This document shows, one piece after another, positions 1-64,000 of a stretch of 64,000 bases of DNA. Each line of letters starts with the position of its first letter. Within the stretch, counting starts at the first letter, position 1. Below the pieces are notes generated by a model. That model made no database searches. It saw nothing but the letters and a program-made list of their open reading frames with translations, and had not been told where the DNA came from. The translations under genes were made by a program, and so were the position numbers. Location: the NCBI RefSeq assembly GCF_002364615.1, contig NZ_DEYP01000026.1:54488-118487 (forward strand). Reading direction: 5' to 3'. This DNA comes from Arsukibacterium sp. UBA3155 (GTDB taxonomy: Bacteria > Pseudomonadota > Gammaproteobacteria > Enterobacterales > Alteromonadaceae).

Positions 1-2
1 AT

Positions 3-665
3 GTGATGCTGGGCTTTGGTGCCGGCGTTATGCTGGCCGCCTGCATGTTCTCTTTAATTGTACCCGCGTTGTCGTTACTGGAGCTTAGTGGGGCCTCTGT
101 CTGGCGCAGTTCGGGCAGTGTGGCGCTGGCAATTTTGCTGGGCGCCGCCGTTATGCTGCTGGTGGAGCGGTTGGTGCCGCACCAGCATTTTATAAAGGAC
201 GAAGACCGGGCGCGTGGCTTAAAATTACGCCGCAGCTGGTTATTTGTATTCGCTATTATTTTGCATAATCTGCCAGAAGGTCTGGCAATCGGCGCTTCTT
301 ATGCCAGCGGGGATATCGCTGCAGCAACTGCTTTAGCGACCGGAATCTCTGTCCAGGACATACCGGAAGGACTGGTGGTTGCCATGGCGTTGCTAGCAGC
401 CGGTTATAGCCGCACCCTGGCGGTGGGTATGGCTGTGTTATCGGGGTTAACCGAACCGGTTATGGCGGTGATTGGCGCTGCGGTATTGGGTGATTCCAGT
501 GTATTACTGCCCTGGGGGTTGGCTTTAGCAGCGGGGGCCATGTTATTTGTTATCAGCCATGAAATGATTCCGGAATCACATCGGCAGGGACATGAACTAC
601 CGGCTACCACTGGCCTGATGCTGGGCTTTGTGCTGATGATGTTGCTGGATACCGCGTTGGGCTAA
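3..665 (+). CDS. ZIP family (GufA/ZupT-like) divalent metal transporter, 5' part lies outside the window
   Basis: Multi-TM protein with ZIP signatures HNLPEGLAIG and QDIPEG plus SHEMIPESH; the ORF starts at the window edge. Confidence 0.9.
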   Translation: MMLGFGAGVMLAACMFSLIVPALSLLELSGASVWRSSGSVALAILLGAAVMLLVERLVPHQHFIKDEDRARGLKLRRSWLFVFAIILHNLPEGLAIGASYASGDIAAATALATGISVQDIPEGLVVAMALLAAGYSRTLAVGMAVLSGLTEPVMAVIGAAVLGDSSVLLPWGLALAAGAMLFVISHEMIPESHRQGHELPATTGLMLGFVLMMLLDTALG

Positions 666-716
666 CCAGTACTTTCTGCCTGCAAACCACAACCGACACA
701 TTTTATTACAATCGAC

Positions 717-738
717 CGGCCTGCTATGCAGGCCGTTT
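717..738 (+). terminator. Probable intrinsic terminator after the ZIP gene
   Basis: Stem CGGCCTGC-tat-GCAGGCCG followed by TTT. Confidence 0.55.
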
Positions 739-824
739 GCTTGCCTATTGATAATGTTTTTTATTACATTGGATATTATAAAATTTCACATTTATCCGAA
801 TAAAACAAAAATACAGGTACCCTA

Positions 825-3701
825 ATGAAAAAGTTATTTGTTATCAGTGCTGTAGCATTGGCCGTGCTGACAGGTTGTGCCGCAGAGCGCAATGCAGTAA
901 CCACAGAGCAACGCGTTCAGCAACAAGTACCCGGTAAGGTACTGGTGAGCCCTAATGACGAGCGGCAATACAAAACCCTGGTGTTGCCAAATAAACTGGA
1001 AGTGATTCTGGTGTCTGATCCCACTACTGAGAAATCAGCGGCGTCACTCAGTGTTGGGGTTGGTTTGTTGCAAGACCCGATGACCCAGCAGGGTATGGCG
1101 CATTACTTAGAACACTTATTGTTTATGGGAACAGAGCGCTACCCCGATCCTGCCTCTTATAATGGCTTTATGTCGCAAAATGGTGGTGCTGCCAATGCAT
1201 ACACCTGGTTGGATATTACTAACTACATGTTTCAGATAAATAATCCGTCATACGATGAAGCATTGGATCGTTTCTCTGATTTCTTTAAAGCTCCGCTATT
1301 GTTACCGGAGTACACCGAGAAAGAACGTAATGCCGTTAATGCTGAGTGGTCGATGCGCCGGGAAATGGACTTTTTTGGCCAGTTTAAACTTGCCCGCAGT
1401 ATGTTTGGCGCTCACCCGGCCAACCGGTTTTTAATCGGTAACCTGGAAACGCTAAGCGATAAGGAAAACAGTAATCTGCATGCAGAAACCGTTAAGTTTT
1501 ATCAGCAATATTATTCTGCCAATACCATGAAACTGTCTTTGCTAAGCAATTTACCCTTGGCTGAAATGGAGCTGTTAGCCCGCAAACACTTTGCTGCCAT
1601 TGAAAACAAAGAAATTGCCAAACCGGCGGTAAAAGATGAGCTGAATTATCACAACTTTGGCGCCAAACGCATTCACTATGTACCAAATGAAGATGTAAAG
1701 CAGCTGAAACTGGACTTTACCATCACCAATAACAGCGACGAGTTTGCGGTGAAACCCAACGAGTTTATTACTTACCTGCTGGGTTCTGAAATGCCAGGCT
1801 CGCCTGCTCAGCAGCTGAAAGCACTTGGCTTAATTTCATCGTTGTCAGCCAGTGCTGATCCGGGTGCCTATGGCAACTACGGTAACCTGACCGTTGACAT
1901 TAGCTTAACCGATGCGGGTATGGCGCAGCGTGAAGCCATTATTGCTACCGTGATGCAGTATCTGGAGTTGATTAAAAGAGAAGGGGTGGACAGTAAATAT
2001 TTCAGCGAGATCCAAACCAGTTTGGCGAACCGTTTTCGTTTTCTGGAAAAAACCGATGGTTTTGGTTATGTCTCTAACCTGGCCCACGCCATGCAGTTTG
2101 TGCCAGCTAAACATGCAGTAAATGCCGCGTACCATTACGAGAAGTTTGACGCAGCTGCGATTAACCGGGTGCTGCAGCAGCTGCAACCTGAGAATCTGCG
2201 GGTATGGTATATCAGTCAGCAGGAACCGGCAGACAGCGAGTTGTACTTCTATGATGGACGTTACAAAATTACCGACATTAGTGCAGCGGAAATGGCCAGC
2301 TGGCAGCAAAGCCCGGTAGCGACCAACTTACCGGCGGTAAACCGCCTGTTGCCTGAAAACTTTGACTTACGCAAGCCGGTGCAGGCTGATAAACCAGAAC
2401 TGGTGGTGGAAGATAAAGGGATTAAGGCCTGGTTATATCCCAGTCAGGAGTTTGCCAGTCAGCCCCGTGGCCGGGTAAGTATCTTTTTAAACAGCCCGGC
2501 TGCGCAGCAGGATATTAAGGCCAAAGTGATGTTTGCGCTGTGGCAGGATCTCTATAATTTAGAGCAAAGTGTGCTGGCTACTGAAGCATCAGTGGCAGGT
2601 ATGGATTTAAACCTGACTGATACTAATGGTTTGCTACTGAATCTTGGTGGCTTTACCGACAAGCAACCACAATTGCTGCAGCAGGCGCTGGCAGGATTAA
2701 CGCCAGATGTCACAGCCGAGCGCTTTAGCCAGGCGGTTGACCGTTATGTGCGCGGTATTCGCAATTTAGAACGGCGTTTCCCATTTCAACAGGCGTTTAT
2801 GGCGTTTAACAGTCTGTATCGCGGCGGCAACTACAACAACGAGAAGTTAGTTGCCAGTGCAGAGCAATTAACGGCAGCAGACTTACAGCAGTTTATGCAG
2901 CAAACACTGGCGAAGCATCAGGTGCGGATTTTTGCCTTTGGCAATTATAATCAGGACGATGTCAAAACGTTGGTCAACACCGTTGCTGCCGCGCTGCCGG
3001 CAGAGCGGACTACAGTGCCTTACACCCGCAGCCCGGTATGGCAGCCAGCACCAGGCCAGGTTATCAGCCTGCAGCAGGATTTAGTGGTGGCCGATGTCGC
3101 TATTGTTGATATGCATATCCATCCTGATCCGTCAGTTAAACAACTGGCGCGTGGCCGGCTGCTGCAAAGCCATTTTTCTAATAAAGCGTTTGACACCCTG
3201 CGTACCGAAGAGCAGTTAGCCTATGCGGTAGGCGGCGCCGCAGTCAGCATTGAAGACTACACCGGCTTTGGCTTATATATCCAAACCCCGGTTAAGTCGG
3301 TGGTGGATATGCAGCAGCGGTTTGACGAGTTTAAACAACAATATTGGCAGAGCCTGCAACAACTGGATAACGAGGGTTTCGAGCAGTTAAAGCAAAGCCT
3401 GCTGGTCAGTTTAAAAGAGCCGCCAAAAAATCTGCAGGAAGAAATGGCACCGCTGATCAGCGATTGGTATCAGGAGAAGTTTGCCTTCGACAGTAAGCAA
3501 AAGTTAATTGCTGAAGTAGAAAAGCTAAGCCTGCAAGACATAAAGGCCTTCTATCAGCAGACGTTGCTAAGTAACGATGCTGCCCGTATTTCAGTGCAAA
3601 TGCGTGGTACCGGTTTTAGTCAGCAACCTTTTGCAACACTCGAGGGCCAGCAGGTGATTACTGATCTGGCTGAGTTTCATCGGCAGATGAAAACCCAGTA
3701 A
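825..3701 (+). CDS. M16 insulinase/pitrilysin-family Zn metallopeptidase, probable lipoprotein
   Basis: Inverted zinc motif HYLEH; 958 aa pitrilysin-like length; lipobox LAVLTGC. Confidence 0.9.
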   Translation: MKKLFVISAVALAVLTGCAAERNAVTTEQRVQQQVPGKVLVSPNDERQYKTLVLPNKLEVILVSDPTTEKSAASLSVGVGLLQDPMTQQGMAHYLEHLLFMGTERYPDPASYNGFMSQNGGAANAYTWLDITNYMFQINNPSYDEALDRFSDFFKAPLLLPEYTEKERNAVNAEWSMRREMDFFGQFKLARSMFGAHPANRFLIGNLETLSDKENSNLHAETVKFYQQYYSANTMKLSLLSNLPLAEMELLARKHFAAIENKEIAKPAVKDELNYHNFGAKRIHYVPNEDVKQLKLDFTITNNSDEFAVKPNEFITYLLGSEMPGSPAQQLKALGLISSLSASADPGAYGNYGNLTVDISLTDAGMAQREAIIATVMQYLELIKREGVDSKYFSEIQTSLANRFRFLEKTDGFGYVSNLAHAMQFVPAKHAVNAAYHYEKFDAAAINRVLQQLQPENLRVWYISQQEPADSELYFYDGRYKITDISAAEMASWQQSPVATNLPAVNRLLPENFDLRKPVQADKPELVVEDKGIKAWLYPSQEFASQPRGRVSIFLNSPAAQQDIKAKVMFALWQDLYNLEQSVLATEASVAGMDLNLTDTNGLLLNLGGFTDKQPQLLQQALAGLTPDVTAERFSQAVDRYVRGIRNLERRFPFQQAFMAFNSLYRGGNYNNEKLVASAEQLTAADLQQFMQQTLAKHQVRIFAFGNYNQDDVKTLVNTVAAALPAERTTVPYTRSPVWQPAPGQVISLQQDLVVADVAIVDMHIHPDPSVKQLARGRLLQSHFSNKAFDTLRTEEQLAYAVGGAAVSIEDYTGFGLYIQTPVKSVVDMQQRFDEFKQQYWQSLQQLDNEGFEQLKQSLLVSLKEPPKNLQEEMAPLISDWYQEKFAFDSKQKLIAEVEKLSLQDIKAFYQQTLLSNDAARISVQMRGTGFSQQPFATLEGQQVITDLAEFHRQMKTQ

Positions 3702-3717
3702 GTAAAGATTTATCAGC

Positions 3718-3743
3718 AAAACGCAGCTTCGGCTGCGTTTTTT
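3718..3743 (+). terminator. Intrinsic terminator
   Basis: AAAACGCAGC-TTCG-GCTGCGTTTTTT just after the M16 gene stop. Confidence 0.9.
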
Positions 3744-4046
3744 ATTGGTTTTGCAAAAATAGTTTGAGTAATCACTTTAAACGCCTGTTAGCACTCACTA
3801 GCCATATCCTGTTAGTTCAGTGCCTGTTAATGCTGCGCCACTGAGCTGCCAAGTTTTCGGGCAACAGTTTATTAAAACAGCCAGCCAGTTAAAGCGCCCG
3901 GCCTGCTCCCGATGTTCCTAAAACCAGCTCTTGCGCTCAGCGACAGCTGTTCTATTTTTGTTCACTGAGTCTGGACAGCATTACCAGTCTGACGGGGGCA
4001 ATTAACGCCTTCGTTAATAAAAATAAGATAAAGACGAGGATCTGTG

Positions 4047-5114
4047 ATGAAAAAATTAAGCGGGCTGCTCAGTGCAGCTTTACTGGGCGGCTTAGCTGTC
4101 AGTTTTAATCTTGCTGCCGCTGTAGGTGGCTATCCGGTAGTACTGGTGCATGGTTTACAACCTGACCAGCTGGCCAGCCGGCCCAATGCCACTGAAGTGA
4201 GCAGCGACGGTGCGGCGTATTGGCAGGCCTACTGGCGCGATCGCGCCGATGTGCGGATTGACTGGCCGGCCCATGAGCGGGTTGCCGGTAAAATAGCCAG
4301 TGATTATGTCTGGCCGAAACTGCAGCAAATGTCACGTAACGGTACCTGCGCTAATGGTTGTATTTTTGTTTCTCATTCCACCGGTGACTTAGTAACCCGT
4401 TACCTGATTGATAACCAGGCACTGTGGCTGCAAAATGCCGGCCTGCAACCGCTGAATATTGTCGCTACCTTTGACTTTGCCGGTGCCGGCGGTGGCTCCG
4501 AGCTTGCTGATTTAGCGGTTAATGTCGCCAGCGGTTCAGGTTTAATCGACTTTACCTTACGCCTGGCGTTGGCTGCCTGGCTGGGCGAAATACCCAATGC
4601 CAGTACAGTAGGTGTGCTGAACGACTTACGGGTGAACAGTGCCCGCCAGTTGGCCGCCTTTCCTGACAGCCGGGTACCCCGTTTACGCTTTGTTGGTGCC
4701 GGCTCAGATTTCCTGGGGGCTACCGGCGTATTTTTACCGGGTGAGGATGACGGTGTCGTTGCCAGCCACTCTGCTTGTGGTGCCTCAACCGCCGGTAGCT
4801 TTAACAGTTGCTCGCGCAGTGTCGCCTTTGACGGCAAGCTGGCAAGTCAGAGCAGCGGCGTGCGTAACTTTATGCCATACCATTATCCATTGCTAATGAG
4901 CGAAGGCTATAGTCATGGTGGCTTAATTGAAAACCGGGTACAGGATGAAGTCACTGCGGCGGGCAGCAGCGCCACTTATACCAATAACGACCGCTTGCAG
5001 TTTAATACCTACGATGAAACGCGGGGCTGGTGGATTTTCAGTTCACGTTACCGGGTAGTACGTAACTCGAACAATACCAGCATGTCAGCGCTGGTATATC
5101 AGGCGGCAAACTAA
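4047..5114 (+). CDS. Secreted alpha/beta-hydrolase (lipase/esterase-like)
   Basis: Signal peptide; VVLVHG oxyanion strand; nucleophile elbow SHSTG; candidate Asp (EDDGVV) and His (YSHGG). ATG at 4047 after a GAGGA RBS. Confidence 0.75.
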   Translation: MKKLSGLLSAALLGGLAVSFNLAAAVGGYPVVLVHGLQPDQLASRPNATEVSSDGAAYWQAYWRDRADVRIDWPAHERVAGKIASDYVWPKLQQMSRNGTCANGCIFVSHSTGDLVTRYLIDNQALWLQNAGLQPLNIVATFDFAGAGGGSELADLAVNVASGSGLIDFTLRLALAAWLGEIPNASTVGVLNDLRVNSARQLAAFPDSRVPRLRFVGAGSDFLGATGVFLPGEDDGVVASHSACGASTAGSFNSCSRSVAFDGKLASQSSGVRNFMPYHYPLLMSEGYSHGGLIENRVQDEVTAAGSSATYTNNDRLQFNTYDETRGWWIFSSRYRVVRNSNNTSMSALVYQAAN

Positions 5115-5131
5115 CAGGTATGGTTTAAGCA

Positions 5132-6220
5132 GTGAAAAAAATCATCGTTTTAGTACTGGGCCTGACAGCATTGCTGTCAGGCCTGTGGTTTTTCTGGCCA
5201 GCGCCGGTGGCAACAATAGCGCCGGCTGTTGCTCCGGCAGAAGAGGCTAAGCCAATGCAGCCTGCTGCAGCGCGCGACATAGCGCCAGACAATGCCCCCA
5301 CCATTACGGTTACCGAGCGGGTACCGGAACCTATAGCAGAAAGCTTTAAGCTGATGGCCAGCGCTTATGCCAGTGAGCTTGAGTACCCTGGTTATTCAAG
5401 GCCATTAAGTCCGGATGACAGTCATTTATTAAATCCTAATAACTATGTGCCTCAACAGGTACCACTTGAGGGTGGCGCTAGTGCAGCCATCGTCTTGCCA
5501 AAGTATCGCTTCAGCTATCCTGAGCCGATACCGGTAGCTCTGCAGGTAAGTGGCTTAACCATCCATAGCGTTAGCGTGCAGCTGCATAGTGAGCAAACTG
5601 ATAAATTGCTGGCCACTGAGGCGATGCAGAACACCGCTAGTGCTGGACAAGGGGGCGCTGAACTAGGGAGTGCTGAACAAAACTGGCAGGTCGAGCTGGA
5701 GCCGGAAGATAACTGGGATGGACCGCTGGAAGTCAGCATTACCTTTAGTGCTAATGGCCGTGAGCAAACCCTGAAAACCGGTTTTGTCTACAGTCATCCT
5801 GTCGCTACCATTACCGGCGTCGGTTCCAGTCGTGGCGTGGGCAGCGATATGCTTATTCCGGTAAAGCTTGATGTGGAGCAGGCAGGCTATTACCGATTGC
5901 GCGCCAATTTATTTACTGAAAAACGTCAACCGCTGGCGCTACTGACGACAACTGCAAAACTAAGTGAAGGTGAAACTGAGTTGATACTGCGAGCTTACAA
6001 ACCGGTGCTGCGTCAGCAAGAAGGCCCTTATATCCTCAGCAGTTTTGTACTGGAGCGCCGGCCCGCCGTGCCCGGTGAGCTAACCCGCTATGGCGACAGT
6101 GAACAAAGCGAATATCCGCTGGAGTTTTTTTCACTCAGCCAGCTCAGCGATGAGCCTTTTCAGGCCAGCGCTGAAGATCGGCAGCGCCTGCAGTTTTTAC
6201 AGCAGATGGCTGAACAATAA
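5132..6220 (+). CDS. Membrane-anchored exported hypothetical protein, co-transcribed with the hydrolase
   Basis: N-terminal hydrophobic anchor, Pro/Ala-rich linker, beta-rich C-terminal part; 17 bp downstream of the hydrolase. Confidence 0.75.
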   Translation: MKKIIVLVLGLTALLSGLWFFWPAPVATIAPAVAPAEEAKPMQPAAARDIAPDNAPTITVTERVPEPIAESFKLMASAYASELEYPGYSRPLSPDDSHLLNPNNYVPQQVPLEGGASAAIVLPKYRFSYPEPIPVALQVSGLTIHSVSVQLHSEQTDKLLATEAMQNTASAGQGGAELGSAEQNWQVELEPEDNWDGPLEVSITFSANGREQTLKTGFVYSHPVATITGVGSSRGVGSDMLIPVKLDVEQAGYYRLRANLFTEKRQPLALLTTTAKLSEGETELILRAYKPVLRQQEGPYILSSFVLERRPAVPGELTRYGDSEQSEYPLEFFSLSQLSDEPFQASAEDRQRLQFLQQMAEQ

Positions 6221-6234
6221 ATAACGTCATTTCT

Positions 6235-6256
6235 GCAACGCCCAGCCGGGCGTTGC
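6235..6256. terminator. Hairpin after the hydrolase operon
   Basis: GCAACGCCC-agcc-GGGCGTTGC; lacks a clear U-tract. Confidence 0.4.
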
Positions 6257-6333
6257 CAATTTAATCTTGATACCGTCCCTGCCTGAATTTTCTACCGGTT
6301 TAATGCCACGACAGATTGCTGTCAAAAAAACTA

Positions 6334-6376
6334 TGTTATAGTATAACAAAACAAGCAAAAATGTTATAACATAGCA
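6334..6376 (+). promoter_or_regulatory. Two tandem Zur boxes
   Basis: TGTTATAGTATAACA (6334-6348, perfect 7-1-7 palindrome) and TGTTATAACATAGCA (6362-6376, one mismatch) match the gammaproteobacterial Zur core TGTTAT-N3-ATAACA, upstream of a His-rich TonB receptor. Confidence 0.8.
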
Positions 6377-6457
6377 ATTGCTCGCTGAGAATAATTCAGA
6401 CAACCGCAAGTGTTGCCAGCGACTGGAATAAAAACCGGTATTTTTTTGGGGATCAAC

Positions 6458-8917
6458 ATGTTTAGAAAAACCAATGTAGCCATTGTTGTTGCGGCCAGCT
6501 TACTGGCCAGCCAGGCCATGGCGGATTCTGTCTCTGGCGTGGTCACAGATGAAAACGGCAAACCGGTGGCCCGTGCCGAAGTGACTGTGGTAGGCGAAAA
6601 CCAACAGGTAGTCACCGATGCAGAGGGGCGTTTTACCGTCTCCAACTTACGTCCCGGCGAAGCCGAATTGCATATTGAAGCACGCCGTTTCGGTCACCGG
6701 AATTTCCACTTTACGGTGCCAGCAGAGGGCTTAACTGACGTTAGTCTGACTTTGCTTAGTAGCACCATAGAAGTCATTGATGTTACTGCCAGCCCGTTTC
6801 ATGCCTCGGCTACTGAGTCTTCGTTGCCGGTGAGCGTGCTGGCCGGTGATGCTTTGAAAATGAACCAGGCGTCAACCCTGGGCGATACCTTGAAAAATGA
6901 AGTAGGGGTGCATTCTAACTTTTATGGCAACGTTGCCAGCAGCCCGATTATTCGTGGCCTGGACGGCCCAAGGGTATTAATTACCCAGAATGGCCTGGAC
7001 GCCGGCGATGCGTCCCGAATTGGTCCCGATCACAGCGTAGCGAGCGAGACCAGCACCGCTACCCAGATAGAAGTATTGCGCGGCCCGGCAACCTTGTTTT
7101 ATGGCAGTGGCGCTATTGGTGGCGTGGTAAATGTGGTGGATGAGCGTATTCCTACCAATAACACCACCCGCGCCGAGTGGATGCTACAGGGAAATTCTGT
7201 CAACGACGAGAAACTGGCATCAGGTTCTCTGGTAACCGGGGTTGATAATGTTGCGGTCTATGTTGATGGTTTCTGGCGCGATAACGACAGCTACAACATT
7301 CCGGGTTTTGCTGAAGCACAGCCGGATGAAGACGCGGTAAAAGGCCGGGTCGATAATACCGCCGCAACGGCGAAAGGTTTTACCCTTGGCGGCAGCTTGC
7401 TGCTGGACGATGGTTTTATTGGTGTCTCTTATGGCCGGTTAGACCGTGAGTACGGTATTCCTGGGCATTCGCACGGTGGTCATGAAGAAGCAGGCCATGA
7501 TGAACATGAAGACCTCGATCATGAGGAACATGGCGCAGAGGAAGAGGTATACGCCGATTTAACTCAAAACCGGTTGCAGCTGCTAAGCGAGCTTAATTCT
7601 GCAACAGGTTTTATCCGCTCGGTTAACACCAAACTGGCTTTCACTGATTATCAGCACGCTGAAATTGAAGCTGGCGAGATTGGTACCACTTTTAAAAACC
7701 GTAGCCATGAAGCGCGGCTTGAAATTTTACACCGAACGTTTCTGGAATGGCGCGGTGGTTTAAGCCTGCATTATAAATTCAGTGACTTTGAGGCACAGGG
7801 TGAAGAAGCCTTTACCCCGCCATCAGAAACTGAAATGCTGGCAGTGGGTTGGGTGGAAGAACGGCATATTGGCAACTGGTTGCTGCAACTGGGCGCCCGC
7901 ATTGAGCGGGTAACCCTGGACGCACCAAATGTGTTGTTAGCTGAGCTGGAAGCACACGGCCATGATGATCACAGTGACGAACATGAACATGAGCTTGAAC
8001 ATGACGAGGGCATAGAACACGCCCGGGTTTTCGAAGTAAAACAACGTTTTACACCTTATAGCTTATCAGCCGGTACCGTATGGGATTTTACTGACGGTTA
8101 TAACCTTGGCCTGTCAGTCTCGCACTCGCAACGGGCACCGTCAGCGGCAGAATTGCTGTCATTCGGGCCGCATATCAGTACATCTTCTTATGAAATTGGT
8201 GCGCTGTTTGTGCAGGACGATGAAGGTTTTGCCCTCAATACTCAACCGCTTGAACTGGAACAGTCAAATAATCTGGATATTACCCTGCGCAAGTTCAGCG
8301 GCAATACTGGCTTCGTGTTAAATGCGTTTTATAACCGGATTAATAACTACTATTACCAGCAAAATACTGGTCTGTTCGCCGAAGAACATCATGAAGAAGA
8401 GCATGCAGAGCAACCCGGTATGCCGGCAGAACCCGTTGATGAGCATGGTGAGCAACATACCGACGAAATGCCGGTTTATCTGTTCACCGCTGCTGACGTC
8501 ATCCTGCATGGCTTGGAAGCACAGTATATCTGGCAGGTTAATGATCCATTTAAACTGACTCTGCAGGGTGACTATGTGCGCGCCCGCCTGCAGAACGGCG
8601 GTGACTTACCCCGCACACCGCCGCTGCGTCTGGCCGCTGAAATCGCCTATGAGCAGGATGCAATCAGTGCTGATATCCGGGCCACCCGCTACTTTAAACA
8701 GGACAGGGTAGCTGAGCTGGAACAGCCAACCGATGGCCATACCCTGCTGGATGCCAGTGTCAGTTATCGCGTCGATGTCGGTATGCAGGAGCTGACCCTT
8801 TATCTGAAAGGGCAGAACCTGACCGATGAGCAAGCACGGGTTCATAGCTCATTTTTAAAAGACAAAGCACCCTTACCCGGCCGATCTCTGGCGCTGGGTG
8901 TAAGGGGCCGCTTCTGA
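6458..8917 (+). CDS. TonB-dependent receptor, ZnuD-like zinc uptake, with N-terminal carboxypeptidase-regulatory-like extension
   Basis: Plug motifs (SSPIIRG; IEVLRGPATLFYGSGAIGGVVN), C-terminal Phe (GVRGRF), three His/Glu/Asp-rich loops, Zur boxes upstream. ATG 6458 preferred over the ORF start 6410. Confidence 0.88.
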   Translation: MFRKTNVAIVVAASLLASQAMADSVSGVVTDENGKPVARAEVTVVGENQQVVTDAEGRFTVSNLRPGEAELHIEARRFGHRNFHFTVPAEGLTDVSLTLLSSTIEVIDVTASPFHASATESSLPVSVLAGDALKMNQASTLGDTLKNEVGVHSNFYGNVASSPIIRGLDGPRVLITQNGLDAGDASRIGPDHSVASETSTATQIEVLRGPATLFYGSGAIGGVVNVVDERIPTNNTTRAEWMLQGNSVNDEKLASGSLVTGVDNVAVYVDGFWRDNDSYNIPGFAEAQPDEDAVKGRVDNTAATAKGFTLGGSLLLDDGFIGVSYGRLDREYGIPGHSHGGHEEAGHDEHEDLDHEEHGAEEEVYADLTQNRLQLLSELNSATGFIRSVNTKLAFTDYQHAEIEAGEIGTTFKNRSHEARLEILHRTFLEWRGGLSLHYKFSDFEAQGEEAFTPPSETEMLAVGWVEERHIGNWLLQLGARIERVTLDAPNVLLAELEAHGHDDHSDEHEHELEHDEGIEHARVFEVKQRFTPYSLSAGTVWDFTDGYNLGLSVSHSQRAPSAAELLSFGPHISTSSYEIGALFVQDDEGFALNTQPLELEQSNNLDITLRKFSGNTGFVLNAFYNRINNYYYQQNTGLFAEEHHEEEHAEQPGMPAEPVDEHGEQHTDEMPVYLFTAADVILHGLEAQYIWQVNDPFKLTLQGDYVRARLQNGGDLPRTPPLRLAAEIAYEQDAISADIRATRYFKQDRVAELEQPTDGHTLLDASVSYRVDVGMQELTLYLKGQNLTDEQARVHSSFLKDKAPLPGRSLALGVRGRF

Positions 8918-8950
8918 TCCTGGCGATATAAATAAGGTATCTTAACCAAT

Positions 8951-8987
8951 AAAAAAACCGCTGCGGGTTAAGCCCGCAGCGGTTTTT
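8951..8987. terminator. Bidirectional intrinsic terminator between the TonB receptor gene and katG
   Basis: AAAAAAACCGCTGCGGG-ttaag-CCCGCAGCGGTTTTT between convergent genes. Confidence 0.9.
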
Positions 8988-9021
8988 ACTTACAGCTTTA
9001 AAGTTACTTTTTCAGATGCAG

Positions 9022-11268
<2,247 letters not shown>

Positions 11269-11443
11269 TTATAGATGGGCTTACTGTGAGCCCTAAAACG
11301 TTACCAATGACTATAGACCTGATTTTTAAACAGTTAAAGCTAGTTTTTACGGCCAGCTCAATCGGTTTTATTGATTAAATTGGCCTGGACCGCATTCAAG
11401 GCTGGAGAACAACAGCATAAAGCATGATAAGCGTCACAGCTGA

Positions 11444-12823
11444 CTATCTAAGCGTCACAAACTCTTCGGCGCTGGTCGGGTGCAGCGCCACTGTTGCATC
11501 AAAGTCTGCTTTGGTGGCACCCATTTTCATGGCTACCGCAAAGCCCTGCAGTATTTCATCCATGCCTTCACCAATGCCATGTAAGCCGACTACTTTTTCA
11601 TTTTCGCCTGCGCAAATCAGCTTAAAGCGGCTAAGCGCCCGGTGGCTGGTAATGGCGTTGTACATAGCGGCAAAGCCGGAGCGATAGACTGTGATATTGG
11701 CATCGCCATATTGTTCGCGAGCCTGGGCTTCGGTTAGCCCTATGGTACCGATGGGCGGGTGACTGAACACAATGGTTGGAATAAGTGAGTAATCCATATG
11801 GGCATCGGGCAGTGCCGGGTTAAATAAACGTTCTGCCAGTTGCCGGCCGGCTTTAATGGCCACCGGGGTAAGCTGGGCTTCACCGGTAATATCACCAACC
11901 GCATAAATGCCTTTAATATTGGTATTCTGGTACTTATCTGTGCGGATAAAGCCCTGCTTGTCGGTGGTTACGCCTGCTGCCTGCAGATTCAAATTCGCGG
12001 TGGCTGGGGCGCGGCCAATGGCCCAGATCAGGCAGTCGACCTTGGTAAACTTAATATCATTATCGCAGTAAACCGTTAACGTGCCATCGCTGTCTTTTTC
12101 GACATTCAGCACATTGGTGTGTTTGTGCAGTTGCAGTTTGTCTTGCGACATCCGTTCCAGCAGCATATCGGTAATATCAGGGTCAAAATCGCGCAGTGGC
12201 CGGTCATGGCGGATCAGCAAATGGCTGTCGCTGCCAAGAGCGTGCAATACCCCGGCAATTTCTACTGCGATATAACCGGCACCCACCACTAACGCTTTTT
12301 TCGGCTGGGTGGTTAAGGCAAAAAAGCCGTCCGAGTCGATACCATGTTCCGCGCCCGGCACATTGGGGAATAACGGCTGGCCGCCGGTAGCAATGGTAAT
12401 ATGATCGGCAGTTATCTGCTCACCGTTGACTTCCACCGTGTTGGCATTAACAAAGCGGGCGAAACCCTCAATATACTCGACGCCATTACTAGCAAAGCCA
12501 CGCTGGTAACCGGCATGAATGCGCTCAATATAGGCTTCACGATTTTTCACTAAGGTAGCCCAGTCAAAACCGTTTTCAGTCAGGTTAAAGCCGTAGTCGG
12601 CGCTATATTTAATCGCTTCAGCAATATGGGCACCGTACCACATCACTTTTTTAGGTACGCAGCCAACGTTGACACAGGTACCACCTACCGCTTTAGCTTC
12701 AATAACTGCAGCACTGGCGCCCCGCATGGCGGCCCGGTTTGCTGAGGCAATACCACCACTGCCGGCACCAATTGCCAGATAATTAAAATGCCGTGCCATA
12801 ACCTTGCCCTTATTCATTGTCAT
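11444..12823 (-). CDS. gor: Glutathione-disulfide reductase (start may be ATG 12799)
   Basis: GAGSGG FAD motif, [13 protein letters not shown] redox disulfide, C-terminal [10 protein letters not shown]. Confidence 0.96.
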
Positions 12824-12976
12824 ATTTAATCACTATGCCAGATATAAGACTGCCGGGGGTTAAAAACAAGCTTGGTTATGCGGTAAAGCACGATAAGCCT
12901 TTGCAGGCTACCTTGACAAATGGCCGTTACAGCCCAACATAAACAACATTAACCAAAGCCATCCGCAGGACTTTTT

Positions 12977-15067
12977 ATGTCAGAATCTATGTCGCAGCAG
13001 CAAACCGCAGCAGCAAGCAACAACCCGTTACTTACCTTCACGGATTTACCGCCATTTTCACAGATTAAACCTGAGCAGGTAAAACCGGCAGTAGAAGCCG
13101 CCATTGGTCAGGCGCGTCAGGCGGTGGAGCAGCTACTTGCTGCGGGTGACATCAGCTGGCAAACCCTGATTACCCAACTCGAGCATGACAGCGAACGGCT
13201 GGGTAAATTGTGGTCACCGGTATCGCATTTAAACTCAGTACTTAACAGCCCCGAGTTACGTGAGGCCTATGAAAGCTGCCTGCCGCTGTTATCGGAGTAC
13301 AGCACCTGGCTGGGCCAGCACGAGGGTTTGTATCAGGCGTATCAGACCTTAAGTTTAAGTGACGAGTTTGCCGAGTTAACTCAGGCGCAGCAGAAAGTTA
13401 TTACCAATGCATTGCGCGATTTTAAGCTGTCAGGCATTGGCCTGTCTGATGACAAGAAACAACGGTATGGCGACATTCAGAGTCGCTTGTCTGATTTAAG
13501 CTCGCAATTTTCCAATAACACCCTGGATGCTACCCAGGCCTGGTTTAAACATATTACCGACGAGGGCCTGCTCAGCGGCCTGCCAGAAGACGCCCGGCTT
13601 GCTGCGGCAGAAGAAGCGCAAAGCCGCGAGTTAAGCGGTTGGGTGTTTACGCTGGAGTTTCCCAGCTACATTGCAGTAATGACCTATTCCGATAATCGTG
13701 ACCTGCGACAAGAGCTTTACAGCGCCTATTGCACCCGGGCATCTGATCAGGGACCGCATGCTGGCCAGTTTGATAACAGTGAGGTCATTGAAGAAATTCT
13801 GGCCTTAAAACACGAATTGGCGCAGTTACTTGATTTTAGCAATGCGGCGCAGGAGTCGCTGGTGACTAAAATGGCAGACAGTCCGGCTCAGGTACTGGAT
13901 TTTCTGACCGATTTAGCCCACCGTGCCAAACCACAGGCAGAGCAGGATCTGGCTGAACTCAGTAAGTTTGCCCAGCAGCAATTTAACGCACCTGCGCTTG
14001 AAGCCTGGGATGTTACCTATTACAGCGAAAAGCTGAAACAAGCAAAATATGCGGTTTCGGATGAGCAATTGCGGCCCTATTTCCCGGAAACCAAAGTGGT
14101 GCCAGGGCTATTTAAGGTACTTAACCGACTGTTTGGTTTAACCGTGACCCAGCGCACTGACGTTGATGTCTGGCACCCTGATGTCCGGTTTTATGATATT
14201 ACCGATAGTCAGGGCGAGCTGCGCGGCAGTTTTTACCTGGATTTATATGCCCGCAGCCAAAAGCGTGGTGGTGCCTGGATGGACGATTGTCAGGGCCGGC
14301 GTATTTTGCCAGATGGCAGCATCCAACGCCCGGTAGCCTATTTAACCTGTAATTTTAATAAGCCGGTCGGTGGCAAGCCGGCGTTGTTTACCCACGATGA
14401 AGTGGTGACCTTGTTCCATGAGTTCGGCCATGGTTTACACCATATGCTGACCAAAGTTGATGCGGCCGCTGTTGCTGGCATTAATGGCGTTGCCTGGGAT
14501 GCGGTAGAATTACCCAGTCAATTTCTGGAGAACTGGTGCTGGGCACCAGAGGCCCTGGCAATTATCGCCGGCCATTATCAAACCGGCGAAGCATTACCTG
14601 ATGAAATGTTAAGGAAAATGCTGGCGGCGAAGAACTTTCAATCGGCCCTGTTTATAGTGCGGCAACTGGAGTTCGCGTTATTTGACATGCGCTTACACAG
14701 TGAATACAGCGGCACGGCCAATAGTAAAGACGGCAACGGTGTGCAGCAATTACTGGATGAGGTACGCAGCCAGGTGTCGGTAATTGTACCCCCCCGTTTT
14801 AACCGTTTTCAGCATGGTTTTGGCCATATTTTCGCTGGCGGTTATGGCGCTGGATATTACAGCTATTTATGGGCTGAAGTACTGTCATCAGATGCGTTCA
14901 GCCGGTTTGAAGCAGAAGGCGTATTTAATCCCCAAACCGGTCAGGATTTTTTAAAATGGGTGTTAGAGCGCGGCGGCAGTGCCGAACCGATGGAGCTATT
15001 TAAAGGTTTCCGTGGCCGTGAACCTTCTAACGAAGCTTTCCTGCGACATATGGGTATAGCAGGCTAA
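12977..15067 (+). CDS. prlC: Oligopeptidase A (M3)
   Basis: HEFGH zinc motif, ELPSQ, GYYSYLWAEV; near gor and rsmJ as in other gammaproteobacteria. Confidence 0.96.
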   Translation: MSESMSQQQTAAASNNPLLTFTDLPPFSQIKPEQVKPAVEAAIGQARQAVEQLLAAGDISWQTLITQLEHDSERLGKLWSPVSHLNSVLNSPELREAYESCLPLLSEYSTWLGQHEGLYQAYQTLSLSDEFAELTQAQQKVITNALRDFKLSGIGLSDDKKQRYGDIQSRLSDLSSQFSNNTLDATQAWFKHITDEGLLSGLPEDARLAAAEEAQSRELSGWVFTLEFPSYIAVMTYSDNRDLRQELYSAYCTRASDQGPHAGQFDNSEVIEEILALKHELAQLLDFSNAAQESLVTKMADSPAQVLDFLTDLAHRAKPQAEQDLAELSKFAQQQFNAPALEAWDVTYYSEKLKQAKYAVSDEQLRPYFPETKVVPGLFKVLNRLFGLTVTQRTDVDVWHPDVRFYDITDSQGELRGSFYLDLYARSQKRGGAWMDDCQGRRILPDGSIQRPVAYLTCNFNKPVGGKPALFTHDEVVTLFHEFGHGLHHMLTKVDAAAVAGINGVAWDAVELPSQFLENWCWAPEALAIIAGHYQTGEALPDEMLRKMLAAKNFQSALFIVRQLEFALFDMRLHSEYSGTANSKDGNGVQQLLDEVRSQVSVIVPPRFNRFQHGFGHIFAGGYGAGYYSYLWAEVLSSDAFSRFEAEGVFNPQTGQDFLKWVLERGGSAEPMELFKGFRGREPSNEAFLRHMGIAG

Positions 15068-15136
15068 GTTGTTAACAGGTAATTAATTGCTTATTCAGTT
15101 TTGCTCTGTCAGGATGAATCGAAAAGGGAGGTAATT

Positions 15137-15619
15137 ATGAAATATCAACTAGCGCTAATGGTGTTACTGCTGGGTGTCAGCGGCTGTCAGCAAGGTCAGG
15201 CGGCAAATACCGAACAACTGGCACCTGAGCCATTAGTGGAAGCCATCGATCCGCAGCAAGATCCGATTGCTGCGGTAAAAGCGAAGGAAAAACAAATGAC
15301 ATTAACAGCAGATCAGGACGTCGATGTCCTGCGGCGCCAGGCCTTAAGTGCTATTGGCGATGCCAGTGCCGATGATAACAACCAGTGCCGGATTGCCGGC
15401 TTTGGCCATAAACCTTGCGGTGGACCAGCCCAATATGTTGCGTACTCAACCAAAGGCGGCAATGAAGCCGAAATACTGAAAAAAATTGCCGCCTATAACG
15501 CGGCAGCTCAAGCTGAAAATATGCGACTGGGCCGGATGTCTGACTGCGCCGTAGTACCGAAGCCGGCAGTAGAGTTATCTGACGGCCAGTGCAAACTGGT
15601 AAAAAACAACAGTTATTAA
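15137..15619 (+). CDS. Hypothetical lipoprotein
   Basis: Lipobox LLGVSGC; four further Cys (GHKPCGGP...CAVV...C); ATG 15137 after a GGGAGG RBS. Confidence 0.75.
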   Translation: MKYQLALMVLLLGVSGCQQGQAANTEQLAPEPLVEAIDPQQDPIAAVKAKEKQMTLTADQDVDVLRRQALSAIGDASADDNNQCRIAGFGHKPCGGPAQYVAYSTKGGNEAEILKKIAAYNAAAQAENMRLGRMSDCAVVPKPAVELSDGQCKLVKNNSY

Positions 15620-15643
15620 GCAGTAGCAATCAACAAGGGCAGT

Positions 15644-16348
15644 ATGGCAGGCACAGTAGAAGATTTTGCAGCAATTTATCGCCGTGCTTGTGAGCGCAAA
15701 GGCGGTAAAGCGGCACTACAGGCATTAGTTAGTAAGCCGCTGGCACCGGCTAAACTGGCGACGGTAACCGATGACCTGTGGCTGGCTGAGCTGTCTAAAA
15801 AAGTATTTCAATCCGGTTTTGTCTGGCGGGTAGTCCGGCAGAAATGGCCGGGTTTTTGTGACATATTTTTCGATTTTAATGTTGAAAAGATCCTGCTACT
15901 CAGTGATGAAATGTTGGAACTAAAAGCGGCTGATCCGCGCATTATCCGTAATTTAAATAAGGTTTTCACCATTCGTGATAATGCACTGATGATCTACGAT
16001 GTTCAGCAGCACCACCCCAGCTTTGCCAGTTTTATCGCCGACTGGCCCAGCGACAACATTGTTGGGCTTTGGGCCTATTTAAAAAAACACGGAGCCCGGC
16101 TTGGCGGTAATACCGGGCCTTACGCGTTGCGTGCCATGGGCAAAGATACCTTTTTACTGACTCAGGATATTGAAGGCTACCTGCGCGCTTATGGCGTATT
16201 TGACGGTGGAATAAACAGTCAGCGCAGCTTAAAACAAATTCAGCAGCAATTTAACCTGTGGCAGCAACAATCAGGATTAAGTTTGCAGGAAATCAGCCAG
16301 ATAGTGGCATTTAGCTGTGGTGAGAACCATGCCGGGATGCAGCGCTGA
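15644..16348 (+). CDS. DNA-3-methyladenine glycosylase I-like protein
   Basis: FQSGFVWRVVRQKW, RIIRNLNK and RLGGNTG motifs of the Tag-like family. Confidence 0.8.
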   Translation: MAGTVEDFAAIYRRACERKGGKAALQALVSKPLAPAKLATVTDDLWLAELSKKVFQSGFVWRVVRQKWPGFCDIFFDFNVEKILLLSDEMLELKAADPRIIRNLNKVFTIRDNALMIYDVQQHHPSFASFIADWPSDNIVGLWAYLKKHGARLGGNTGPYALRAMGKDTFLLTQDIEGYLRAYGVFDGGINSQRSLKQIQQQFNLWQQQSGLSLQEISQIVAFSCGENHAGMQR

Positions 16349-17100
16349 TGTCCGCCATTTCGCTATTGCAAAGTGCTGAGTTAAGCACCGATTACCGCCA
16401 GCAACTTCAACAGCAATTCGGCTTGTGTATAACGACAGAGCCAGATGGCTGGTACCTGAGTATGCAACAAGGTGCTCTGGTGTTGCAAAACAGCCACTTA
16501 CCAAAGCAAGGCGCGATCCTGGTCGATTTTGCCAGTGGCGCCAGCAGTTACCGGCGCCAGCACGGTGGCGGTAAAAGCGAAGCCATTGCCAAAGCGGTGG
16601 GGCTGAATAAAAAAACGCAGTTAAGCGTGCTGGATGCAACCGCGGGCCTGGGCCGGGATGCCTTTGTGCTGGCCAGTCTTGGCGCATCAGTTACCCTGGT
16701 GGAGCGTAATCCTGCTGTTGCCGCGCTGTTGGCAGATGGCTTGCGCCGCGCAGTGGCTGATCCCATGTTAAGCAGCGTAGCCGGCCGCATGCAGCTGTGT
16801 CATTGTCCGGCAATGCAGGCGCTTAAAAATAGCGCTGCGGTAGATGTCGTGTTTCTGGACCCGATGTTTCCGGCAAGAGAGAAATCGGCTCAGGTTAAAA
16901 AAGAAATGCGCGCCTTTCACGATGTGGTTGGTAGTGATGACGATGCCGATAATTTACTGGCGCCGGCCTTGCAGCTGGCACAAAAACGGGTGGTGGTAAA
17001 GCGGCCGGGGTACGCAGGCTGGCTGGCAGATAAAGCGCCCACTATGGCCGTTACCGGCAAAAACAACCGTTTCGATGTGTATGTAAATGCTGCCATATAG
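16348..17100 (+). CDS. rsmJ: 16S rRNA m2G1516 methyltransferase
   Basis: LDATAGLGRDAFVLASLG, LDPMFP, KRVVVKRP, RFDVY; TGATG overlap with the upstream gene. Confidence 0.93.
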   Translation: MSAISLLQSAELSTDYRQQLQQQFGLCITTEPDGWYLSMQQGALVLQNSHLPKQGAILVDFASGASSYRRQHGGGKSEAIAKAVGLNKKTQLSVLDATAGLGRDAFVLASLGASVTLVERNPAVAALLADGLRRAVADPMLSSVAGRMQLCHCPAMQALKNSAAVDVVFLDPMFPAREKSAQVKKEMRAFHDVVGSDDDADNLLAPALQLAQKRVVVKRPGYAGWLADKAPTMAVTGKNNRFDVYVNAAI

Positions 17101-17145
17101 CAGCGTAAAAGAATCAATAACTGCAAAAACACAGGGGAAATACCA

Positions 17146-17619
17146 ATGATTAAAACCGGCGACAAATTACCAGAAGTCAGTTTTTCACAACTGACCAAAG
17201 AAGGCGTAATGAACCCGACCACCAGCCAGATATTCGCGAATAAAAAGGTACTGATGTTTGCCGTACCAGGAGCGTTTACGCCTACCTGCTCTGCTGCCCA
17301 TTTGCCTGGTTATATTGCCCTGGCCGATCAAATTAAAGCCAAAGGCGTGGATACCATTATTTGTACCGCGGTAAACGATGCCTTTGTGATGAGTGCCTGG
17401 GGTAAAAGCCAGAATGCTGAGGAAATTGTGTTTTTAGCCGATGGCGGCGCGGCGTTTCATACTGCTGTTGGCCTGACCATGGAAACCGGCGATTTCGGTG
17501 GTGTGCGCTCGCAGCGCTACGCCATGCTGGTGGAAAATGGTGTGGTAACCCAACTGAACGTAGAAGCGCCGAAAACCTTTGAAGTCAGCAAAGCTGAAGT
17601 GATGTTAGCGGGGCTTTGA
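17146..17619 (+). CDS. Peroxiredoxin (Prx5/AHP1 type)
   Basis: VPGAFTPTCS peroxidatic motif, VNDAFVM, RSQRYAM. Confidence 0.95.
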   Translation: MIKTGDKLPEVSFSQLTKEGVMNPTTSQIFANKKVLMFAVPGAFTPTCSAAHLPGYIALADQIKAKGVDTIICTAVNDAFVMSAWGKSQNAEEIVFLADGGAAFHTAVGLTMETGDFGGVRSQRYAMLVENGVVTQLNVEAPKTFEVSKAEVMLAGL

Positions 17620-17643
17620 ACGTAGCTAATCATAGTTGAACTT

Positions 17644-17690
17644 TAATTTATAAGGCTGAGAATGTTTGTATCTGTCAGCCTTATAAATTA
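17644..17690. terminator. 16-bp perfect inverted repeat between the peroxiredoxin gene and the convergent cargo gene
   Basis: TAATTTATAAGGCTGA ... TCAGCCTTATAAATTA. Confidence 0.7.
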
Positions 17691-17717
17691 GTCTGCAAAA
17701 CTAAACCAGTAGTTTTG

Positions 17718-18209
17718 CTAATTATAAACACTGTAGCAATATCCTCCATGTTCATGAGCTTTTTTAGGGCCAACATAAACAAATTCACCACTTTGAGTTT
17801 CAGAGTCAAATTGAGGATAATAATTTTGTTTTCTACTGTAAGAATAATGTCCTGTGCCATATTGTAAATTTGCCCACGAGCAATCACGCGACATGGTGGG
17901 GTACGCTCGACCTCTGGAGACACAAAACCCGCCATGTCGGCGTGCATCCCAAGGACCAACATAGATCATATCCATCGCGGCACAAGATTGCTTATCCAAC
18001 GTATAAATAGCATCTAAGATAGGCATTAAAAACTGCGTGGGATTAATACATGATCCGCCATGCTCATGCGCTTTGTTCGGCCCCAGGTATAAACTTTCGG
18101 GTGGGCAGTTCCTTGATAAGGTATCCATTGAACTGGTTATACCCTGTGCATCTATATTAATGGAAGCAAAAAATACACATGTTAGGATTATCCTGTAAAT
18201 ATATTTCAC
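17718..18209 (-). CDS. Secreted hypothetical protein with three C...YxGPxxAxxHGGxC repeats
   Basis: Signal peptide, GTG start, AT-rich DNA; three internal repeats visible in the translation. Confidence 0.75.
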   Translation of the reverse strand: MKYIYRIILTCVFFASINIDAQGITSSMDTLSRNCPPESLYLGPNKAHEHGGSCINPTQFLMPILDAIYTLDKQSCAAMDMIYVGPWDARRHGGFCVSRGRAYPTMSRDCSWANLQYGTGHYSYSRKQNYYPQFDSETQSGEFVYVGPKKAHEHGGYCYSVYN

Positions 18210-18472
18210 CTAAATTCGCCTTATTTAAATTTTGATCTGGTTTTGTATATTACATGTAAATTCTGTGATTGGAAATTGATTTTATTGGTTTATTTAAAAG
18301 TTTTTTCTTAGAATTTTTAGATGCTTAACAGTATCACATAGTGACTGTCTTATTAAATATTGAGACTCGCTTAGGGTTTCTGCCCCAAGTACGAAATGAG
18401 TTCGGTGATCTAACGCGGACGTCGATACGCATCTTATTGCATGCTTACTCAGATAAAAGCGACATCTTACTT

Positions 18473-18631
18473 ACAGCTGTTGGCCTGAGCATGGAAACCG
18501 GCGATTTTGGCGGTGTGCGCTCGCAGCGGTACGCCATGCTGGTTGAAAATGGTGTGGTAACCCAACTGAACGTAGAAGCGCCGAAAACCTTTGAAGTCAG
18601 TAAAGCCGAAGTGATGCTGGAAGGATTGTAA
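18473..18631 (+). pseudogene. Second, 5'-less copy of the last 53 codons of the peroxiredoxin gene
   Basis: Aligns without gaps to 17461-17619; 16 mismatches in 159 bp by my count, only 2 amino acid changes (T>S, A>E). The sequence upstream in ORF 18341 is unrelated to Prx. Confidence 0.93.
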
Positions 18632-18698
18632 CAACCCGGCTAGTTGACCTCCGTATCGAGGTCATCTGGCCAGTTAAGGTGTCGGTCACCCGATTGGC

Positions 18699-19829
18699 TT
18701 AACAATGTTTACCATGGTGACCGGAGATAACGTTTTGGTATATATCTTCCAGTTTTTGACATTGCCGCCGGATATTAAAGTTTTGATTTACGTGGGTAAT
18801 ACCTGCTTGCGACAGCTGGGTGCGCAGCGCTGTTGATTGCAATACTGTCAATAAATTCTCTGCCAGTTGCGCGACATTTTTTTGCTCAGACAGTAATCCG
18901 GTTTTTTCCTGAACTACCCCTTCACCAACGCCGCCGGTATCGAATGCGACCACCGGTGTGCCAACAGCCTGAGATTCTACACATACCGTGGGCATGCCTT
19001 CTTCGTTTCCTCTGTCCATCACAATACTGGGCAGACAGGTTACCCATGCTTTTGACATCAGCTCTTTTACCTGCACTCTGTTTTGCGCGCCAGCAAAAGT
19101 AACATTGGTGACTTCATTCGCGAGTAGTTGCAGCTTGTCCTGATAGGAGCCATATCCTGCGATAATCAATTGGGCGTCGGGTAGCCGCTGATTAATAGTT
19201 TTCATCGCTTGTAACAAATACTGACAACCTTTTTGCTCTATTAGTCTGCCAACAAATAATATTGTTGGTTGTTCAAATCTCTGTGCTGCCGGAGCAAAAA
19301 ACTGGTTATCAATGCCAATATAATGCTGAATAATTTTATCTTCCGGACAGCCTCGGCTAAGTAATTTTCTTTTTATAAATTGTGATACTGCTATTATTTT
19401 TGCGGATTGTGCGAAGGTAATATGACGATGTTTACTGTTGAACGAAAATTTGTCTTTTTGAGTAACATCTGAGCCATGAAAAGTGGTAACCAGAGGCAGC
19501 TCGAGCTTTTTTGCAATGGGCGCGCAATAATAGCCGCCTTTACCAAAATGCGCGTGAATCACATCGGCGTGATTGGCAGCCAATGCCTTTTGCCATCTGG
19601 GTGTCAGTATCTGACAACTATCAAGTAACAGTCTGGATAGCACGGCCATGGGTTCTACATCCGCTTGCACGCAAGTCGCTTTACCCTCAATTAAATTAAT
19701 CCCCCCGCTATCGTTTCGAAGACCAATGTAAGTTGGTGAGAAACTGGGCAGGTTGTTGCCCTGTGCTGCAACAAAGGTGTTTGACCTTGGCAGCACGCGT
19801 TTGGTAAAAATAAGTACTTTTGATGGCAT
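18699..19829 (-). CDS. Glycosyltransferase family 4 (GT-B)
   Basis: DVIHAHF, TTFHGSD, ILFVGRL and EEGMPTVCVES (EX7E-like) motifs. Confidence 0.88.
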   Translation of the reverse strand: MPSKVLIFTKRVLPRSNTFVAAQGNNLPSFSPTYIGLRNDSGGINLIEGKATCVQADVEPMAVLSRLLLDSCQILTPRWQKALAANHADVIHAHFGKGGYYCAPIAKKLELPLVTTFHGSDVTQKDKFSFNSKHRHITFAQSAKIIAVSQFIKRKLLSRGCPEDKIIQHYIGIDNQFFAPAAQRFEQPTILFVGRLIEQKGCQYLLQAMKTINQRLPDAQLIIAGYGSYQDKLQLLANEVTNVTFAGAQNRVQVKELMSKAWVTCLPSIVMDRGNEEGMPTVCVESQAVGTPVVAFDTGGVGEGVVQEKTGLLSEQKNVAQLAENLLTVLQSTALRTQLSQAGITHVNQNFNIRRQCQKLEDIYQNVISGHHGKHC

Positions 19830-19838
19830 ATTACGTAA

Positions 19839-20765
19839 TTACTTATTAATAAGTGCCGATTTAATCCGGCGAATGGTTTTACGAATAACGGACACCTTAC
19901 TATCTTCCTTGTAACGGCCTTTTTCAGCATGGCGGATAAGCAGTAAGTTTGGCAGCGCTATCGGCACACCCTGGGTACCCAATAACCAGCGTACTGCCCG
20001 ATCTTCATAGGTTTTGGTCCAGTGGTACTTTGGTTTCTGGTATACCGCTAAATCGTCACAATAACCGCAGTTGCGCGCCACTTCGCCGTGAATAATCTGA
20101 ATAGCGCCGGTGGCCCGGTCAAATTTACGCGGTTTGAACTTGGTTTTATCCACTTCCAGCAATTCGGTTTTGTCTTTGCCGGCAGAGATCATCGGGTCGG
20201 CTTCCGTCAGCAGTGGGGTGACCAGCAGGGTATCGGGAAATAACAGAATTTCCTGCCGACCTTTAAGTAGCTGCTCCAGGGTGTCCAGACAGTTTTCATG
20301 AAATACCATATCGCAATCGGCAAACCACACCCAGTCAGCTTTAGTCTCTTTTGCCGCGCGGTTGCGGCCAATGGCCCGTCGCAGCAACAAGGGTGTTGCT
20401 AAAGGCTGAAAATTCCACTCGATATTAGGTACTGACAGCGTTTGAAAATGCTCCAGTAGTTTTGCAGTTGCCTGGTCTTCTTCAGAATAGAACACGGTAA
20501 AGCGCACCTGCATTGTCGTTGGTGGATACTTCACCAAGGAGCTTAACTGATAGACAAAAAAGCGGGCGTAGTTCCAGCAATGGGTAACAATTTCCAGCTT
20601 TATATTGTCGTGCACAACTGGCAAATCGGTTTTAACGGGTTGGTTTTTAATAAAGGCTGTGGCCGGAAAGTAGCCAGAGGCGGCGAAGCGCAATAACAGT
20701 TCTTTGACGTTATCCAGTGCGCTGGCTTTTGCTGGCAGGTTATTTTCTGGTTTGGCTGCGGTCAT
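19839..20765 (-). CDS. GT-A fold (family 2-like) glycosyltransferase
   Basis: GRNRAA followed by the WVWFADCD DXD motif; in the LPS cluster next to waaA. Confidence 0.75.
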   Translation of the reverse strand: MTAAKPENNLPAKASALDNVKELLLRFAASGYFPATAFIKNQPVKTDLPVVHDNIKLEIVTHCWNYARFFVYQLSSLVKYPPTTMQVRFTVFYSEEDQATAKLLEHFQTLSVPNIEWNFQPLATPLLLRRAIGRNRAAKETKADWVWFADCDMVFHENCLDTLEQLLKGRQEILLFPDTLLVTPLLTEADPMISAGKDKTELLEVDKTKFKPRKFDRATGAIQIIHGEVARNCGYCDDLAVYQKPKYHWTKTYEDRAVRWLLGTQGVPIALPNLLLIRHAEKGRYKEDSKVSVIRKTIRRIKSALINK

Positions 20766-20932
20766 GCATAACTCCGGCGTTACGGTTAGCGGGTTAAACC
20801 GGCTATAAAGGCAAAAAGTTTAGCATTAAAGGTTGGGTCAAAACAGATTCTTTTGGTGTAGCAGGCTTATATTTGGCATCATAGCGGCTTTAGCCTGTAG
20901 GGGCGACATTTGCGTTTACACAGGAAGTTATT

Positions 20933-22960
20933 ATGGCCAAGGCGTTAAGCCGCTGTGCTTACCAGCTGTTATTGTATCTGGGTTTGCTGCCATTGCTGGG
21001 CTATCTGCTCTGGCGTTCAGTGCGCGATGTGCGCTATCGCCAGCGACTGGCCGAGCGCTTTGGCTGGCTTTCTGCCCAAATTCAGGCCGGCGGTATTGTG
21101 GTGCATGCGGTATCGGTTGGCGAGGTTATCGCTGCGCTACCGTTAATTAAGCAGTTGCAACAGCAATATCCGAACCAGCAGCTTACGGTTACTTGCACCA
21201 CCCCTACCGCTAGCGCAATTATCAAAAGCCGGCTGGGTGATTCTGTTCAACACTGTTATTTACCCTTCGATTACCCCGGCGCCATAGCCCGGTTTATTAA
21301 ACACTTGCAGCCGCAGCTTGTTGTTATTCTGGAAACGGAGCTTTGGCCCAATTTACTTAGGCAATGCTACAAAGCGCTGATCCCTACCGTACTGGTTAAT
21401 GCCCGTTTATCAGCGCGTTCCGCCAGGGGCTATCGGCGCTTTGCCTGGCTTACCCTCCCTGCATTGCAGCAGATAAGCTTATTACTGGCACAGGATAGCG
21501 CCAGTGCCGGTCGGTTCCGGGCATTAGGCCATAGTAACGTACAGGTAACGGGCAATTTAAAATTTGAGATGCGCTTGCCGGATAACCTGGCAGCCACCAG
21601 TAGCCAGCTATCACCCGCATTAACCGACCGGCTGGTTTGGGTAGCGGGCAGCACCCACGAAGGCGAAGATGAGCAGCTAATAGCCTTATACCCTCAGCTT
21701 AAAAAACAATTTAGTAATTTATTGCTGGTACTGGTACCGCGCCACCCGGAGCGTTTTAATAAGGTGGCCACTCTGGCTACTCAGGCCGGGCTGCAGTTAT
21801 GGCGGCGAAGCGCCGGCGGTGCGCCAACGGCTTACACTGATGTGGCACTGATTGACAGCATGGGTGAGTTACTAGCCTGGTACCAGCAAGCCAGCCTGGT
21901 ATTTATTGGCGGCAGTTTAATTAAACGGGGCGGCCACAACCCGTTAGAGGCAATATGTTTTGCTAAAGCGGTACAAACCGGGCCGCATTATTTTAATTTT
22001 GCCGATGCTTATAACCAGCTGGCTCAACGACACGCCGTTAGCATCATCCAAAATGCTGAACAGTTAGCTGCCAATGCCGCTGCGCTGCTGGCTGATACCG
22101 TTATGCGCCAGCAGCAAGGCGAGCGGGCTTACCAGTTTTTCCAGTCACAGCAAGGCGCAGTAAAGCGCAGCAGTATGGCCATCGCCGACCTGTGTGGGGA
22201 TAGCCTTAGCAACGTGCAGCGCCAGACTGCCGGCAACGAATTATATTGGTTTCGCACCGATCTGTTCGACAACATAAGCGCTGCGCAGTTTGACCCTACC
22301 TGGTGGCAGCAACAGCAGGCGGTAACCGGCAGCTCGACCGGCCGCAACACGGCGTGGTTTATCAGACATACTCACCAGGAGCGCCAGCATCAGCTGGTAT
22401 TGCGCCATTATTATCGCGGTGGCCTGGCAGGCAAAATTAACAAAGACCGGTTCTTCTACCAAAGTGCCTTGTATAGTCGTGCTATGCAGGAATTCAGCTT
22501 GCTGCAATGGATGCGTCAGCAAGGGTTAGCCGTACCAAAACCGGTTGCGGCCCGCTATCTGCGTACCGGCGTAAGCTACCAGGCAGACTTACTGATAGAG
22601 CGGATAAGTGACGCCCGCGATCTGGCGACTATATTACATCGTGACCGTGCCCTTACTGATAGTGAATGGCAGGCGGTTGGCACCACCATCGCCCGTCTGC
22701 ATCAAGCGGGGGTAGACCATACCGATCTCAACTGCCGTAATATTTTGCTTGATAACGACGGTAAGGTATGGCTAATTGATTTTGATAAATGCCGGCGTCG
22801 GCAGCCGGGCAATTGGCAGCAACAAAATCTGCAACGGTTATTGCGATCCTTGCATAAAGAGCGCGCAAACCTGACGCCTTTTCACTGGCAGGAGCTTGCC
22901 TGGAAAAATGTTATTAATGCTTACCAGCAACAGAAAAAGCCGTTAAACCCGCATAAATAG
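20933..22960 (+). CDS. waaA: Fusion of Kdo transferase (WaaA/KdtA) and Kdo kinase (KdkA)
   Basis: N-terminal ~420 aa: HAVSVGE, ETELWPN, GSTHEGE, VPRHPERF, GGHNPLE. C-terminal ~245 aa: LRHYYRGG, HTDLNCRNIL, LIDFDK, NLQRLLRSL. One uninterrupted 675-aa ORF. Confidence 0.92.
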   Translation: MAKALSRCAYQLLLYLGLLPLLGYLLWRSVRDVRYRQRLAERFGWLSAQIQAGGIVVHAVSVGEVIAALPLIKQLQQQYPNQQLTVTCTTPTASAIIKSRLGDSVQHCYLPFDYPGAIARFIKHLQPQLVVILETELWPNLLRQCYKALIPTVLVNARLSARSARGYRRFAWLTLPALQQISLLLAQDSASAGRFRALGHSNVQVTGNLKFEMRLPDNLAATSSQLSPALTDRLVWVAGSTHEGEDEQLIALYPQLKKQFSNLLLVLVPRHPERFNKVATLATQAGLQLWRRSAGGAPTAYTDVALIDSMGELLAWYQQASLVFIGGSLIKRGGHNPLEAICFAKAVQTGPHYFNFADAYNQLAQRHAVSIIQNAEQLAANAAALLADTVMRQQQGERAYQFFQSQQGAVKRSSMAIADLCGDSLSNVQRQTAGNELYWFRTDLFDNISAAQFDPTWWQQQQAVTGSSTGRNTAWFIRHTHQERQHQLVLRHYYRGGLAGKINKDRFFYQSALYSRAMQEFSLLQWMRQQGLAVPKPVAARYLRTGVSYQADLLIERISDARDLATILHRDRALTDSEWQAVGTTIARLHQAGVDHTDLNCRNILLDNDGKVWLIDFDKCRRRQPGNWQQQNLQRLLRSLHKERANLTPFHWQELAWKNVINAYQQQKKPLNPHK

Positions 22961-23075
22961 CGCTTTGTCGCAGTTTTTGCCTGTGGTTTTACCATTATTT
23001 AACGCTTATATAATGGATTAAGCTGTTGGTGTCTTAGTTGAACTTTGGTATAACTATGGCAGCGGAGGGGCATCT

Positions 23076-25313
23076 ATGCGGCTAAATATAATAACAACAG
23101 CATTGCTCGCAGTCAGTTTGGTGGCAGCAGCAGATAATTCCGAAATAATGACGGAAGCGAAAACAGCGTTTGATGATGGTAGGTATGCCAGAGCAGTCGA
23201 GCTTTGGCAAAATCTGGCTATGGAAGGGGTAACGGCAGCGCAATTTGAGTTAGCCAAAGCCTACTCATTGGGGCAGGGTGTACAGCAAGACCCGCTGCAG
23301 GCCTCGTACTGGCTGGAACAGGCTGCGTCTAACAGCACTGACTTTGCTGAAATAACTGCTGCAAAGCGTGATATTGAGCGCGGTGCTCAGCGGTTGAGGG
23401 CTGAGCAATCAGCGGCAGAAACACAAACGGCTGTTATATCTGAGCAGACGCAATCAGCAGTATCTTCCCCTGCACCCCAGCGGGTAGTCGTCAGCAATGC
23501 CGCTGAACTCCCGCTTGGTACCAGTAATCCGGCCGCAGCGCTGGCAGGCGCTCAAGTGAATACTCAGCAACAAAGCAACGACAATGTTGTGGCTGAGCGC
23601 AGCGCGGATAAAACCACTACTAATACGCCGGTGGCCACCACCAATGTCAGCTCGGTCGATGTTGGTTCAGCCAATTTTGACACCGGCATGCGCGCCTTTA
23701 ATCGCGAAAATTACAGTGAAGCCCTGGCGCAGTGGTTGCCACTGGCGCAGGCTGGCAACCTTGATGCTCAATTTAACCTCGCCGCACTCTATGCCAACGG
23801 CCTGGGTGTTGCGGTAGATTATACCGAAGCGGCTAACTGGTTTGTTGCTGCCGCCGAGCAAGGCATGGCTGTCGCGCAATATCACCTGGCGACCTTGTTT
23901 GCCAATGGTCGCGGTGTGGGTAAAGACGATGTGCAGGCAGTGTACTGGTATCGCCAGGCTGCGCAGCAGGACTATTTGCTGGCCCAGTATAATCTGGGGT
24001 ACATGTATGCCAATGGCCGTGGTGTTAAGCAGGACGAAAGTGCTGCGCTAAACTGGTTTGAAAAGGCAGCGGCTCAGGGCGATGTTGATGCCCAGTTTAT
24101 TGTGGCTAACCGCTACAGTGATGGTCGTGGAACCACGGTTGATATGAGTCAGGCGGCGCGGTGGCTGCAGCTGGCGTCGGCGCAAAATCATACCCGCGCT
24201 GCTTATCAGCTTGGGTTATTGTATCGCGATGGCAATGGCGTCAGTAAGAACGATGATACGGCCTTCAAATTATTTTCAAAAGCGGCGGAACAAGGTTTAG
24301 CGGCAGCCCAGCGCGAAGTAGGTGCCAGTTACCTGCAGGGGCGTGGGGTGCGTGCTAACACCGGTCGTGCCAAAGAATGGCTGGAGCTGGCAGCAGCCCA
24401 GCAAGACGGTGATGCCAGTTATTACCTTGGCTTGTTGCTGCAACAAAGCGGTGGCCGCCAGGATGATTTACGCCGGGCAGTTGAATTATTTGAACTGGCA
24501 GCAAGCCAGGGCTCCGCCAATGCGCAGTACCAGTTAGGCTTAAGCTACGCCAACGGAACCGGGGTAGCGGTAGATGAACAGCAAGCCTTTAAATGGTTTG
24601 AGGCGGCTGCGCAGCAAGGGTTAGCCGTAGCCCAATATACTGCAGCGCTGCGCCTTGCCAATGGTACCGGCACAGCGCAGGATGATGCTGCAGCGGTGAG
24701 TTGGTATGAGCAGGCGGCTGCACAGGGCGAAGTGTTCGCTATGTATAATCTGGGTTTTATGTACGCGAGTGGCCGCGGTGTGGCTCAAAATGAGCAGCAG
24801 GCAGTATACTGGTATCAGAAAGTTGCAGAAAGTGGCGATGCCGATGCGCAGTTTAATATGGGGCTAAGGTTTGAAACCGGCCGGGGTGTTAAACAAAATG
24901 ATCAGCAAGCTGTTTACTGGTATCAGCAGGCCGCTGACAAGCAGCATGGCCGGGCGTTAGCCCATTTGGGCTGGCTGTATGAAAAAGGCTACGGTGTGCC
25001 GCAAGATGAGGCACGGGCGCTGGCGCTGTATCAAAGCTCGCTGGATGCTAAAGTACCTCGGGCGCTAACGGCACTTGGTATGTTTTATAAAAATGGCCGG
25101 CTGGTAAAAGCAGACGATAAAAAAGCAGTAGAGTTGTTCAGCCAGGCTGCGGAACAAGGTTATGCTACGGCCCAATATAATCTGGGCTGGATGTATGAAA
25201 ATGGCCGTGGTGTTGGCCGGGATTTAATTAAAGCCCGCGATTTTTACCAGTTGGCAGCCGCACAGAATGAACCTTTGGCAAAAGCACAACTGCATCGCTT
25301 GTTAAACCCCTAA
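23076..25313 (+). CDS. Exported Sel1-like repeat protein
   Basis: Signal peptide; about 15 repeats of the AQYxLGxxYxxGxGVxQDxxxAxxWYxxAAxQG type (1 + 14) separated by a low-complexity linker. Confidence 0.92.
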   Translation: MRLNIITTALLAVSLVAAADNSEIMTEAKTAFDDGRYARAVELWQNLAMEGVTAAQFELAKAYSLGQGVQQDPLQASYWLEQAASNSTDFAEITAAKRDIERGAQRLRAEQSAAETQTAVISEQTQSAVSSPAPQRVVVSNAAELPLGTSNPAAALAGAQVNTQQQSNDNVVAERSADKTTTNTPVATTNVSSVDVGSANFDTGMRAFNRENYSEALAQWLPLAQAGNLDAQFNLAALYANGLGVAVDYTEAANWFVAAAEQGMAVAQYHLATLFANGRGVGKDDVQAVYWYRQAAQQDYLLAQYNLGYMYANGRGVKQDESAALNWFEKAAAQGDVDAQFIVANRYSDGRGTTVDMSQAARWLQLASAQNHTRAAYQLGLLYRDGNGVSKNDDTAFKLFSKAAEQGLAAAQREVGASYLQGRGVRANTGRAKEWLELAAAQQDGDASYYLGLLLQQSGGRQDDLRRAVELFELAASQGSANAQYQLGLSYANGTGVAVDEQQAFKWFEAAAQQGLAVAQYTAALRLANGTGTAQDDAAAVSWYEQAAAQGEVFAMYNLGFMYASGRGVAQNEQQAVYWYQKVAESGDADAQFNMGLRFETGRGVKQNDQQAVYWYQQAADKQHGRALAHLGWLYEKGYGVPQDEARALALYQSSLDAKVPRALTALGMFYKNGRLVKADDKKAVELFSQAAEQGYATAQYNLGWMYENGRGVGRDLIKARDFYQLAAAQNEPLAKAQLHRLLNP

Positions 25314-25359
25314 ATAATCGCCGCCCACAACGGGCTTATTACGACACCAGCAACAATAA

Positions 25360-25387
25360 AAACAGGGCGCCGATCGGCGCCCTGTTT
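25360..25387. terminator. Bidirectional terminator (perfect 28-bp palindrome)
   Basis: AAACAGGGCGCCGATCGGCGCCCTGTTT between convergent genes. Confidence 0.8.
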
Positions 25388-25411
25388 ACGCAAGCTCAAT
25401 CACGAAAACGA

Positions 25412-27153
25412 TTAAGGATTGTAAGCGACCACCAGGTTAACACCTGTGAAGCTACTGTATGCACGAATACTGACATGCCAGGTATCCGCTACCGGATTAC
25501 TAAAGCTGCAGTTTTCATTATTGCCCTCTAAGTAGGGGCGGCAGTCAAAGGTAGTTGTAGTTGGCCTGGCACCGCGGCGCACAAATAAATCAGCATCACC
25601 AGTACCCCCGGAGATCGTTGCTGACAACGTCTTCATGCCTGTTGGTACTGTTATGGTGTAATGTAACCAATTGTTTGTTGTAGCCGATAGGTTAGTAACG
25701 GTACCGCCGCCACCGGCCGCCGGCATGGCTGCCGTAACGGCAGCATTAGCATCAACAATACCCGTGCCACAGCCGCTGCAACTTGCTGGGAAGCTGCGAC
25801 TGGAAGTTTTCAGGATAGTTTCAATTTCGTCTGGTGTGGCAGAGGGCTTAACCTGCTTAATCAGTGCCGCAACGCCCGCGACATGCGGCGCGGCCATGGA
25901 GGTTCCCTGACTATATCCATAGCTATCAGAGCCGGGCGTTGTGCTGCCCGTATTGTAAGTTGATAGTACACCATTTGGATCATTCGCCGAGGTCATTTGA
26001 CCGCCAGGCGCTGCTACATCTATGTTGGTGCCAAAGTTTGAGTAACTGGCGCGGCCACCTTGCCTATTAGTGGCGGCAACATTTACGACGCCGCTACAAT
26101 TACCGGGGTTATAATTAGTTGAATTGTCATTACTATTGCCGGCAGCTATTACTACTACCGCGCCAAGGCCACGCGCCTGGTTAATGGCATTTTGTGTGGT
26201 CGCACTACAGGCACCGCTGCCGCCCAGGCTCATATTAATTACTTTTGCCGGGTTCGCATTAGCAGGTACACCAGATACGCTTCCTCCCGCAGCCCAGATA
26301 ATACCGTCGGCAATATCAGAGGTATAGCCACCACATTTACCTAATACTCTTACCGGCACAATTTTTGCGTTGTAGGCAACGCCAGCCACGCCGCGGTTAT
26401 TATTAGTTACTGCCGCTATGGTGCCAGCTACATGGGTACCATGCCAGCTAGAGGCGCGGAAAGAAGTGGGTTGACCATTGCCACACTCACCTGCATTGGT
26501 CCAGTCGCCGTTATCACGGGCATCACTATCACGACCGTTGCTATCGTTACCAATAAAAGCGTCTGAAATCATGTCATAGCCAGGTAGCAGATTTGCGTTT
26601 AAATCAATATGCGGCCGGTAGCCAGTATCCAGTACGGCAACAACGACCCCCTGGCCCGTTGCTTTATCCCATGCGGCTGGTGCCCGCAGGCCGCCGGTGG
26701 TTTCAGAGTAATGCCACTGGCTGGTGTAACTGGTGTCGTTAGGTGTAAACGCCGTTTGCATTAAGACGTCTTCTTCGACAAATTCTACTTCGTCATCAGC
26801 GGCCAGTTGCTCGAGCATCGCTGTAGTTTCGCTTTTAGAAAGCTTTCTGCTGGCGCCATAAACGGCGTGACGTTTTAGCGCGGTCTCTTTGACAAAGCTG
26901 ACTCGTTCGCCGGCCCGATCACTGAAGCGTTCAGCTTTTCTTTTTAATTTTTCTGCCCGACGTTGCTCACGGATTTTTAGTGGTAATTGACCGGTATCAC
27001 TGTCGGTTTCAACATATTTAACAATAAAGCGGGTCACCGGGTCACCGGGCCATCGGCATAGTCGATGGTTTCTTCAGCTTGCAAGTTACTGCAAAACGCA
27101 ACCGGTAAACACAATAAAGCAAGGCGACTTAATTTAAATGTACGGAATTTCAT
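25412..27153 (-). pseudogene. S8 subtilase with C-terminal PPC domain, frameshifted by an 8-bp tandem duplication
   Basis: Triad VLDTG, HGTHVAG, GTSMAAPH in ORF 25412-27037. The signal-peptide ORF from ATG 27153 (MKFRTFKLSRLALLCLP...) stops at 27034-27036 because GGGTCACC is duplicated at 27031-27046; removing 8 bp gives a 578-codon frame. Confidence 0.88.
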
Positions 27154-27502
27154 AATGAACTCTTAATTATTGTTTTTAATGGCATCCCTGGGTTTGATGA
27201 AAACATGCTGTTACACCACAGCAACATCGTAACTGTTTTAATAAAATTGTAAGAATTTGTATATAGGCAAAACAAAGATAAATTTTGGCTGCGTCATCCA
27301 GTTTGGCTGTCGTTTCAAAAAAAGGTATGTTTGATGGTTTAACGGTGTTTTCTATGTTCAGGCAGGGCACGATAAATATAGGGTGTAGCAATTTAATTCC
27401 AGAATGAGTTATAGCTTTTAGTTATAACATATATATTTAAGATTTAATTTCAGTAAAAGTAATGGCGCCACGCGGCGCCATTATTTAATGAATAAGCGTT
27501 TC

Positions 27503-29821
27503 TTAAGGCTTATATTCTACAACCAGTTTTAAACCGCTAAAACTGCTGTATGCGCGCAAACTGACATGATAAACAGCCGCTTGCGGATTACTGAAGCTGC
27601 AACTTTCGTTGCTACCGTTTTTATATGGCCGGCAGTCATAAGTGGTTGTTGTAGGCTGGCTGCCTCGACGCACATATAAATCGGCATCGCCGGTACCGCC
27701 AGAGCTGGTTGCTGTTAATGAGCTCATGCCAGCAGGAACCGTAATAGTGTAGTGTAACCAGTTACCTTTAGTCGCGCTCAGATTTTCTAAAGTACCGCCA
27801 CCGCCAGTACTGCCGCCGCCAGCAGGTGCAGTATAATCGGCCACCAGCGACATACCTGCGTAAGCACTGTAACCGCTGATCATGACATGGTAAACACCAG
27901 CCTGAGGCGTGGCAAAGCTACAGTTTTCTGCATTACCGCCTTTATAAGGACGGCAATCGTAGCTTGACGTGGTTGGCTGGCTGCCAAAGCGCACGTATAA
28001 ATCAGCATCGCCGCTGCCACCTGACATATTAAAGCTCAGGTTGCTAGCACCAGCCGGCACGGTAATAGTGAAATAAGTTGCAGAGCCGGTAGCACCAGTC
28101 AGGTTGGTTTTAGCAACCGCTTTTTCCAGCTCGTTGCCAGACGGTGGTGGTGGGGTGGTGCCGCCGCCAGTACCAGAACCATCACAGCCTTGCTGGTTGA
28201 TATAGTCATATGCGGCTTTCGCGCGCACCAAGCCGAAACCATAAGAATTATCACGACCCGCTGCACCAAGATCCTCAGCGGTAACGGCTAATACATTACG
28301 GATTTGAGCATTGGTACATTGCGGGAAGTGGCTCCATACCAGTGCGGCCATACCGGCAACATGTGGCGATGCCATAGACGTACCGCTCATCAGGCCGTAG
28401 TTGCTGGCGCCAGAGCTGACGAAGGTTGTTTGCCCCAACCGACCTTGTAATGCCTGACCGACAGCTTGGGTTACGGCAAGGGCTGGAATGGTTGTACCAG
28501 GGTTATCACCCAGAGTGCCACCAAAATCGCCCGTGGTGTTGTTATAAATGATCGCTGCTAAACCGCCGCCATTTTCGCAAGATTGTACTTTTTGTACAAA
28601 ACTGACGCTGCCACGTTCAATCAGACAGATTTTATTGGCGACACTGGCACACGTGGTGTCACCCAGGCCACAATTAGCTAGAGCAGCATTAGCACTGCCG
28701 TCGCTGGAGTTGGTCATTGGCGAGCTTTCATAGTTCGTAGTGCCAACACTCAGAATGGCTTCAAGGCCGGTACCTTCAGGGTAGGTAGAGCGGATATCCA
28801 CACCCGGCGCTGCCAGTTCCACCTGAGTATTGCGCTGTGAGAAATCAGCTAATACTTTGTTTTTATCGATAGCGGCAACTGAAATAACCGAATTGTATGA
28901 CGCCGGATACGACATCACCGTATTACCGTCGTTACCCGCCGCAGCAATCAGCAGTACGCCTTGATCAAAAGCCGCTTGCATCGCGTTGCTTTCAGTAGTG
29001 TTAGCACCACCACCACCTAAACTCATGTTGATAACGGTAGAGCCATTAGAAACACAGGTATTTACTGCATTAGCCAGCGTAGAGCTGTAGCCCCAACCTT
29101 CTTCGTTAAATACTTTAACAATATGCAACTTTACGTTGCCGTTTGGCATTACACCGACCATACCGGTGCTGTTATTTAGTGCGGCAATAGTGCCTGCAAC
29201 ATGAGTACCATGCGGACCGCCGTTATCAAACCAGTTGCCGGTACCTGCATCGTTGGTACCGGTAATATTACCGGTTAAGAAATCTTCGTGTGGTAAGTCT
29301 AAACCTGAATCGATAATACAGACTTTCTGATTAGAGGCGAACTGGTCACTGACCTGGTTTGCCTGAACCATAGTGTAGCCATAAGGAATTTGCTGTGCTA
29401 ACAGGTGGCGTTTATAATCTTCCTCAACCAGTTCAACACTGCTGTCGGCCTGCAATTCAATCAGGGCGGCATCGTCCAGCTCAACGGCGATAGCTGACTG
29501 CGCTGCCAGCATCATTTTAACTTTGCCGCCGCGCTGTGCCAGCTTTTCAGATTTACGTTCCAGATTATATAACCGGCGCGCGTTGGCGTTAGTGGAGTAT
29601 AGCCCAGGGCCCGTCTGCTCCATGCTCTGTTGCTTATACCTGACGATATAGCGTTTGGCATTTTGTGAATTGTCAGCTGCGTTAGCTTTGGCATTTTTGG
29701 GATGGGCGTTGGCAAACAGACGCGGCTGGTTGTCATCAGCCATTAAAGTGGGCGTCATAAGTATACTGGCTGGTATACATAGCAGGGCAAGCTGGCTAAG
29801 TTTAAATTTGGGTTTATACAT
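27503..29821 (-). CDS. S8 subtilase with I9 propeptide, PA domain and two PPC domains
   Basis: IIDSG, HGTHVAG, GTSMASPH triad; PA insert (CLIERGSVSF); two GGSGDADLYV-type PPC domains; ATG 29821 gives a signal peptide. Confidence 0.92.
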   Translation of the reverse strand: MYKPKFKLSQLALLCIPASILMTPTLMADDNQPRLFANAHPKNAKANAADNSQNAKRYIVRYKQQSMEQTGPGLYSTNANARRLYNLERKSEKLAQRGGKVKMMLAAQSAIAVELDDAALIELQADSSVELVEEDYKRHLLAQQIPYGYTMVQANQVSDQFASNQKVCIIDSGLDLPHEDFLTGNITGTNDAGTGNWFDNGGPHGTHVAGTIAALNNSTGMVGVMPNGNVKLHIVKVFNEEGWGYSSTLANAVNTCVSNGSTVINMSLGGGGANTTESNAMQAAFDQGVLLIAAAGNDGNTVMSYPASYNSVISVAAIDKNKVLADFSQRNTQVELAAPGVDIRSTYPEGTGLEAILSVGTTNYESSPMTNSSDGSANAALANCGLGDTTCASVANKICLIERGSVSFVQKVQSCENGGGLAAIIYNNTTGDFGGTLGDNPGTTIPALAVTQAVGQALQGRLGQTTFVSSGASNYGLMSGTSMASPHVAGMAALVWSHFPQCTNAQIRNVLAVTAEDLGAAGRDNSYGFGLVRAKAAYDYINQQGCDGSGTGGGTTPPPPSGNELEKAVAKTNLTGATGSATYFTITVPAGASNLSFNMSGGSGDADLYVRFGSQPTTSSYDCRPYKGGNAENCSFATPQAGVYHVMISGYSAYAGMSLVADYTAPAGGGSTGGGGTLENLSATKGNWLHYTITVPAGMSSLTATSSGGTGDADLYVRRGSQPTTTTYDCRPYKNGSNESCSFSNPQAAVYHVSLRAYSSFSGLKLVVEYKP

Positions 29822-30222
29822 GAATACACTCTTATTGTTTATAGTAATTATCATTTCCTGGATTGGGATGACCGCATATTGCAAATCAGCAATAACATCA
29901 AAGTTACTATTATCCAAAATGTAACTAAGTGTAAATGCGTGAATTAGTGACAACTGTTAACAGCTGAGCTTGGTAAAGTAGAGCGTTTCTAAAAAAGGGC
30001 TATTTTATTTTTGGCGAAATAAGCAACAAGCCAACTACAGCGGGCCAGCTCGCCGTGCGATAGATGACAATTAAGGTGTTGCTTTATAATTTAAAGTTAT
30101 TAGTTAGCAGTAAAATTCATAAGCGGTGGTGTGATAGCCCTACAATTAAGTTCACGTTTGCCAATTGCATATGACGCGCCTGTCACCGACAATAGCGTTT
30201 TTTTGTAAAAGAGCTTTTTAGC

Positions 30223-31404
30223 ATGCAGCAGTGGGATGTAATTGTAATAGGTGCCGGTGCGGCAGGCCTGATGTGTGCTATTGAAGCTGGCAAGCGCGGT
30301 CGCAGTGTCCTGGTGCTGGATAACGGTAAACGGGTAGGCCGGAAGATCCTGATGTCGGGCGGCGGTCGTTGCAATTTCACCAATATGTATAGCAGCCCGG
30401 AAAACTTTCTGTCGCAAAATAAGCATTTTTGTAAGTCAGCGCTTAGCCGTTACACCCAGTGGGACTTTATTGCCCTGGTGCAAAAGCATGCCATTCCCTA
30501 TCACGAGAAAACCCTGGGCCAGCTATTTTGTGATGATTCTGCCAAAGATATTGTTGAAATGCTGCTGAAAGAGGCGAAAGCGGTCAATGTGCACATTGCG
30601 CTGCAGCAAAGCATCACCGGCGTCGGCTTTGGCGATGGTCAATACACTGTTACCACCGCAGAGCTAAGCCGGCAGTGTCACAGTTTAGTTGTTGCCAGTG
30701 GTGGTTTAAGCCTGCCCAATTTAGGCGCTACTGCTTTTGGTTTTCAGCTGGCCGAGCAGTTTGGTTTAAAAGTCCTGCCCCTGCGCGCTGCGCTGGTGCC
30801 GCTAACCTGGCAACCGAGTGACAAAGCAATATTTGAGGAAATCAGTGGTGTATCGCTGCCAGTAACAGCCGAAGCGAATGGCACCTTGTTCCCCGAGGAT
30901 ATGTTATTTACCCACCGCGGCTTAAGCGGGCCGGCGATATTACAAATTTCCAGCTACTGGCAACCCGGCGATCCGGTCATTGTGAATATGTCGCCCCAAA
31001 CCGACATTGGCGAATTTCTGGCGGCGCAGCAGCAAGCGCATCCGGAGCAGGAGGTCAAAACCGCGCTGGCTAAACTATTACCGAAACGCTTAGTTGAAAA
31101 ACTGCTGGAGCTGCAGGTTTTTACTAATCAGCCGTTAAAAGCACTTAATAATAAAAGCATTAAACAAATCGCCGACAGCCTGCATGGTTATCTGTTTAAA
31201 CCCAATGGCACCGAAGGTTACCGCACGGCAGAAGTGACCATTGGTGGCGTTGATACCGATTATTTATCCTCGAAAACCATGGAAGCAAAACAGCAACCTG
31301 GTTTGTATTTTATCGGCGAAGTGGTCGACGTCACCGGCTGGTTGGGCGGCTATAACTTTCAATGGGCCTGGGCCAGTGGCTGGGTTGCCGGGCAGTACTG
31401 TTGA
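30223..31404 (+). CDS. yhiN: HI0933/YhiN/BaiN-family flavoprotein
   Basis: GAGAAG, KILMSGGGRCNFTN, FTHRGLSGP, GGYNFQWAWASG. Confidence 0.92.
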   Translation: MQQWDVIVIGAGAAGLMCAIEAGKRGRSVLVLDNGKRVGRKILMSGGGRCNFTNMYSSPENFLSQNKHFCKSALSRYTQWDFIALVQKHAIPYHEKTLGQLFCDDSAKDIVEMLLKEAKAVNVHIALQQSITGVGFGDGQYTVTTAELSRQCHSLVVASGGLSLPNLGATAFGFQLAEQFGLKVLPLRAALVPLTWQPSDKAIFEEISGVSLPVTAEANGTLFPEDMLFTHRGLSGPAILQISSYWQPGDPVIVNMSPQTDIGEFLAAQQQAHPEQEVKTALAKLLPKRLVEKLLELQVFTNQPLKALNNKSIKQIADSLHGYLFKPNGTEGYRTAEVTIGGVDTDYLSSKTMEAKQQPGLYFIGEVVDVTGWLGGYNFQWAWASGWVAGQYC

Positions 31405-31551
31405 AGTTACATAATATCGTGTCACACCATGCCTGAAAAAAGCACTTCTACAATAGTTGACTATAATAGTCGCTGCAGTGTGCCTTCGCCGTTTACATAT
31501 GAAGTCTCTTAATTCAGTTGTTGTTAGTTAAATTCATAAAAAGGAATCATT

Positions 31552-32469
31552 ATGAAAAACATCTTAAAAAGGTCGACTTTAGTTGTAGCTGTATCAATGC
31601 TGTTATCGTCACAAGCCATAGCAAACCCCTCAACCACTATTGAACTTATTGAATATCCTGGAGCGGAAAATACCCAGGCGTGGAGCATCAATAGCAAAGG
31701 TGAAGTCGTTGCATCATCAGCGGTAAGCTTTATTTATGATCGCAAGTCCGGCGGTGTCACAGAGATTGACACCCCTGTTGGATACGAGAATTTAGCTGTT
31801 TTTGCTACTTCGGAGTCTGGTGATAAAGTTGGCTCAGCAATTGACGTAAATACCGGCCGCACGGTCGGTGTTTTTATTGATAAAAAAGGTAATGTCGATA
31901 CCTTTGAACATCCCGACTCTAATGGTTTTACCCAAGCAAGGGCAATGAACAGTAAGGGTATGATTTCGGGTTTCTATTTTGATCAGAATTCCGGTGAAAG
32001 CTACGGATTTCTTTATGACCGGAAAAATACCGCCTTTACCACGATTGTTGAGAGCGCTTTTACTATTTCACAGGGCATAAATGCCTCAGGACAGACAGTA
32101 GGAAGTGCAATATTTTTAGAGAACAACCCCTGTGATCCTGCATCGCCTTTTGCCCGCTACGCTTGGGTCCGCAATCCTTCCGGTGATGTGATGTATTTTA
32201 ACATTGAGGGCTTTCAATCCGCAGCCAGAGGTATTGCCAGCAATGGCACTATCGTCGGCTTTTATTTTGACAATGAAGGGCCTAAAGGATTTAAGATTGC
32301 AACGCCAAAGACACAGTGCGCTACTATTACGTTGGAAGAAGGAGAGCGGGTAAATATTCCGGATGCAATCGGCACTTATCCACAGTATATTTCAGATAAC
32401 GGTAAAAACATTGTTGGTCAATTTATTACTGAAGATCAAAATTTTGTTGGTTTTGTAATAGGTAAATAA
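31552..32469 (+). CDS. Secreted repeat protein, probable beta-propeller (HAF-like repeats)
   Basis: Signal peptide; recurring AxxINxxGxxVG units (AWSINSKGEVV, ARAMNSKGMISG, SQGINASGQTVG, ARGIASNGTIVG, QYISDNGKNIVG); AT-richer than its neighbours. Confidence 0.75.
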   Translation: MKNILKRSTLVVAVSMLLSSQAIANPSTTIELIEYPGAENTQAWSINSKGEVVASSAVSFIYDRKSGGVTEIDTPVGYENLAVFATSESGDKVGSAIDVNTGRTVGVFIDKKGNVDTFEHPDSNGFTQARAMNSKGMISGFYFDQNSGESYGFLYDRKNTAFTTIVESAFTISQGINASGQTVGSAIFLENNPCDPASPFARYAWVRNPSGDVMYFNIEGFQSAARGIASNGTIVGFYFDNEGPKGFKIATPKTQCATITLEEGERVNIPDAIGTYPQYISDNGKNIVGQFITEDQNFVGFVIGK

Positions 32470-32481
32470 GCAACCAACCAA

Positions 32482-32514
32482 GTGGTTGGATAGGTCATCC
32501 TGCTATCCAACCAC
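32482..32514 (+). terminator. Hairpin after the propeller gene
   Basis: GTGGTTGGATAG-9 nt-CTATCCAACCAC. Confidence 0.6.
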
Positions 32515-32521
32515 ATAACGC

Positions 32522-32584
32522 CTTACACCTAATGGTACCGGGAGTTACTTACCACTGAGTGAGGTAGCCGGGCGGTATTGTTAA
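32522..32584 (+). pseudogene. Decayed, internally deleted copy of the yhiN 3' end
   Basis: 32522-32548 matches 31195-31221 at 20/27 nt (LTPNGTGSY vs FKPNGTEGY); 32563-32584 matches 31383-31404 at 18/22 nt (VAGRYC* vs VAGQYC*). Confidence 0.72.
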
Positions 32585-32655
32585 TTTTACAAAACCGGGT
32601 AGATATTACAGACAATTCTGCCGGGTTTTTCTCTGCCACAAACTGTTTATTAACG

Positions 32656-35400
32656 CTAATTTTGCTGCTCGTTCATCGTCTCTGGCACGGTATCGAATAT
32701 TTTGCCACAGGCCGTACCGGCGCTGCGAACCCGATCAAACAAACCCTGGCCCAGCAACGATAAACCGCCGGTGGCAATGGCTGCACCAATGGTAGCACCG
32801 GCTTTTAATATACCGGACGGGTCAGCTACCGGCTGCGGCTTGCCCAGGGTGCCGCCCAATCTGACGACTGATGCCAGATTGCTCAGGCTGATGCCAAGGC
32901 CATCGCGGGGTGTCGGCACAAAATCGATACGCAGGCTCTCATCATTAAGGTTGATGGTACCACCACCGCGAATTTTCATTTTACTGGTTTCAATAACTAA
33001 CTGTTCCGGACTGGTCAGCACGCCCTGCTTAGCCTTAAAGTATACTGCGGCGCATTCCAGTTCAGTCGTGCTGTCGCGTTTAGCAAAGGGGTTAAGCAGA
33101 TTAATAGTTTGCAGTAAGATATCCGAGCCGAGAACTTCAAACAGATTATTAGTGATAGTCGCGCCCTGGATTTCCAGCGCGATTTCGCCGGTTAAACTGG
33201 AAGCCAGTTGCTGCGGCGTATTACCATTGGCCTGTAAGTTCAGCAATAAGTCTGTTTCGCCCCCATCAATAAGCCCCTTATTCTGCTGCCCCAGATCTGC
33301 CGGTACCAATCCCGACACCATTAACCGGCCGTCTAAGCTGGCGCCCTTATCAAGCTGTTCAATATTTAAATGGCCGCGTACTTTGCCCTGCGCCAACTCA
33401 GCGTCAAACGGCTCAGCCTGAAGCTTGGAGTCCCGTATTACCAGCTGGGTTTTAATATTACTAAATGTGGTCTGGTTAAATTGCAGGCTGCCAATTGTCA
33501 TCGCGACATTAGCAGTGGCAGCACTTAACCAACCCCAGTTAAGCGGGCTATCTGAAATCAAATCGCCACTATCTTCATCCACGCTTTCGCCCTTACCCTC
33601 CAGTGTTTCAGCAGTGGTGGTGGCAAAGCGATTTAAATCAATTTCTGGTGCATGAAAATGGCCATTTATTGCCACAAGCCTTTGAGTGTTATTCACGGTT
33701 AAACTACCCTCCAGCTGGCTATCACCAAGGCTGATATTAAAAGGATCAATTTGGTACAGCGTATTGTTGCCGGCAAGCTGTATTTTTAGTGTTAACGGCA
33801 GGAAGCTATCCCAGCGCGCAGTATCAATCTTGCTAAACGCAGAAAAATTTTCAATGTTTGCTACCAGCGTGGCACGGGGCTGTTCTGCGCTAAGCTGAGT
33901 AAAAGTGGTAGTAAGCTCAGCGTCGACGCCCACTGTTTTCAGCGTAATAACCAATGGCCAACCGGCTGGCTGTTCTGCTTGCTGAAAATCCAGCTTCATT
34001 GTCGCATTCAGCGGGCTTTCCAGTTGCCAGGCAGGTGTCGGTGAATTGCTGTCCTCTCCCTCGCTAACGGGATGCTGATAGATTGTTGCGCCCGCCAGTT
34101 CGGCCGTTACGTCCATGGCGTCGTTGCGGCTGCTGATATTGACGTTAAGATTTTGCGCCCGGTGCTGCTGATAATGCAGCTGTGCTGCCTGCAGATCAAG
34201 GTCGATTGACCACTGTGCCAGCCGTTGCAAAATTGCCGTTAAATCGGTTGCCGATTGCTTTTGCCCATCGTTTTTGCCGGCAACGACAGGAAATTGGTCC
34301 AGTGCAAGATTACTGGCTGTTATTTTGCCTGTCAGGCTGTGGCTAGTGGTATTTAAGATGCCGTTTGCCTGCAGCGAGCTATCCGCAAAATCCAGTGACA
34401 GGTTCTGTAAAGTGAAGGCTGGCTGCCCGGCAACAGCCTTAGCACTGAGCTGAAGCGGTTGACCACCCACTGCGCCGCTAAGTTTGAGTCCCCAGTGTCC
34501 CTGCTGCGGTGCTTTAAGGCTGCCATCCAGGTTTATTGGCGCTATCGGGCCAAGGTCTCTGTTAATTAAACTCCCAAGCGTGTCGTGCTCAGTTAACCGC
34601 ACGCTGACTGTTGCTTCACCCGGTGTAATGCCATCGCTGCCTACAGTGCCGTTAAGCCGTATTTCAGCGCCAAAGCCAGCAGCGTAAAAATCTACATCCC
34701 TGGCCTGGTCAGAGCGGGGCAATGCCAGTCTGCCCGATCCGGTAAGTGGCTGGTCCTCATGGCTTGCCTGAAGCTTGACCAGCAACCGTTCATCTGACTC
34801 TTTTGTCAGCGTTAATTGCGATACCGTCAACTGGTTTGACTGATCGTCTTTTTCAGGGCTTGCTATGGTGCGGCTGTAAGTCAGGTCTGCAATATCAACT
34901 TCAGAAAAACTAAACAGCGCCGGGCGAGTGTTTCTGCTGGCGTTATCAGAAGGCTTGGCCGGTGTTTTTCCGGGGTTAGTCTTGTTGCTGTCAGAGTGTT
35001 GATTTTCAGAGCGTGGCAGCGCAGTACTCCAGTTAGTTAAGCCGTCATCCCGGTCAATAAGCTGCAGCTCAATGCCGCTTGCAGCCGCCCGCCACCAGCT
35101 CGGCGCAGAAGTAAAATAATTGCCCACATCTATAACCAGTTCTGCTTGTGCTACTTTTAGCAAATTTTTGCCGATGGGTGTTTCAGGATTGCTAAGATTA
35201 AGATTGGTGGCAGCTAGTCGTGGCGGAAAAAGGTCTACCTGCAGCGTGTCCACGTTCAGCTGATAACCTGTGGCAGCGGTTAGCTGTGCTTGCAGCAAAC
35301 CAAGGTAAGATTTGGGCGCGACCAGCAATACCGTAAGGGCGATAGCGATTGTCGCTGCCAGGCCGAGGATAATCCAGCCAGTAATTTTTAGTGTACGCAT
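32656..35400 (-). CDS. AsmA-family protein
   Basis: N-terminal membrane anchor, long beta-taco-like body, C-terminal AsmA-type region (GGGTINLNDE...GTLGKP). Confidence 0.8.
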   Translation of the reverse strand: MRTLKITGWIILGLAATIAIALTVLLVAPKSYLGLLQAQLTAATGYQLNVDTLQVDLFPPRLAATNLNLSNPETPIGKNLLKVAQAELVIDVGNYFTSAPSWWRAAASGIELQLIDRDDGLTNWSTALPRSENQHSDSNKTNPGKTPAKPSDNASRNTRPALFSFSEVDIADLTYSRTIASPEKDDQSNQLTVSQLTLTKESDERLLVKLQASHEDQPLTGSGRLALPRSDQARDVDFYAAGFGAEIRLNGTVGSDGITPGEATVSVRLTEHDTLGSLINRDLGPIAPINLDGSLKAPQQGHWGLKLSGAVGGQPLQLSAKAVAGQPAFTLQNLSLDFADSSLQANGILNTTSHSLTGKITASNLALDQFPVVAGKNDGQKQSATDLTAILQRLAQWSIDLDLQAAQLHYQQHRAQNLNVNISSRNDAMDVTAELAGATIYQHPVSEGEDSNSPTPAWQLESPLNATMKLDFQQAEQPAGWPLVITLKTVGVDAELTTTFTQLSAEQPRATLVANIENFSAFSKIDTARWDSFLPLTLKIQLAGNNTLYQIDPFNISLGDSQLEGSLTVNNTQRLVAINGHFHAPEIDLNRFATTTAETLEGKGESVDEDSGDLISDSPLNWGWLSAATANVAMTIGSLQFNQTTFSNIKTQLVIRDSKLQAEPFDAELAQGKVRGHLNIEQLDKGASLDGRLMVSGLVPADLGQQNKGLIDGGETDLLLNLQANGNTPQQLASSLTGEIALEIQGATITNNLFEVLGSDILLQTINLLNPFAKRDSTTELECAAVYFKAKQGVLTSPEQLVIETSKMKIRGGGTINLNDESLRIDFVPTPRDGLGISLSNLASVVRLGGTLGKPQPVADPSGILKAGATIGAAIATGGLSLLGQGLFDRVRSAGTACGKIFDTVPETMNEQQN

Positions 35401-35650
35401 AAGGGTACCCCATGCTTAACTTAAGTTTTCTCCATAAGCGGTACTTCATTTAACCGCACTGCGGTAACGCAAAGTGTTATGATCCGGGCAAACCGGTTTA
35501 TCTGAAATGTATGCAATAACTATTCCTGCCGCCCCTTTGGTGTACTACGTGTCAATGGCAAGCCGGCTGCCGATTGTCGCTCAGACCAATTCCGGCTAAA
35601 CTCTGCTAGCGGTGCAACACGCTTATTTTCCATTAAAAAACTGATTAGTA

Positions 35651-35959
35651 ATGAAAAAATTATCCAAGGTGCAACTTAAACAACAAGCGGCAGTGCTTAG
35701 CGCGGTGACAGCATTAGAGCAACAGGCGCAGGCAGAATTGCAGGCTGTGGTGCAATGCTGGTTTAGCCTTGAGTATGAAGCGCTTCCTGGTTCTTTGCTG
35801 GTGCGGCTACAGTTTGCAGACGAGGCCGGGCTTGAGGCCGCGCAGCCGCACCTGCTAATCTGGCAAAAACGACTTAGCGGTTTATTGCTTAAAAAAGGGT
35901 TTGTGCTCAAAGATATGCGCAAGCATCTGGTATTTACCTGCAACAGCCCTGATGACTAG
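35651..35959 (+). CDS. Small hypothetical protein
   Basis: 102-aa ORF with plausible composition; no motif recognised. Confidence 0.6.
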   Translation: MKKLSKVQLKQQAAVLSAVTALEQQAQAELQAVVQCWFSLEYEALPGSLLVRLQFADEAGLEAAQPHLLIWQKRLSGLLLKKGFVLKDMRKHLVFTCNSPDD

Positions 35960-36018
35960 CCAGCGTTGACCCGCGCAGCCGCTTTCCCAACCAGCCAATT
36001 AAACGGATACGTTGAACC

Positions 36019-36993
36019 ATGAAATACACCTTAGGCGCTTATGCTGCATCACCCAATCATAGTGGCTGGAACCCTGAGCTGGAAACGGCTTTTTATAATG
36101 CATTAAAAGCGTTACCAAATATTAAAGGGCTGGAGCATCCTTTTTTAGGTCAGTTGCATCAGCATGACGACGCCTGGTTTTTAACCAATATCGACCCAAA
36201 GTGGGATTATGTGTTTACCTGCATCCCCGGTATTATGAATGCGTTGGGCCAGAACCCCAAATTTGGCATTGCCTCAGATGACGATGCCGGGCGCCAGGCA
36301 GCGCTGAATTTTATGCAACAGGCATGCGCGGCAATTAGCAAATTAAATGCCCATGCTGGCCGAAAGGTTGTTACTGCTATTCAAATTCAAACCGCGCCGG
36401 CCCGCCATAAAGCAGCGTCATCTAAGGCTTCACTGCGCGCATCGCTAAAAACGATGCTCGGCTGGGACTGGCAGGGCGCCCAAATCGTTATTGAACACTG
36501 TGACGCTTATGTCGACAGCCATCTACCTTCAAAAGGCTTTTTAGCGTTATCTGACGAGCTGGAAGTATTAACCGCTGTTAATGCAACTATCCCTGAACAG
36601 CAGCAGCTGGGCATGGTAATTAACTGGGGCCGCTCGGTATTTGAGACCCGCACGGTAGCAGGCGCGGTGCAGCATATTGAAGCAGCAAAGGCGGCCGGGT
36701 TATTACGCGGTGTAATGTTCTCCGGCGTATCAGATAAGGATAGTGAATACGGTGCCTGGCGTGACTCTCATCAGCCAGCGCAGCAAAGTGAGTTGATTAA
36801 GCACGGTGAGCCGGGTAGCTGGATGAGTGAAACGGCAATTCATCAGTGTCTGGCAGCCTGCGATAAGCTCGAAACCTTGCAGATATTAGGGGCAAAAATC
36901 GGCATCAGGCCGTTAAATGCCTCAATTGAGCAACGATTTGCAGTTATCCACGAGACATTGGCGATACTGGATCGCTATTTTGAGGCTACTTAA
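36019..36993 (+). CDS. DUF4862 (YiaX-like) protein
   Basis: GAYAASP, GLEHPF, IEHCDA, INWGRS, GVMFSG, DSHQP pattern recalled for this family. Confidence 0.7.
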   Translation: MKYTLGAYAASPNHSGWNPELETAFYNALKALPNIKGLEHPFLGQLHQHDDAWFLTNIDPKWDYVFTCIPGIMNALGQNPKFGIASDDDAGRQAALNFMQQACAAISKLNAHAGRKVVTAIQIQTAPARHKAASSKASLRASLKTMLGWDWQGAQIVIEHCDAYVDSHLPSKGFLALSDELEVLTAVNATIPEQQQLGMVINWGRSVFETRTVAGAVQHIEAAKAAGLLRGVMFSGVSDKDSEYGAWRDSHQPAQQSELIKHGEPGSWMSETAIHQCLAACDKLETLQILGAKIGIRPLNASIEQRFAVIHETLAILDRYFEAT

Positions 36994-37046
36994 GTCTAGC
37001 GGACTAGGCCAAACCTGTTTGACCTTTTTGGCTTTGGCTTAGTTTC

Positions 37047-39119
37047 CTATTTACTTGGCGTGCGGTATTTCTCAAACCAGGCCAGCATATATTCTACTTT
37101 TTCAATCATCCGGCTTGGTGTGTTCGAAATACCATGTGGCGAGCCGGGGATCCTTACCAGCGCTGTATCTACCCGGCGAATTTGTAGCGCCTGATAAAAC
37201 TGCTCTGACTCTGAAATTGGCGTGCGCCGGTCCTGCTCGCCGGTGATAAGAATAGTGGGCGTTTGCACATTACCTACCAGGCTCAGTGGCGAGCGCTGCC
37301 AGTAATGATCAACATGCTCCCAGGGTACGCCGGGAAACTGATAAAAGGTCTGGTACAGGTAGCTGTCACCGGTAAGTACCTTGCTCAGCCAGTTAATCAC
37401 CGGCTTTATTACTGCTGCAGCTTTATAGCGATTAGTTAAACCAATAGCATAGGCTGCAGCAATACCACCAGCCGAACCGCCACCGATAAACAGGTTGTTT
37501 TCATCAATAAAGCCAAGCGCAAGCATGGCATTCACACCGCTGTCGTGGTCGGCATAGTCTTCCGGCGAGCTGTATTTATTTTGCAACAACAGCGCAAAGC
37601 GTTCGCCATAGGATGAGCTGCCACGGTGGTTATCGTATAACACCACATAGCCCTCTTTGGCATAGCGCTGCATTTCTGCGCTCCACTGCGCGCCATAAGC
37701 TAAGTGTGGCCCGCCATGAATTTCCAGCAACAAGGGGTACTTTTTGGCCGGGTCAAAATCCGGCGGTGTCATATACCAGCCCTGAATATCCTCACCATCG
37801 AACGACGATTTATAGTTAATTTCATGCACCTGCGCCAATTTTTTATGGCCCAGTAGGTCTTCGTTCAGCGCCGTCAATACCGTGCTTTTACCTTTTTGCA
37901 GCACAGCAACATCGCTCGGCCGCTGGCTGGTACCATGGGTATAGGCGATAACGCCATTGTCAGAAAGGCTGAAACTGCCGCTTAAATAAGGCTGCGGTTG
38001 TGACACCCCACCTAAACTGCCAGTCAGCTCAGTGAGTTTATCCTTGGTCGTTAACGTTGCCAGTTTGCGCTGGCCATGGTCATCGTATTGCACCACAAAG
38101 CTGCTATTGCTTTGCCAGTCAGCCGCAGCAATACTGCGGTCAAAATCTGCGGCAACATCGCTGATGCTATTATTGCTAAGGTTCAGTATTTTTAACTTAC
38201 TGTTGCTGTAGGGCACCAATGCATTGCTTTGCCATAAAAAGGCCAGCTGTTTGCCGTCGGGCGAAAACACCGGTGCAGACTCATCACCAGCAATAGTGGT
38301 CAGGGCAGTCAGCTCATTACTGGCTAAGTCCAGCCGGTACAGATTGCTGTCGCGGGGCTGAAACTCCCACTCGGCGTCCAGGTTAGCTGAGAACACCAGT
38401 GCTTTGCTATCGGGGGTAAAGCTAAGATCACTACCATAGTGGAAGTCACCAGAGGTGAGCTGACGAGCGCTACCACCCGTTACTGGCAGCACAAAAATCT
38501 GACGGAACTGTGGCTTTAAAAACCCCTGACCATCGGCCTGGTAACGGGCCCTGTCCAGCACGACTGCAGACTCTGACCACTTAGCGCCTTCAGGCTTTTT
38601 AACCTTTTTCACCCGCTGTTTCACATCGGCTTCGCTGGCTGCCACATTCATGGTAAGTGCCAGCTGAGTGCCATCCGGTGACCAGCTCAGGTTAGCCGGG
38701 CTTTGCGCTAAGCGTGATAACTGAGCAGTTTTATTCCCGGCCAGATAATGCAAATGAATTTGTCGGCTACCGCTGACATTGCTGATAAAGGCCAGTTTTT
38801 TGCCATCGGGTGACCAGCGCGGCTGACTGTAGTTAAAATTATCTGCAAATAGTGGCAGTTGCTGGCCGGTTTTTACATCCAGCAGCCACAAGCTGGTGCG
38901 GGTGCTGTCGGTCATAATATCGTTGCTGGCCCGCACATAAACAATTTTGCTGCCATCGGGCGATATTTGCACGTCGCTGGCATATTCCAAAGCAAAAATA
39001 TCTTCAGCTTCAAAATACGGGCTGCTGGTAGTGCTGGCAGCAACTGGCATAGCATTAAACAGCGCGCTGCCCAGCAGTGCACTGGCTAAAAACTTAATGG
39101 CTAACGGAGTAAGTTTCAC
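37047..39119 (-). CDS. S9 family peptidase (acylaminoacyl/dipeptidyl aminopeptidase-like)
   Basis: Signal peptide, PD40-like WSPDG repeats, EIHGGP, GGSAGG nucleophile, GEQDRR Asp, SPHG His. Confidence 0.92.
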   Translation of the reverse strand: MKLTPLAIKFLASALLGSALFNAMPVAASTTSSPYFEAEDIFALEYASDVQISPDGSKIVYVRASNDIMTDSTRTSLWLLDVKTGQQLPLFADNFNYSQPRWSPDGKKLAFISNVSGSRQIHLHYLAGNKTAQLSRLAQSPANLSWSPDGTQLALTMNVAASEADVKQRVKKVKKPEGAKWSESAVVLDRARYQADGQGFLKPQFRQIFVLPVTGGSARQLTSGDFHYGSDLSFTPDSKALVFSANLDAEWEFQPRDSNLYRLDLASNELTALTTIAGDESAPVFSPDGKQLAFLWQSNALVPYSNSKLKILNLSNNSISDVAADFDRSIAAADWQSNSSFVVQYDDHGQRKLATLTTKDKLTELTGSLGGVSQPQPYLSGSFSLSDNGVIAYTHGTSQRPSDVAVLQKGKSTVLTALNEDLLGHKKLAQVHEINYKSSFDGEDIQGWYMTPPDFDPAKKYPLLLEIHGGPHLAYGAQWSAEMQRYAKEGYVVLYDNHRGSSSYGERFALLLQNKYSSPEDYADHDSGVNAMLALGFIDENNLFIGGGSAGGIAAAYAIGLTNRYKAAAVIKPVINWLSKVLTGDSYLYQTFYQFPGVPWEHVDHYWQRSPLSLVGNVQTPTILITGEQDRRTPISESEQFYQALQIRRVDTALVRIPGSPHGISNTPSRMIEKVEYMLAWFEKYRTPSK

Positions 39120-39228
39120 GGGTAGGTTCTCGTTGTTCTCGCAGTAAAGATTAAACTACCTGCTTTGTGTTTTGGGTTCAAACGGACCACGACCAACCAG
39201 CCGTTTTAAGCGCCTGATAGCGCAATTG

Positions 39229-40167
39229 TTATTGCAGTACTGCTTGACGAAAACAATTTCGGCCACTTTGTTTAGCGGCATATAATTGTTTATCAGCTAA
39301 TGCTGTAATGGCTTCTTTTGACGCTTCATCGTAGGGGCTGGTAGCGCCACCAATACTAATGGTAACAATACCATGCTCAGTAGTTGGGTGCGGTATCGCT
39401 AATTCAGCAATGGCCGTCAGTAACTTGCCGGCCACTTTATCAGCTCCCTGCCGGTCGGTATTCGGCAGTATGACCACAAATTCTTCGCCACCATAGCGGG
39501 CCACAATGTCGTTTGGTCGTAAGCAAACGTCTTCTAATGTCTCAGCCACCCTGCGCAGTGCTTCGTCACCAGCCAAATGGCCAAATTGATCGTTAAATAA
39601 TTTAAAATGATCAATATCTATCATTAACATCGATATTTCGCGCTGCTTTTGCCTTTTACCGATAGCAATTTGTTTCTCAAGGTTACTGTCTAAAAAACGT
39701 CGGTTAAAGATGCCGGTAAGGCCATCTACATAAGCAAGCGAATGTAAAAAGTCAGTTTGACGCTTTAAGGTTAAATGCGCTTTAATTCTATGCAGGAGTG
39801 TATTGGCATTAACGGGTTTCTGGATAAAGTCTACCGCGCCAGCTTGCCAGCAGGCATCTTCTTCTTCCTGCTCATGCAATCCGGTAACAAAAATAACGGG
39901 GATGGCCGCAATAGTTTCATCTGCCTTCATGGCCTTACATGTCTGCAGTCCATCCATATCAGGCATCATAACATCCAGCAAAATTAAATCTGGCGCACTG
40001 TCGCGGCAAACCTGCAGAGCCTGCACTCCGGATGTTGCCATGAGTACCTGATAATTATCGCCAAGAATATGATAGATAATTTGTATATTGGTCGGTTGGT
40101 CATCTACCACTAAAACAGTAGCTTTACCAAGCGACGCTAAAAAACGATCCATTTTTATATCAGCCAT
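39229..40167 (-). CDS. Response-regulator diguanylate cyclase (REC-GGDEF)
   Basis: VVDD and LLDVMMP receiver motifs; RPND I-site and GGEEF active site. Confidence 0.93.
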   Translation of the reverse strand: MADIKMDRFLASLGKATVLVVDDQPTNIQIIYHILGDNYQVLMATSGVQALQVCRDSAPDLILLDVMMPDMDGLQTCKAMKADETIAAIPVIFVTGLHEQEEEDACWQAGAVDFIQKPVNANTLLHRIKAHLTLKRQTDFLHSLAYVDGLTGIFNRRFLDSNLEKQIAIGKRQKQREISMLMIDIDHFKLFNDQFGHLAGDEALRRVAETLEDVCLRPNDIVARYGGEEFVVILPNTDRQGADKVAGKLLTAIAELAIPHPTTEHGIVTISIGGATSPYDEASKEAITALADKQLYAAKQSGRNCFRQAVLQ

Positions 40168-40170
40168 ACA

Positions 40171-43100
40171 TCACTCTTGTTGTTGATCAAGTAGTTGCTG
40201 AAGTATTGCAGCTGCATCCTGAAAAGCCAATACCGAAATACGTTCGGCTAGCGCCTTCGCCAAGACAGCATCTTGTTTTATTAACTCGCTTTGAAGGTCT
40301 TTAAACAACATTGTTGCTGACATATTTGCATTATTAAGATGGCGCAATAATATCTGCATATTACTTAGCAGTACCTCTTTATCCATGGGCTCCGGCTTAG
40401 CGACGGAAGGTTCAATGGCCGCTTGGTATTTTAACAATTCGGCAAGATGCTCCAGACTCGACCGGCAGGCGTCAATTAGCAGGTGTTCTGAAAGCATGTC
40501 AGTGGCTTCAGCCTGTGCGGATTGCTGCTCAAACCGGCCAGAAATATCAGCCAGTTCACTGAACCCGACGGTTGCGGCGGCGCTTTTCAGGCTATGGGAT
40601 AGCAAATGCAAATCCCGCGTTGAATCATGCGCTTCTAATACAATAAGGGCAGCGTTTATATCTTTTTGTAATTGCGCAGCAAGTTTAAAATAAAGCGGCA
40701 CATTACCAGCCAGTCGCTTTAATGCAGTTTTAATATCGATATGATGTTCTGCACAAAAATCGTGTAGTGAGTCGTCTAAGTGCGATTTTTCCGGTGTAGC
40801 TTGTTGCCCTGAAAGTGGTTGATGCTGACAGTAATGGCAAACTTTATCGATAACTTCCTGCAACGAAAACGGCTTGGCAATATGGTCGTTCATTCCTGCC
40901 TTAAGACAGGCGGCTTTATCTGTAGGCAACGCATTTGCGGTCATAGCAATAATAGGAACTTGTTTCAGTGACAGATCACTGCGGATACGTCTTGTTGTTT
41001 CATAGCCATCTATTTTTGGCATCTGAATATCCATCAGAATGGCATCAAAAACATAGTCGGTATCTGCCAGTATTTCCAGCGCCCGTTCGCCGCTATCGGC
41101 CGGAGTGACGGTGGCTCCCTCAGCCTGTAACAGTTCAATCGCGACCAGCTGGTTCGTTAAATTATCCTCGACTAACAGAATATGTAGCCCTGCCAGCGGT
41201 TGCAGGCGCAGGTCCGGGCTTGTATTGTTCGACGAGACCGGCTCACCGTGCACAATGGTTTGTACAGTTTTTAACATCACATCAGGGGTAACCGGTTTAA
41301 TCAGAAAACCGTCCAGCAAGGTTTTATTACTATCAGTGTTTTTTGTTAAGACCTCTCTGCCGTGGGCCGTTACCATGACAATAATGGGGGCAAGGGAAAG
41401 TTGTTTGTTTTTACGAACCTGCTCGGCAAACGCCAGGCCATCCATGCCTGGCATTTTCCAGTCCACCAATAATAAGGTGTAAGGGTTGTCCTGTACCTGA
41501 GGTGTACTTAACAGCTGGAGCGCCTCTTCCGCACTTTGGGCGCAATCTGCCTGCCAGCCGAGGGTAAGGCACATTTCCTGCAGTATCAGCCTGGCACTGG
41601 CATTGTCATCAACAATAAGCGCATGAAAAAGGGGGGTGCTATGTTGCGGTATCGGAAAGACCAACTCCTCGCTGATTTTGTGCAGCGCCATGCTAAACGA
41701 GAACTCACTGCCAACATCAGGCGTACTTTGTACTTTAATCGTACCGCCCATCAAATTAACCAGCCGTTTACTGATGGCAAGGCCCAGACCGGTACCACCA
41801 AAACGGCGTGTTATTGACGACTCCGCCTGATGAAAACCACTAAAAATGACTTCTTGTTGTTTTTTGGTCATGCCAATACCGGTGTCACGAACCTGAACAT
41901 TCAGAATAATCTTGTCTGAAATACTCAGCGTTACCCCAACCGAGACAATGACTTCACCCTGCTCGGTAAACTTAATAGCATTACCAACAATATTTAATAA
42001 AACTTGCTTAATGCGTAAGCTATCACCGCTTAATTGATCCGGAACGTCTGCGGCTATCCTATACAGTACCTCTACATCTTTATCCTCAGTAGCTGACGAT
42101 AAAATAATACCGACGTCCTGCATCAGCATCGCCATGCTAAAGGGATGGTTATCCAGCTCAAGCTTACCCGACTCTACTTTAGAAAAGTCCAGAATATCAT
42201 TTAGCAGTGACAGCAACGATTGGGCTGCCCGGTAGGTTTTACTGATGTAATCTGTCTGGCGTTGATCAAGTGCTGTTTTCTGAGTTAATTGCAGCAGACC
42301 GAGGATAGCGTTCATTGGGGTGCGTATTTCATGGCTCATATTGGCCAGAAAATCTGATTTAGCATTGTTGGCGGTATCGGCCACTTCTTTCGCGGCGGCA
42401 AGCTCATTTTCCCGGCGAATTTGCTCGGTTAAATCATAAGCTATACCCAAGTAGCCAACAATATTACCTTCAGCGTTGACCAGGCTGCTGACGTTTAAGC
42501 GCACGGCGATATGGTCGCCGGTTTTTGTGACATAGGTCCAGCGATTTGCATCATTTTTACCTAGCCGGGCTTTAGCGACAAAGGTGTCAAAACCCACAGC
42601 AACTTCAGTACCCAGTTCCCGACTCAGCTTTGCTGCCCGCTGAGTCACTTCTTCTTCGAGGTGGAATATCGCGGGTGTGTTTTTCGCTATCATCTCCTCC
42701 GCCTTATACCCCAATAGCATTTCAGCGGCCGGGTTAAACACCGTAATCAGGCCATCAACGTCGGTGGCAATAATGGCATAGCCGGCACTTTCTAAAATAG
42801 TGCGCTGTAACGCACTCACCTGGCTTATTTCAGCTGTTCGGCGGGCAACCTGAACTTCAAGCTCTGCGTTTGCTTTGGTTAAAGCGGCTTCATTTATTTC
42901 CCTTAATTCGGCTTTGTGCAGTGCCATTTGTTTACGGCGCAACAGTAACAGTTGTAACGTGAATACAATAAGGGAGATTAAAATCGTTAAGCTCATGATC
43001 TCACGATACAAGCTATTGTAAGAAGGTAACGCCAACTCTGTTACAAATTGCTCAGTCGGTGCCAGCTCAAGCTGCCATTGCCGGCCAAACAGGCTCAGTT

Positions 43101-43968
43101 GCGACTGTTGCTGATATTCACGCAGGGCAGCTGTCTCGTTACCGCGCTGAAAAAAATTGATATTCTGGCTATCAGTAATATCACTAATATTCAGTACCAC
43201 GTTCGGTCCAAGGCCGGCTATTGTGCTAAGTACTTCATCAATTAATAACGCTGCATAACTCCAGCCAAACAAATGCTGAATCCTTTCCTGCCCGGTTGTT
43301 GGCGCCGGGGTAATGTTATAAACAGGTATTAAGATTAGAAAGCCTTGCTGACTTTTTTGCTCCGCCTGCACCAGGGTAATCGGCGCAGTTAATCTTACGG
43401 CGTTATTCTGCGCGGCACTCATGGCGGCATAGCGGCGCATAGCTTCTGAACCGATATCCAGGCCGATAGCCTCGTTATTGTGTATTTCCGGTTCAATATA
43501 CTGGATTACCAGTAAACTATCGTTATGGGGGGTAAGTTGCCGAAGCGCAAATTGTTTATCCGGGCGTTCTTGTTTTGCACTCTCAATAAACTCAGCCAGA
43601 TTACGTTGCGCCACATAGCGGACAAAACCAAAACCTCGTGCCCCCGGAAATTCCAGTGGGTAATCGCGGGTATTGGTATATTCCTGCATAAGTTGATAAT
43701 TAAATTTTTCCGGTGACGATGCCATCACTGCGCCACGGGTGCCGCGCAAGCCATACTGGTAAAGTGTAACCTTCTCTCTGACCCCTTCACTAATTTGACT
43801 CAGCCGCGACTGCACGGCCTGACTTATTCGTTGCTGTTGTTGAATTTGCTCTTTATCAACGGCCCGTTCTGCCAAAATGTATCCAAAGATCAACAAACTT
43901 AACGGTAACCATAAAGAAAATAAAAATTGCCTGAGTTTCAAACTTTTATTACCTTTATTAGCGCTCAT
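40171..43968 (-). CDS. Hybrid sensor histidine kinase (CHASE-PAS-HisKA-HATPase-REC-REC-HPt)
   Basis: CHASE motifs (YIEP, AIGLD, APITLVQ), FLANMSHEIRTPMN, GNAIKFT, DTGIG, GTGLGL, two receivers, SHSLKSAA HPt. Confidence 0.93.
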   Translation of the reverse strand: MSANKGNKSLKLRQFLFSLWLPLSLLIFGYILAERAVDKEQIQQQQRISQAVQSRLSQISEGVREKVTLYQYGLRGTRGAVMASSPEKFNYQLMQEYTNTRDYPLEFPGARGFGFVRYVAQRNLAEFIESAKQERPDKQFALRQLTPHNDSLLVIQYIEPEIHNNEAIGLDIGSEAMRRYAAMSAAQNNAVRLTAPITLVQAEQKSQQGFLILIPVYNITPAPTTGQERIQHLFGWSYAALLIDEVLSTIAGLGPNVVLNISDITDSQNINFFQRGNETAALREYQQQSQLSLFGRQWQLELAPTEQFVTELALPSYNSLYREIMSLTILISLIVFTLQLLLLRRKQMALHKAELREINEAALTKANAELEVQVARRTAEISQVSALQRTILESAGYAIIATDVDGLITVFNPAAEMLLGYKAEEMIAKNTPAIFHLEEEVTQRAAKLSRELGTEVAVGFDTFVAKARLGKNDANRWTYVTKTGDHIAVRLNVSSLVNAEGNIVGYLGIAYDLTEQIRRENELAAAKEVADTANNAKSDFLANMSHEIRTPMNAILGLLQLTQKTALDQRQTDYISKTYRAAQSLLSLLNDILDFSKVESGKLELDNHPFSMAMLMQDVGIILSSATEDKDVEVLYRIAADVPDQLSGDSLRIKQVLLNIVGNAIKFTEQGEVIVSVGVTLSISDKIILNVQVRDTGIGMTKKQQEVIFSGFHQAESSITRRFGGTGLGLAISKRLVNLMGGTIKVQSTPDVGSEFSFSMALHKISEELVFPIPQHSTPLFHALIVDDNASARLILQEMCLTLGWQADCAQSAEEALQLLSTPQVQDNPYTLLLVDWKMPGMDGLAFAEQVRKNKQLSLAPIIVMVTAHGREVLTKNTDSNKTLLDGFLIKPVTPDVMLKTVQTIVHGEPVSSNNTSPDLRLQPLAGLHILLVEDNLTNQLVAIELLQAEGATVTPADSGERALEILADTDYVFDAILMDIQMPKIDGYETTRRIRSDLSLKQVPIIAMTANALPTDKAACLKAGMNDHIAKPFSLQEVIDKVCHYCQHQPLSGQQATPEKSHLDDSLHDFCAEHHIDIKTALKRLAGNVPLYFKLAAQLQKDINAALIVLEAHDSTRDLHLLSHSLKSAAATVGFSELADISGRFEQQSAQAEATDMLSEHLLIDACRSSLEHLAELLKYQAAIEPSVAKPEPMDKEVLLSNMQILLRHLNNANMSATMLFKDLQSELIKQDAVLAKALAERISVLAFQDAAAILQQLLDQQQE

Positions 43969-44547
43969 TTATTTTCCCGTAGCGTCCGTTGGCAAATATT
44001 TCTGGAGTAACAAGGCGGCTTTAGCAAAGTCCAGAATGGCAACCTGATGTAAAAATTTGTCAGCGTCAACTTCTGACAGTAATTGCTCTAATTGAAGTCT
44101 GTTTTTTGCGACCAGAGTGCAGGCTGCCATATCCTGATTCTTCAGTAAAGTATGCAAATGACTGAGATCAAGCTCACTGCCTGATTCCGTAACAGGTAAT
44201 GAGTGCTCGCTAATAATGGCGTGTAATTCAACACAGCTTTGCCGATATACACTAAAAAAGTGTTGCCAGCTTTGTTGAGTGACAATTTGCGCAGAATCCA
44301 GCTGATGTTCAAGCTGCAACGAATGCTTGACCAGTTCGTCGGCTCCCAGAGTGGCATAACTACCCCGCAGCTTATGCAACAGCTGCTGGCAACTCTGATG
44401 ATCAGAAGTCGCAATATAATGCTGTATTTGCGAGATATTATCCGAAGTGCTATCGATCAGATTTTTTACCATCGTCAAAAGCTGAGGCAAACGCTTATTG
44501 GAGAGCATTAATAGGCTGTCGAGCCGGTTGCGGTTAATTAACGTCAC
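43969..44547 (-). CDS. Stand-alone HPt phosphotransfer protein
   Basis: LHKLRGSYATLGA motif; its stop directly abuts the kinase ATG. Confidence 0.8.
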   Translation of the reverse strand: MTLINRNRLDSLLMLSNKRLPQLLTMVKNLIDSTSDNISQIQHYIATSDHQSCQQLLHKLRGSYATLGADELVKHSLQLEHQLDSAQIVTQQSWQHFFSVYRQSCVELHAIISEHSLPVTESGSELDLSHLHTLLKNQDMAACTLVAKNRLQLEQLLSEVDADKFLHQVAILDFAKAALLLQKYLPTDATGK

Positions 44548-44698
44548 TGCAAGCCTTATGGTTTTACAAATTTAAACAAAAAAAACAATTAAAATACTTA
44601 TTTTTCATACTTTAGTTTAATTGATGCAGAAATAAAACATTAAATGCGCTATAACTGAAACAGGTAAATTCGACAAAAAGCACAACAGGACCTCATTA

Positions 44699-46816
44699 AT
44701 GGAGCTGACGATTAGTAGTGCATCCAAAATTCTGATTATTGACGACCAGCCAGCTAACATTGCACTGCTAAGTGAAATGCTGCAAGACATGGCCGAAATA
44801 TATTTTGTCAGTAAAAGCACTGAAGCGTTAAGTAAAGCACAAGAATTGCTGCCGGACGTTATTTTGTTAGACATTGAAATGCCGGAAATGAGTGGTTTCG
44901 AAGTCTGTAAATTGCTGAAGCATGATCCGCTGACCGCTGATATTTCAGTTATTTTTATTTCAGCGCATACCGAAGCAGAGTTTGAGTATAGTTCTTTAGC
45001 GTATGGCGCAGTAGATTTTATCGCGCGGCCATTTAACCGGGCTATTTGCCGTTTACGAGTACAAAATCATTTGTTTATGCAGCAACAAGCTAAAGCGCTG
45101 CTCTACAGCAAACAGCATATATATGCTGAAAAACAACGGCTGCAAGTCACCTTGAATTCAATTGGTGACGCCGTTATTGCGACCGATACTGAGGCAAAAG
45201 TTACTTACATGAACCCGATTGCTGAGCATATGACAGGCTGGCTGCAGGTTGATGCTGTAGGTAAACCTATCACTGAAGTGATGTTACTGCGGGATACTGA
45301 AAGTAAACAAACGGTGACGAATCCCGTTAGTCTGGCCCTAACAGAGCAACGGATTGTCGCTATGGCACTGGACTGTGAATTAGTACACCGAAATAGCCTG
45401 GAATCTTCTGCTGTTGAGGACTCTGCTGCGCCGATTTTTGATGAACAAGACAGGATCATAGGCGCCATTATCGTGTTTCATGACGTGGGTGAGGCCAAGG
45501 CGCTGGCCACCAAAATGAGCTTTTTAGCAAATCATGATCAGTTAACTGGCCTGCCTAATCGCATTCTGTTGCATGACCGGCTGGAGCAAGCATGTTCTCT
45601 GGCAACGATGATCGAGCGAAAAGTCGGTTTGATCCTTATTGATGTCGACCAATTTAAATTTCTGAATGATTCATTAGGGTATCAGTCTGGCGATAAGTTA
45701 TTAAAATTGCTGGTTAAACGCTTGCAAACCATTCTGGAGCCCGATCATACCCTGGCTCGCACCGGGGGGGATGAGTTTGTGCTGATTTTTCCTGACATTG
45801 TGCATATAGAGCAAATTAGTAATCTGGCGCACAATATCAGTCGGCTATCAAGGCAACCTTATGAGTTAAATGGTAACAAATATAACATGTCGCTCAGTAT
45901 GGGCATTAGCCTGTACCCGACAGACTCCAGCGATGCTGAAACTCTGTTAAGACATGCCGACGTAGCCTTATTTAAGGCAAAGCAGGATGGCAGAAACAAT
46001 TTTTGCTTTTTTTCTGATGAACTGGGGCAGCGCATGTTGCAGCGCCATCAGCAAGAACAAAGCTTGCGGGAGGCGATTGCAGAAGACAGGCTTGAAGTGC
46101 ATTTCCAGCCAAAAGTAACGCTTATTGACGGTAATATTATCGGAGCAGAAGCGCTGGTCCGGCTCCGCAATAAAAATGGCAGTTTAATGTCACCTGCAGA
46201 ATTTATCCCGCTGGCGGAAGAAACCGGTCTTATTATTCCTTTGGGGAAAATGGTGCTGGTAAAAGCATGTCAACAAAGTGCGCGTTGGAAAAAGGCGGGA
46301 ATAACTTTGCCAGTGTCGGTCAATATCGCCGCAGCGCAGTTTACTGAAGCCGGTTTGGTAGGGTTAATAGAGCATCTGTTGCAAGAATACCAGTTGGCAC
46401 CCGCCATGCTGGAACTGGAAGTGACCGAAACGGCACTGATACAAAATCCGCAACAAACTGCAGAAACCTTAAGCCAGTTCCGTGCGATTGGCATTACTGT
46501 CGCTATTGATGATTTTGGTACCGGCTACTCCAGTCTGGCGTACCTTAAGCAGTACAAAGTGGATGTGCTGAAAATTGATATGTCTTTTGTTAAAGACATG
46601 TTGTCTGATAAAAACGACCATGCCATTGTTAATACCATTATCTTACTGGGACAGTCAATGCAGATTGAACTGGTTGCAGAAGGTGTAGAAACGGCTGAAC
46701 AGCAGGCGATGTTACTTGAGTTAGGCTGCCGATATGGCCAGGGCTACTATTATAGTAAGCCGCTGGCCGAGGATGACTTTATGCAGTACCTTAAAGCTGG
46801 CAAGGCGCTTAAATAA
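44699..46816 (+). CDS. REC-PAS-GGDEF-EAL protein
   Basis: Receiver (IIDD, LLDIEMP), PAS, GGDEF, EAL and IDDFGTGYSSL motifs. Confidence 0.93.
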   Translation: MELTISSASKILIIDDQPANIALLSEMLQDMAEIYFVSKSTEALSKAQELLPDVILLDIEMPEMSGFEVCKLLKHDPLTADISVIFISAHTEAEFEYSSLAYGAVDFIARPFNRAICRLRVQNHLFMQQQAKALLYSKQHIYAEKQRLQVTLNSIGDAVIATDTEAKVTYMNPIAEHMTGWLQVDAVGKPITEVMLLRDTESKQTVTNPVSLALTEQRIVAMALDCELVHRNSLESSAVEDSAAPIFDEQDRIIGAIIVFHDVGEAKALATKMSFLANHDQLTGLPNRILLHDRLEQACSLATMIERKVGLILIDVDQFKFLNDSLGYQSGDKLLKLLVKRLQTILEPDHTLARTGGDEFVLIFPDIVHIEQISNLAHNISRLSRQPYELNGNKYNMSLSMGISLYPTDSSDAETLLRHADVALFKAKQDGRNNFCFFSDELGQRMLQRHQQEQSLREAIAEDRLEVHFQPKVTLIDGNIIGAEALVRLRNKNGSLMSPAEFIPLAEETGLIIPLGKMVLVKACQQSARWKKAGITLPVSVNIAAAQFTEAGLVGLIEHLLQEYQLAPAMLELEVTETALIQNPQQTAETLSQFRAIGITVAIDDFGTGYSSLAYLKQYKVDVLKIDMSFVKDMLSDKNDHAIVNTIILLGQSMQIELVAEGVETAEQQAMLLELGCRYGQGYYYSKPLAEDDFMQYLKAGKALK

Positions 46817-46836
46817 GCCTGCCAGCCTGATAATGG

Positions 46837-47397
46837 TTAAGCATTGACACTATCGAACAGGGTCAAAAAGGTCGGTGCCTGGCGAATATGCACCGGCAAA
46901 TGCAGCCGCCTTGCAATATCCTGTGCGCTTATCACACCACGGATAAGATGCGACTCGCGATCGACCACCACGCAATGCTGCTCGCCACTGGATTGCAGGG
47001 TATTTAATACATCGGCAATAGTGCAGTGTTGCAACTGCTGCCAGGCCAGGGCTTTAATCTTTTCCCGTGGTCGCATTAAATCGGCTACTTTAATCTCCCG
47101 TCGATCATCGCCGTTAGCAACCCGGCGCATAATAGCTTGATCAGATAAGTGTTCCAGATGGATCAAACCACTAAGCTCACCTTGTTCATCCACCACCAGC
47201 TTCAGTTTGCTGCGTTCAATCTGCATCAGTGCCAGCGCATCGCTGGCAGGGGTGGTTTCACTGATCATTTCAGGCTGACTTTGCTTAAAGTCGCTGACCA
47301 GGTGCAGTGCGGGTGAGGTTAAACTAGCATGGTCAAACTCATCTGGTTGCACCAAATGGTCAATCGCTTCTACTGCAAATAAAGATAATGTTTTCAT
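46837..47397 (-). CDS. CBS-domain protein
   Basis: Two CBS-like repeats (LVVDEQGELSGLI; VVVDRESHLIRGVIS); ATG 47397 after a GAGGA RBS. Confidence 0.82.
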   Translation of the reverse strand: MKTLSLFAVEAIDHLVQPDEFDHASLTSPALHLVSDFKQSQPEMISETTPASDALALMQIERSKLKLVVDEQGELSGLIHLEHLSDQAIMRRVANGDDRREIKVADLMRPREKIKALAWQQLQHCTIADVLNTLQSSGEQHCVVVDRESHLIRGVISAQDIARRLHLPVHIRQAPTFLTLFDSVNA

Positions 47398-47492
47398 GAT
47401 ATTCCTCGCTACCAACACGCAGAGGCCGCGCTGGCGATAAAAAATTTTTAATAAGGCATTTAATAAGAAATAGTGCCGTAAACGATTTCAGA

Positions 47493-47807
47493 TCAGGAAT
47501 ATACTGGAGGGGCTCGTACCGGATGTGCAGCTTTAGGTTGCGCCAGGGCAATAGCGCTGGGCAGGCTCACTACCACGGCACTATGGTAACGTGCTGTCGG
47601 GTTTTGGAATGAGATCAGGCTATTGTCGTTATCATCGCCGCTGTCTTGTTCACTGGCAAGGCTCGTCTGGCCGGTTAACGGACTTATTGCCTGAAACTGG
47701 CCGTCAGCTAACGGCGCTGCATGAGGAGCATGCGCACTGGCAATCTGCGGTGTAATCAGCAGATTCAAGTAAACTATTAAGGCAACCGCACTTAACCAAC
47801 GCATCAT
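47493..47807 (-). CDS. Small exported/TM peptide ending in RAPP; candidate arrest leader peptide
   Basis: Hydrophobic N-terminus (MMRWLSAVALIVYLNLLITP), HAPH, low-complexity middle, C-terminal HPVRAPPVYS*. Confidence 0.6.
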   Translation of the reverse strand: MMRWLSAVALIVYLNLLITPQIASAHAPHAAPLADGQFQAISPLTGQTSLASEQDSGDDNDNSLISFQNPTARYHSAVVVSLPSAIALAQPKAAHPVRAPPVYS

Positions 47808-47971
47808 TTTAAAAGTATTCTCTGCAAAGCTAAGCCGCAAAAAACGGCATTACAAGCTGCTACTGATAATGACGGGCCCGCATGCACTCTGCAAGGGGGT
47901 AATGCAAAAATAGTTTACTATTGCGACCAATGGCGGTTTGCTAAAGGCCGAACTTGTCGTCAGACGCTGGG

Positions 47972-48505
47972 TTAGTCAGAATAGCCCGGTGCGACCATTT
48001 TGGTTGCAAGGCGGCGGGCACGTAGAAATCCCATCAGATTACTTAGCAAAAACGCAATTTCCATCAGCACCGCTACCGGTGAACCCACCAGAATATTATG
48101 CAGGATCCAGATGCTGGCTCCCAGCGCCATACAAAGCCGGACCCGGCCTACTCTGGTTAGAAAACTGCCAAAAGTACCCAACATTGCTGCGGCATAGGGC
48201 AACAGGTTTAGCGGGCTGCTGTAGGTCGTCAATAAAATGAGGGTTGCGCCAGCCATGAACAACAGCATCCAGCACTGCCGGGGGTACAGGGCGGCTACCA
48301 GAAAGCGGATCGCGGTTAAGCTGACAAACAATGCGGCCTCGTATTGACCTAGCAGTCCGAAATGGCTGGCATTGAGTACCGCAGAAATAAACCAGAATTT
48401 GAGCATCGCGCTGCGCTGTTGCTGCCAGAAAGCAAAAATACCGCTACCAAAGGCAATGGCGACTAGCAGTTGTGACCCGAAAAAAAACAGACTGAATTCT
48501 GACAA
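47972..48505 (-). CDS. YgjV-family inner membrane protein
   Basis: Multi-TM protein ending WILHNILVGSPVAVLME; TTG 48505 after GAGAG preferred over ORF start 48616. Confidence 0.7.
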   Translation of the reverse strand: MSEFSLFFFGSQLLVAIAFGSGIFAFWQQQRSAMLKFWFISAVLNASHFGLLGQYEAALFVSLTAIRFLVAALYPRQCWMLLFMAGATLILLTTYSSPLNLLPYAAAMLGTFGSFLTRVGRVRLCMALGASIWILHNILVGSPVAVLMEIAFLLSNLMGFLRARRLATKMVAPGYSD

Positions 48506-48699
48506 AACACTCTCAGTTGCTGGTGAATAGCGACAACCATAATACTGAATAACTAAGCGGCTTGCTTGTCGGTGCTGGCATAACTTATAACTAACTGCAT
48601 GTATGCTGTGCCGCAAAATGCCATTTTATTTGACAGAGCGCTGGCTGGAGAATAATTTTCTGGTAGGCTTGCTATAACGACATTCATTAAGGGATCAGC

Positions 48700-49719
48700 A
48701 TGAAAGCTGTGGGCTACCAACATACTCTGGCAATTAATGACCCCGAGTCATTAATTGATATCGAACTGCCTCAGCCAGAAGCCAGCGGCCGCGATGTGCT
48801 GGTAAAAGTGGCGGCGTTGTCAGTAAATCCGGTTGATACCAAAATTCGTAGCAAGGTGGCGCCAGCTGCAGGCGAGTATAAAGTGCTTGGTTGGGATGCA
48901 GCCGGCGAAGTGGTTGCTTGTGGCGACGCGGTAAGCATGTTTAAACCAGGCGATAAGGTTTACTATGCCGGGGCGCTTGATCGCAGCGGATCTAATGCGG
49001 AGTATCAGCTGGTCGATGAGCGCTTAGTCGCGCTAATGCCAGTTAATTTAACCTATGAACAGGCTGCTGCGTTGCCATTGACCGCAATAACGGCCTGGGA
49101 GTTGCTGTTTGACCGGCTTGAGTTAGATCAATCCAGCCTGAAATATCCGCGGCCGATACTGTTAATTACCGGTGCCGCGGGTGGTGTCGGCTCGGTGCTG
49201 GTGCAACTGGCCCGGCAATTGACCAGTGTTTGTATTGTCGCAACGGCTTCCAGGCCTGAAACTCAGGCCTGGGTCAAAGCGCTCGGCGCACATTACGTTA
49301 TTGATCACAGTAAGCCGCTGCAACCACAACTTGCTGAGCTGGGTATTGATGCTGTCAGCCATGTTGCCAGTTTAACCCATACCGAACAGCACTATCCTGA
49401 GCTGGTAAAATTGTTGGCACCGCAAGGTAAACTGGCGCTGATTGATGACCCTGTAGGTGGCATTGATATTATGCCGCTGAAACAAAAAAGTATTTCGTTG
49501 CACTGGGAGTTTATGTTTACCCGCTCCTTATTTGCCACCGCTGATATGCATTTGCAGCATCAGTTATTAACCGATTTAAGTCGCTTAATAGAGCAAGGCC
49601 AGATAAAAACCACCTTACAGCAAACGATGGGCAGCATTAATGCGGCGAATCTGCGCCGGGCGCATGCGTTACTGGAAAGTGGTAAAGCCATGGGCAAGAT
49701 AGTGCTGGCCGGTTTTTAA
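48700..49719 (+). CDS. Zinc-binding alcohol dehydrogenase/quinone oxidoreductase family protein
   Basis: SVNPVDTK, LGWDAAG, GAAGGVG, SLHWEFMF, GKIVL. Confidence 0.9.
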   Translation: MKAVGYQHTLAINDPESLIDIELPQPEASGRDVLVKVAALSVNPVDTKIRSKVAPAAGEYKVLGWDAAGEVVACGDAVSMFKPGDKVYYAGALDRSGSNAEYQLVDERLVALMPVNLTYEQAAALPLTAITAWELLFDRLELDQSSLKYPRPILLITGAAGGVGSVLVQLARQLTSVCIVATASRPETQAWVKALGAHYVIDHSKPLQPQLAELGIDAVSHVASLTHTEQHYPELVKLLAPQGKLALIDDPVGGIDIMPLKQKSISLHWEFMFTRSLFATADMHLQHQLLTDLSRLIEQGQIKTTLQQTMGSINAANLRRAHALLESGKAMGKIVLAGF

Positions 49720-49742
49720 CCGGCAGCAAGTGGTGTGACACA

Positions 49743-50348
49743 TCAGGCTATTTGCTGATCCGGTTGATCGAAGCTATAGCTGGCTTTAAACAAGACCTGT
49801 TCCAGCGCCAGTTGCAGCGCTGTGTTAATTGGGTAGTGGCGGTTACCAAGCTGGTAATCCAGTTCATTTACCTGCTCTTTGCTTTGCATCATCAGTGGTG
49901 GCGGAGAGCTTTGTAGCATAATGACACTTTGCTGATACTTAGCCGGGTGATCGCTCTTAATGGTTTTACACACCGATAATGAGGTTTGCCCGGTTTTGTC
50001 GCGATAACCCGCGGCACCAAACATCCGGCAAATACTCGGGCGGTGCTGATAAATACTGCACTGGCCCTGTTTGCCATCAAAAGACAGTTTCTGATAAAAC
50101 ACACAACTTTGCTGCTGTGTTAACTGCCCAAGATCACTCAGGGTTTGTTCGGCTTTGCCTTGGTCAAACAAGTGCAGTGCCAGTGGCAGCATTTCCAGCA
50201 CGGTTGCCTCGATAGTCGGTGCCAGACAGCACTCACCACAACCGCTACGGCATTGTAAGCCCTGGCGCTGTTGATAATCACTGAAAGTTTCCGCTATTTC
50301 GCCATACACAGCCTCAACACGACGCGATAATTCACGCAGCCGTAACAT
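49743..50348 (-). CDS. YkgJ-family cysteine-cluster protein
   Basis: CRSGCGECC and CSIYQHRPSICR. Confidence 0.85.
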   Translation of the reverse strand: MLRLRELSRRVEAVYGEIAETFSDYQQRQGLQCRSGCGECCLAPTIEATVLEMLPLALHLFDQGKAEQTLSDLGQLTQQQSCVFYQKLSFDGKQGQCSIYQHRPSICRMFGAAGYRDKTGQTSLSVCKTIKSDHPAKYQQSVIMLQSSPPPLMMQSKEQVNELDYQLGNRHYPINTALQLALEQVLFKASYSFDQPDQQIA

Positions 50349-50477
50349 ACAGACTCCGAACGAAATACATAAAGGGTTTGCTTAATAAAGAAACGACGGA
50401 TTGTCGCGCCGCCATTCTACGCTTAGCCGGATAAACTCAGCAAGAGGGCGTTGTAAATATAGTCAGTGGCTAAAACA

Positions 50478-52577
50478 TCAACTGGTTACCATCGGCTCGG
50501 TATAAAGATGGATCCGATTCTGACCTTTATCTTTTGCGCTAATGGCCGCAGCGGCAGCCTGAACTAAAAAGCTGTCACTGTCCTGGCGGCTGTTATCAAT
50601 AACCCGGATGCCAATATTAATGCTGATAGCAAACTGTTGCTGCTGCCAGCTAAAGTTAAATGCTTTAACCAAATCGATTAGACGATATGCTACCACCAGC
50701 GCTTCATTGGCATTTTTACCGGGCGACAGCAGAGCAAACTGATCTTTCTCCAGCCGGGCCAGCATATCAGCCGGGGCCAGATTTTGCGCCAGCTGCTGGC
50801 CCAGCTGCTTCAGTAAATCATCACCGGCAGTATGGCCAAACCGGCTGTTTATATCATTAAACTCGGCCACATCGATAAATAACAGACTACTTTTCCGTCT
50901 GCCTGTCTGATACAAGGTGCGGGTTAGCTGCTGCAATAGATAATGACGATTATACAAGCCGGTTACCGCATCATGGTTGGCCTGATAACTTAGCTGTTCA
51001 TAGGCCAGTTTCTGTTTGCTGATATCGATAACAGAACCATGAATAAAGGCGGGTTCGGTGGCCGTAGCTGGCACCAGCCTGGCTGATAGCAGTGCCCAGA
51101 ATGGACTGCGATCGGCCCGTAAGCCACGGATCTCAGCTTGTTGTTGACCAAACTTATGCAGTTGACTAGTAAAATCCAGTCGATCATTCGGGTTCGCATA
51201 AAACCGGGCCATGCCATTGACGCCGACGTCCTGACGTAACTCACTGATTTGCTGATAACCCAGGATCTGCAGTAATGCCAGATTGGCATCGACTAACTGT
51301 CCTTCAGCATTACCGACAAAAAGGCCTTCGCTGGCCTGATGAAACAGCGTTTTATATTTACGCAATTCGTTAAGCGCTGCATGATCGGTGGTTTGTTCTG
51401 CATGAATATGGTCAAGACTGAAATGAATAACCGACATACACAACAAAATAAGCAGCAGCGTTAAATAATGCCATTCCAGTAACTGTTTAAAGTAGCCCAG
51501 TTGCGCCATGGTCAGAATGGCGGCACTCAGTAGCAAAAAGAAACAGGCTAAGGCCAGCGAGCGGGCGCTTTTCTGGCCGGCAACGGCATAATGCAGGGTA
51601 AGCAAAATATTGCTGCTAAGTAACACCGTTATACTGCCAAGTAATAACCAGAAGCGCCATTCGCCAGCGACAAGTAGCGGGCTGAACAATAAACACAGCG
51701 CCAGCAGGTTATTAAAGACATGTACCTTGTGCCAGATAAACGATAACGGTTGTTCCAGCCTGGCCCGGATAAACAAGTTTAGGCATAACAATGAGATCCC
51801 GGAAAAAATGTACAGAATTGCCAGATTAATTGCCGGGTTGTCAGGCCACATTAACGGAAACGCCAGTCCGTTTAATATTGCCAGAACCATAGCAAAACCG
51901 GTAAAAAACACGCCCTGATACAAACGATGGCGCTGGCGCAGCTGGTTGAACAGTAAAAAACTGTGCAAGGCCAGCATCAGCAAAATGCCACTAAGCACCC
52001 CGTCGAAAATGGCATTGCCCTGCTGCACACTAATAAAGGCTTGCGGTTGCCACAGGGTAATATCACTGGGAATAATGGCCGCATCTACTACCCGCAGATA
52101 AACGTCAAAATCCTGCTCGGGACCAAAGTTCAGCGCGGTTACGTAGCTGCGATAGGGTAGTGCCCGGACATTGAACGGGTAATCGTTGCCGGTGCGGTTA
52201 AGCAGTTCGATGTCTTTGCTGGCCCGATCAACCCGATACACCTCAAGCTTATCTACCATCGGAAAGTTATATTCCAGCAACCAGGTTACCGGTTGTTTGC
52301 TGGTACTGCGCAGCCGGGCTTTGAACCAAATGGGTTTGTCATCACTAACCAGAATGCGTTTATCAACGGCGACCGACTGAAAACTGTGAAGGTAGGCCGG
52401 ATCAGCCAGAATATCATCAAGGGTAATGTCACGGGGTGAGCTTAGATAATACAGATATTGAATACCGGTTTTGGCGGTAGCATCGGGGTCAAGCCGGTTG
52501 CTGTCGGTTTGCGCGGCCAGAGGCCAGCTACAAAGCCATAACAGCAAGGCATATATCCAGGGTTTTGCTGGTACCAC
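50478..52577 (-). CDS. 7TM-DISM extracellular domain + 7TM + PAS + degenerate GGDEF protein
   Basis: Signal peptide, 7TMR-DISMED2-like region, seven TM segments, PAS, HDAVTGLYNR; active site reads LEKDQF. Confidence 0.85.
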   Translation of the reverse strand: MVPAKPWIYALLLWLCSWPLAAQTDSNRLDPDATAKTGIQYLYYLSSPRDITLDDILADPAYLHSFQSVAVDKRILVSDDKPIWFKARLRSTSKQPVTWLLEYNFPMVDKLEVYRVDRASKDIELLNRTGNDYPFNVRALPYRSYVTALNFGPEQDFDVYLRVVDAAIIPSDITLWQPQAFISVQQGNAIFDGVLSGILLMLALHSFLLFNQLRQRHRLYQGVFFTGFAMVLAILNGLAFPLMWPDNPAINLAILYIFSGISLLCLNLFIRARLEQPLSFIWHKVHVFNNLLALCLLFSPLLVAGEWRFWLLLGSITVLLSSNILLTLHYAVAGQKSARSLALACFFLLLSAAILTMAQLGYFKQLLEWHYLTLLLILLCMSVIHFSLDHIHAEQTTDHAALNELRKYKTLFHQASEGLFVGNAEGQLVDANLALLQILGYQQISELRQDVGVNGMARFYANPNDRLDFTSQLHKFGQQQAEIRGLRADRSPFWALLSARLVPATATEPAFIHGSVIDISKQKLAYEQLSYQANHDAVTGLYNRHYLLQQLTRTLYQTGRRKSSLLFIDVAEFNDINSRFGHTAGDDLLKQLGQQLAQNLAPADMLARLEKDQFALLSPGKNANEALVVAYRLIDLVKAFNFSWQQQQFAISINIGIRVIDNSRQDSDSFLVQAAAAAISAKDKGQNRIHLYTEPMVTS

Positions 52578-52700
52578 TAGCGCTCTCCGTCGGCAGGCAA
52601 CATATGTACAATAAGGGGGTTAACAGAAGCCAGCTGCCCCGCTGCAATTTTAACAGTAGCTTAGCTTAATTACTTACGTTTTAGCTATACAAAAATAACA

Positions 52701-54497
52701 TTAGCCGCTAGCGGCCAGATAGTCACCTATTTCAGCAATAAATTCACTGCCATAGCGGCTAAGTTTAGTATTGCCCACGCCAGACACGGCCAGCATGCTG
52801 CTATTGTCGGTGGGTAAGCGCTGACACATGTCGATTAAGGTTGCGTCACTGAATACCACAAACGGCGGTACGTCATCCCGCTCTGCCAATTGTTTACGCA
52901 AGGTCCGAAGCCGGGCAAATAACGCCCTGTCGTACTTTTGGTTGCCAAGCTTGGCGGGCACTTTCTGGCTGCTTTGCAAGCGCGGTACCGCCAGTTGCAG
53001 GTTGGTTTCACCCCGTAATAGTGGCCGGGCTGCAGGTAATAACTGCAACACCGAGTTACGGGTAATATCCTGTTGCAAATATCCAAAGTGCACCAGCTGG
53101 CGCAATACGCTTAACCAGTAGTCATGGCTATGATCTTTGCCCAGGCCCCAGGTACTTAGCTTATCATGCGCCTGCTCGCGGATTTTCTGGTTCTGGCTGC
53201 CGCGCAGCACCTCAATGACATGGGCCATACCATAACTTTGCTCTACCCGGTATACACATGACAACGCTTTGCGCGCCAGCTCAGTGGCATCAAACTGCTG
53301 CGGCGGGTTTAAACAAATATCACAGTTACCGCAGCGTTGTTGCCGGGCTTCGCCAAAGTAATTGAGTAATACCAGGCGGCGGCAGGTTTGTGCTTCAGCA
53401 AAAGCGGCCATCGCCTGAAACCGTTGCCAGGCTACCTCAGCCCGTGCCGGATTTTCTTCAGCTTCCAGCCAGCGTTTCATCCGGGTAATATCTGCCGGGT
53501 CAAACAGCATCAGCGCTTCTGCCGGCACGCCATCACGACCGGCGCGGCCGGTTTCCTGATAATAGGCTTCAATGGTGCGCGGCAATTCAAAATGAATAAC
53601 AAAGCGGATATTAGATTTGTTTACGCCCATGCCAAAGGCCACGGTGGCGACGATGATTTGAATGTCATCGCGCTTAAAATCATCCTGCACCTGGCCACGT
53701 TGCTCGCTGTCATGGCCGGCATGGTAGGCCGCCACTTTAAAGCCACGCTCAGCCAGCTGACCACTCAGCTCATCGACTTTGCGCCGTGAGCTGCAGTAAA
53801 TAATGCCGGCACTGCTGTCCTGCTGCTTTAAGTAGCTGACCACTTGCTCCAGTGGCCGGAATTTTTCCTGTACCGTATAGCGGATATTGGGCCTATCGAA
53901 GCTGCCGGTGTAAATGCAGGGGTTTTGCAAGGTTAACTGCTGCACAATGTCCTGGCGGGTCGCAATATCGGCGGTAGCCGTCAGCGCCATTACCGGAACG
54001 GCAGGGAAGCGCTGCTTTAATAACGCCAGTGCCATATAGTCGGGCCGAAAATCATGGCCCCACTGCGAAATACAATGGGCTTCGTCAATGGCAAATAAAC
54101 TGACGCCAACATCAGTTAACCGATCTAAAAATGCCGGTTGCAATAACCGCTCGGGAGCGACATACAATAGTTTTAATTCGCCACGGCGCAGCCTTGCAAA
54201 CACCTCGAGTACCGCTTCCCGGCTTAAACTGCTGTTAACGAATTCAGCGGCAATACCATTGGCCTGCAGGGCGTCAACCTGATCTTTCATCAGCGACATT
54301 AACGGCGAGACCACAATCGTTACCTGGGGCAAATGCAAGGCGGGCAGCTGATAGCACAGCGATTTTCCGCCACCGGTTGGCAGCAGCACAAAGCTGTCGC
54401 GACCTTGTAATGCCGCATCAATAATTTCAGCCTGGCCATCGCGAAAGGCGCTGTAGCCAAAGGCTTGTTTTAAAGTGGCTAATAAGTGTTCTGACAC
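52701..54497 (-). CDS. recQ: ATP-dependent DNA helicase RecQ
   Basis: [21 protein letters not shown], Zn-binding Cys cluster, RQC and HRDC domains. Confidence 0.97.
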
Positions 54498-54596
54498 GCG
54501 CCGTTGCTACCCTGAAAAAATCAGCGGCTATTGTATGCGTTACGCCCGCTGATTTACAGCTTTGCCGCAATTGAATCTGCCATCGAAGTACGTTGC

Positions 54597-54610
54597 TGGT
54601 CAGACCAATT
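54597..54610. promoter_or_regulatory. Second PdhR-type box (distal)
   Basis: TGGTCAGACCAATT, a TGGT-N3-ACCA palindrome in the recQ/pdhR intergenic region. Confidence 0.55.
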
Positions 54611-54740
54611 TGATTATAGCTAGAATTGCCTGGTGTTATTGGAGTTTTAACTCTAAATATTTTCTGTTTTGCCTTTGCGGCTATTGTCTGCTTTATTTAC
54701 TTGTTATAGAAAAACTGATACCGTAGCGCCTCTTTTTAAT

Positions 54741-54756
54741 ATTGGTAATACCAATT
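54741..54756 (+). promoter_or_regulatory. PdhR operator
   Basis: ATTGGTAATACCAATT matches AATTGGT-N3-ACCAATT, about 50 bp upstream of pdhR. Confidence 0.88.
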
Positions 54757-54802
54757 TACAACTTGTCGAAAGGCAACCCAGCACAAGTGAAGCTAACCCG
54801 GC

Positions 54803-55561
54803 ATGGCAGATTATAAAATTAAACCCGCTAAACTCTCAGACCGTATCGTAGAGCAGCTGGAAAACATGTTGCTGGAGGGTAGCTTTGCCCCGGGCCAGCG
54901 TTTGCCGGCAGAGCGTGAACTGGCTGAGCGGTTCGATGTGTCACGCCCCTCCTTGCGTGAGGCTATTCAGAAGCTGGAAGCCAAAGGCTTGCTAAGCCGG
55001 CGTCAGGGCGGCGGTACTTATGTCTGTGATAATTTGGCGGTGGGCTTAACCGACCCTTTGTTTGCGTTAATTGGTCGCCACCCGGAGTCACAGTTCGATT
55101 TGCTGGAATTTAGGCATGCGTTAGAGGGTATTTGCGCCTATTACGCTGCACTACGCGGCACGGCTGCCGATCATCAGCAAATTAAAGATTTATACAACAG
55201 CATTTGTTTAAGTCAGCAGCAACAGGACGTTGATGCCGAGGCCAAAGCCGTTGGCCAGTTTTATCTGGCGGTAGCGGAAGCGTCGCATAATGTGGTGCTG
55301 CTGCATTTAGTGCGTGGTTTGACTCCGCTGGTAGAACAAAACGTGCGCTTAAACCTGGTGGCGCTGGCGGCGCGCGAGGGTAGTGCTGAACAACTTAATG
55401 CCCATCGTCAGCATTTAATGCAGGCGGTAATTAATGGCGAGCCGGAAAAAGCCCGCCAGGCCAGTAATGGCCACTTAGCTTTTATTGAAGAAGCGTTGTT
55501 GGAAGTAAACAAAGAGCGCTCGCGAATTGAGCGCTCGTTGCGTCGTTCCCAGCAAGGCTGA
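54803..55561 (+). CDS. pdhR: Pyruvate dehydrogenase complex repressor (GntR/FadR)
   Basis: LPAERELAERFDVSRPSLREA HTH, FCD domain, heads the aceEF-lpd operon. Confidence 0.95.
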   Translation: MADYKIKPAKLSDRIVEQLENMLLEGSFAPGQRLPAERELAERFDVSRPSLREAIQKLEAKGLLSRRQGGGTYVCDNLAVGLTDPLFALIGRHPESQFDLLEFRHALEGICAYYAALRGTAADHQQIKDLYNSICLSQQQQDVDAEAKAVGQFYLAVAEASHNVVLLHLVRGLTPLVEQNVRLNLVALAAREGSAEQLNAHRQHLMQAVINGEPEKARQASNGHLAFIEEALLEVNKERSRIERSLRRSQQG

Positions 55562-55613
55562 TAACCTGATAATTTTAAACGCGTAGGCGTGAATAACCAT
55601 AGGAAACCTCGAT

Positions 55614-58280
55614 ATGTCTGAAGTCAGTAAGAATGACATCGACGCTCTGGAAACAAAAGAGTGGCTGGAAGCACTGGAGTCAGTGGTTCGCACCGAAGGT
55701 GTGGAGCGGGCGCAGTTTCTGCTTGAGCAGGTATTAGAACAGGCCCGCCTAGAGGGCGTGGCCATGCCAACCGGTGTGACCACTAACTACATTAATACCA
55801 TTCCACCACAACAAGAGCCCGCTTACCCTGGCGATGTGAATCTGGAAAGACGTATCCGCTCGGTTATTCGCTGGAACGCCATTATGATTGTGCTGCGCGG
55901 CTCGAAAAAAGAGTTGGAGCTAGGTGGCCATATGGCCTCTTACCAGTCGTCTGCAGCATTTTATGAAACCTGTTTTAACCACTTTTTCCGCGCGCCGAAT
56001 GAAAAAGATGGCGGTGATTTAGTTTATTACCAGGGCCATATTTCACCGGGTATTTATGCCCGCGCCTTTGTGGAAGGCCGCTTAACGGCAGCGCAGCTGG
56101 ATGGCTTTCGCCAGGAAGTGGATGGCAACGGCTTATCGAGCTACCCACACCCGAAATTAATGCCTGAGTTCTGGCAGTTCCCCACGGTATCAATGGGCTT
56201 AGGCCCGATAGCCGCTATTTACCAGGCACGCTTTTTAAAATACTTAAATGGCCGCGAGTTAAAAGATACCAGCGAACAACGGGTATACGCCTTTTTGGGC
56301 GACGGCGAGATGGACGAGCCGGAATCACGTGGTGCCATAAGCTTTGCTGCGCGCGAAAAACTGAATAACCTGTGTTTCCTGGTTAACTGTAACCTGCAGC
56401 GCTTAGACGGCCCGGTAATGGGTAACGGTAAAATTATTCAGGAACTGGAAGGTTTGTTCCGTGGCGCCGGTTGGAACGTAATTAAAGTGGTCTGGGGCCG
56501 CGGCTGGGATAAATTACTGGCCAAGGACACCACCGGTAAATTGCTACAGTTAATGAATGAAACCGTTGATGGCGATTACCAGACCTATAAAGCCAACGAC
56601 GGTGCTTTTGTTCGTAAGCATTTCTTTGGCCGTTATCCGGAAACCGCCGCCCTGGTTGCCGATATGACAGACGAAGAGATTTTCGCCTTAAAGCGCGGCG
56701 GTCATGAGCCTTCTAAGTTATTTGCTGCCTTTAAAGCCGCGCAAAACTGCACCGACAAACCGACAGTTATTCTAGCCAAAACCGTTAAAGGGTACGGCAT
56801 GGGTGATGCTGCCGAAGGCAAAAACATTGCCCATCAGGTGAAGAAAATGGACATGACCCACGTATTGCAATTGCGCAAGCGCCTGGGCCTGGAAGACTAT
56901 ATCAGTGAAGAAGCGGTTGACGATCTGCCCTATATCGAACTGCCAAAAGACTCACCAGAATTACAGTATCTGCACGATCGGCGTAACGCGCTGCATGGCT
57001 ATACCCCGGTTAGGTTGCCTAATTTTACCAAGCCGTTAACCCTGCCCGAGCTGGACGCATTTGACTCGTTATTAACCGAGCAAAAACGTGAAATCTCCAC
57101 CACCATGGGTTACACCCGTATTCTGAATGTGTTGTTAAAAGACGAACATATTGGTAAGCAAATCGTGCCTATTATTGCCGATGAAGCCCGTACTTTCGGT
57201 ATGGAAGGCCTGTTCCGGCAAATTGGTATCTATAACCCGGGCGGCCAGACCTATACCCCGGAAGACCGTTCAGTAGTGTCGTACTACAAAGAAGATGTGG
57301 GTGGTCAGGTATTACAGGAAGGCATTAACGAACTAGGCGCGATGTCGTCCTGGGTGGCAGCTGCCACCTCTTACAGCACCAACGATTTACCGATGATCCC
57401 GTTCTATATTTATTACTCGATGTTTGGTTTCCAGCGGGTAGGTGATATGGCCTGGATGGCCGGTGATCAGCAGGCGCGCGGCTTCCTGTTAGGCGCTACC
57501 GCCGGACGCACCACGTTAAATGGTGAAGGCTTACAGCATGAAGATGGCCATAGCCATGTGCTGGCCAGCACCGTCCCTAACTGTATTTCGTACGACCCCA
57601 CGTACGTTTACGAGCTGGCAGTGATTATGCAAGACGGCATCCGCCGCATGTATGGCCCGGATCAGGAAAATATTTATTACTACATTACGGTAATGAATGA
57701 AAACTACCATCACCCGGCTATGCCAAAAGGCGCCGAAGAAGGTATACGTCGCGGTATTTACAAGCTGGAATCGTATAACGGCGATCGCGGTAAGGTACAG
57801 CTGTTAGGCTCAGGCACCATCTTTAACGAAGTGCGTAAGGCTGCTGAAATTCTGAGCAAAGACTACAGCGTTGCCTCAGACGTGTTCTCGGTTACCTCGT
57901 TTAACGAGCTGGCCCGTGATGGCCAGGACGCAGAACGCTTCAATATGCTAAACCCGGACGCGAAAGAGAAAACACCGTTTGTGGCGACGGTATTAGGTAC
58001 AGCACCGGCGATTGCTGCTACCGATTATATGAAAAACTACGCTGAGCAAATTCGTGGCTTTATCCCGGCGGTATCTTACAAGGTGCTGGGCACTGACGGC
58101 TACGGCCGCTCAGACAGTCGCGAGAATCTGCGTCGTCATTTTGAAGTAAACGCTGGGTATATTGTGGTTGCTGCGCTGTCTGAACTGGTAAAACAGGGCG
58201 AGCTGAAAAAAGCGGTGATTAGCGAGGCCATTAAGAAGTTTGGCATTGATGCAACCAAAACCAACCCGTTGTACGCGTAA
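55614..58280 (+). CDS. aceE: Pyruvate dehydrogenase E1
   Basis: LGGHMAS, TVSMGLGP, GDGEMDEPES TPP motif. Confidence 0.98.
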   Translation: MSEVSKNDIDALETKEWLEALESVVRTEGVERAQFLLEQVLEQARLEGVAMPTGVTTNYINTIPPQQEPAYPGDVNLERRIRSVIRWNAIMIVLRGSKKELELGGHMASYQSSAAFYETCFNHFFRAPNEKDGGDLVYYQGHISPGIYARAFVEGRLTAAQLDGFRQEVDGNGLSSYPHPKLMPEFWQFPTVSMGLGPIAAIYQARFLKYLNGRELKDTSEQRVYAFLGDGEMDEPESRGAISFAAREKLNNLCFLVNCNLQRLDGPVMGNGKIIQELEGLFRGAGWNVIKVVWGRGWDKLLAKDTTGKLLQLMNETVDGDYQTYKANDGAFVRKHFFGRYPETAALVADMTDEEIFALKRGGHEPSKLFAAFKAAQNCTDKPTVILAKTVKGYGMGDAAEGKNIAHQVKKMDMTHVLQLRKRLGLEDYISEEAVDDLPYIELPKDSPELQYLHDRRNALHGYTPVRLPNFTKPLTLPELDAFDSLLTEQKREISTTMGYTRILNVLLKDEHIGKQIVPIIADEARTFGMEGLFRQIGIYNPGGQTYTPEDRSVVSYYKEDVGGQVLQEGINELGAMSSWVAAATSYSTNDLPMIPFYIYYSMFGFQRVGDMAWMAGDQQARGFLLGATAGRTTLNGEGLQHEDGHSHVLASTVPNCISYDPTYVYELAVIMQDGIRRMYGPDQENIYYYITVMNENYHHPAMPKGAEEGIRRGIYKLESYNGDRGKVQLLGSGTIFNEVRKAAEILSKDYSVASDVFSVTSFNELARDGQDAERFNMLNPDAKEKTPFVATVLGTAPAIAATDYMKNYAEQIRGFIPAVSYKVLGTDGYGRSDSRENLRRHFEVNAGYIVVAALSELVKQGELKKAVISEAIKKFGIDATKTNPLYA

Positions 58281-58291
58281 GGGGATAACTG

Positions 58292-60016
58292 ATGACGAAT
58301 GAAATTAAAGTACCCGACATTGGCGCAGATGAGGTTGAAGTAACCGAAATACTGGTTAAGGTTGGCGACAAAATTAAACCCGAGCAGTCTTTACTCAGCG
58401 TTGAAGGCGATAAAGCGGCGATGGATATTCCATCTCCCGAAGGCGGCGTGGTTAAAGAAATCAAAGTGAGCACCGGGGATAAAATCGCAACCGGTAGCCT
58501 TATTATGATTTTTGAAGGCGGCGCTGACGAAGCTTCGAAAGACAGCGACGACAAAGACCAGCAAAACGCTAAGCAAGCTGACGATAAAAAGTCAGATGAT
58601 AAAACGTCAGATAAGCAAAAATCAGCAGACAGCAAGCCCGCTGAGAAAAAGTCTGGTGGCAGCGCCAGCAAAGACGTTGAAGTGCCAGACATTGGTGGCG
58701 ACCCGGTTGAAGTAACCGAAATACTGGTAAAAGTGGGTGACAGCGTGAAAGCCGATCAGTCACTGCTTAGCGTCGAAGGCGACAAAGCCAGTATGGAAGT
58801 GCCGGCACCGTTCGAGGGTAAGGTAAAAGAAATTAAAGTTAGTGTCGGCGACAAAGTGGAAACCGGCAGCCTGATTATGGTGTTTGAAACTGCTGCTGAC
58901 GACGCTGATACTGAGCAAAGTGACGACAGTGATAATAGCGCCAGCAAGGACGACAAGAAAGACGACAGCAAAAGCGATGCTAAAGCCAGTGAGCAGAGTA
59001 CGGCCAAAGCTGACAGCAAAGAAGCCAACGCAGACACGGCAGACAAAGGCGACGGTTTTGTTGAAAACAAAGCTTATGCGCATGCATCGCCGGTTATCCG
59101 TCGCTTAGCCCGTGAATTTGGCATTAACTTAGCCAAAGTTAAAGGCACGGGCCGTAAAGGCCGGGTGGTGAAAGAAGATGTGCAAAACTATGTGAAGCAG
59201 TTGGTAAAACAGGCTGAAAGCGGCGCATCGTCTTCCGGTGCAGGCAACACTGGCTCCGGAAATAGTGTTGGCTTTGATTTAATTGCCTGGCCAAAAGTCG
59301 ACTTTGCTAAGTTTGGTGAAGTGGAAAGCAAGCCGTTATCGCGTATTCAAAAGCTGTCGGGTAATAACCTGCATCGTAACTGGGTGCGTATTCCGCATGT
59401 TACCCAGTTTGATGAAGCCGACATTACCGGCCTGGAAGACTTCCGCAAAGAGCAAAATAGCCTGGCCGAGAAGAAAAAAATGGGCGTTAAATACACCCCG
59501 CTGGTGTTTATTATGAAAGCGGTGGCCAAGGCACTGGAAGACTATCCGACGTTCTGCAGTTCGCTGTCTGAAGATGGCCAGAGCTTAATAATGAAAAAGT
59601 ACATCCATTTAGGTATCGCAGTTGATACACCAAATGGCCTGGTAGTGCCGGTGGTAAAAGACGTCAACAAAAAAGGCATTATTGAACTGTCGCGCGAACT
59701 GATGGAAATATCCTCTAAGGCGCGGGAAGGCAAGTTAAGTTCTGCCGATATGCAGGGCGGCTGTTTTACCATCTCCAGCCTGGGTGGTATTGGCGGTACG
59801 GCGTTTACGCCCATCGTTAATGCCCCGGAAGTGGCCATTTTAGGTGTCTCTAAATCAGAGATTAAACCAAAATGGAACGGTAAAGAGTTTGAGCCGAAGT
59901 TAATGGTGCCGTTGTCGGTATCTTATGATCACCGGGTAATAGATGGCGCCTTAGCAGCACGCTTTACTGCTACGTTAGCCAGCTATCTGGCCGATATCCG
60001 GCAAATTATTATGTAA
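58292..60016 (+). CDS. aceF: Dihydrolipoamide acetyltransferase E2 with two lipoyl domains
   Basis: Two EGDKA lipoyl motifs, E3-binding ASPVIRRLA, catalytic DHRVIDG. Confidence 0.97.
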
Positions 60017-60022
60017 AACCGG

Positions 60023-60051
60023 ATTACGCCAGCAAAAACTGGCGTAATTTT
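60023..60051 (+). terminator. Intrinsic terminator after aceF
   Basis: ATTACGCCAG-caaaaa-CTGGCGTAAT-TTT. Confidence 0.75.
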
Positions 60052-60137
60052 CGATTGATAGCACAATCAATGGTTACAGAGCGGCGGCTCTGATGTTAAA
60101 ATTCCGCCACTTTTTTCGCCTGATAGCCTCAATCCAT

Positions 60138-60260
60138 TATTCTATGGATTTCGAAGTGCACGTAGGCGGCAAGCAAGCGAGTCCCCATGAGCTTAGGTTA
60201 GCTAAGTGATTGGGGTGAGCGGTGCAGCCAACACCCGTGCAATTTGAAATACGATGGATA
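60138..60260. repeat. ERIC-like (enterobacterial repetitive intergenic consensus) element, about 123 bp
   Basis: Internal AGGCGGCAAG...CCCCATGAGCTTA...TAAGTGATTGGGGTGAGC...GCAGCCAAC core with central inverted repeat and imperfect terminal inverted repeats (ATTTCGAAGTGCACG / CGTGCAATTTGAAAT); closely resembles the ERIC consensus as I recall it. Confidence 0.82.
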
Positions 60261-60310
60261 ATAATGCTGTCAGAACACCGGGAAAACCGGACAATTATGA
60301 AGGTAATACG

Positions 60311-61723
60311 ATGAGCAACGATATTAAAACTCAGTTAGTAGTCGTGGGCGCAGGCCCTGGCGGTTATTCTGCAGCCTTTCGTGCAGCAGATTTAGGTTTA
60401 GAGGTTACCCTGGTTGAAGCGCGCAGCACCTTAGGTGGCGTATGCTTAAACGTTGGCTGTATTCCATCTAAAGCCTTGTTACACGTTGCCAAGGTTATTG
60501 ACGATGCCCATGATATGGCGTCGCACGGCGTTACCTTTGGTGAGCCAAAAATTGATTTAGACAAAATCCGTGACTGGAAAGACAAAGTTGTCGGCCAGTT
60601 AACCAATGGCCTGGGCGGCATGGCGAAAATGCGCAAAGTTAAGGTAGTTAACGGTTTCGGTAAATTTACCGGTGCTAACACCTTACAGGTTGGCGACACC
60701 AAAATTACCTTTGAACACGCCATTATTGCTGCAGGTTCAGAGCCGGTATCACTACCGTTTATTCCAAAAGATGACGACCGGGTTATCGACTCTACCGGCG
60801 CGCTGGAATTAAAAGACATTCCGGGTGAAATGCTGGTGTTAGGTGGCGGTATTATCGGCCTGGAAATGGGCACCGTTTATCGTGCACTGGGTTCTAAAGT
60901 ATCGGTAGTGGAATTTGCTGATCAGTTAGTACCAGCAGCCGATGCTGACTTAGTAAAAGCCTATACCAAGTACAACAGCAAAAAATTCAACATTATGCTG
61001 TCGACCAAGGTAACCAATGTTGAAGCGAAGAAAGACGGTTTATACGTCACCTTTGAAGGCAAAAACGCACCGGATAAAGCGGTACGTTACGACAAAATTC
61101 TGGTGGCAGTGGGCCGTAAGCCAAACGGTAACCTGTTAGACGCTAAAAAAGCCGGTGTTGACGTTGATGATCGCGGCTTTATTAACGTGGATAAGCAACT
61201 GCGTACCAACGTTAAACACATTCACGCCATTGGTGATGTTACCGGCCAGCCGATGTTAGCGCACAAAGCGGTACACGAAGGCCATGTAGCGGCTGAAGTG
61301 ATCTCTGGCATGAAGCACTACTTCGACCCACGCTGCATTCCATCAGTAGCATATACCGACCCGGAAATGGCCTGGACCGGCATTACCGAGAAAGAAGCGA
61401 AAGAGCAGGGCGTAAAAGTAGAAACCGCGACCTTCCCATGGGCAGCATCAGGCCGTGCCATCGCCTCAGCCCGTACTGAAGGTTTCACCAAGCTGATATT
61501 CGACAAAGAAACGCACCGCATTCTAGGTGGCGCCATTGTCGGTATTAACGCCGGTGAAATGCTGGGCGAAATCTGTTTAGCAGTAGAAATGGGTGCCGAC
61601 GCTGAAGATATCGCGTTAACCATCCACGCTCACCCAACCCTGAACGAGTCTATCGGCTTAGCTGCCGAAATCTACGAAGGCTCAATCACTGATTTGCCAA
61701 ACCCGAAAGCGAAGAAAAAGTAA
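60311..61723 (+). CDS. lpdA: Dihydrolipoamide dehydrogenase E3
   Basis: GAGPGG, GGVCLNVGCIPSK, HAHPTLNE; ATG 60311 (MSNDIKTQ) preferred because the ORF start 60254 lies inside the ERIC-like element. Confidence 0.98.
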   Translation: MSNDIKTQLVVVGAGPGGYSAAFRAADLGLEVTLVEARSTLGGVCLNVGCIPSKALLHVAKVIDDAHDMASHGVTFGEPKIDLDKIRDWKDKVVGQLTNGLGGMAKMRKVKVVNGFGKFTGANTLQVGDTKITFEHAIIAAGSEPVSLPFIPKDDDRVIDSTGALELKDIPGEMLVLGGGIIGLEMGTVYRALGSKVSVVEFADQLVPAADADLVKAYTKYNSKKFNIMLSTKVTNVEAKKDGLYVTFEGKNAPDKAVRYDKILVAVGRKPNGNLLDAKKAGVDVDDRGFINVDKQLRTNVKHIHAIGDVTGQPMLAHKAVHEGHVAAEVISGMKHYFDPRCIPSVAYTDPEMAWTGITEKEAKEQGVKVETATFPWAASGRAIASARTEGFTKLIFDKETHRILGGAIVGINAGEMLGEICLAVEMGADAEDIALTIHAHPTLNESIGLAAEIYEGSITDLPNPKAKKK

Positions 61724-61744
61724 TTTTTCTGGGTTTTAGATAAA

Positions 61745-61774
61745 ACAAAGGCCGCAAATGCGGCCTTTGTTGTT
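61745..61774 (+). terminator. lpdA terminator, copy 1
   Basis: ACAAAGGCCGC-aaat-GCGGCCTTTGT followed by TGTTT. Confidence 0.88.
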
Positions 61775-61854
61775 TCTGGTTGAGATGTTTTCAAATAATA
61801 AACATTGTGTTAATCTTTTTGTTCGATAACAAACATGCAAAAAGGATTAGCACA

Positions 61855-62295
61855 ATGCTGGTTCAGTTCAGTAAATTATGGAAAAACCACCCGTACCCTA
61901 ATTTTCCCTGTGACAGAGGATTGTTCGCAAACCAATGTGCCATTCGTATGGGGGTAGCGTTAGAACTATCTGGTGTTGATACCTCCAGCTTTGACACCAA
62001 ATACCCACAGAGACGTTGCTACCCTGGTTTAAACCACAGCCCGCGACATATTCTGGCAGCGCAAGAGCTGGCCAATTGGCTTGATGATGCTGGCAACAAC
62101 GCATTCGGCAGCAAAAGAGTGATCAGAGGTGGTGCGCTTGAATCCCTCAAAGGCAAGAAAGGCATCGTTTTTATAATGAACGGCTGGGACAGCACGGACC
62201 ATATCGACTTATGGGACGGTGAAACTCTTAAAGGTGGCGCTCCCGATTGGTTAAATAAAGGAGACGAAGTATGGTTTTGGGAAATTACAGTGTGA
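61855..62295 (+). CDS. Tae4-like type VI secretion peptidoglycan amidase effector
   Basis: NQCAIRM (catalytic Cys, NxCAxR) and DHIDLWDG (catalytic His), both typical of Tae4; no signal peptide; ATG 61855 after AAGGA. Confidence 0.78.
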   Translation: MLVQFSKLWKNHPYPNFPCDRGLFANQCAIRMGVALELSGVDTSSFDTKYPQRRCYPGLNHSPRHILAAQELANWLDDAGNNAFGSKRVIRGGALESLKGKKGIVFIMNGWDSTDHIDLWDGETLKGGAPDWLNKGDEVWFWEITV

Positions 62296-62705
62296 TCCGT
62301 CTCGTTTCTCTGGCTGCTATTCTGGCTGTGACTTCATGTGCTCAGGCCGATATCAGTGTTAATTCTGCCAACGATGTCTGTAAGGTAACAAGCGATGGCA
62401 AGAGCTATGAATTACAGCTTACGCCGCCATGTAGCCTGGTTAAGGTCGATTACAAAGATCACGACTATTTTCAGTACTACGACAGCAAGGTATACATAGT
62501 AGCGGGCAAACCGGCACCGCTAGCGCAGTTGGCTAAATGGTCTGTTACTGAAGCGGATAATTGCTCATTGCAATCGCAGGCGGTAATTGTCAACGCGGGT
62601 AAAATGCATCTGTCTGATGTTCGGCAAGATGCGTTGACCTGCCCAGAAATTGGTCTGGATGAAAAAGTATACCGGGATTACTTCGATAATATGATGACTA
62701 AGTAG
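62292..62705 (+). CDS. Hypothetical lipoprotein, candidate immunity protein
   Basis: GTG start overlapping the effector stop (GTGA); lipobox LAVTSC; four further Cys. Confidence 0.72.
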   Translation: MIRLVSLAAILAVTSCAQADISVNSANDVCKVTSDGKSYELQLTPPCSLVKVDYKDHDYFQYYDSKVYIVAGKPAPLAQLAKWSVTEADNCSLQSQAVIVNAGKMHLSDVRQDALTCPEIGLDEKVYRDYFDNMMTK

Positions 62706-62707
62706 GC

Positions 62708-63085
62708 ATGAAAATCAGGGTAGCATTAACGGCATTTATTCTGATGATTGTCATCTCGGGCATAACTAAGGCCGATATGGCGTTTAAACAGCAAAAGGAA
62801 CTAAAGCTGTTTCAGCATTATGCCCAGGCCAGTTGTTTAGCCACGGCTTTTAGCGATGGCGATATTCACCAGCAAGCAATAAGTGCATTAAACGGTTACC
62901 GCGAGTTTGGTGCCATGCCACTGGAGGCGTATCAGGAACTGGCAGAGCCAATGCAGCAATGGCTTAAAAAAGATTACGCCATGAAAGCTGGCAAGCAAAA
63001 TAACCTGATGAAGTGTATTGATTTTGCAGAGTCAGAGATCGTAACAAAAATCTATCATGGCTATGCTGACAAGGCTAAAAGCTAG
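62708..63085 (+). CDS. Tai4-like periplasmic amidase immunity protein
   Basis: Signal peptide, about 125 aa helical protein with YAQASCLATAF and LMKCIDF, the two-Cys pattern of Tai4/Rap proteins. Confidence 0.7.
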   Translation: MKIRVALTAFILMIVISGITKADMAFKQQKELKLFQHYAQASCLATAFSDGDIHQQAISALNGYREFGAMPLEAYQELAEPMQQWLKKDYAMKAGKQNNLMKCIDFAESEIVTKIYHGYADKAKS

Positions 63086-63093
63086 AGAAAAGT

Positions 63094-63258
63094 GAAATCT
63101 GCTTAGCGGTAGAAATGGGGGCCGACGCTGAAGGAGTCTATCGATTTAGCCGCCGAAATCTACGAAGGCTCAATCACCGATCTGCCAAACCCGAAAGCCA
63201 AGAAAAAGTAATTTTCTGAGTGTTAGGTAAAACAAAGGCCGCAATTGCGGCCTTTGTG
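63094..63258 (+). pseudogene. Second copy of the lpdA 3' end and its terminator, with a 38-bp internal deletion
   Basis: Matches 61568-61770; lacks 61608-61645 (flanked by CTGAA repeats); substitutions mostly at third codon positions; terminator ACAAAGGCCGC-aatt-GCGGCCTTTGT at 63232-63257. Confidence 0.93.
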
Positions 63259-63287
63259 GTTACAGTGAGCATGAGCCTCAGCCACAA

Positions 63288-63959
63288 CTAACTAGAAGGT
63301 ATGTTATAGCTCGTTTCTTTTAGTAGTCGATGCTCTCCTTTACTATCTGTCCACGACAGAGTAAGAGATTTCTCACAGTTTTCTTCGGTTTCCACAATTG
63401 CTTCAATATTGCCCAGATCAACATCATCAACTTTCCACTTTAGCTGAGTACCAGAGCTAAGCGGAGAACCTATAATGGAGAACAAGTTGTCCCGACGGTA
63501 ATTAAATTTTTTAAATTCATTGAACAATGTTGAAACAGCTTCTGGCACTACTCCTATATATCTGGCATCCCCACTGTATATCCCGTCGTTAAAATAAGTA
63601 AATCGTTGTCCGGTGCGTTCAAAATACTTACAGCTATTTTCTGGTTGATTTTTTGAAGCCGTTGCCGAGGAAGGGAGGTGGTTACTTTGGGTCAGTGAAG
63701 TGATCACTTTATCTTGGAGAAACAGTTCGATATGAGATATACAACCCTCGTACTTATTAATATTGTATAAAGCGTCTTTATTACTTAATTTAAAAGACTT
63801 TATACCAAAAGTGTAGCTAACTTCAGGTCGCGATGGAAATACTGACTTAATCTGTGCATCAGTAGCATTTATCGGAAGCTTTCTGGCTTGCTCAAAGAAA
63901 GTTCTGAATTTTTGAGGTAAATGTGATGGTATTTCCTCAATGTTCGCTTGGTTGCTCAT
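63288..63959 (-). CDS. AT-rich hypothetical protein
   Basis: 223-aa ORF with GAGGG RBS; no motif recognised. Confidence 0.7.
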   Translation of the reverse strand: MSNQANIEEIPSHLPQKFRTFFEQARKLPINATDAQIKSVFPSRPEVSYTFGIKSFKLSNKDALYNINKYEGCISHIELFLQDKVITSLTQSNHLPSSATASKNQPENSCKYFERTGQRFTYFNDGIYSGDARYIGVVPEAVSTLFNEFKKFNYRRDNLFSIIGSPLSSGTQLKWKVDDVDLGNIEAIVETEENCEKSLTLSWTDSKGEHRLLKETSYNIPSS

Positions 63960-64000
63960 TTCTCGTCCCTCACTATACCGAAAATGGCTTACTATATAAG

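Follow-up and report, generated by a model that had tools for sequence, protein, structure and literature searches.

How does an intact housekeeping gene come to be followed by a short AT-rich cargo and then by a headless copy of its own last codons? This arrangement had been described for three genes, those for a peroxiredoxin (Prx), YhiN and LpdA, in a 64-kb stretch of metagenome assembly from a marine Arsukibacterium-like bacterium (the window), and had been ascribed to single crossovers of small circles. We compared the three loci with their counterparts in relatives and read them as probable scars left when foreign DNA was captured through a homologous anchor on a single side: that is, integrase-free capture, by homology, of a cassette from a sister species behind a housekeeping gene. 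So read, they are a clean natural instance of a known process and not a new system.

The Prx and lpdA loci carry the most extensive copies. The features of the Prx locus are as follows.

17146..17619, plus strand: intact peroxiredoxin gene, 157 aa, Redoxin/AhpC-TSA (open reading frame; Pfam families of the same gene in relative L001)
17460-17619, plus strand: proximal Prx tail copy, the final 160 nt of the gene; in L172, an occupied relative, this tail and the cargo are colinear
17620..18471, no strand: cargo segment, 852 bp, 37% GC, with a hairpin and one secreted-protein gene
17644-17690: bidirectional terminator hairpin (inverted repeat) within the cargo
17718-18209, minus strand: cargo gene for a 163-aa predicted secreted protein with three GPxKAHEHGGxC repeats
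18472..18631, plus strand: headless distal Prx tail copy, 160 nt with a stop codon of its own at the end
18699..19829, minus strand: GT4 glycosyltransferase, 376 aa (Pfam), resident right flank

The lpdA locus reads:

60254..61774, plus strand: intact lpdA with its terminator (open reading frame from 60254; conserved start MSNDIK at 60311; stop at 61723)
61568-61774, plus strand: proximal lpdA copy, the final 156 coding nt and a 51-nt terminator region
61775..63093, plus strand: cargo, 1.3 kb, 45% GC, three genes
61852-62295, plus strand: Tae4-family amidase effector (Pfam PF14113, 1.2e-16)
62271-62705, plus strand: 144-aa lipoprotein-like protein
62708-63085, plus strand: Tai4-family immunity protein (Pfam PF16695, 1.1e-8)
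63094..63261, plus strand: headless distal lpdA tail copy with terminator, carrying a 38-nt internal deletion
63288..63959, minus strand: 223-aa protein (p223), no family match, resident right flank

Both tail copies are real. Self-BLAST aligns 17460-17604 with 18472-18616 at 94.5% identity (E 2e-59), and in frame, up to both stops (17619 and 18631), the Prx tails agree at 144 of 160 nt and 51 of 53 residues. The lpdA copies align in two segments, 61568-61607 with 63094-63133 (92.5%) and 61634-61774 with 63122-63261 (89.4%), giving approximately 84-90% identity over 207 nt. The distal lpdA copy begins 8 nt past the Tai4 stop, extends about 51 nt beyond its own stop across the terminator hairpin, and has lost 38 nt, with a shift of frame, between CTGAAG/CTGAAC repeats. 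When the tail of each gene was scored against the sequence downstream of it, Prx reached 97 and lpdA 92, while yhiN reached 19 and about 40 other window genes fell between 10 and 17.

The differences between copies are mostly synonymous, as had been claimed. The 16 differing positions at Prx comprise 13 synonymous and 2 non-synonymous changes (52 codons compared) and the stop codon (TGA/TAA), and lpdA shows 8 synonymous changes versus 1 non-synonymous. Thus pS is 0.333 and pN 0.017 for Prx (binomial 9e-7), and 0.324 and 0.011 for lpdA (3.5e-5). The pS between the window genome and other species of the genus ranges from 0.27 to 0.38; since copy-to-copy divergence equals this between-species level, the two copies of each pair diverged inside working genes of different species. 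To judge from the sequences, one copy of each solid pair derives from the working gene of another species, which bears out the suggestion that such a copy was once the end of a functional allele in a relative.

These figures also bear on whether the tails were duplicated in tandem in situ before the cargo was inserted, or whether two strains were merged during assembly. Tandem direct repeats are a generic result of slippage or unequal crossing-over, the data are metagenomic, and a graph built with k=31 is interrupted at the 56-nt core over which the two Prx tails are identical. However, a non-functional duplicate should change at all codon positions, and this is not what the synonymous to non-synonymous ratios and the roughly 33% synonymous divergence indicate. 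The lpdA copies, moreover, do not group: the nearest sequence to the distal copy is that of L005 (86%), ahead of the proximal copy (84%). The same structure is present in three independent assemblies (a JGI assembly, an NCBI MAG and, from other runs, Logan contigs), and a single 51-kb contig at depth 74 covers the lpdA locus. Depths at Prx are 74.4 in one flank, 163 in the shared core, 78 in the cargo and 74.3 in the other flank, a pattern that implies a single-copy cargo and a two-copy core. Duplication in place or misassembly is therefore barely credible and can be taken as effectively refuted by the synonymous bias, the grouping, the concordant assemblies and the depths.

The architecture is not fixed among relatives, where empty sites and alternative cargos are found, and both parental arrangements exist for each of the two loci. 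Empty Prx sites occur in L170 and L171 (Prx tail, spacer, GT4 and a 308-aa gene), and an empty lpdA site in L004 (lpdA tail, terminator, and immediately thereafter an 87% amino acid homologue of p223). These are colinear with the distal copies: window positions 18472-21096 correspond to L170rc 234-2865 at 82%, and 63122-64000 to L004 6372-7281 at 88%. Occupied sites colinear with the proximal copies, and free of gene-tail duplication, are found at Prx in L172, where a 158-aa homologue of the cargo protein lies immediately 3' of Prx, and at lpdA in L003 (Tae4/Tai4) and L006 (Tai4). A second tail copy was not detected in L172 or L006, and a search for a conspecific genome without the insert found none. 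The polarity is identical at Prx and lpdA: the distal copy goes with the resident flank and the proximal copy with the cargo.

Details of the junctions are consistent with an anchor on one side. At one end of the insert the gene runs into the proximal tail with 90-100% coding conservation (Prx homologues: 97-100%), and direct repeats of the stretch common to donor and recipient, 160 nt at Prx and 207 nt at lpdA, border the insert. Compared with L170/L171 and L004, the recipient sequence is complete, the tail being duplicated rather than deleted. The left edge of each distal copy abuts the cargo with no spare spacer. The right edge of the duplications coincides with the end of between-species homology, at the stop codon in Prx and at the point where the conserved terminator stops in lpdA.

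The capture that we favor would have begun in a related Arsukibacterium-like species that already had the cassette directly 3' of its own copy of the conserved gene. A fragment with the donor gene tail and the cassette would enter the cell, and the donor tail would pair with the resident gene through homologous recombination of the RecA type, while nothing in the recipient would match the cassette's other end. The fragment might then be recircularised and integrate by a single Campbell-type crossover within the tail of about 160-200 nt; alternatively, a linear fragment might cross over in the gene while its other end is joined illegitimately inside the resident tail (HFIR). Either route would yield one product, the gene with a donor tail followed by the cassette, the displaced resident tail and the resident flank, after which the displaced tail would decay neutrally. 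The gene body upstream of the tail is expected to be donor-type under HFIR and resident-type under the circle. The small circle of the preliminary description is a documented way to this product (PMC3240628) that linear HFIR matches; the route of DNA entry, the RecA dependence, and the circular or linear intermediate are elements that we infer. Assembled contigs of the relevant runs contain a single form only, with no circle or empty-site junction among them.

Some points count against parts of this scheme. A donor of the L172 type has GT4 beyond the cargo, and if that was the real donor, two-sided homology was available. Classical HFIR deletes recipient DNA (PMC3240628), whereas here the recipient tail is kept and duplicated, so that the illegitimate join would have to fall inside the homologous region of the anchor.

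Because the architecture is symmetric and both parental arrangements occur in relatives, the direction of capture could also be reversed: the cassette would be the resident, and the distal block (foreign tail with GT4 or p223) would have come in, anchored in the right flank and joined illegitimately on its left after the cassette. On its 3' side Prx adjoins a replacement slot for LPS-core glycosyltransferases, and three relatives each have a different one there (GT2 in L083, an unrelated 293-aa protein in L084, and GT4 in L170, L171 and L172). GC3 in GT4 (41%) and p223 (34%) is as low as in the cargo, selection would keep a resident toxin/immunity cassette, and outgroup distances do not settle which copy is foreign. 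On the other hand, an incoming block with 160-207 nt of tail homology would far more frequently undergo two-sided replacement and remove the cassette. Relative to L084, pS is 0.33 for the Prx head, 0.37 for the distal tail and 0.49 for the proximal tail, small numbers that weakly suggest that head and distal tail belong together. We consider this reversal improbable, and in any case it is a variant of the same one-sided-homology mechanism rather than a separate one.

Mobility genes were sought in and around the window. There is no integrase, transposase, or tyrosine or serine recombinase domain among the 45 window ORFs or within 10 kb past either end, no tRNA gene, and no tnsA/B/C or tniQ gene in the window. 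The three cargos have no common end sequences or inverted repeats, and the junctions of the three loci have no sequence in common. The absence of mobility genes, which had already been pointed out, supports integrase-free events driven by homology. It also weighs against a further explanation, namely that the loci derive, as remnants or as trans-mobilised satellites, from site-specific integrative elements that target gene 3' ends and carry a substitute tail, the integrase part having been deleted later or the cassette being cis-mobilisable and served by an integrase encoded elsewhere. The precedent is close: at icd in E. coli K-12, prophage e14 (15 kb; Hill et al. 1989; PMC13626634), which encodes an integrase and an excisionase and uses a fixed att site, supplies the end of an intact housekeeping gene, and icdC, the displaced C-terminal pseudogene, lies at its far end with mostly synonymous differences. 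In the additive islands of Alteromonas, added cassettes are marked by partial tRNA repeats (PMC4898812), and the coding parts of the two duplications are similar in length (160 and 156 nt).

Unlike e14, the inserts here measure 0.85-1.3 kb, have no recombinase within at least 10 kb, and show variable junctions. The cargo at lpdA reaches to 8 nt from the distal copy, and a deletion that removed an integrase would have to end exactly at the repeat. No fixed att core recurs across independently occupied genomes at lpdA, where the junction lies at -156 in the window versus the terminator in L003; around the L003 cassette, which is of the same kind, the only repeat is one of the lpdA terminator, 35-44 nt long (score 27 against a null maximum of 13). 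None of 80 lpdA loci and none of the related Prx loci has a second tail or an integrase-bearing island within 5 kb. An origin from integrative elements is, in our judgment, unlikely. As to the genome-wide capture habit that the preliminary description had suggested, further tail copies were found neither in 20 kb of added flank nor in 1.4 Mb of relatives' loci.

The third locus is yhiN. Its features are:

30223..31404, plus strand: intact yhiN, BaiN/RdsA-family flavoprotein, 393 aa (Pfam HI0933_like; names of homologues)
31405..32551, plus strand: cargo segment, about 1.15 kb, 42% GC
31552-32469, plus strand: 305-aa predicted secreted repeat protein
32482-32514: hairpin in the cargo
32552..32594, plus strand: short, decayed piece of the 3' end of yhiN (core 32563-32594), reaching about 10 nt past the stop

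The tail copy originally placed at 32522-32584 does not align as a whole, whereas the sequence ending at 32594 does, stop codon included: its core reads VAGRYC* versus VAGQYC*, with 25 of 32 nt identical ungapped, or over 43 nt with one gap. BLAST did not detect it at E<0.01, yet it is the top match to the yhiN tail in the window on both strands (128 kb; score 19, runner-up 16). It is on the same strand as yhiN, inside the 190-nt spacer immediately 3' of the cargo gene, and from 32571 on the sequence is common to the AsmA-proximal spacer of L166 and L167, whose cargo differs.

The 3' flank of yhiN is known as an attachment site for Tn7-like transposons of the Tn6230 type (PMC11406308, PMC10121019), and in relative L164 a Tn7-like element occupies it, with TnsA/B/C beginning 4 nt past the yhiN stop. 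A repeat of 32-43 nt is att-sized, which together with this hotspot speaks for integrative elements. In contrast to the Tn6230 type, with which it shares the chromosomal hotspot, the yhiN cargo has neither tns genes nor Tn7 end repeats or TnsB-site repeats, and a Tn7-type insertion duplicates no 30-40 nt of tail. The yhiN copy is probably a third capture scar; being far shorter and older than the Prx and lpdA copies, it may have a different origin, and its size, its age and its position at a known Tn7-like attachment site argue against assigning it to one-sided-homology capture. The housekeeping genes at which the duplications were described are not ordinary loci, as each 3' flank (Prx, yhiN, lpdA) is a pre-existing variable hotspot.

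One-sided-homology capture has its closest counterpart in an E. coli experiment in which recircularised DNA had integrated by single crossover in 56 of 60 integrants and HFIR accounted for the other 4 (Amarir-Bouhram et al. 2011, PMC3240628). The gene-end duplications left by those crossovers measured 109-950 bp, compared with 160-207 bp here; in both cases foreign DNA lies between direct duplications, and the host's own recombinase suffices. That experiment used a laboratory plasmid construct, whereas the present events are natural, chromosomal and known from assembled sequence; the anchor is homeologous (about 10% diverged) and from a sister-species donor; and the captured genes encode secreted proteins and toxin/immunity proteins. 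HFIR is known from Acinetobacter, S. pneumoniae and P. stutzeri (PMC3240628, PMC5361080) and shares with our loci a single homologous anchor and the lack of mobility genes; its illegitimate junction, with microhomology of 3-10 bp, would lie at the opposite end of the insert.

Insertion with long target duplication (Nobusato et al. 2000; Furuta et al. 2010, PMC2853133) is similar in its small gene sets, its direct repeats of more than 30 bp that are single-copy in empty sites, and the lack of mobility genes in or beside the insert. The repeats there are of variable length (46-423 bp), single-copy in the empty-site genome, and in several cases overlap gene 3' ends; the tabulated ones are 93% (384/412) to 100% identical (for example 417/423, 388/397 and 44/46 nt) (PMC2853133). 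The cargo is often an addictive module, restriction-modification genes in the tabulated cases. Near-identical repeats indicate true target duplication, while the repeats here differ by 6-11%, almost only at synonymous sites, which implies that one copy arrived with the cargo.

The additive flexible genomic islands of Alteromonas (Lopez-Perez and Rodriguez-Valera 2016), found mostly at tRNA/tmRNA hotspots and ascribed to site-directed or illegitimate recombination (PMC4898812), likewise involve marine gammaproteobacteria, cassette hotspots, cassettes common to several species, and a partial repeat of the target gene 3' of each cassette. Our targets, by contrast, are housekeeping genes that encode proteins, and a diverged allele forms the repeat.

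We finally considered the cargo itself. All three segments are AT-richer than the window (49% GC), in agreement with the preliminary description, which also stated that most cargo is exported: four of the five proteins have a signal-peptide-like or lipoprotein-like N-terminus, as judged by eye, and the fifth is the Tae4 T6SS effector. Searches with the 163-aa protein (Pfam and NCBIfam) and family searches with the 305-aa protein gave zero matches; the remainder of the Prx segment is an AT-rich region upstream of the 163-aa gene. No T6SS structural gene is present in the window. At T6SS and Rhs loci, HFIR has been put forward to account for displaced effector/immunity genes, 3' remnants and orphan immunity genes (PMC5361080). 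Effector-immunity displacement arrays of the T6SS (Kirchberger 2017) are anchored in a T6SS gene, either vgrG or the 5' part of an effector, with displaced old immunity genes behind the new module. Here the anchor is lpdA; the lpdA cargo is nevertheless Tae4/Tai4, and the logic is similar. Toxin/immunity and toxin/antitoxin modules occupy the lpdA 3' flank in several species. Tai4 homologues lie behind lpdA in L003 (75% aa) and L006 (68%), and the L003 effector is also a Tae4, though a different one, with a conserved Tai4 beside it.

Self-BLAST of the window returned two strong direct repeats, both of which are copies of gene tails, one from the peroxiredoxin gene (Prx) and one from lpdA:

17460-17604 versus 18472-18616: Prx repeat, 94.5% (self-BLAST)
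61568-61607 and 61634-61774 versus 63094-63133 and 63122-63261: lpdA repeat (self-BLAST)

Read in frame, the Prx copy extends to its own stop codon, matching at 144 of 160 nucleotides and 51 of 53 residues. In the lpdA copy, 38 nt between CTGAAG/CTGAAC repeats have been deleted, and the copy extends 51 nt beyond the stop codon, through the terminator hairpin. We also scanned each gene tail against its own 4 kb downstream and obtained scores of 97 for Prx, 92 for lpdA and 19 for yhiN, against a background of 10-17. The self-BLAST, the in-frame reading and the tail scores thus bear out the headless Prx and lpdA tails reported in the preliminary description. The cargo, that is, the DNA between each gene and its displaced (distal) tail copy, is AT-richer, as had been described, with a GC content of 37%, 42% and 45% at the three loci compared to 49% for the window as a whole, which holds 45 sizeable ORFs and neither tRNA genes nor Rfam families. 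One match with a score of 50 in the tail scan corresponds to a paralogous protease domain and not to a tail copy. Two neighboring subtilisin-like S8 proteases (window 25412-27037 and 27503-29953 (-)) share a C-terminal PPC-domain repeat of about 260 nt (72%), also repeated inside the larger gene, which accounts for the third-strongest self-match of the window.

The structure is not a product of assembly. The tail-cargo-tail arrangement is also present in a JGI assembly, an NCBI MAG and Logan contigs from other runs; a Tara Oceans metagenome contig matches the window at 100% identity and a MAG at 99.96%. Read depths at the Prx locus are 74.4 in one flank, 163 in the 56-nt core shared by both copies, 78 in the cargo and 74.3 in the other flank. 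This recurrence and the depth profile rule out an assembly artefact, and in particular the collapse that had been named as a possible objection. Logan contigs of public runs contained only the single form, with no empty-site or circle junctions; an apparent X6 'joint' in them is a match between two palindromic terminators.

The differences between the copies are strongly biased towards synonymous sites. The tail of the intact Prx gene (the proximal copy) differs from the distal one by 13 synonymous and 2 non-synonymous changes (pS 0.333, pN 0.017; 17460-17619/18472-18631), and the lpdA copies differ by 8 synonymous changes and 1 non-synonymous change (pS 0.324, pN 0.011; 61568-61723/63094-63208). 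If changes fell randomly over sites, the probability of such a pattern would be 9e-7 for Prx and 3.5e-5 for lpdA. A dead fragment cannot come to show this bias by decaying in place, and therefore the copies diverged inside working genes, in agreement with the earlier proposal that they were once the ends of functional alleles of relatives. Other species of the genus differ from this genome by a synonymous divergence of 0.27-0.38, and the closest lpdA matches are from Arsukibacterium spp. (96-98% amino acid identity), followed by Rheinheimera and Alishewanella. Since the copies differ at this between-species level, one allele in each of the Prx and lpdA pairs came from a sister species. A simple tandem duplication, which had been named among the possible objections, is excluded by the same synonymous-biased divergence at the between-species level. 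Signs of later decay are limited to two or three changes and a single deletion; therefore the events are recent relative to the divergence of the alleles. The nearly equal pS at the two loci would be consistent with a single donor species or a single period of exchange, although the numbers are small.

Comparison across relatives, which had been suggested as a check, identified both empty sites and alternative cargos. Two relatives (L170 and L171) have empty Prx sites: the Prx tail is followed directly by the spacer, the GT4 glycosyltransferase gene (87-88% amino acid identity) and a gene for a 308-aa protein, colinear with window 18472-21096 at 82-84%. In the Rheinheimera-like locus L172, Prx is followed by a gene for a 158-aa homolog of the cargo protein, 540 nt and GT4, with no second tail, and the window is colinear with this locus from rsmJ through Prx into the cargo. 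The cargo protein itself (163 aa, window 17718-18209 (-)) is putatively secreted and cysteine-rich, has three GPxKAHEHGGxC repeats and belongs to no Pfam or NCBIfam family; its homolog in L172 lies directly 3' of Prx (reverse complement 3985-4461). Two further relatives, L083 and L084, have neither cargo nor tail copy and carry a different glycosyltransferase each in the slot between Prx and the conserved 308-aa gene (the L084 gene is otherwise listed as unannotated):

window 18699-19829: GT4
L083:6501-7406: GT2
L084:4536-5417: unannotated 293-aa protein

This slot adjoins waaA (Kdo transferase) and holds three unrelated genes across the three genomes, and it looks like an LPS-core 'replacement' island. 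An LPS-core replacement hotspot thus has its left border at the 3' end of Prx.

At the lpdA locus, L004 provides the empty site: p223 comes after lpdA and its terminator, and the arrangement matches window 63122-64000 colinearly at 88%. A second lpdA tail was absent from all 80 lpdA loci of other species. Cassettes encoding Tai4 are present behind lpdA in three species, with 68-75% amino acid identity:

window 61852-63085: Tai4 with Tae4 and a 144-aa lipoprotein-like protein
L003:6603-7513: Tai4 (75%) with a very different Tae4-family effector
L006:7037-7471 (Rheinheimera): Tai4 (68%) with a lipoprotein and no Tae4

This looks like effector turnover with retention of immunity; the window showed no T6SS structural genes. 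In L003 the cassette is followed by a copy of the lpdA terminator (35-44 nt) that continues into the flank found in A. tuosuense (L005). In A. tuosuense itself, a Phd/YefM antitoxin and a YafO toxin are encoded directly 3' of lpdA (L005:6575-7287), and this pair is another addictive module at the lpdA hotspot; the antitoxin alone occurs after the Tae4/Tai4 cassette in L003 (7675-7968).

At both solid loci, the distal copy goes with the resident flank, and the proximal copy with a cassette that other species carry behind the same gene; the two arrangements are joined in tandem in the window. The mirror-image event, in which the flank and not the cassette is the immigrant, would leave the same two tails, and distances to outgroups do not discriminate the foreign tail from the resident one, because all outgroups are other species; we nevertheless consider it unlikely. 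As the preliminary description had noted, no integrase or transposase is nearby: no recombinase gene is present in the 64-kb window or within 10 kb past either end. The junctions share no sequence, and neither sequences common to the ends of the three cargos nor terminal inverted or direct repeats within each cargo rise above shuffled controls. The window and L003 have their junctions at different positions, and the right edge of each duplication lies exactly where between-species homology ends. This combination is what integration by one-sided homology predicts. Prophage e14 at icd has the same anatomy as that seen here but is integrase-borne, and an e14-like element that later lost its integrase is a disfavored explanation.

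In integration by one-sided homology, the donor gene tail would pair with the resident gene, while the far end of the cassette would have no partner. The fragment could recircularize and enter by a single crossover, or a linear fragment could enter by homology-facilitated illegitimate recombination (HFIR), with an illegitimate join inside the resident tail. In E. coli, 56 of 60 events followed the route of single crossover of a recircularized fragment and duplicated 109-950 bp of the gene end (PMC3240628). Both routes yield the same product, and the present data do not separate them. The core of the earlier proposal, homology-driven capture leaving tails of relatives' working alleles, holds.

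The yhiN locus is a weaker case. The tail copy described there exists as a remnant, and nothing else in 128 kb matches the yhiN tail better, but it is much weaker than described, at 25 of 32 nt, or 43 nt if one gap is allowed. The remnant has the same orientation as yhiN, with stop codons aligned, and is located in a 190-nt spacer just 3' of the cargo gene; we take it as real but old. The 3' flank of yhiN is different in every relative examined, and none of these has an empty yhiN-AsmA site. L166 and L167, which have other cargo, share the remnant's right part and the spacer leading to asmA, and therefore the scar is older than the present cargo. In L164, a Tn7-like element (L164:6183-10683; TnsA-like, TnsB, TniB/TnsC and a further ORF) starts 4 nt after the yhiN stop codon and carries two tandem ACAATAAAGTTTGC(C/T)C(G/A)TAA repeats at its end; this is an insertion of the Tn6230 type, at the attachment site published for yhiN. 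No relics of Tn7 ends (TnsB sites) were found in the yhiN cargo, and matches elsewhere are at chance level. The remnant may have originated by one-sided homology, from an old att site or from something else.

With about 45 genes in the window, two solid cases and a weak one make a striking density, but all three loci are at pre-existing hotspots. No further cases occur in the 10 kb added on each side, and self-BLAST of 169 fetched loci (1.4 Mb) revealed the architecture only in L001 and L002, which are copies of the same genome region; other matches are internal domain repeats and paralogs. A genome-wide system is unproven. It is conceivable, though improbable, that this lineage, and perhaps many marine gammaproteobacteria, routinely shuttle very small units of gene tail plus cargo, which pop out via flanking tails and re-enter other species by homology, with housekeeping 3' ends serving as integrase-free docking sites throughout the genome; the equal pS of the two solid pairs would fit repeated traffic from one donor species.

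The feature is real and well resolved, and its mechanism belongs to a known class, with no new principle. The closest counterparts of the Prx and lpdA loci are insertion-duplication as known from the laboratory, HFIR, e14 at icd, the Alteromonas additive islands, which feature partial tRNA repeats, T6SS effector/immunity arrays with their displacement model, and the 'insertion with long target duplication' of Kobayashi's group. In this last class, the tabulated repeats are mostly near-identical and the cargo consists of restriction-modification genes. From each natural class the present loci depart in one respect: the absence of an integrase, the foreign origin of the repeat, or the use of a housekeeping gene as anchor. 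If our reading is right, the loci are clean natural records of gene gain from sister species with a one-sided partner, a process well known from the laboratory and rarely documented in wild genomes. The scar, a headless tail with almost only synonymous differences, is easily searchable, gives the evolutionary distance of the donor and roughly dates the event; a genome-wide count would therefore measure the share of the flexible genome that enters without integrases or transposases.

Several smaller features of the loci were also observed. Over its last ~30 codons, Tai4 resembles the lpdA tail weakly but colinearly at the DNA level:

window 63040-63085 versus 61630-61723: Tai4 end and lpdA tail
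L003:7433-7516 versus 6386-6470: Tai4 end and lpdA tail

The similarity may stem from an older lpdA-tail scar that became fused to Tai4, or from chance within the conserved Tai4 domain; because p is about 0.01-0.03 against shuffles and the segment overlaps this domain, we treat the scar as unproven. Compared with L004, ~40 nt are missing from the spacer that follows the distal lpdA terminator (window 63250-63262 versus L004:6508-6560). Two TTTGT(T/G)G repeats flank these nucleotides, and the loss is a second deletion of the slippage type, adjoining the 38-nt one inside the lpdA copy. The lpdA ORF can be extended by 19 codons 5' of the conserved MSNDIK start (window 60254-60310); the extension is conserved at the DNA level in L003 and L004, while most relatives begin at MSNDIK, and either position may be the true start. 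The loci also matter in practice for annotation. A 96-aa GTG ORF (window 18341-18631 (+)) runs through the displaced Prx tail and was called as a gene ('Redoxin, weak') in a metagenome annotation and is most likely a pseudogene fragment and not a protein. In place of the 163-aa Prx cargo gene, the JGI gene caller reported a 93-aa ORF in another frame.

Follow-up and report, generated by a model that had tools for sequence, protein, structure and literature searches.

The fused waaA-kdkA gene of Arsukibacterium sp. UBA3155, located in the 64,000-nucleotide stretch of DNA analysed here (the window), encodes a lipid IVA Kdo transferase (WaaA) and a Kdo kinase (KdkA) in a single polypeptide. Our verdict is that the product is a real bifunctional enzyme, which is the norm in its lineage and is under-annotated. 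It is very probably a natural bifunctional enzyme of the LPS inner core, in which WaaA transfers one Kdo and KdkA then phosphorylates it at position 4. For the protein of this organism, we infer both the activity and the mono-functionality of the transferase half. The features of the gene and of its surroundings are listed in Table 1.

Table 1. Features of the waaA-kdkA gene and its upstream neighbourhood (positions within the window; residues numbered in the fused protein)
Feature	Position	Strand	Basis or remark
Whole fused waaA-kdkA ORF	20933..22960	+	675 codons and TAA stop at 22958-22960
WaaA (GT30 lipid IVA Kdo transferase) domain, aa 1-418	20933..22186	+	NF004388, 2xci/4bfc matches, Foldseek
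N-terminal hydrophobic helix, aa 2-31	20936..21025	+	AlphaFold helix H2-31 and hydrophobic sequence
WaaA motif S61-V-G63-E64	21113..21124	+	S61, G63, E64 invariant (50 fused proteins); aligns to A. aeolicus SIGE
WaaA motif G333-G334-H335-N-P-L-E339, C-terminal half	21929..21949	+	Aligns to GGHNLLE (2xci), GGHNILE (4bfc)
Junction/short linker, aa 419-427, ~9 residues	22187..22213	+	Gap between the two NCBIfam envelopes
KdkA (Kdo kinase) domain, aa 428-668	22214..22936	+	NF002475; PF06293 E 1.6e-55
Kinase catalytic loop H596-T-D598-L599-N600-C-R-N603 (HxDLxxxN)	22718..22741	+	Conservation; aligns to Rio2 1tqi HGDLSQYN
D616-F617-D618 motif	22778..22786	+	F617, D618 invariant, D616 >=90 % conserved; aligns to Rio2 IDF
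Divergent intergenic region, 167 bp, between the fused gene and minus-strand glycosyltransferase-like genes	20766..20932	.	ORF coordinates
308-aa protein, weak GT2 match	19839-20765	-	Divergent from fused gene
GT4 glycosyltransferase	18699-19829	-	Divergent from fused gene

The fused protein and its two halves

The gene is a single open reading frame that translates into 675 amino acids with no internal stops. The preliminary description of a complete WaaA followed in frame, with no intervening stop, by a complete KdkA is borne out by both Pfam and the NCBIfam equivalog models. In Pfam, the Glycos_transf_N domain (PF04413) matches residues 37–212 (E 5.6e-66) and the Kdo/WaaP-family kinase domain (PF06293) residues 456–655 (E 1.6e-55). 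The NCBIfam lipid IV(A) Kdo transferase equivalog NF004388 covers residues 6–418 (model positions 3–418 of 425) with 496 bits against a cut-off of 438, and the Kdo kinase equivalog NF002475 covers residues 428–668 (positions 3–239 of 241) with 301 bits against a cut-off of 142. A second waaA or kdkA is absent: these are the sole PF04413 match and the sole above-cut-off PF06293 match in the 99.8 %-complete genome, so that both essential steps must come from the fused protein.

The closest structural match of the AlphaFold model, identified with Foldseek, is the WaaA from A. aeolicus (PDB code 2xci; E 4.6e-24, TM(target) 0.73), while the CMP-Kdo-binding domain of structure 4bfc gives a TM(target) of 0.90 and an rmsd of 1.4; the fold is GT-B, as in the solved WaaA structures. 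A. aeolicus WaaA (PDB codes 2xci/2xcu) is a membrane-embedded, mono-functional GT30 enzyme, which shares the GT-B fold with the fused protein but has no kinase domain. The sequence match with 2xci extends over residues 51–387 (E 3.9e-27) with an identity of only 23 %. By comparison with this membrane-embedded enzyme, the N-terminal helix would serve as the membrane anchor of the WaaA half. Residues S61, G63, E64, E134, E136, P269, R270, H271, G333, G334, H335 and E339 are invariant among 50 homologues, and the SxGE, ExE, PRH and GGHNxLE motifs to which they belong have aligned counterparts in both 2xci and 4bfc; for the last of these, GGHNPLE here, the alignment to 4bfc comes from a PDB sequence match. 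The catalytic roles of these motifs we take to be those known from the A. aeolicus structure.

In the KdkA half, H596, D598, L599 and N600 of the catalytic loop are invariant across 50 fused proteins and N603 is at least 90 % conserved. By its position, the D616-F617-D618 sequence presumably corresponds to the DFG-type motif with which protein kinases bind metal. The alignment of these motifs with the Rio2 kinase 1tqi, obtained by a sequence search of the PDB, is weak, and no structure of a KdkA was found in the copy of the PDB searched. The KdkA half is predicted to phosphorylate O-4 of the Kdo in Kdo-lipid IVA, by analogy with two orthologue-bearing species from which Kdo4P is known.

The junction between the halves is variable in sequence and near-constant in length, with a median of 60 residues between the conserved anchors in the alignment of 50 fused proteins. 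The active sites of both domains are invariant in the same 50 proteins, at identities down to 34 %. The AlphaFold2 model has a mean pLDDT of 94 and a pTM of 0.90 and contains no low-confidence linker, the block means of pLDDT across residues 411–440 being 93–97. Such a rigid model is compatible with a possible hand-over (channelling) of Kdo-lipid IVA from WaaA to KdkA, which we offer as a conjecture; an enforced 1:1 expression and joint inheritance of two enzymes that depend on each other account for the fusion equally well.

The intergenic region upstream of the gene presumably holds promoters; a scan of positions 20600–23200 for promoter and terminator consensus sequences, this region included, gave nothing above the shuffled expectation. 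The 308-residue protein and the GT4 glycosyltransferase encoded divergently are candidate outer-core enzymes. Only the closest relatives (L002–L008) and one MAG have the gene of the former next to the fused gene, and a search with the latter gave no match within the fetched flanks of related loci. A conserved operon context was considered and rejected, as the neighbours seen in the window stand beside the fused gene only in its closest relatives.

Distribution and origin of the fusion

The fusion recurs: full-length fused proteins form 28 representative clusters at 50 % identity, and the genes are fused in 52 of 80 named loci, the 52 genomes coming from unrelated projects. All 24 congeneric genomes, as independent assemblies, have the same single-ORF architecture, one of them (G001) with a break inside WaaA. 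Within the family, the gene is fused in all sampled genomes of 6 of the 57 sampled genera, and most of the family has separate genes. The 52 named genomes belong to Rheinheimera, Alkalimonas, Idiomarina/Pseudidiomarina, Hydrogenophaga and Thiomicrospira microaerophila. The fused protein is ~53 % identical to Rheinheimera pacifica-type proteins and ~40 % identical to those of the Idiomarina type, the two groups for which LOS structures are published. Public orthologues from Arsukibacterium, Rheinheimera, Alishewanella, Alkalimonas, Hydrogenophaga and Idiomarina baltica OS145 (EAQ31281.1, 664 aa) have an identical architecture and the same invariant motifs, and at 34–91 % identity they differ from it in nothing of substance.

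In the databases, the fused proteins go by one of their activities alone, as ‘lipid IV(A) Kdo transferase’ or as ‘Kdo kinase’. The preliminary description had allowed that the fusion might already be the documented norm for the lineage. It is indeed the norm, in several other lineages as well as in this one, and this reduces its novelty, but no description of a WaaA-KdkA fusion was found in the searchable literature. Other multidomain forms of WaaA are PAP2-WaaA, WaaA-isochorismatase and tandem WaaA-WaaA (P0175, P0220 and P0159), which are likewise single chains but have different partners, none of which provides the Kdo kinase step.

In several relatives waaA is followed by kdkA after a gap of 68–170 bp (G103, G050, G127, G087, G158, G122, G186 and G081), and in two, G086 and Idiomarina sp. 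A28L, a single in-frame stop lies at the junction. These adjacent co-directional genes and in-frame-stop variants are likely to represent precursor states, and the fusion would most likely have arisen from directly adjacent, co-directional waaA and kdkA through loss of the stop codon and a short spacer. Apparent fissions also occur inside fused clades (L065, L071 and L080), with unfused rows nested in a fused clade of the tree. As most of the family has separate genes and such apparent fissions exist, the fusion is at most advantageous and is not required. One fused protein, P0149, groups with unfused WaaAs (SH-aLRT 100), and the nearest neighbour of the query in the tree, P0141, is a 440-residue ‘unfused’ protein, 64 % identical to it, from a 6.6-kb metagenome contig, and may be either a real fission or a truncated gene call. 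A single origin of all fusions is unsupported, the first tree requiring at least five state changes.

The relatives of Hydrogenophaga flava present an alternation: some genomes carry the fused gene, and others two waaA genes in tandem without any match for kdkA. This pattern hints at horizontal transfer. The Hydrogenophaga-type fused WaaAs fall inside a clade otherwise made of fused forms and Alteromonadaceae WaaAs (SH-aLRT 99). The vertical alternative survives the AU test with p 0.155, in a test for which the group was named after the tree was seen and on a tree with long branches of tandem paralogues, and for these reasons transfer into Hydrogenophaga is not claimed as shown. Tentatively, the fused gene may be a self-sufficient, portable Kdo-phosphate module, a rigid hand-over unit that would have moved from an Alteromonadaceae-type source into Hydrogenophaga (Burkholderiales) and Thiomicrospira, where it would have replaced the native tandem waaA, probably of the Kdo2 type. 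Its portability would stem from the union of two mutually dependent steps in one gene.

Inner-core chemistry and alternative explanations

The lipooligosaccharides (LOS) of two species are informative about the product. R. pacifica KMM 1406T makes Gal-Gal-Glc-(1->5)-aKdo4P-lipid A (PMC13608308) and I. zobellii KMM 231T makes Neu-Glc-(1->5)-aKdo4P-lipid A (PMC9695755), both being LOS with one aKdo4P, Glc on O-5 and no heptose. The gene fusion is mentioned in neither paper. R. pacifica carries an orthologous fused gene, identified as a named match, and so does I. zobellii KMM 231 (locus L048). The occurrence of Kdo4P LOS in these two fusion-carrying species supports the mono-Kdo-phosphate core that had been predicted from the gene, and their one-Kdo LOS indirectly suggests that the WaaA half adds exactly one Kdo.

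WaaA and KdkA act on the cytoplasmic side of the inner membrane. The fused enzyme would probably be located there as well, held by its N-terminal helix. Its GT30 half would transfer one Kdo from CMP-Kdo to lipid IVA and its KdkA half a phosphate from ATP to O-4 of this Kdo, and the product, Kdo(4-P)-lipid IVA, would proceed to late acylation and to core extension at Kdo O-5. No GT9 heptosyltransferase was found in the genome of Arsukibacterium sp. UBA3155, and in this heptosyltransferase-less organism core extension would probably start with a hexose.

The separate WaaA (KdtA) and KdkA of Haemophilus influenzae, Vibrio cholerae and Bordetella pertussis belong to the same families and catalyze the same two consecutive reactions, and both R. 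pacifica and I. zobellii have LOS of the same product class, Kdo4P-lipid A. In these organisms there are two polypeptides, often encoded by unlinked genes (BP0095 and BP2349 in B. pertussis; PMC10743493), whereas the fused protein is one 675-residue chain in which ~9 residues link the two enzymes in what is predicted to be a rigid arrangement. The separate enzymes depend on each other: neither kdtA nor kdkA is dispensable in B. pertussis, a mono-functional WaaA complements E. coli only with kdkA alongside (PMC10743493), and LpxL requires phosphorylation of the Kdo (PMC3178793). The fusion would secure 1:1 expression, co-localisation and co-inheritance of the two enzymes, and it may have been kept because a mono-functional WaaA without KdkA would be useless and possibly harmful.

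The fusion could also be functional but selectively near-neutral, the stop having been lost between overlapping or abutting operon genes with no kinetic hand-over. We regard this as possible, if doubtful. Abutting co-directional genes in many relatives, some with one in-frame stop between them, and the unconserved sequence of the linker are in its favour, and from the nested unfused forms and at least one extra independent fusion (P0149) it follows that the fused and unfused states flip fairly easily. Near-neutrality is harder to reconcile with the fused state of every sampled genome of six genera, among proteins only 34 % identical, with the tight constraint on junction length and with the model, in which the two halves form one confident rigid body, suggestive of an evolved interface. 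Another alternative concerns the first reaction, as mono- and bi-functional WaaAs are indistinguishable by sequence. Were the WaaA half bifunctional or mixed and the kinase acting on part of the pool, both Kdo-P and Kdo2 glycoforms would be made, as in Pasteurella multocida, where they arise via a bifunctional KdtA plus KdkA (as cited in bioRxiv 10.64898/2026.06.09.731171). This is unlikely, since only Kdo4P glycoforms have been reported for R. pacifica and I. zobellii (PMC13608308, PMC9695755) and the GT9 heptosyltransferases, the readers of both glycoforms in P. multocida, were not found in the genome. A kinase tethered 1:1 to the transferase should, moreover, out-compete a second Kdo transfer to that O-4.

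That one of the domains has lost its catalytic activity and remains only as a scaffold could be proposed of any fused enzyme; nothing specific recommends it here, and it is very improbable: both domains score above the curated equivalog cut-offs, their catalytic motifs are invariant and the genome has no other waaA or kdkA. Nearly all Gram-negatives require Kdo transfer. The essentiality of both genes in B. pertussis (PMC10743493) argues in the same direction. Finally, rare split versions in other assemblies (G001 and L086) could point to a sequencing or assembly artefact, with a stop or frameshift missed at ~22170–22230. In G001, one of the 24 congeners, the break lies at residues 301/302, inside WaaA and away from the junction. 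An artefact at the junction is excluded because the same continuous frame recurs in 24/24 congeners and in 52 named genomes of unrelated projects, independent assemblies that include finished-quality contigs; the length of the junction is also conserved, and the probability left to this explanation is negligible. The preferred reading is that of a bifunctional enzyme performing one-Kdo transfer and 4-phosphorylation.

Significance

Both enzymes and both reactions are textbook knowledge, and the value of the finding is practical and evolutionary. The names of hundreds of database entries cover only one of the two activities, and as a result genome-based prediction of the inner core (one Kdo-P versus Kdo2) will miss the kinase or the transferase in lineages with the fusion. 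The rigid WaaA-KdkA chain, with its confident model, is an attractive structural target for the passage of the intermediate between two inner-core enzymes. The fused gene should on its own take lipid IVA to Kdo(P)-lipid IVA and would be a handy tool for LPS engineering in laboratory E. coli, the H. influenzae system being made of two genes. The occurrence of the fused gene versus tandem waaA among the relatives of Hydrogenophaga is a natural experiment in swaps of inner-core chemistry, and, if the fused gene is indeed a portable module, inner-core chemistry would differ among species of one genus.

A single frame holding two complete enzymes

The fused gene is one open reading frame of 675 codons, without internal stop in the ORF listing and translation, and it combines a Glycos_transf_N domain with a Kdo/WaaP kinase domain. 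Domain completeness was judged by the curated equivalog models of NCBIfam, both of which are matched over nearly their full length and above their cut-offs; two whole enzymes therefore abut in the fused protein, in agreement with the preliminary description of a complete WaaA followed in frame by a complete KdkA. In a search of the whole genome (3.89 Mb, 99.8 % complete), this frame was the sole Glycos_transf_N match and the sole above-cut-off match to the Kdo kinase family. The nearest homologues, from named Arsukibacterium, are 74–91 % identical.

Features of the fused gene, its product and its surroundings in the window
Feature	Window (nt)	Strand	Residues of fused protein	Remarks
Fused waaA-kdkA	20933-22960	+		
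Glycos_transf_N (Pfam)			37-212	
Kdo/WaaP kinase family (Pfam)			456-655	
Lipid IV(A) Kdo transferase equivalog NF004388 (NCBIfam)			6-418	Model positions 3-418 of 425; 496 bits, cut-off 438
Kdo kinase equivalog NF002475 (NCBIfam)			428-668	Model positions 3-239 of 241; 301 bits, cut-off 142
Interdomain stretch, ~nine residues	22187-22213		419-427	Gap between NCBIfam matches
308-aa protein	19839-20765	-		Weak GT2 match; divergent from fused gene
GT4 glycosyltransferase		-		Divergent from fused gene
Sel1-repeat protein, 745 aa				Downstream of fused gene
Redoxin-family gene	17146-17619	+		Complete
163-aa ORF	17718-18209	-		
96-aa ORF	18341-18631	+		~0.7 kb after Redoxin gene; matches only last ~55 Redoxin-profile positions

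A stop or frameshift at the junction had been named as the result that would speak against a fusion, and the frame instead recurs uninterrupted. In the same GTDB genus, 24 of 24 genomes give one match across both domains; the single break, in genome G001 (assembly 83 % complete, ~470 contigs), lies at residues 301/302, inside WaaA rather than at the junction. Both domains share one open frame at 52 of the 80 named loci whose reading frame was checked. The recurrence of the same frame in independent assemblies rules out a sequencing or assembly artefact at the junction.

Across 50 fused proteins, with identities down to 34 %, the WaaA half keeps S61, G63, E64, E134, E136, N156, R158, K210, P269, R270, H271, G333, G334, H335 and E339 invariant, and the KdkA half R495, H596, D598, L599, N600, F617 and D618. 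In alignments the WaaA motifs match those of 2xci and 4bfc, both solved WaaA structures, and the kinase loop matches that of Rio2; no KdkA structure turned up when the PDB was searched by sequence. Judged by these residues, both halves look catalytically active.

The linker varies in sequence among the same 50 proteins, and the anchor-to-anchor distance across the junction is tightly kept (median 60 residues, mostly 55–68), with insertions in a few of them. The AlphaFold2 model of the fused protein, built on the alignment of these proteins, has a mean pLDDT of 94 (92.7–94 over five models) and a pTM of 0.90. Block means of pLDDT are 93–97 over residues 411–440, so that the predicted model contains no floppy linker, and the high pTM for a two-enzyme chain of 675 residues points to WaaA and KdkA being held in a fixed mutual orientation. 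Residues 2–31 form a long N-terminal helix in the model, which Foldseek matches best to A. aeolicus WaaA, a membrane-embedded enzyme.

When flanks were compared, the 308-aa and Sel1-repeat proteins adjoined the fused gene in the closest relatives only, and a query with the GT4 protein gave no match within the flanks that were retrieved. In most loci of the nearest relatives the 308-aa protein is 91–98 % identical (52 % in locus L008), more conserved than the adjacent fused gene (75–91 %). Promoter and terminator scans around the fused gene gave no informative signal. Further upstream, the tail of the Redoxin gene is duplicated, the gene and the 96-aa ORF flanking the 163-aa ORF.

Distribution and origins of the fusion

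Among 5.8 billion clustered proteins, the best 120 full-length matches (655–707 aa) all contain both Pfam domains. When the kinase part alone was searched against proteins of 371–1182 aa, the matches fell into 316 clusters (90 % identity); of the best 120, nearly all are WaaA-KdkA fusions. At the 50 % clustering level, 28 of 1.84 billion representatives are full-length fused proteins, with identity down to 34 %, and several fragments also cross the junction. Of 150 high-quality genomes sampled evenly over 57 genera of Alteromonadaceae, all those from six genera (g1, g61, g66, g43, g45 and g69) have the fused gene, and the others keep waaA and kdkA separate. Among the named carriers are Arsukibacterium, Alishewanella, Alkalimonas, Rheinheimera, Idiomarina, Pseudidiomarina and Hydrogenophaga (H. 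flava, H. palleronii, H. bisanensis, H. laconesensis and others), together with further Burkholderiales MAGs and Thiomicrospira microaerophila ASL8-2. In this lineage, as in several others, the fused form is the norm.

Besides its fused gene, the Thiomicrospira genome (G190:C29:10645-19835) carries six neighbouring same-strand open frames encoding 509–617 aa, each a weak match to Kdo/WaaP-family kinases. Other single-chain arrangements are PAP2 phosphatase-WaaA (P0175, 626 aa), WaaA-isochorismatase (P0220, 608 aa) and tandem WaaA-WaaA (P0159, 866 aa; its cluster includes one member assigned by name to a Rhodospirillaceae MAG).

In unfused members of the family, waaA and kdkA lie mostly on the same strand and often ~1.2 kb apart. 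They abut directly in three genera, with gaps of 68–170 bp (G103, G050, G127, G087, G158, G122, G186 and G081), and overlap in different frames in Aliidiomarina soli (L080) and one Idiomarina MAG (L071). One in-frame stop lies exactly at the junction in genome G086 (G086:C19:23219-25198) and in Idiomarina sp. A28L (L065, 4261-4263), a state that is either just unfused or just not yet fused. Such pairs are plausible precursor states of the fusion. Steroidobacteraceae and allies show the reverse, unfused order; kdkA lies directly upstream of waaA, abutting or overlapping in another frame, at loci L069, L070, L078, L079, L081-L084 and L090-L092 of Steroidobacteraceae, Nevskiaceae and other gammaproteobacterial MAGs.

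A 67-row tree of WaaA domains places 25 of 26 fused rows in one clade (SH-aLRT 99). A few unfused rows fall in it too, some of them from family members in an abutting-gene genus. The remaining fused protein, P0149, clusters with unfused abutting-gene WaaAs (SH-aLRT 100), and its placement among them indicates that it probably arose by an independent fusion. At least 5 changes of the fused state are required on the first tree (87 rows), versus ~22 expected with shuffled labels. The history is best described as a single major, old fusion together with one or more independent ones and some fissions.

The case of Hydrogenophaga was followed in 40 genomes sampled as putative relatives of H. flava. 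Twelve carry the fused gene, 52–69 % identical to protein P0150, and twelve carry two adjacent waaA genes, only 33–38 % identical to it, and gave no kinase match; of the 16 more distant genomes, 14 have one waaA without a kinase match, and two yielded no match at all. The KdkA equivalog model found no KdkA in four tandem-waaA genomes, and in H. flava its match is confined to the fused frame. The tandem paralogues (L094-L097: G193:C1:3287282-3289758, G206:C3:165032-167511, G195:C1:15619-18119 and G212:C75:7124-9603) are co-directional and highly divergent. This distribution suggests two alternative inner-core systems in one genus. On the 67-row tree native Burkholderiales WaaAs form a separate clade (SH-aLRT 99), apart from the Hydrogenophaga-type fused WaaAs, and Hydrogenophaga may have acquired the fused gene as a unit, replacing the tandem-waaA system. 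Vertical descent was not rejected by the AU test (lnL difference 20.2, p 0.155), and a stand-alone kdkA is present elsewhere in Burkholderiales, in B. pertussis (PMC10743493); for these reasons horizontal acquisition is kept as a lead.

Inner-core chemistry and significance

Published work shows that WaaA and KdkA are mutually dependent. Both kdtA and kdkA are essential in B. pertussis, and complementation of E. coli by a mono-functional WaaA requires co-expressed kdkA (PMC10743493, citing Brabetz 2000). In V. cholerae, H. influenzae and B. pertussis the late acyltransferase LpxL is reported to act only after Kdo phosphorylation (PMC3178793, citing Hankins and Trent 2009). A fusion would guarantee 1:1 synthesis, membrane co-localisation and co-inheritance of the two enzymes.

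[quoted passage not shown] Both species carry the fusion: the R. pacifica proteins P0128 and P0137 are among the fused matches, and in I. zobellii strain KMM 231 (L048) both domains lie within one 667-aa open frame. The mono-Kdo-phosphate core predicted in the preliminary description therefore holds for the gene family, and by homology would extend to the organism of the window. No GT9 heptosyltransferase (PF01075) was found in its 99.8 %-complete genome, consistent with the published heptose-less Glc-(1->5)-Kdo4P cores.

Public databases have long contained the architecture, for example as the 664-aa fused protein EAQ31281.1 of Idiomarina baltica OS145, always under single-function names: an entry is called 'lipid IV(A) Kdo transferase' or 'Kdo kinase', and none combines the two. 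The reservation that the fusion might be a documented norm is borne out as to the norm and not as to the documentation, no mention of it being found in full-text searchable literature. The evidence supports a natural bifunctional Kdo transferase/Kdo kinase, as predicted from sequence. In the literature that could be searched the fusion is undescribed. It gives a well-known two-enzyme step a new architecture, and is of practical value for annotation, for structural work on KdkA and for LPS engineering.
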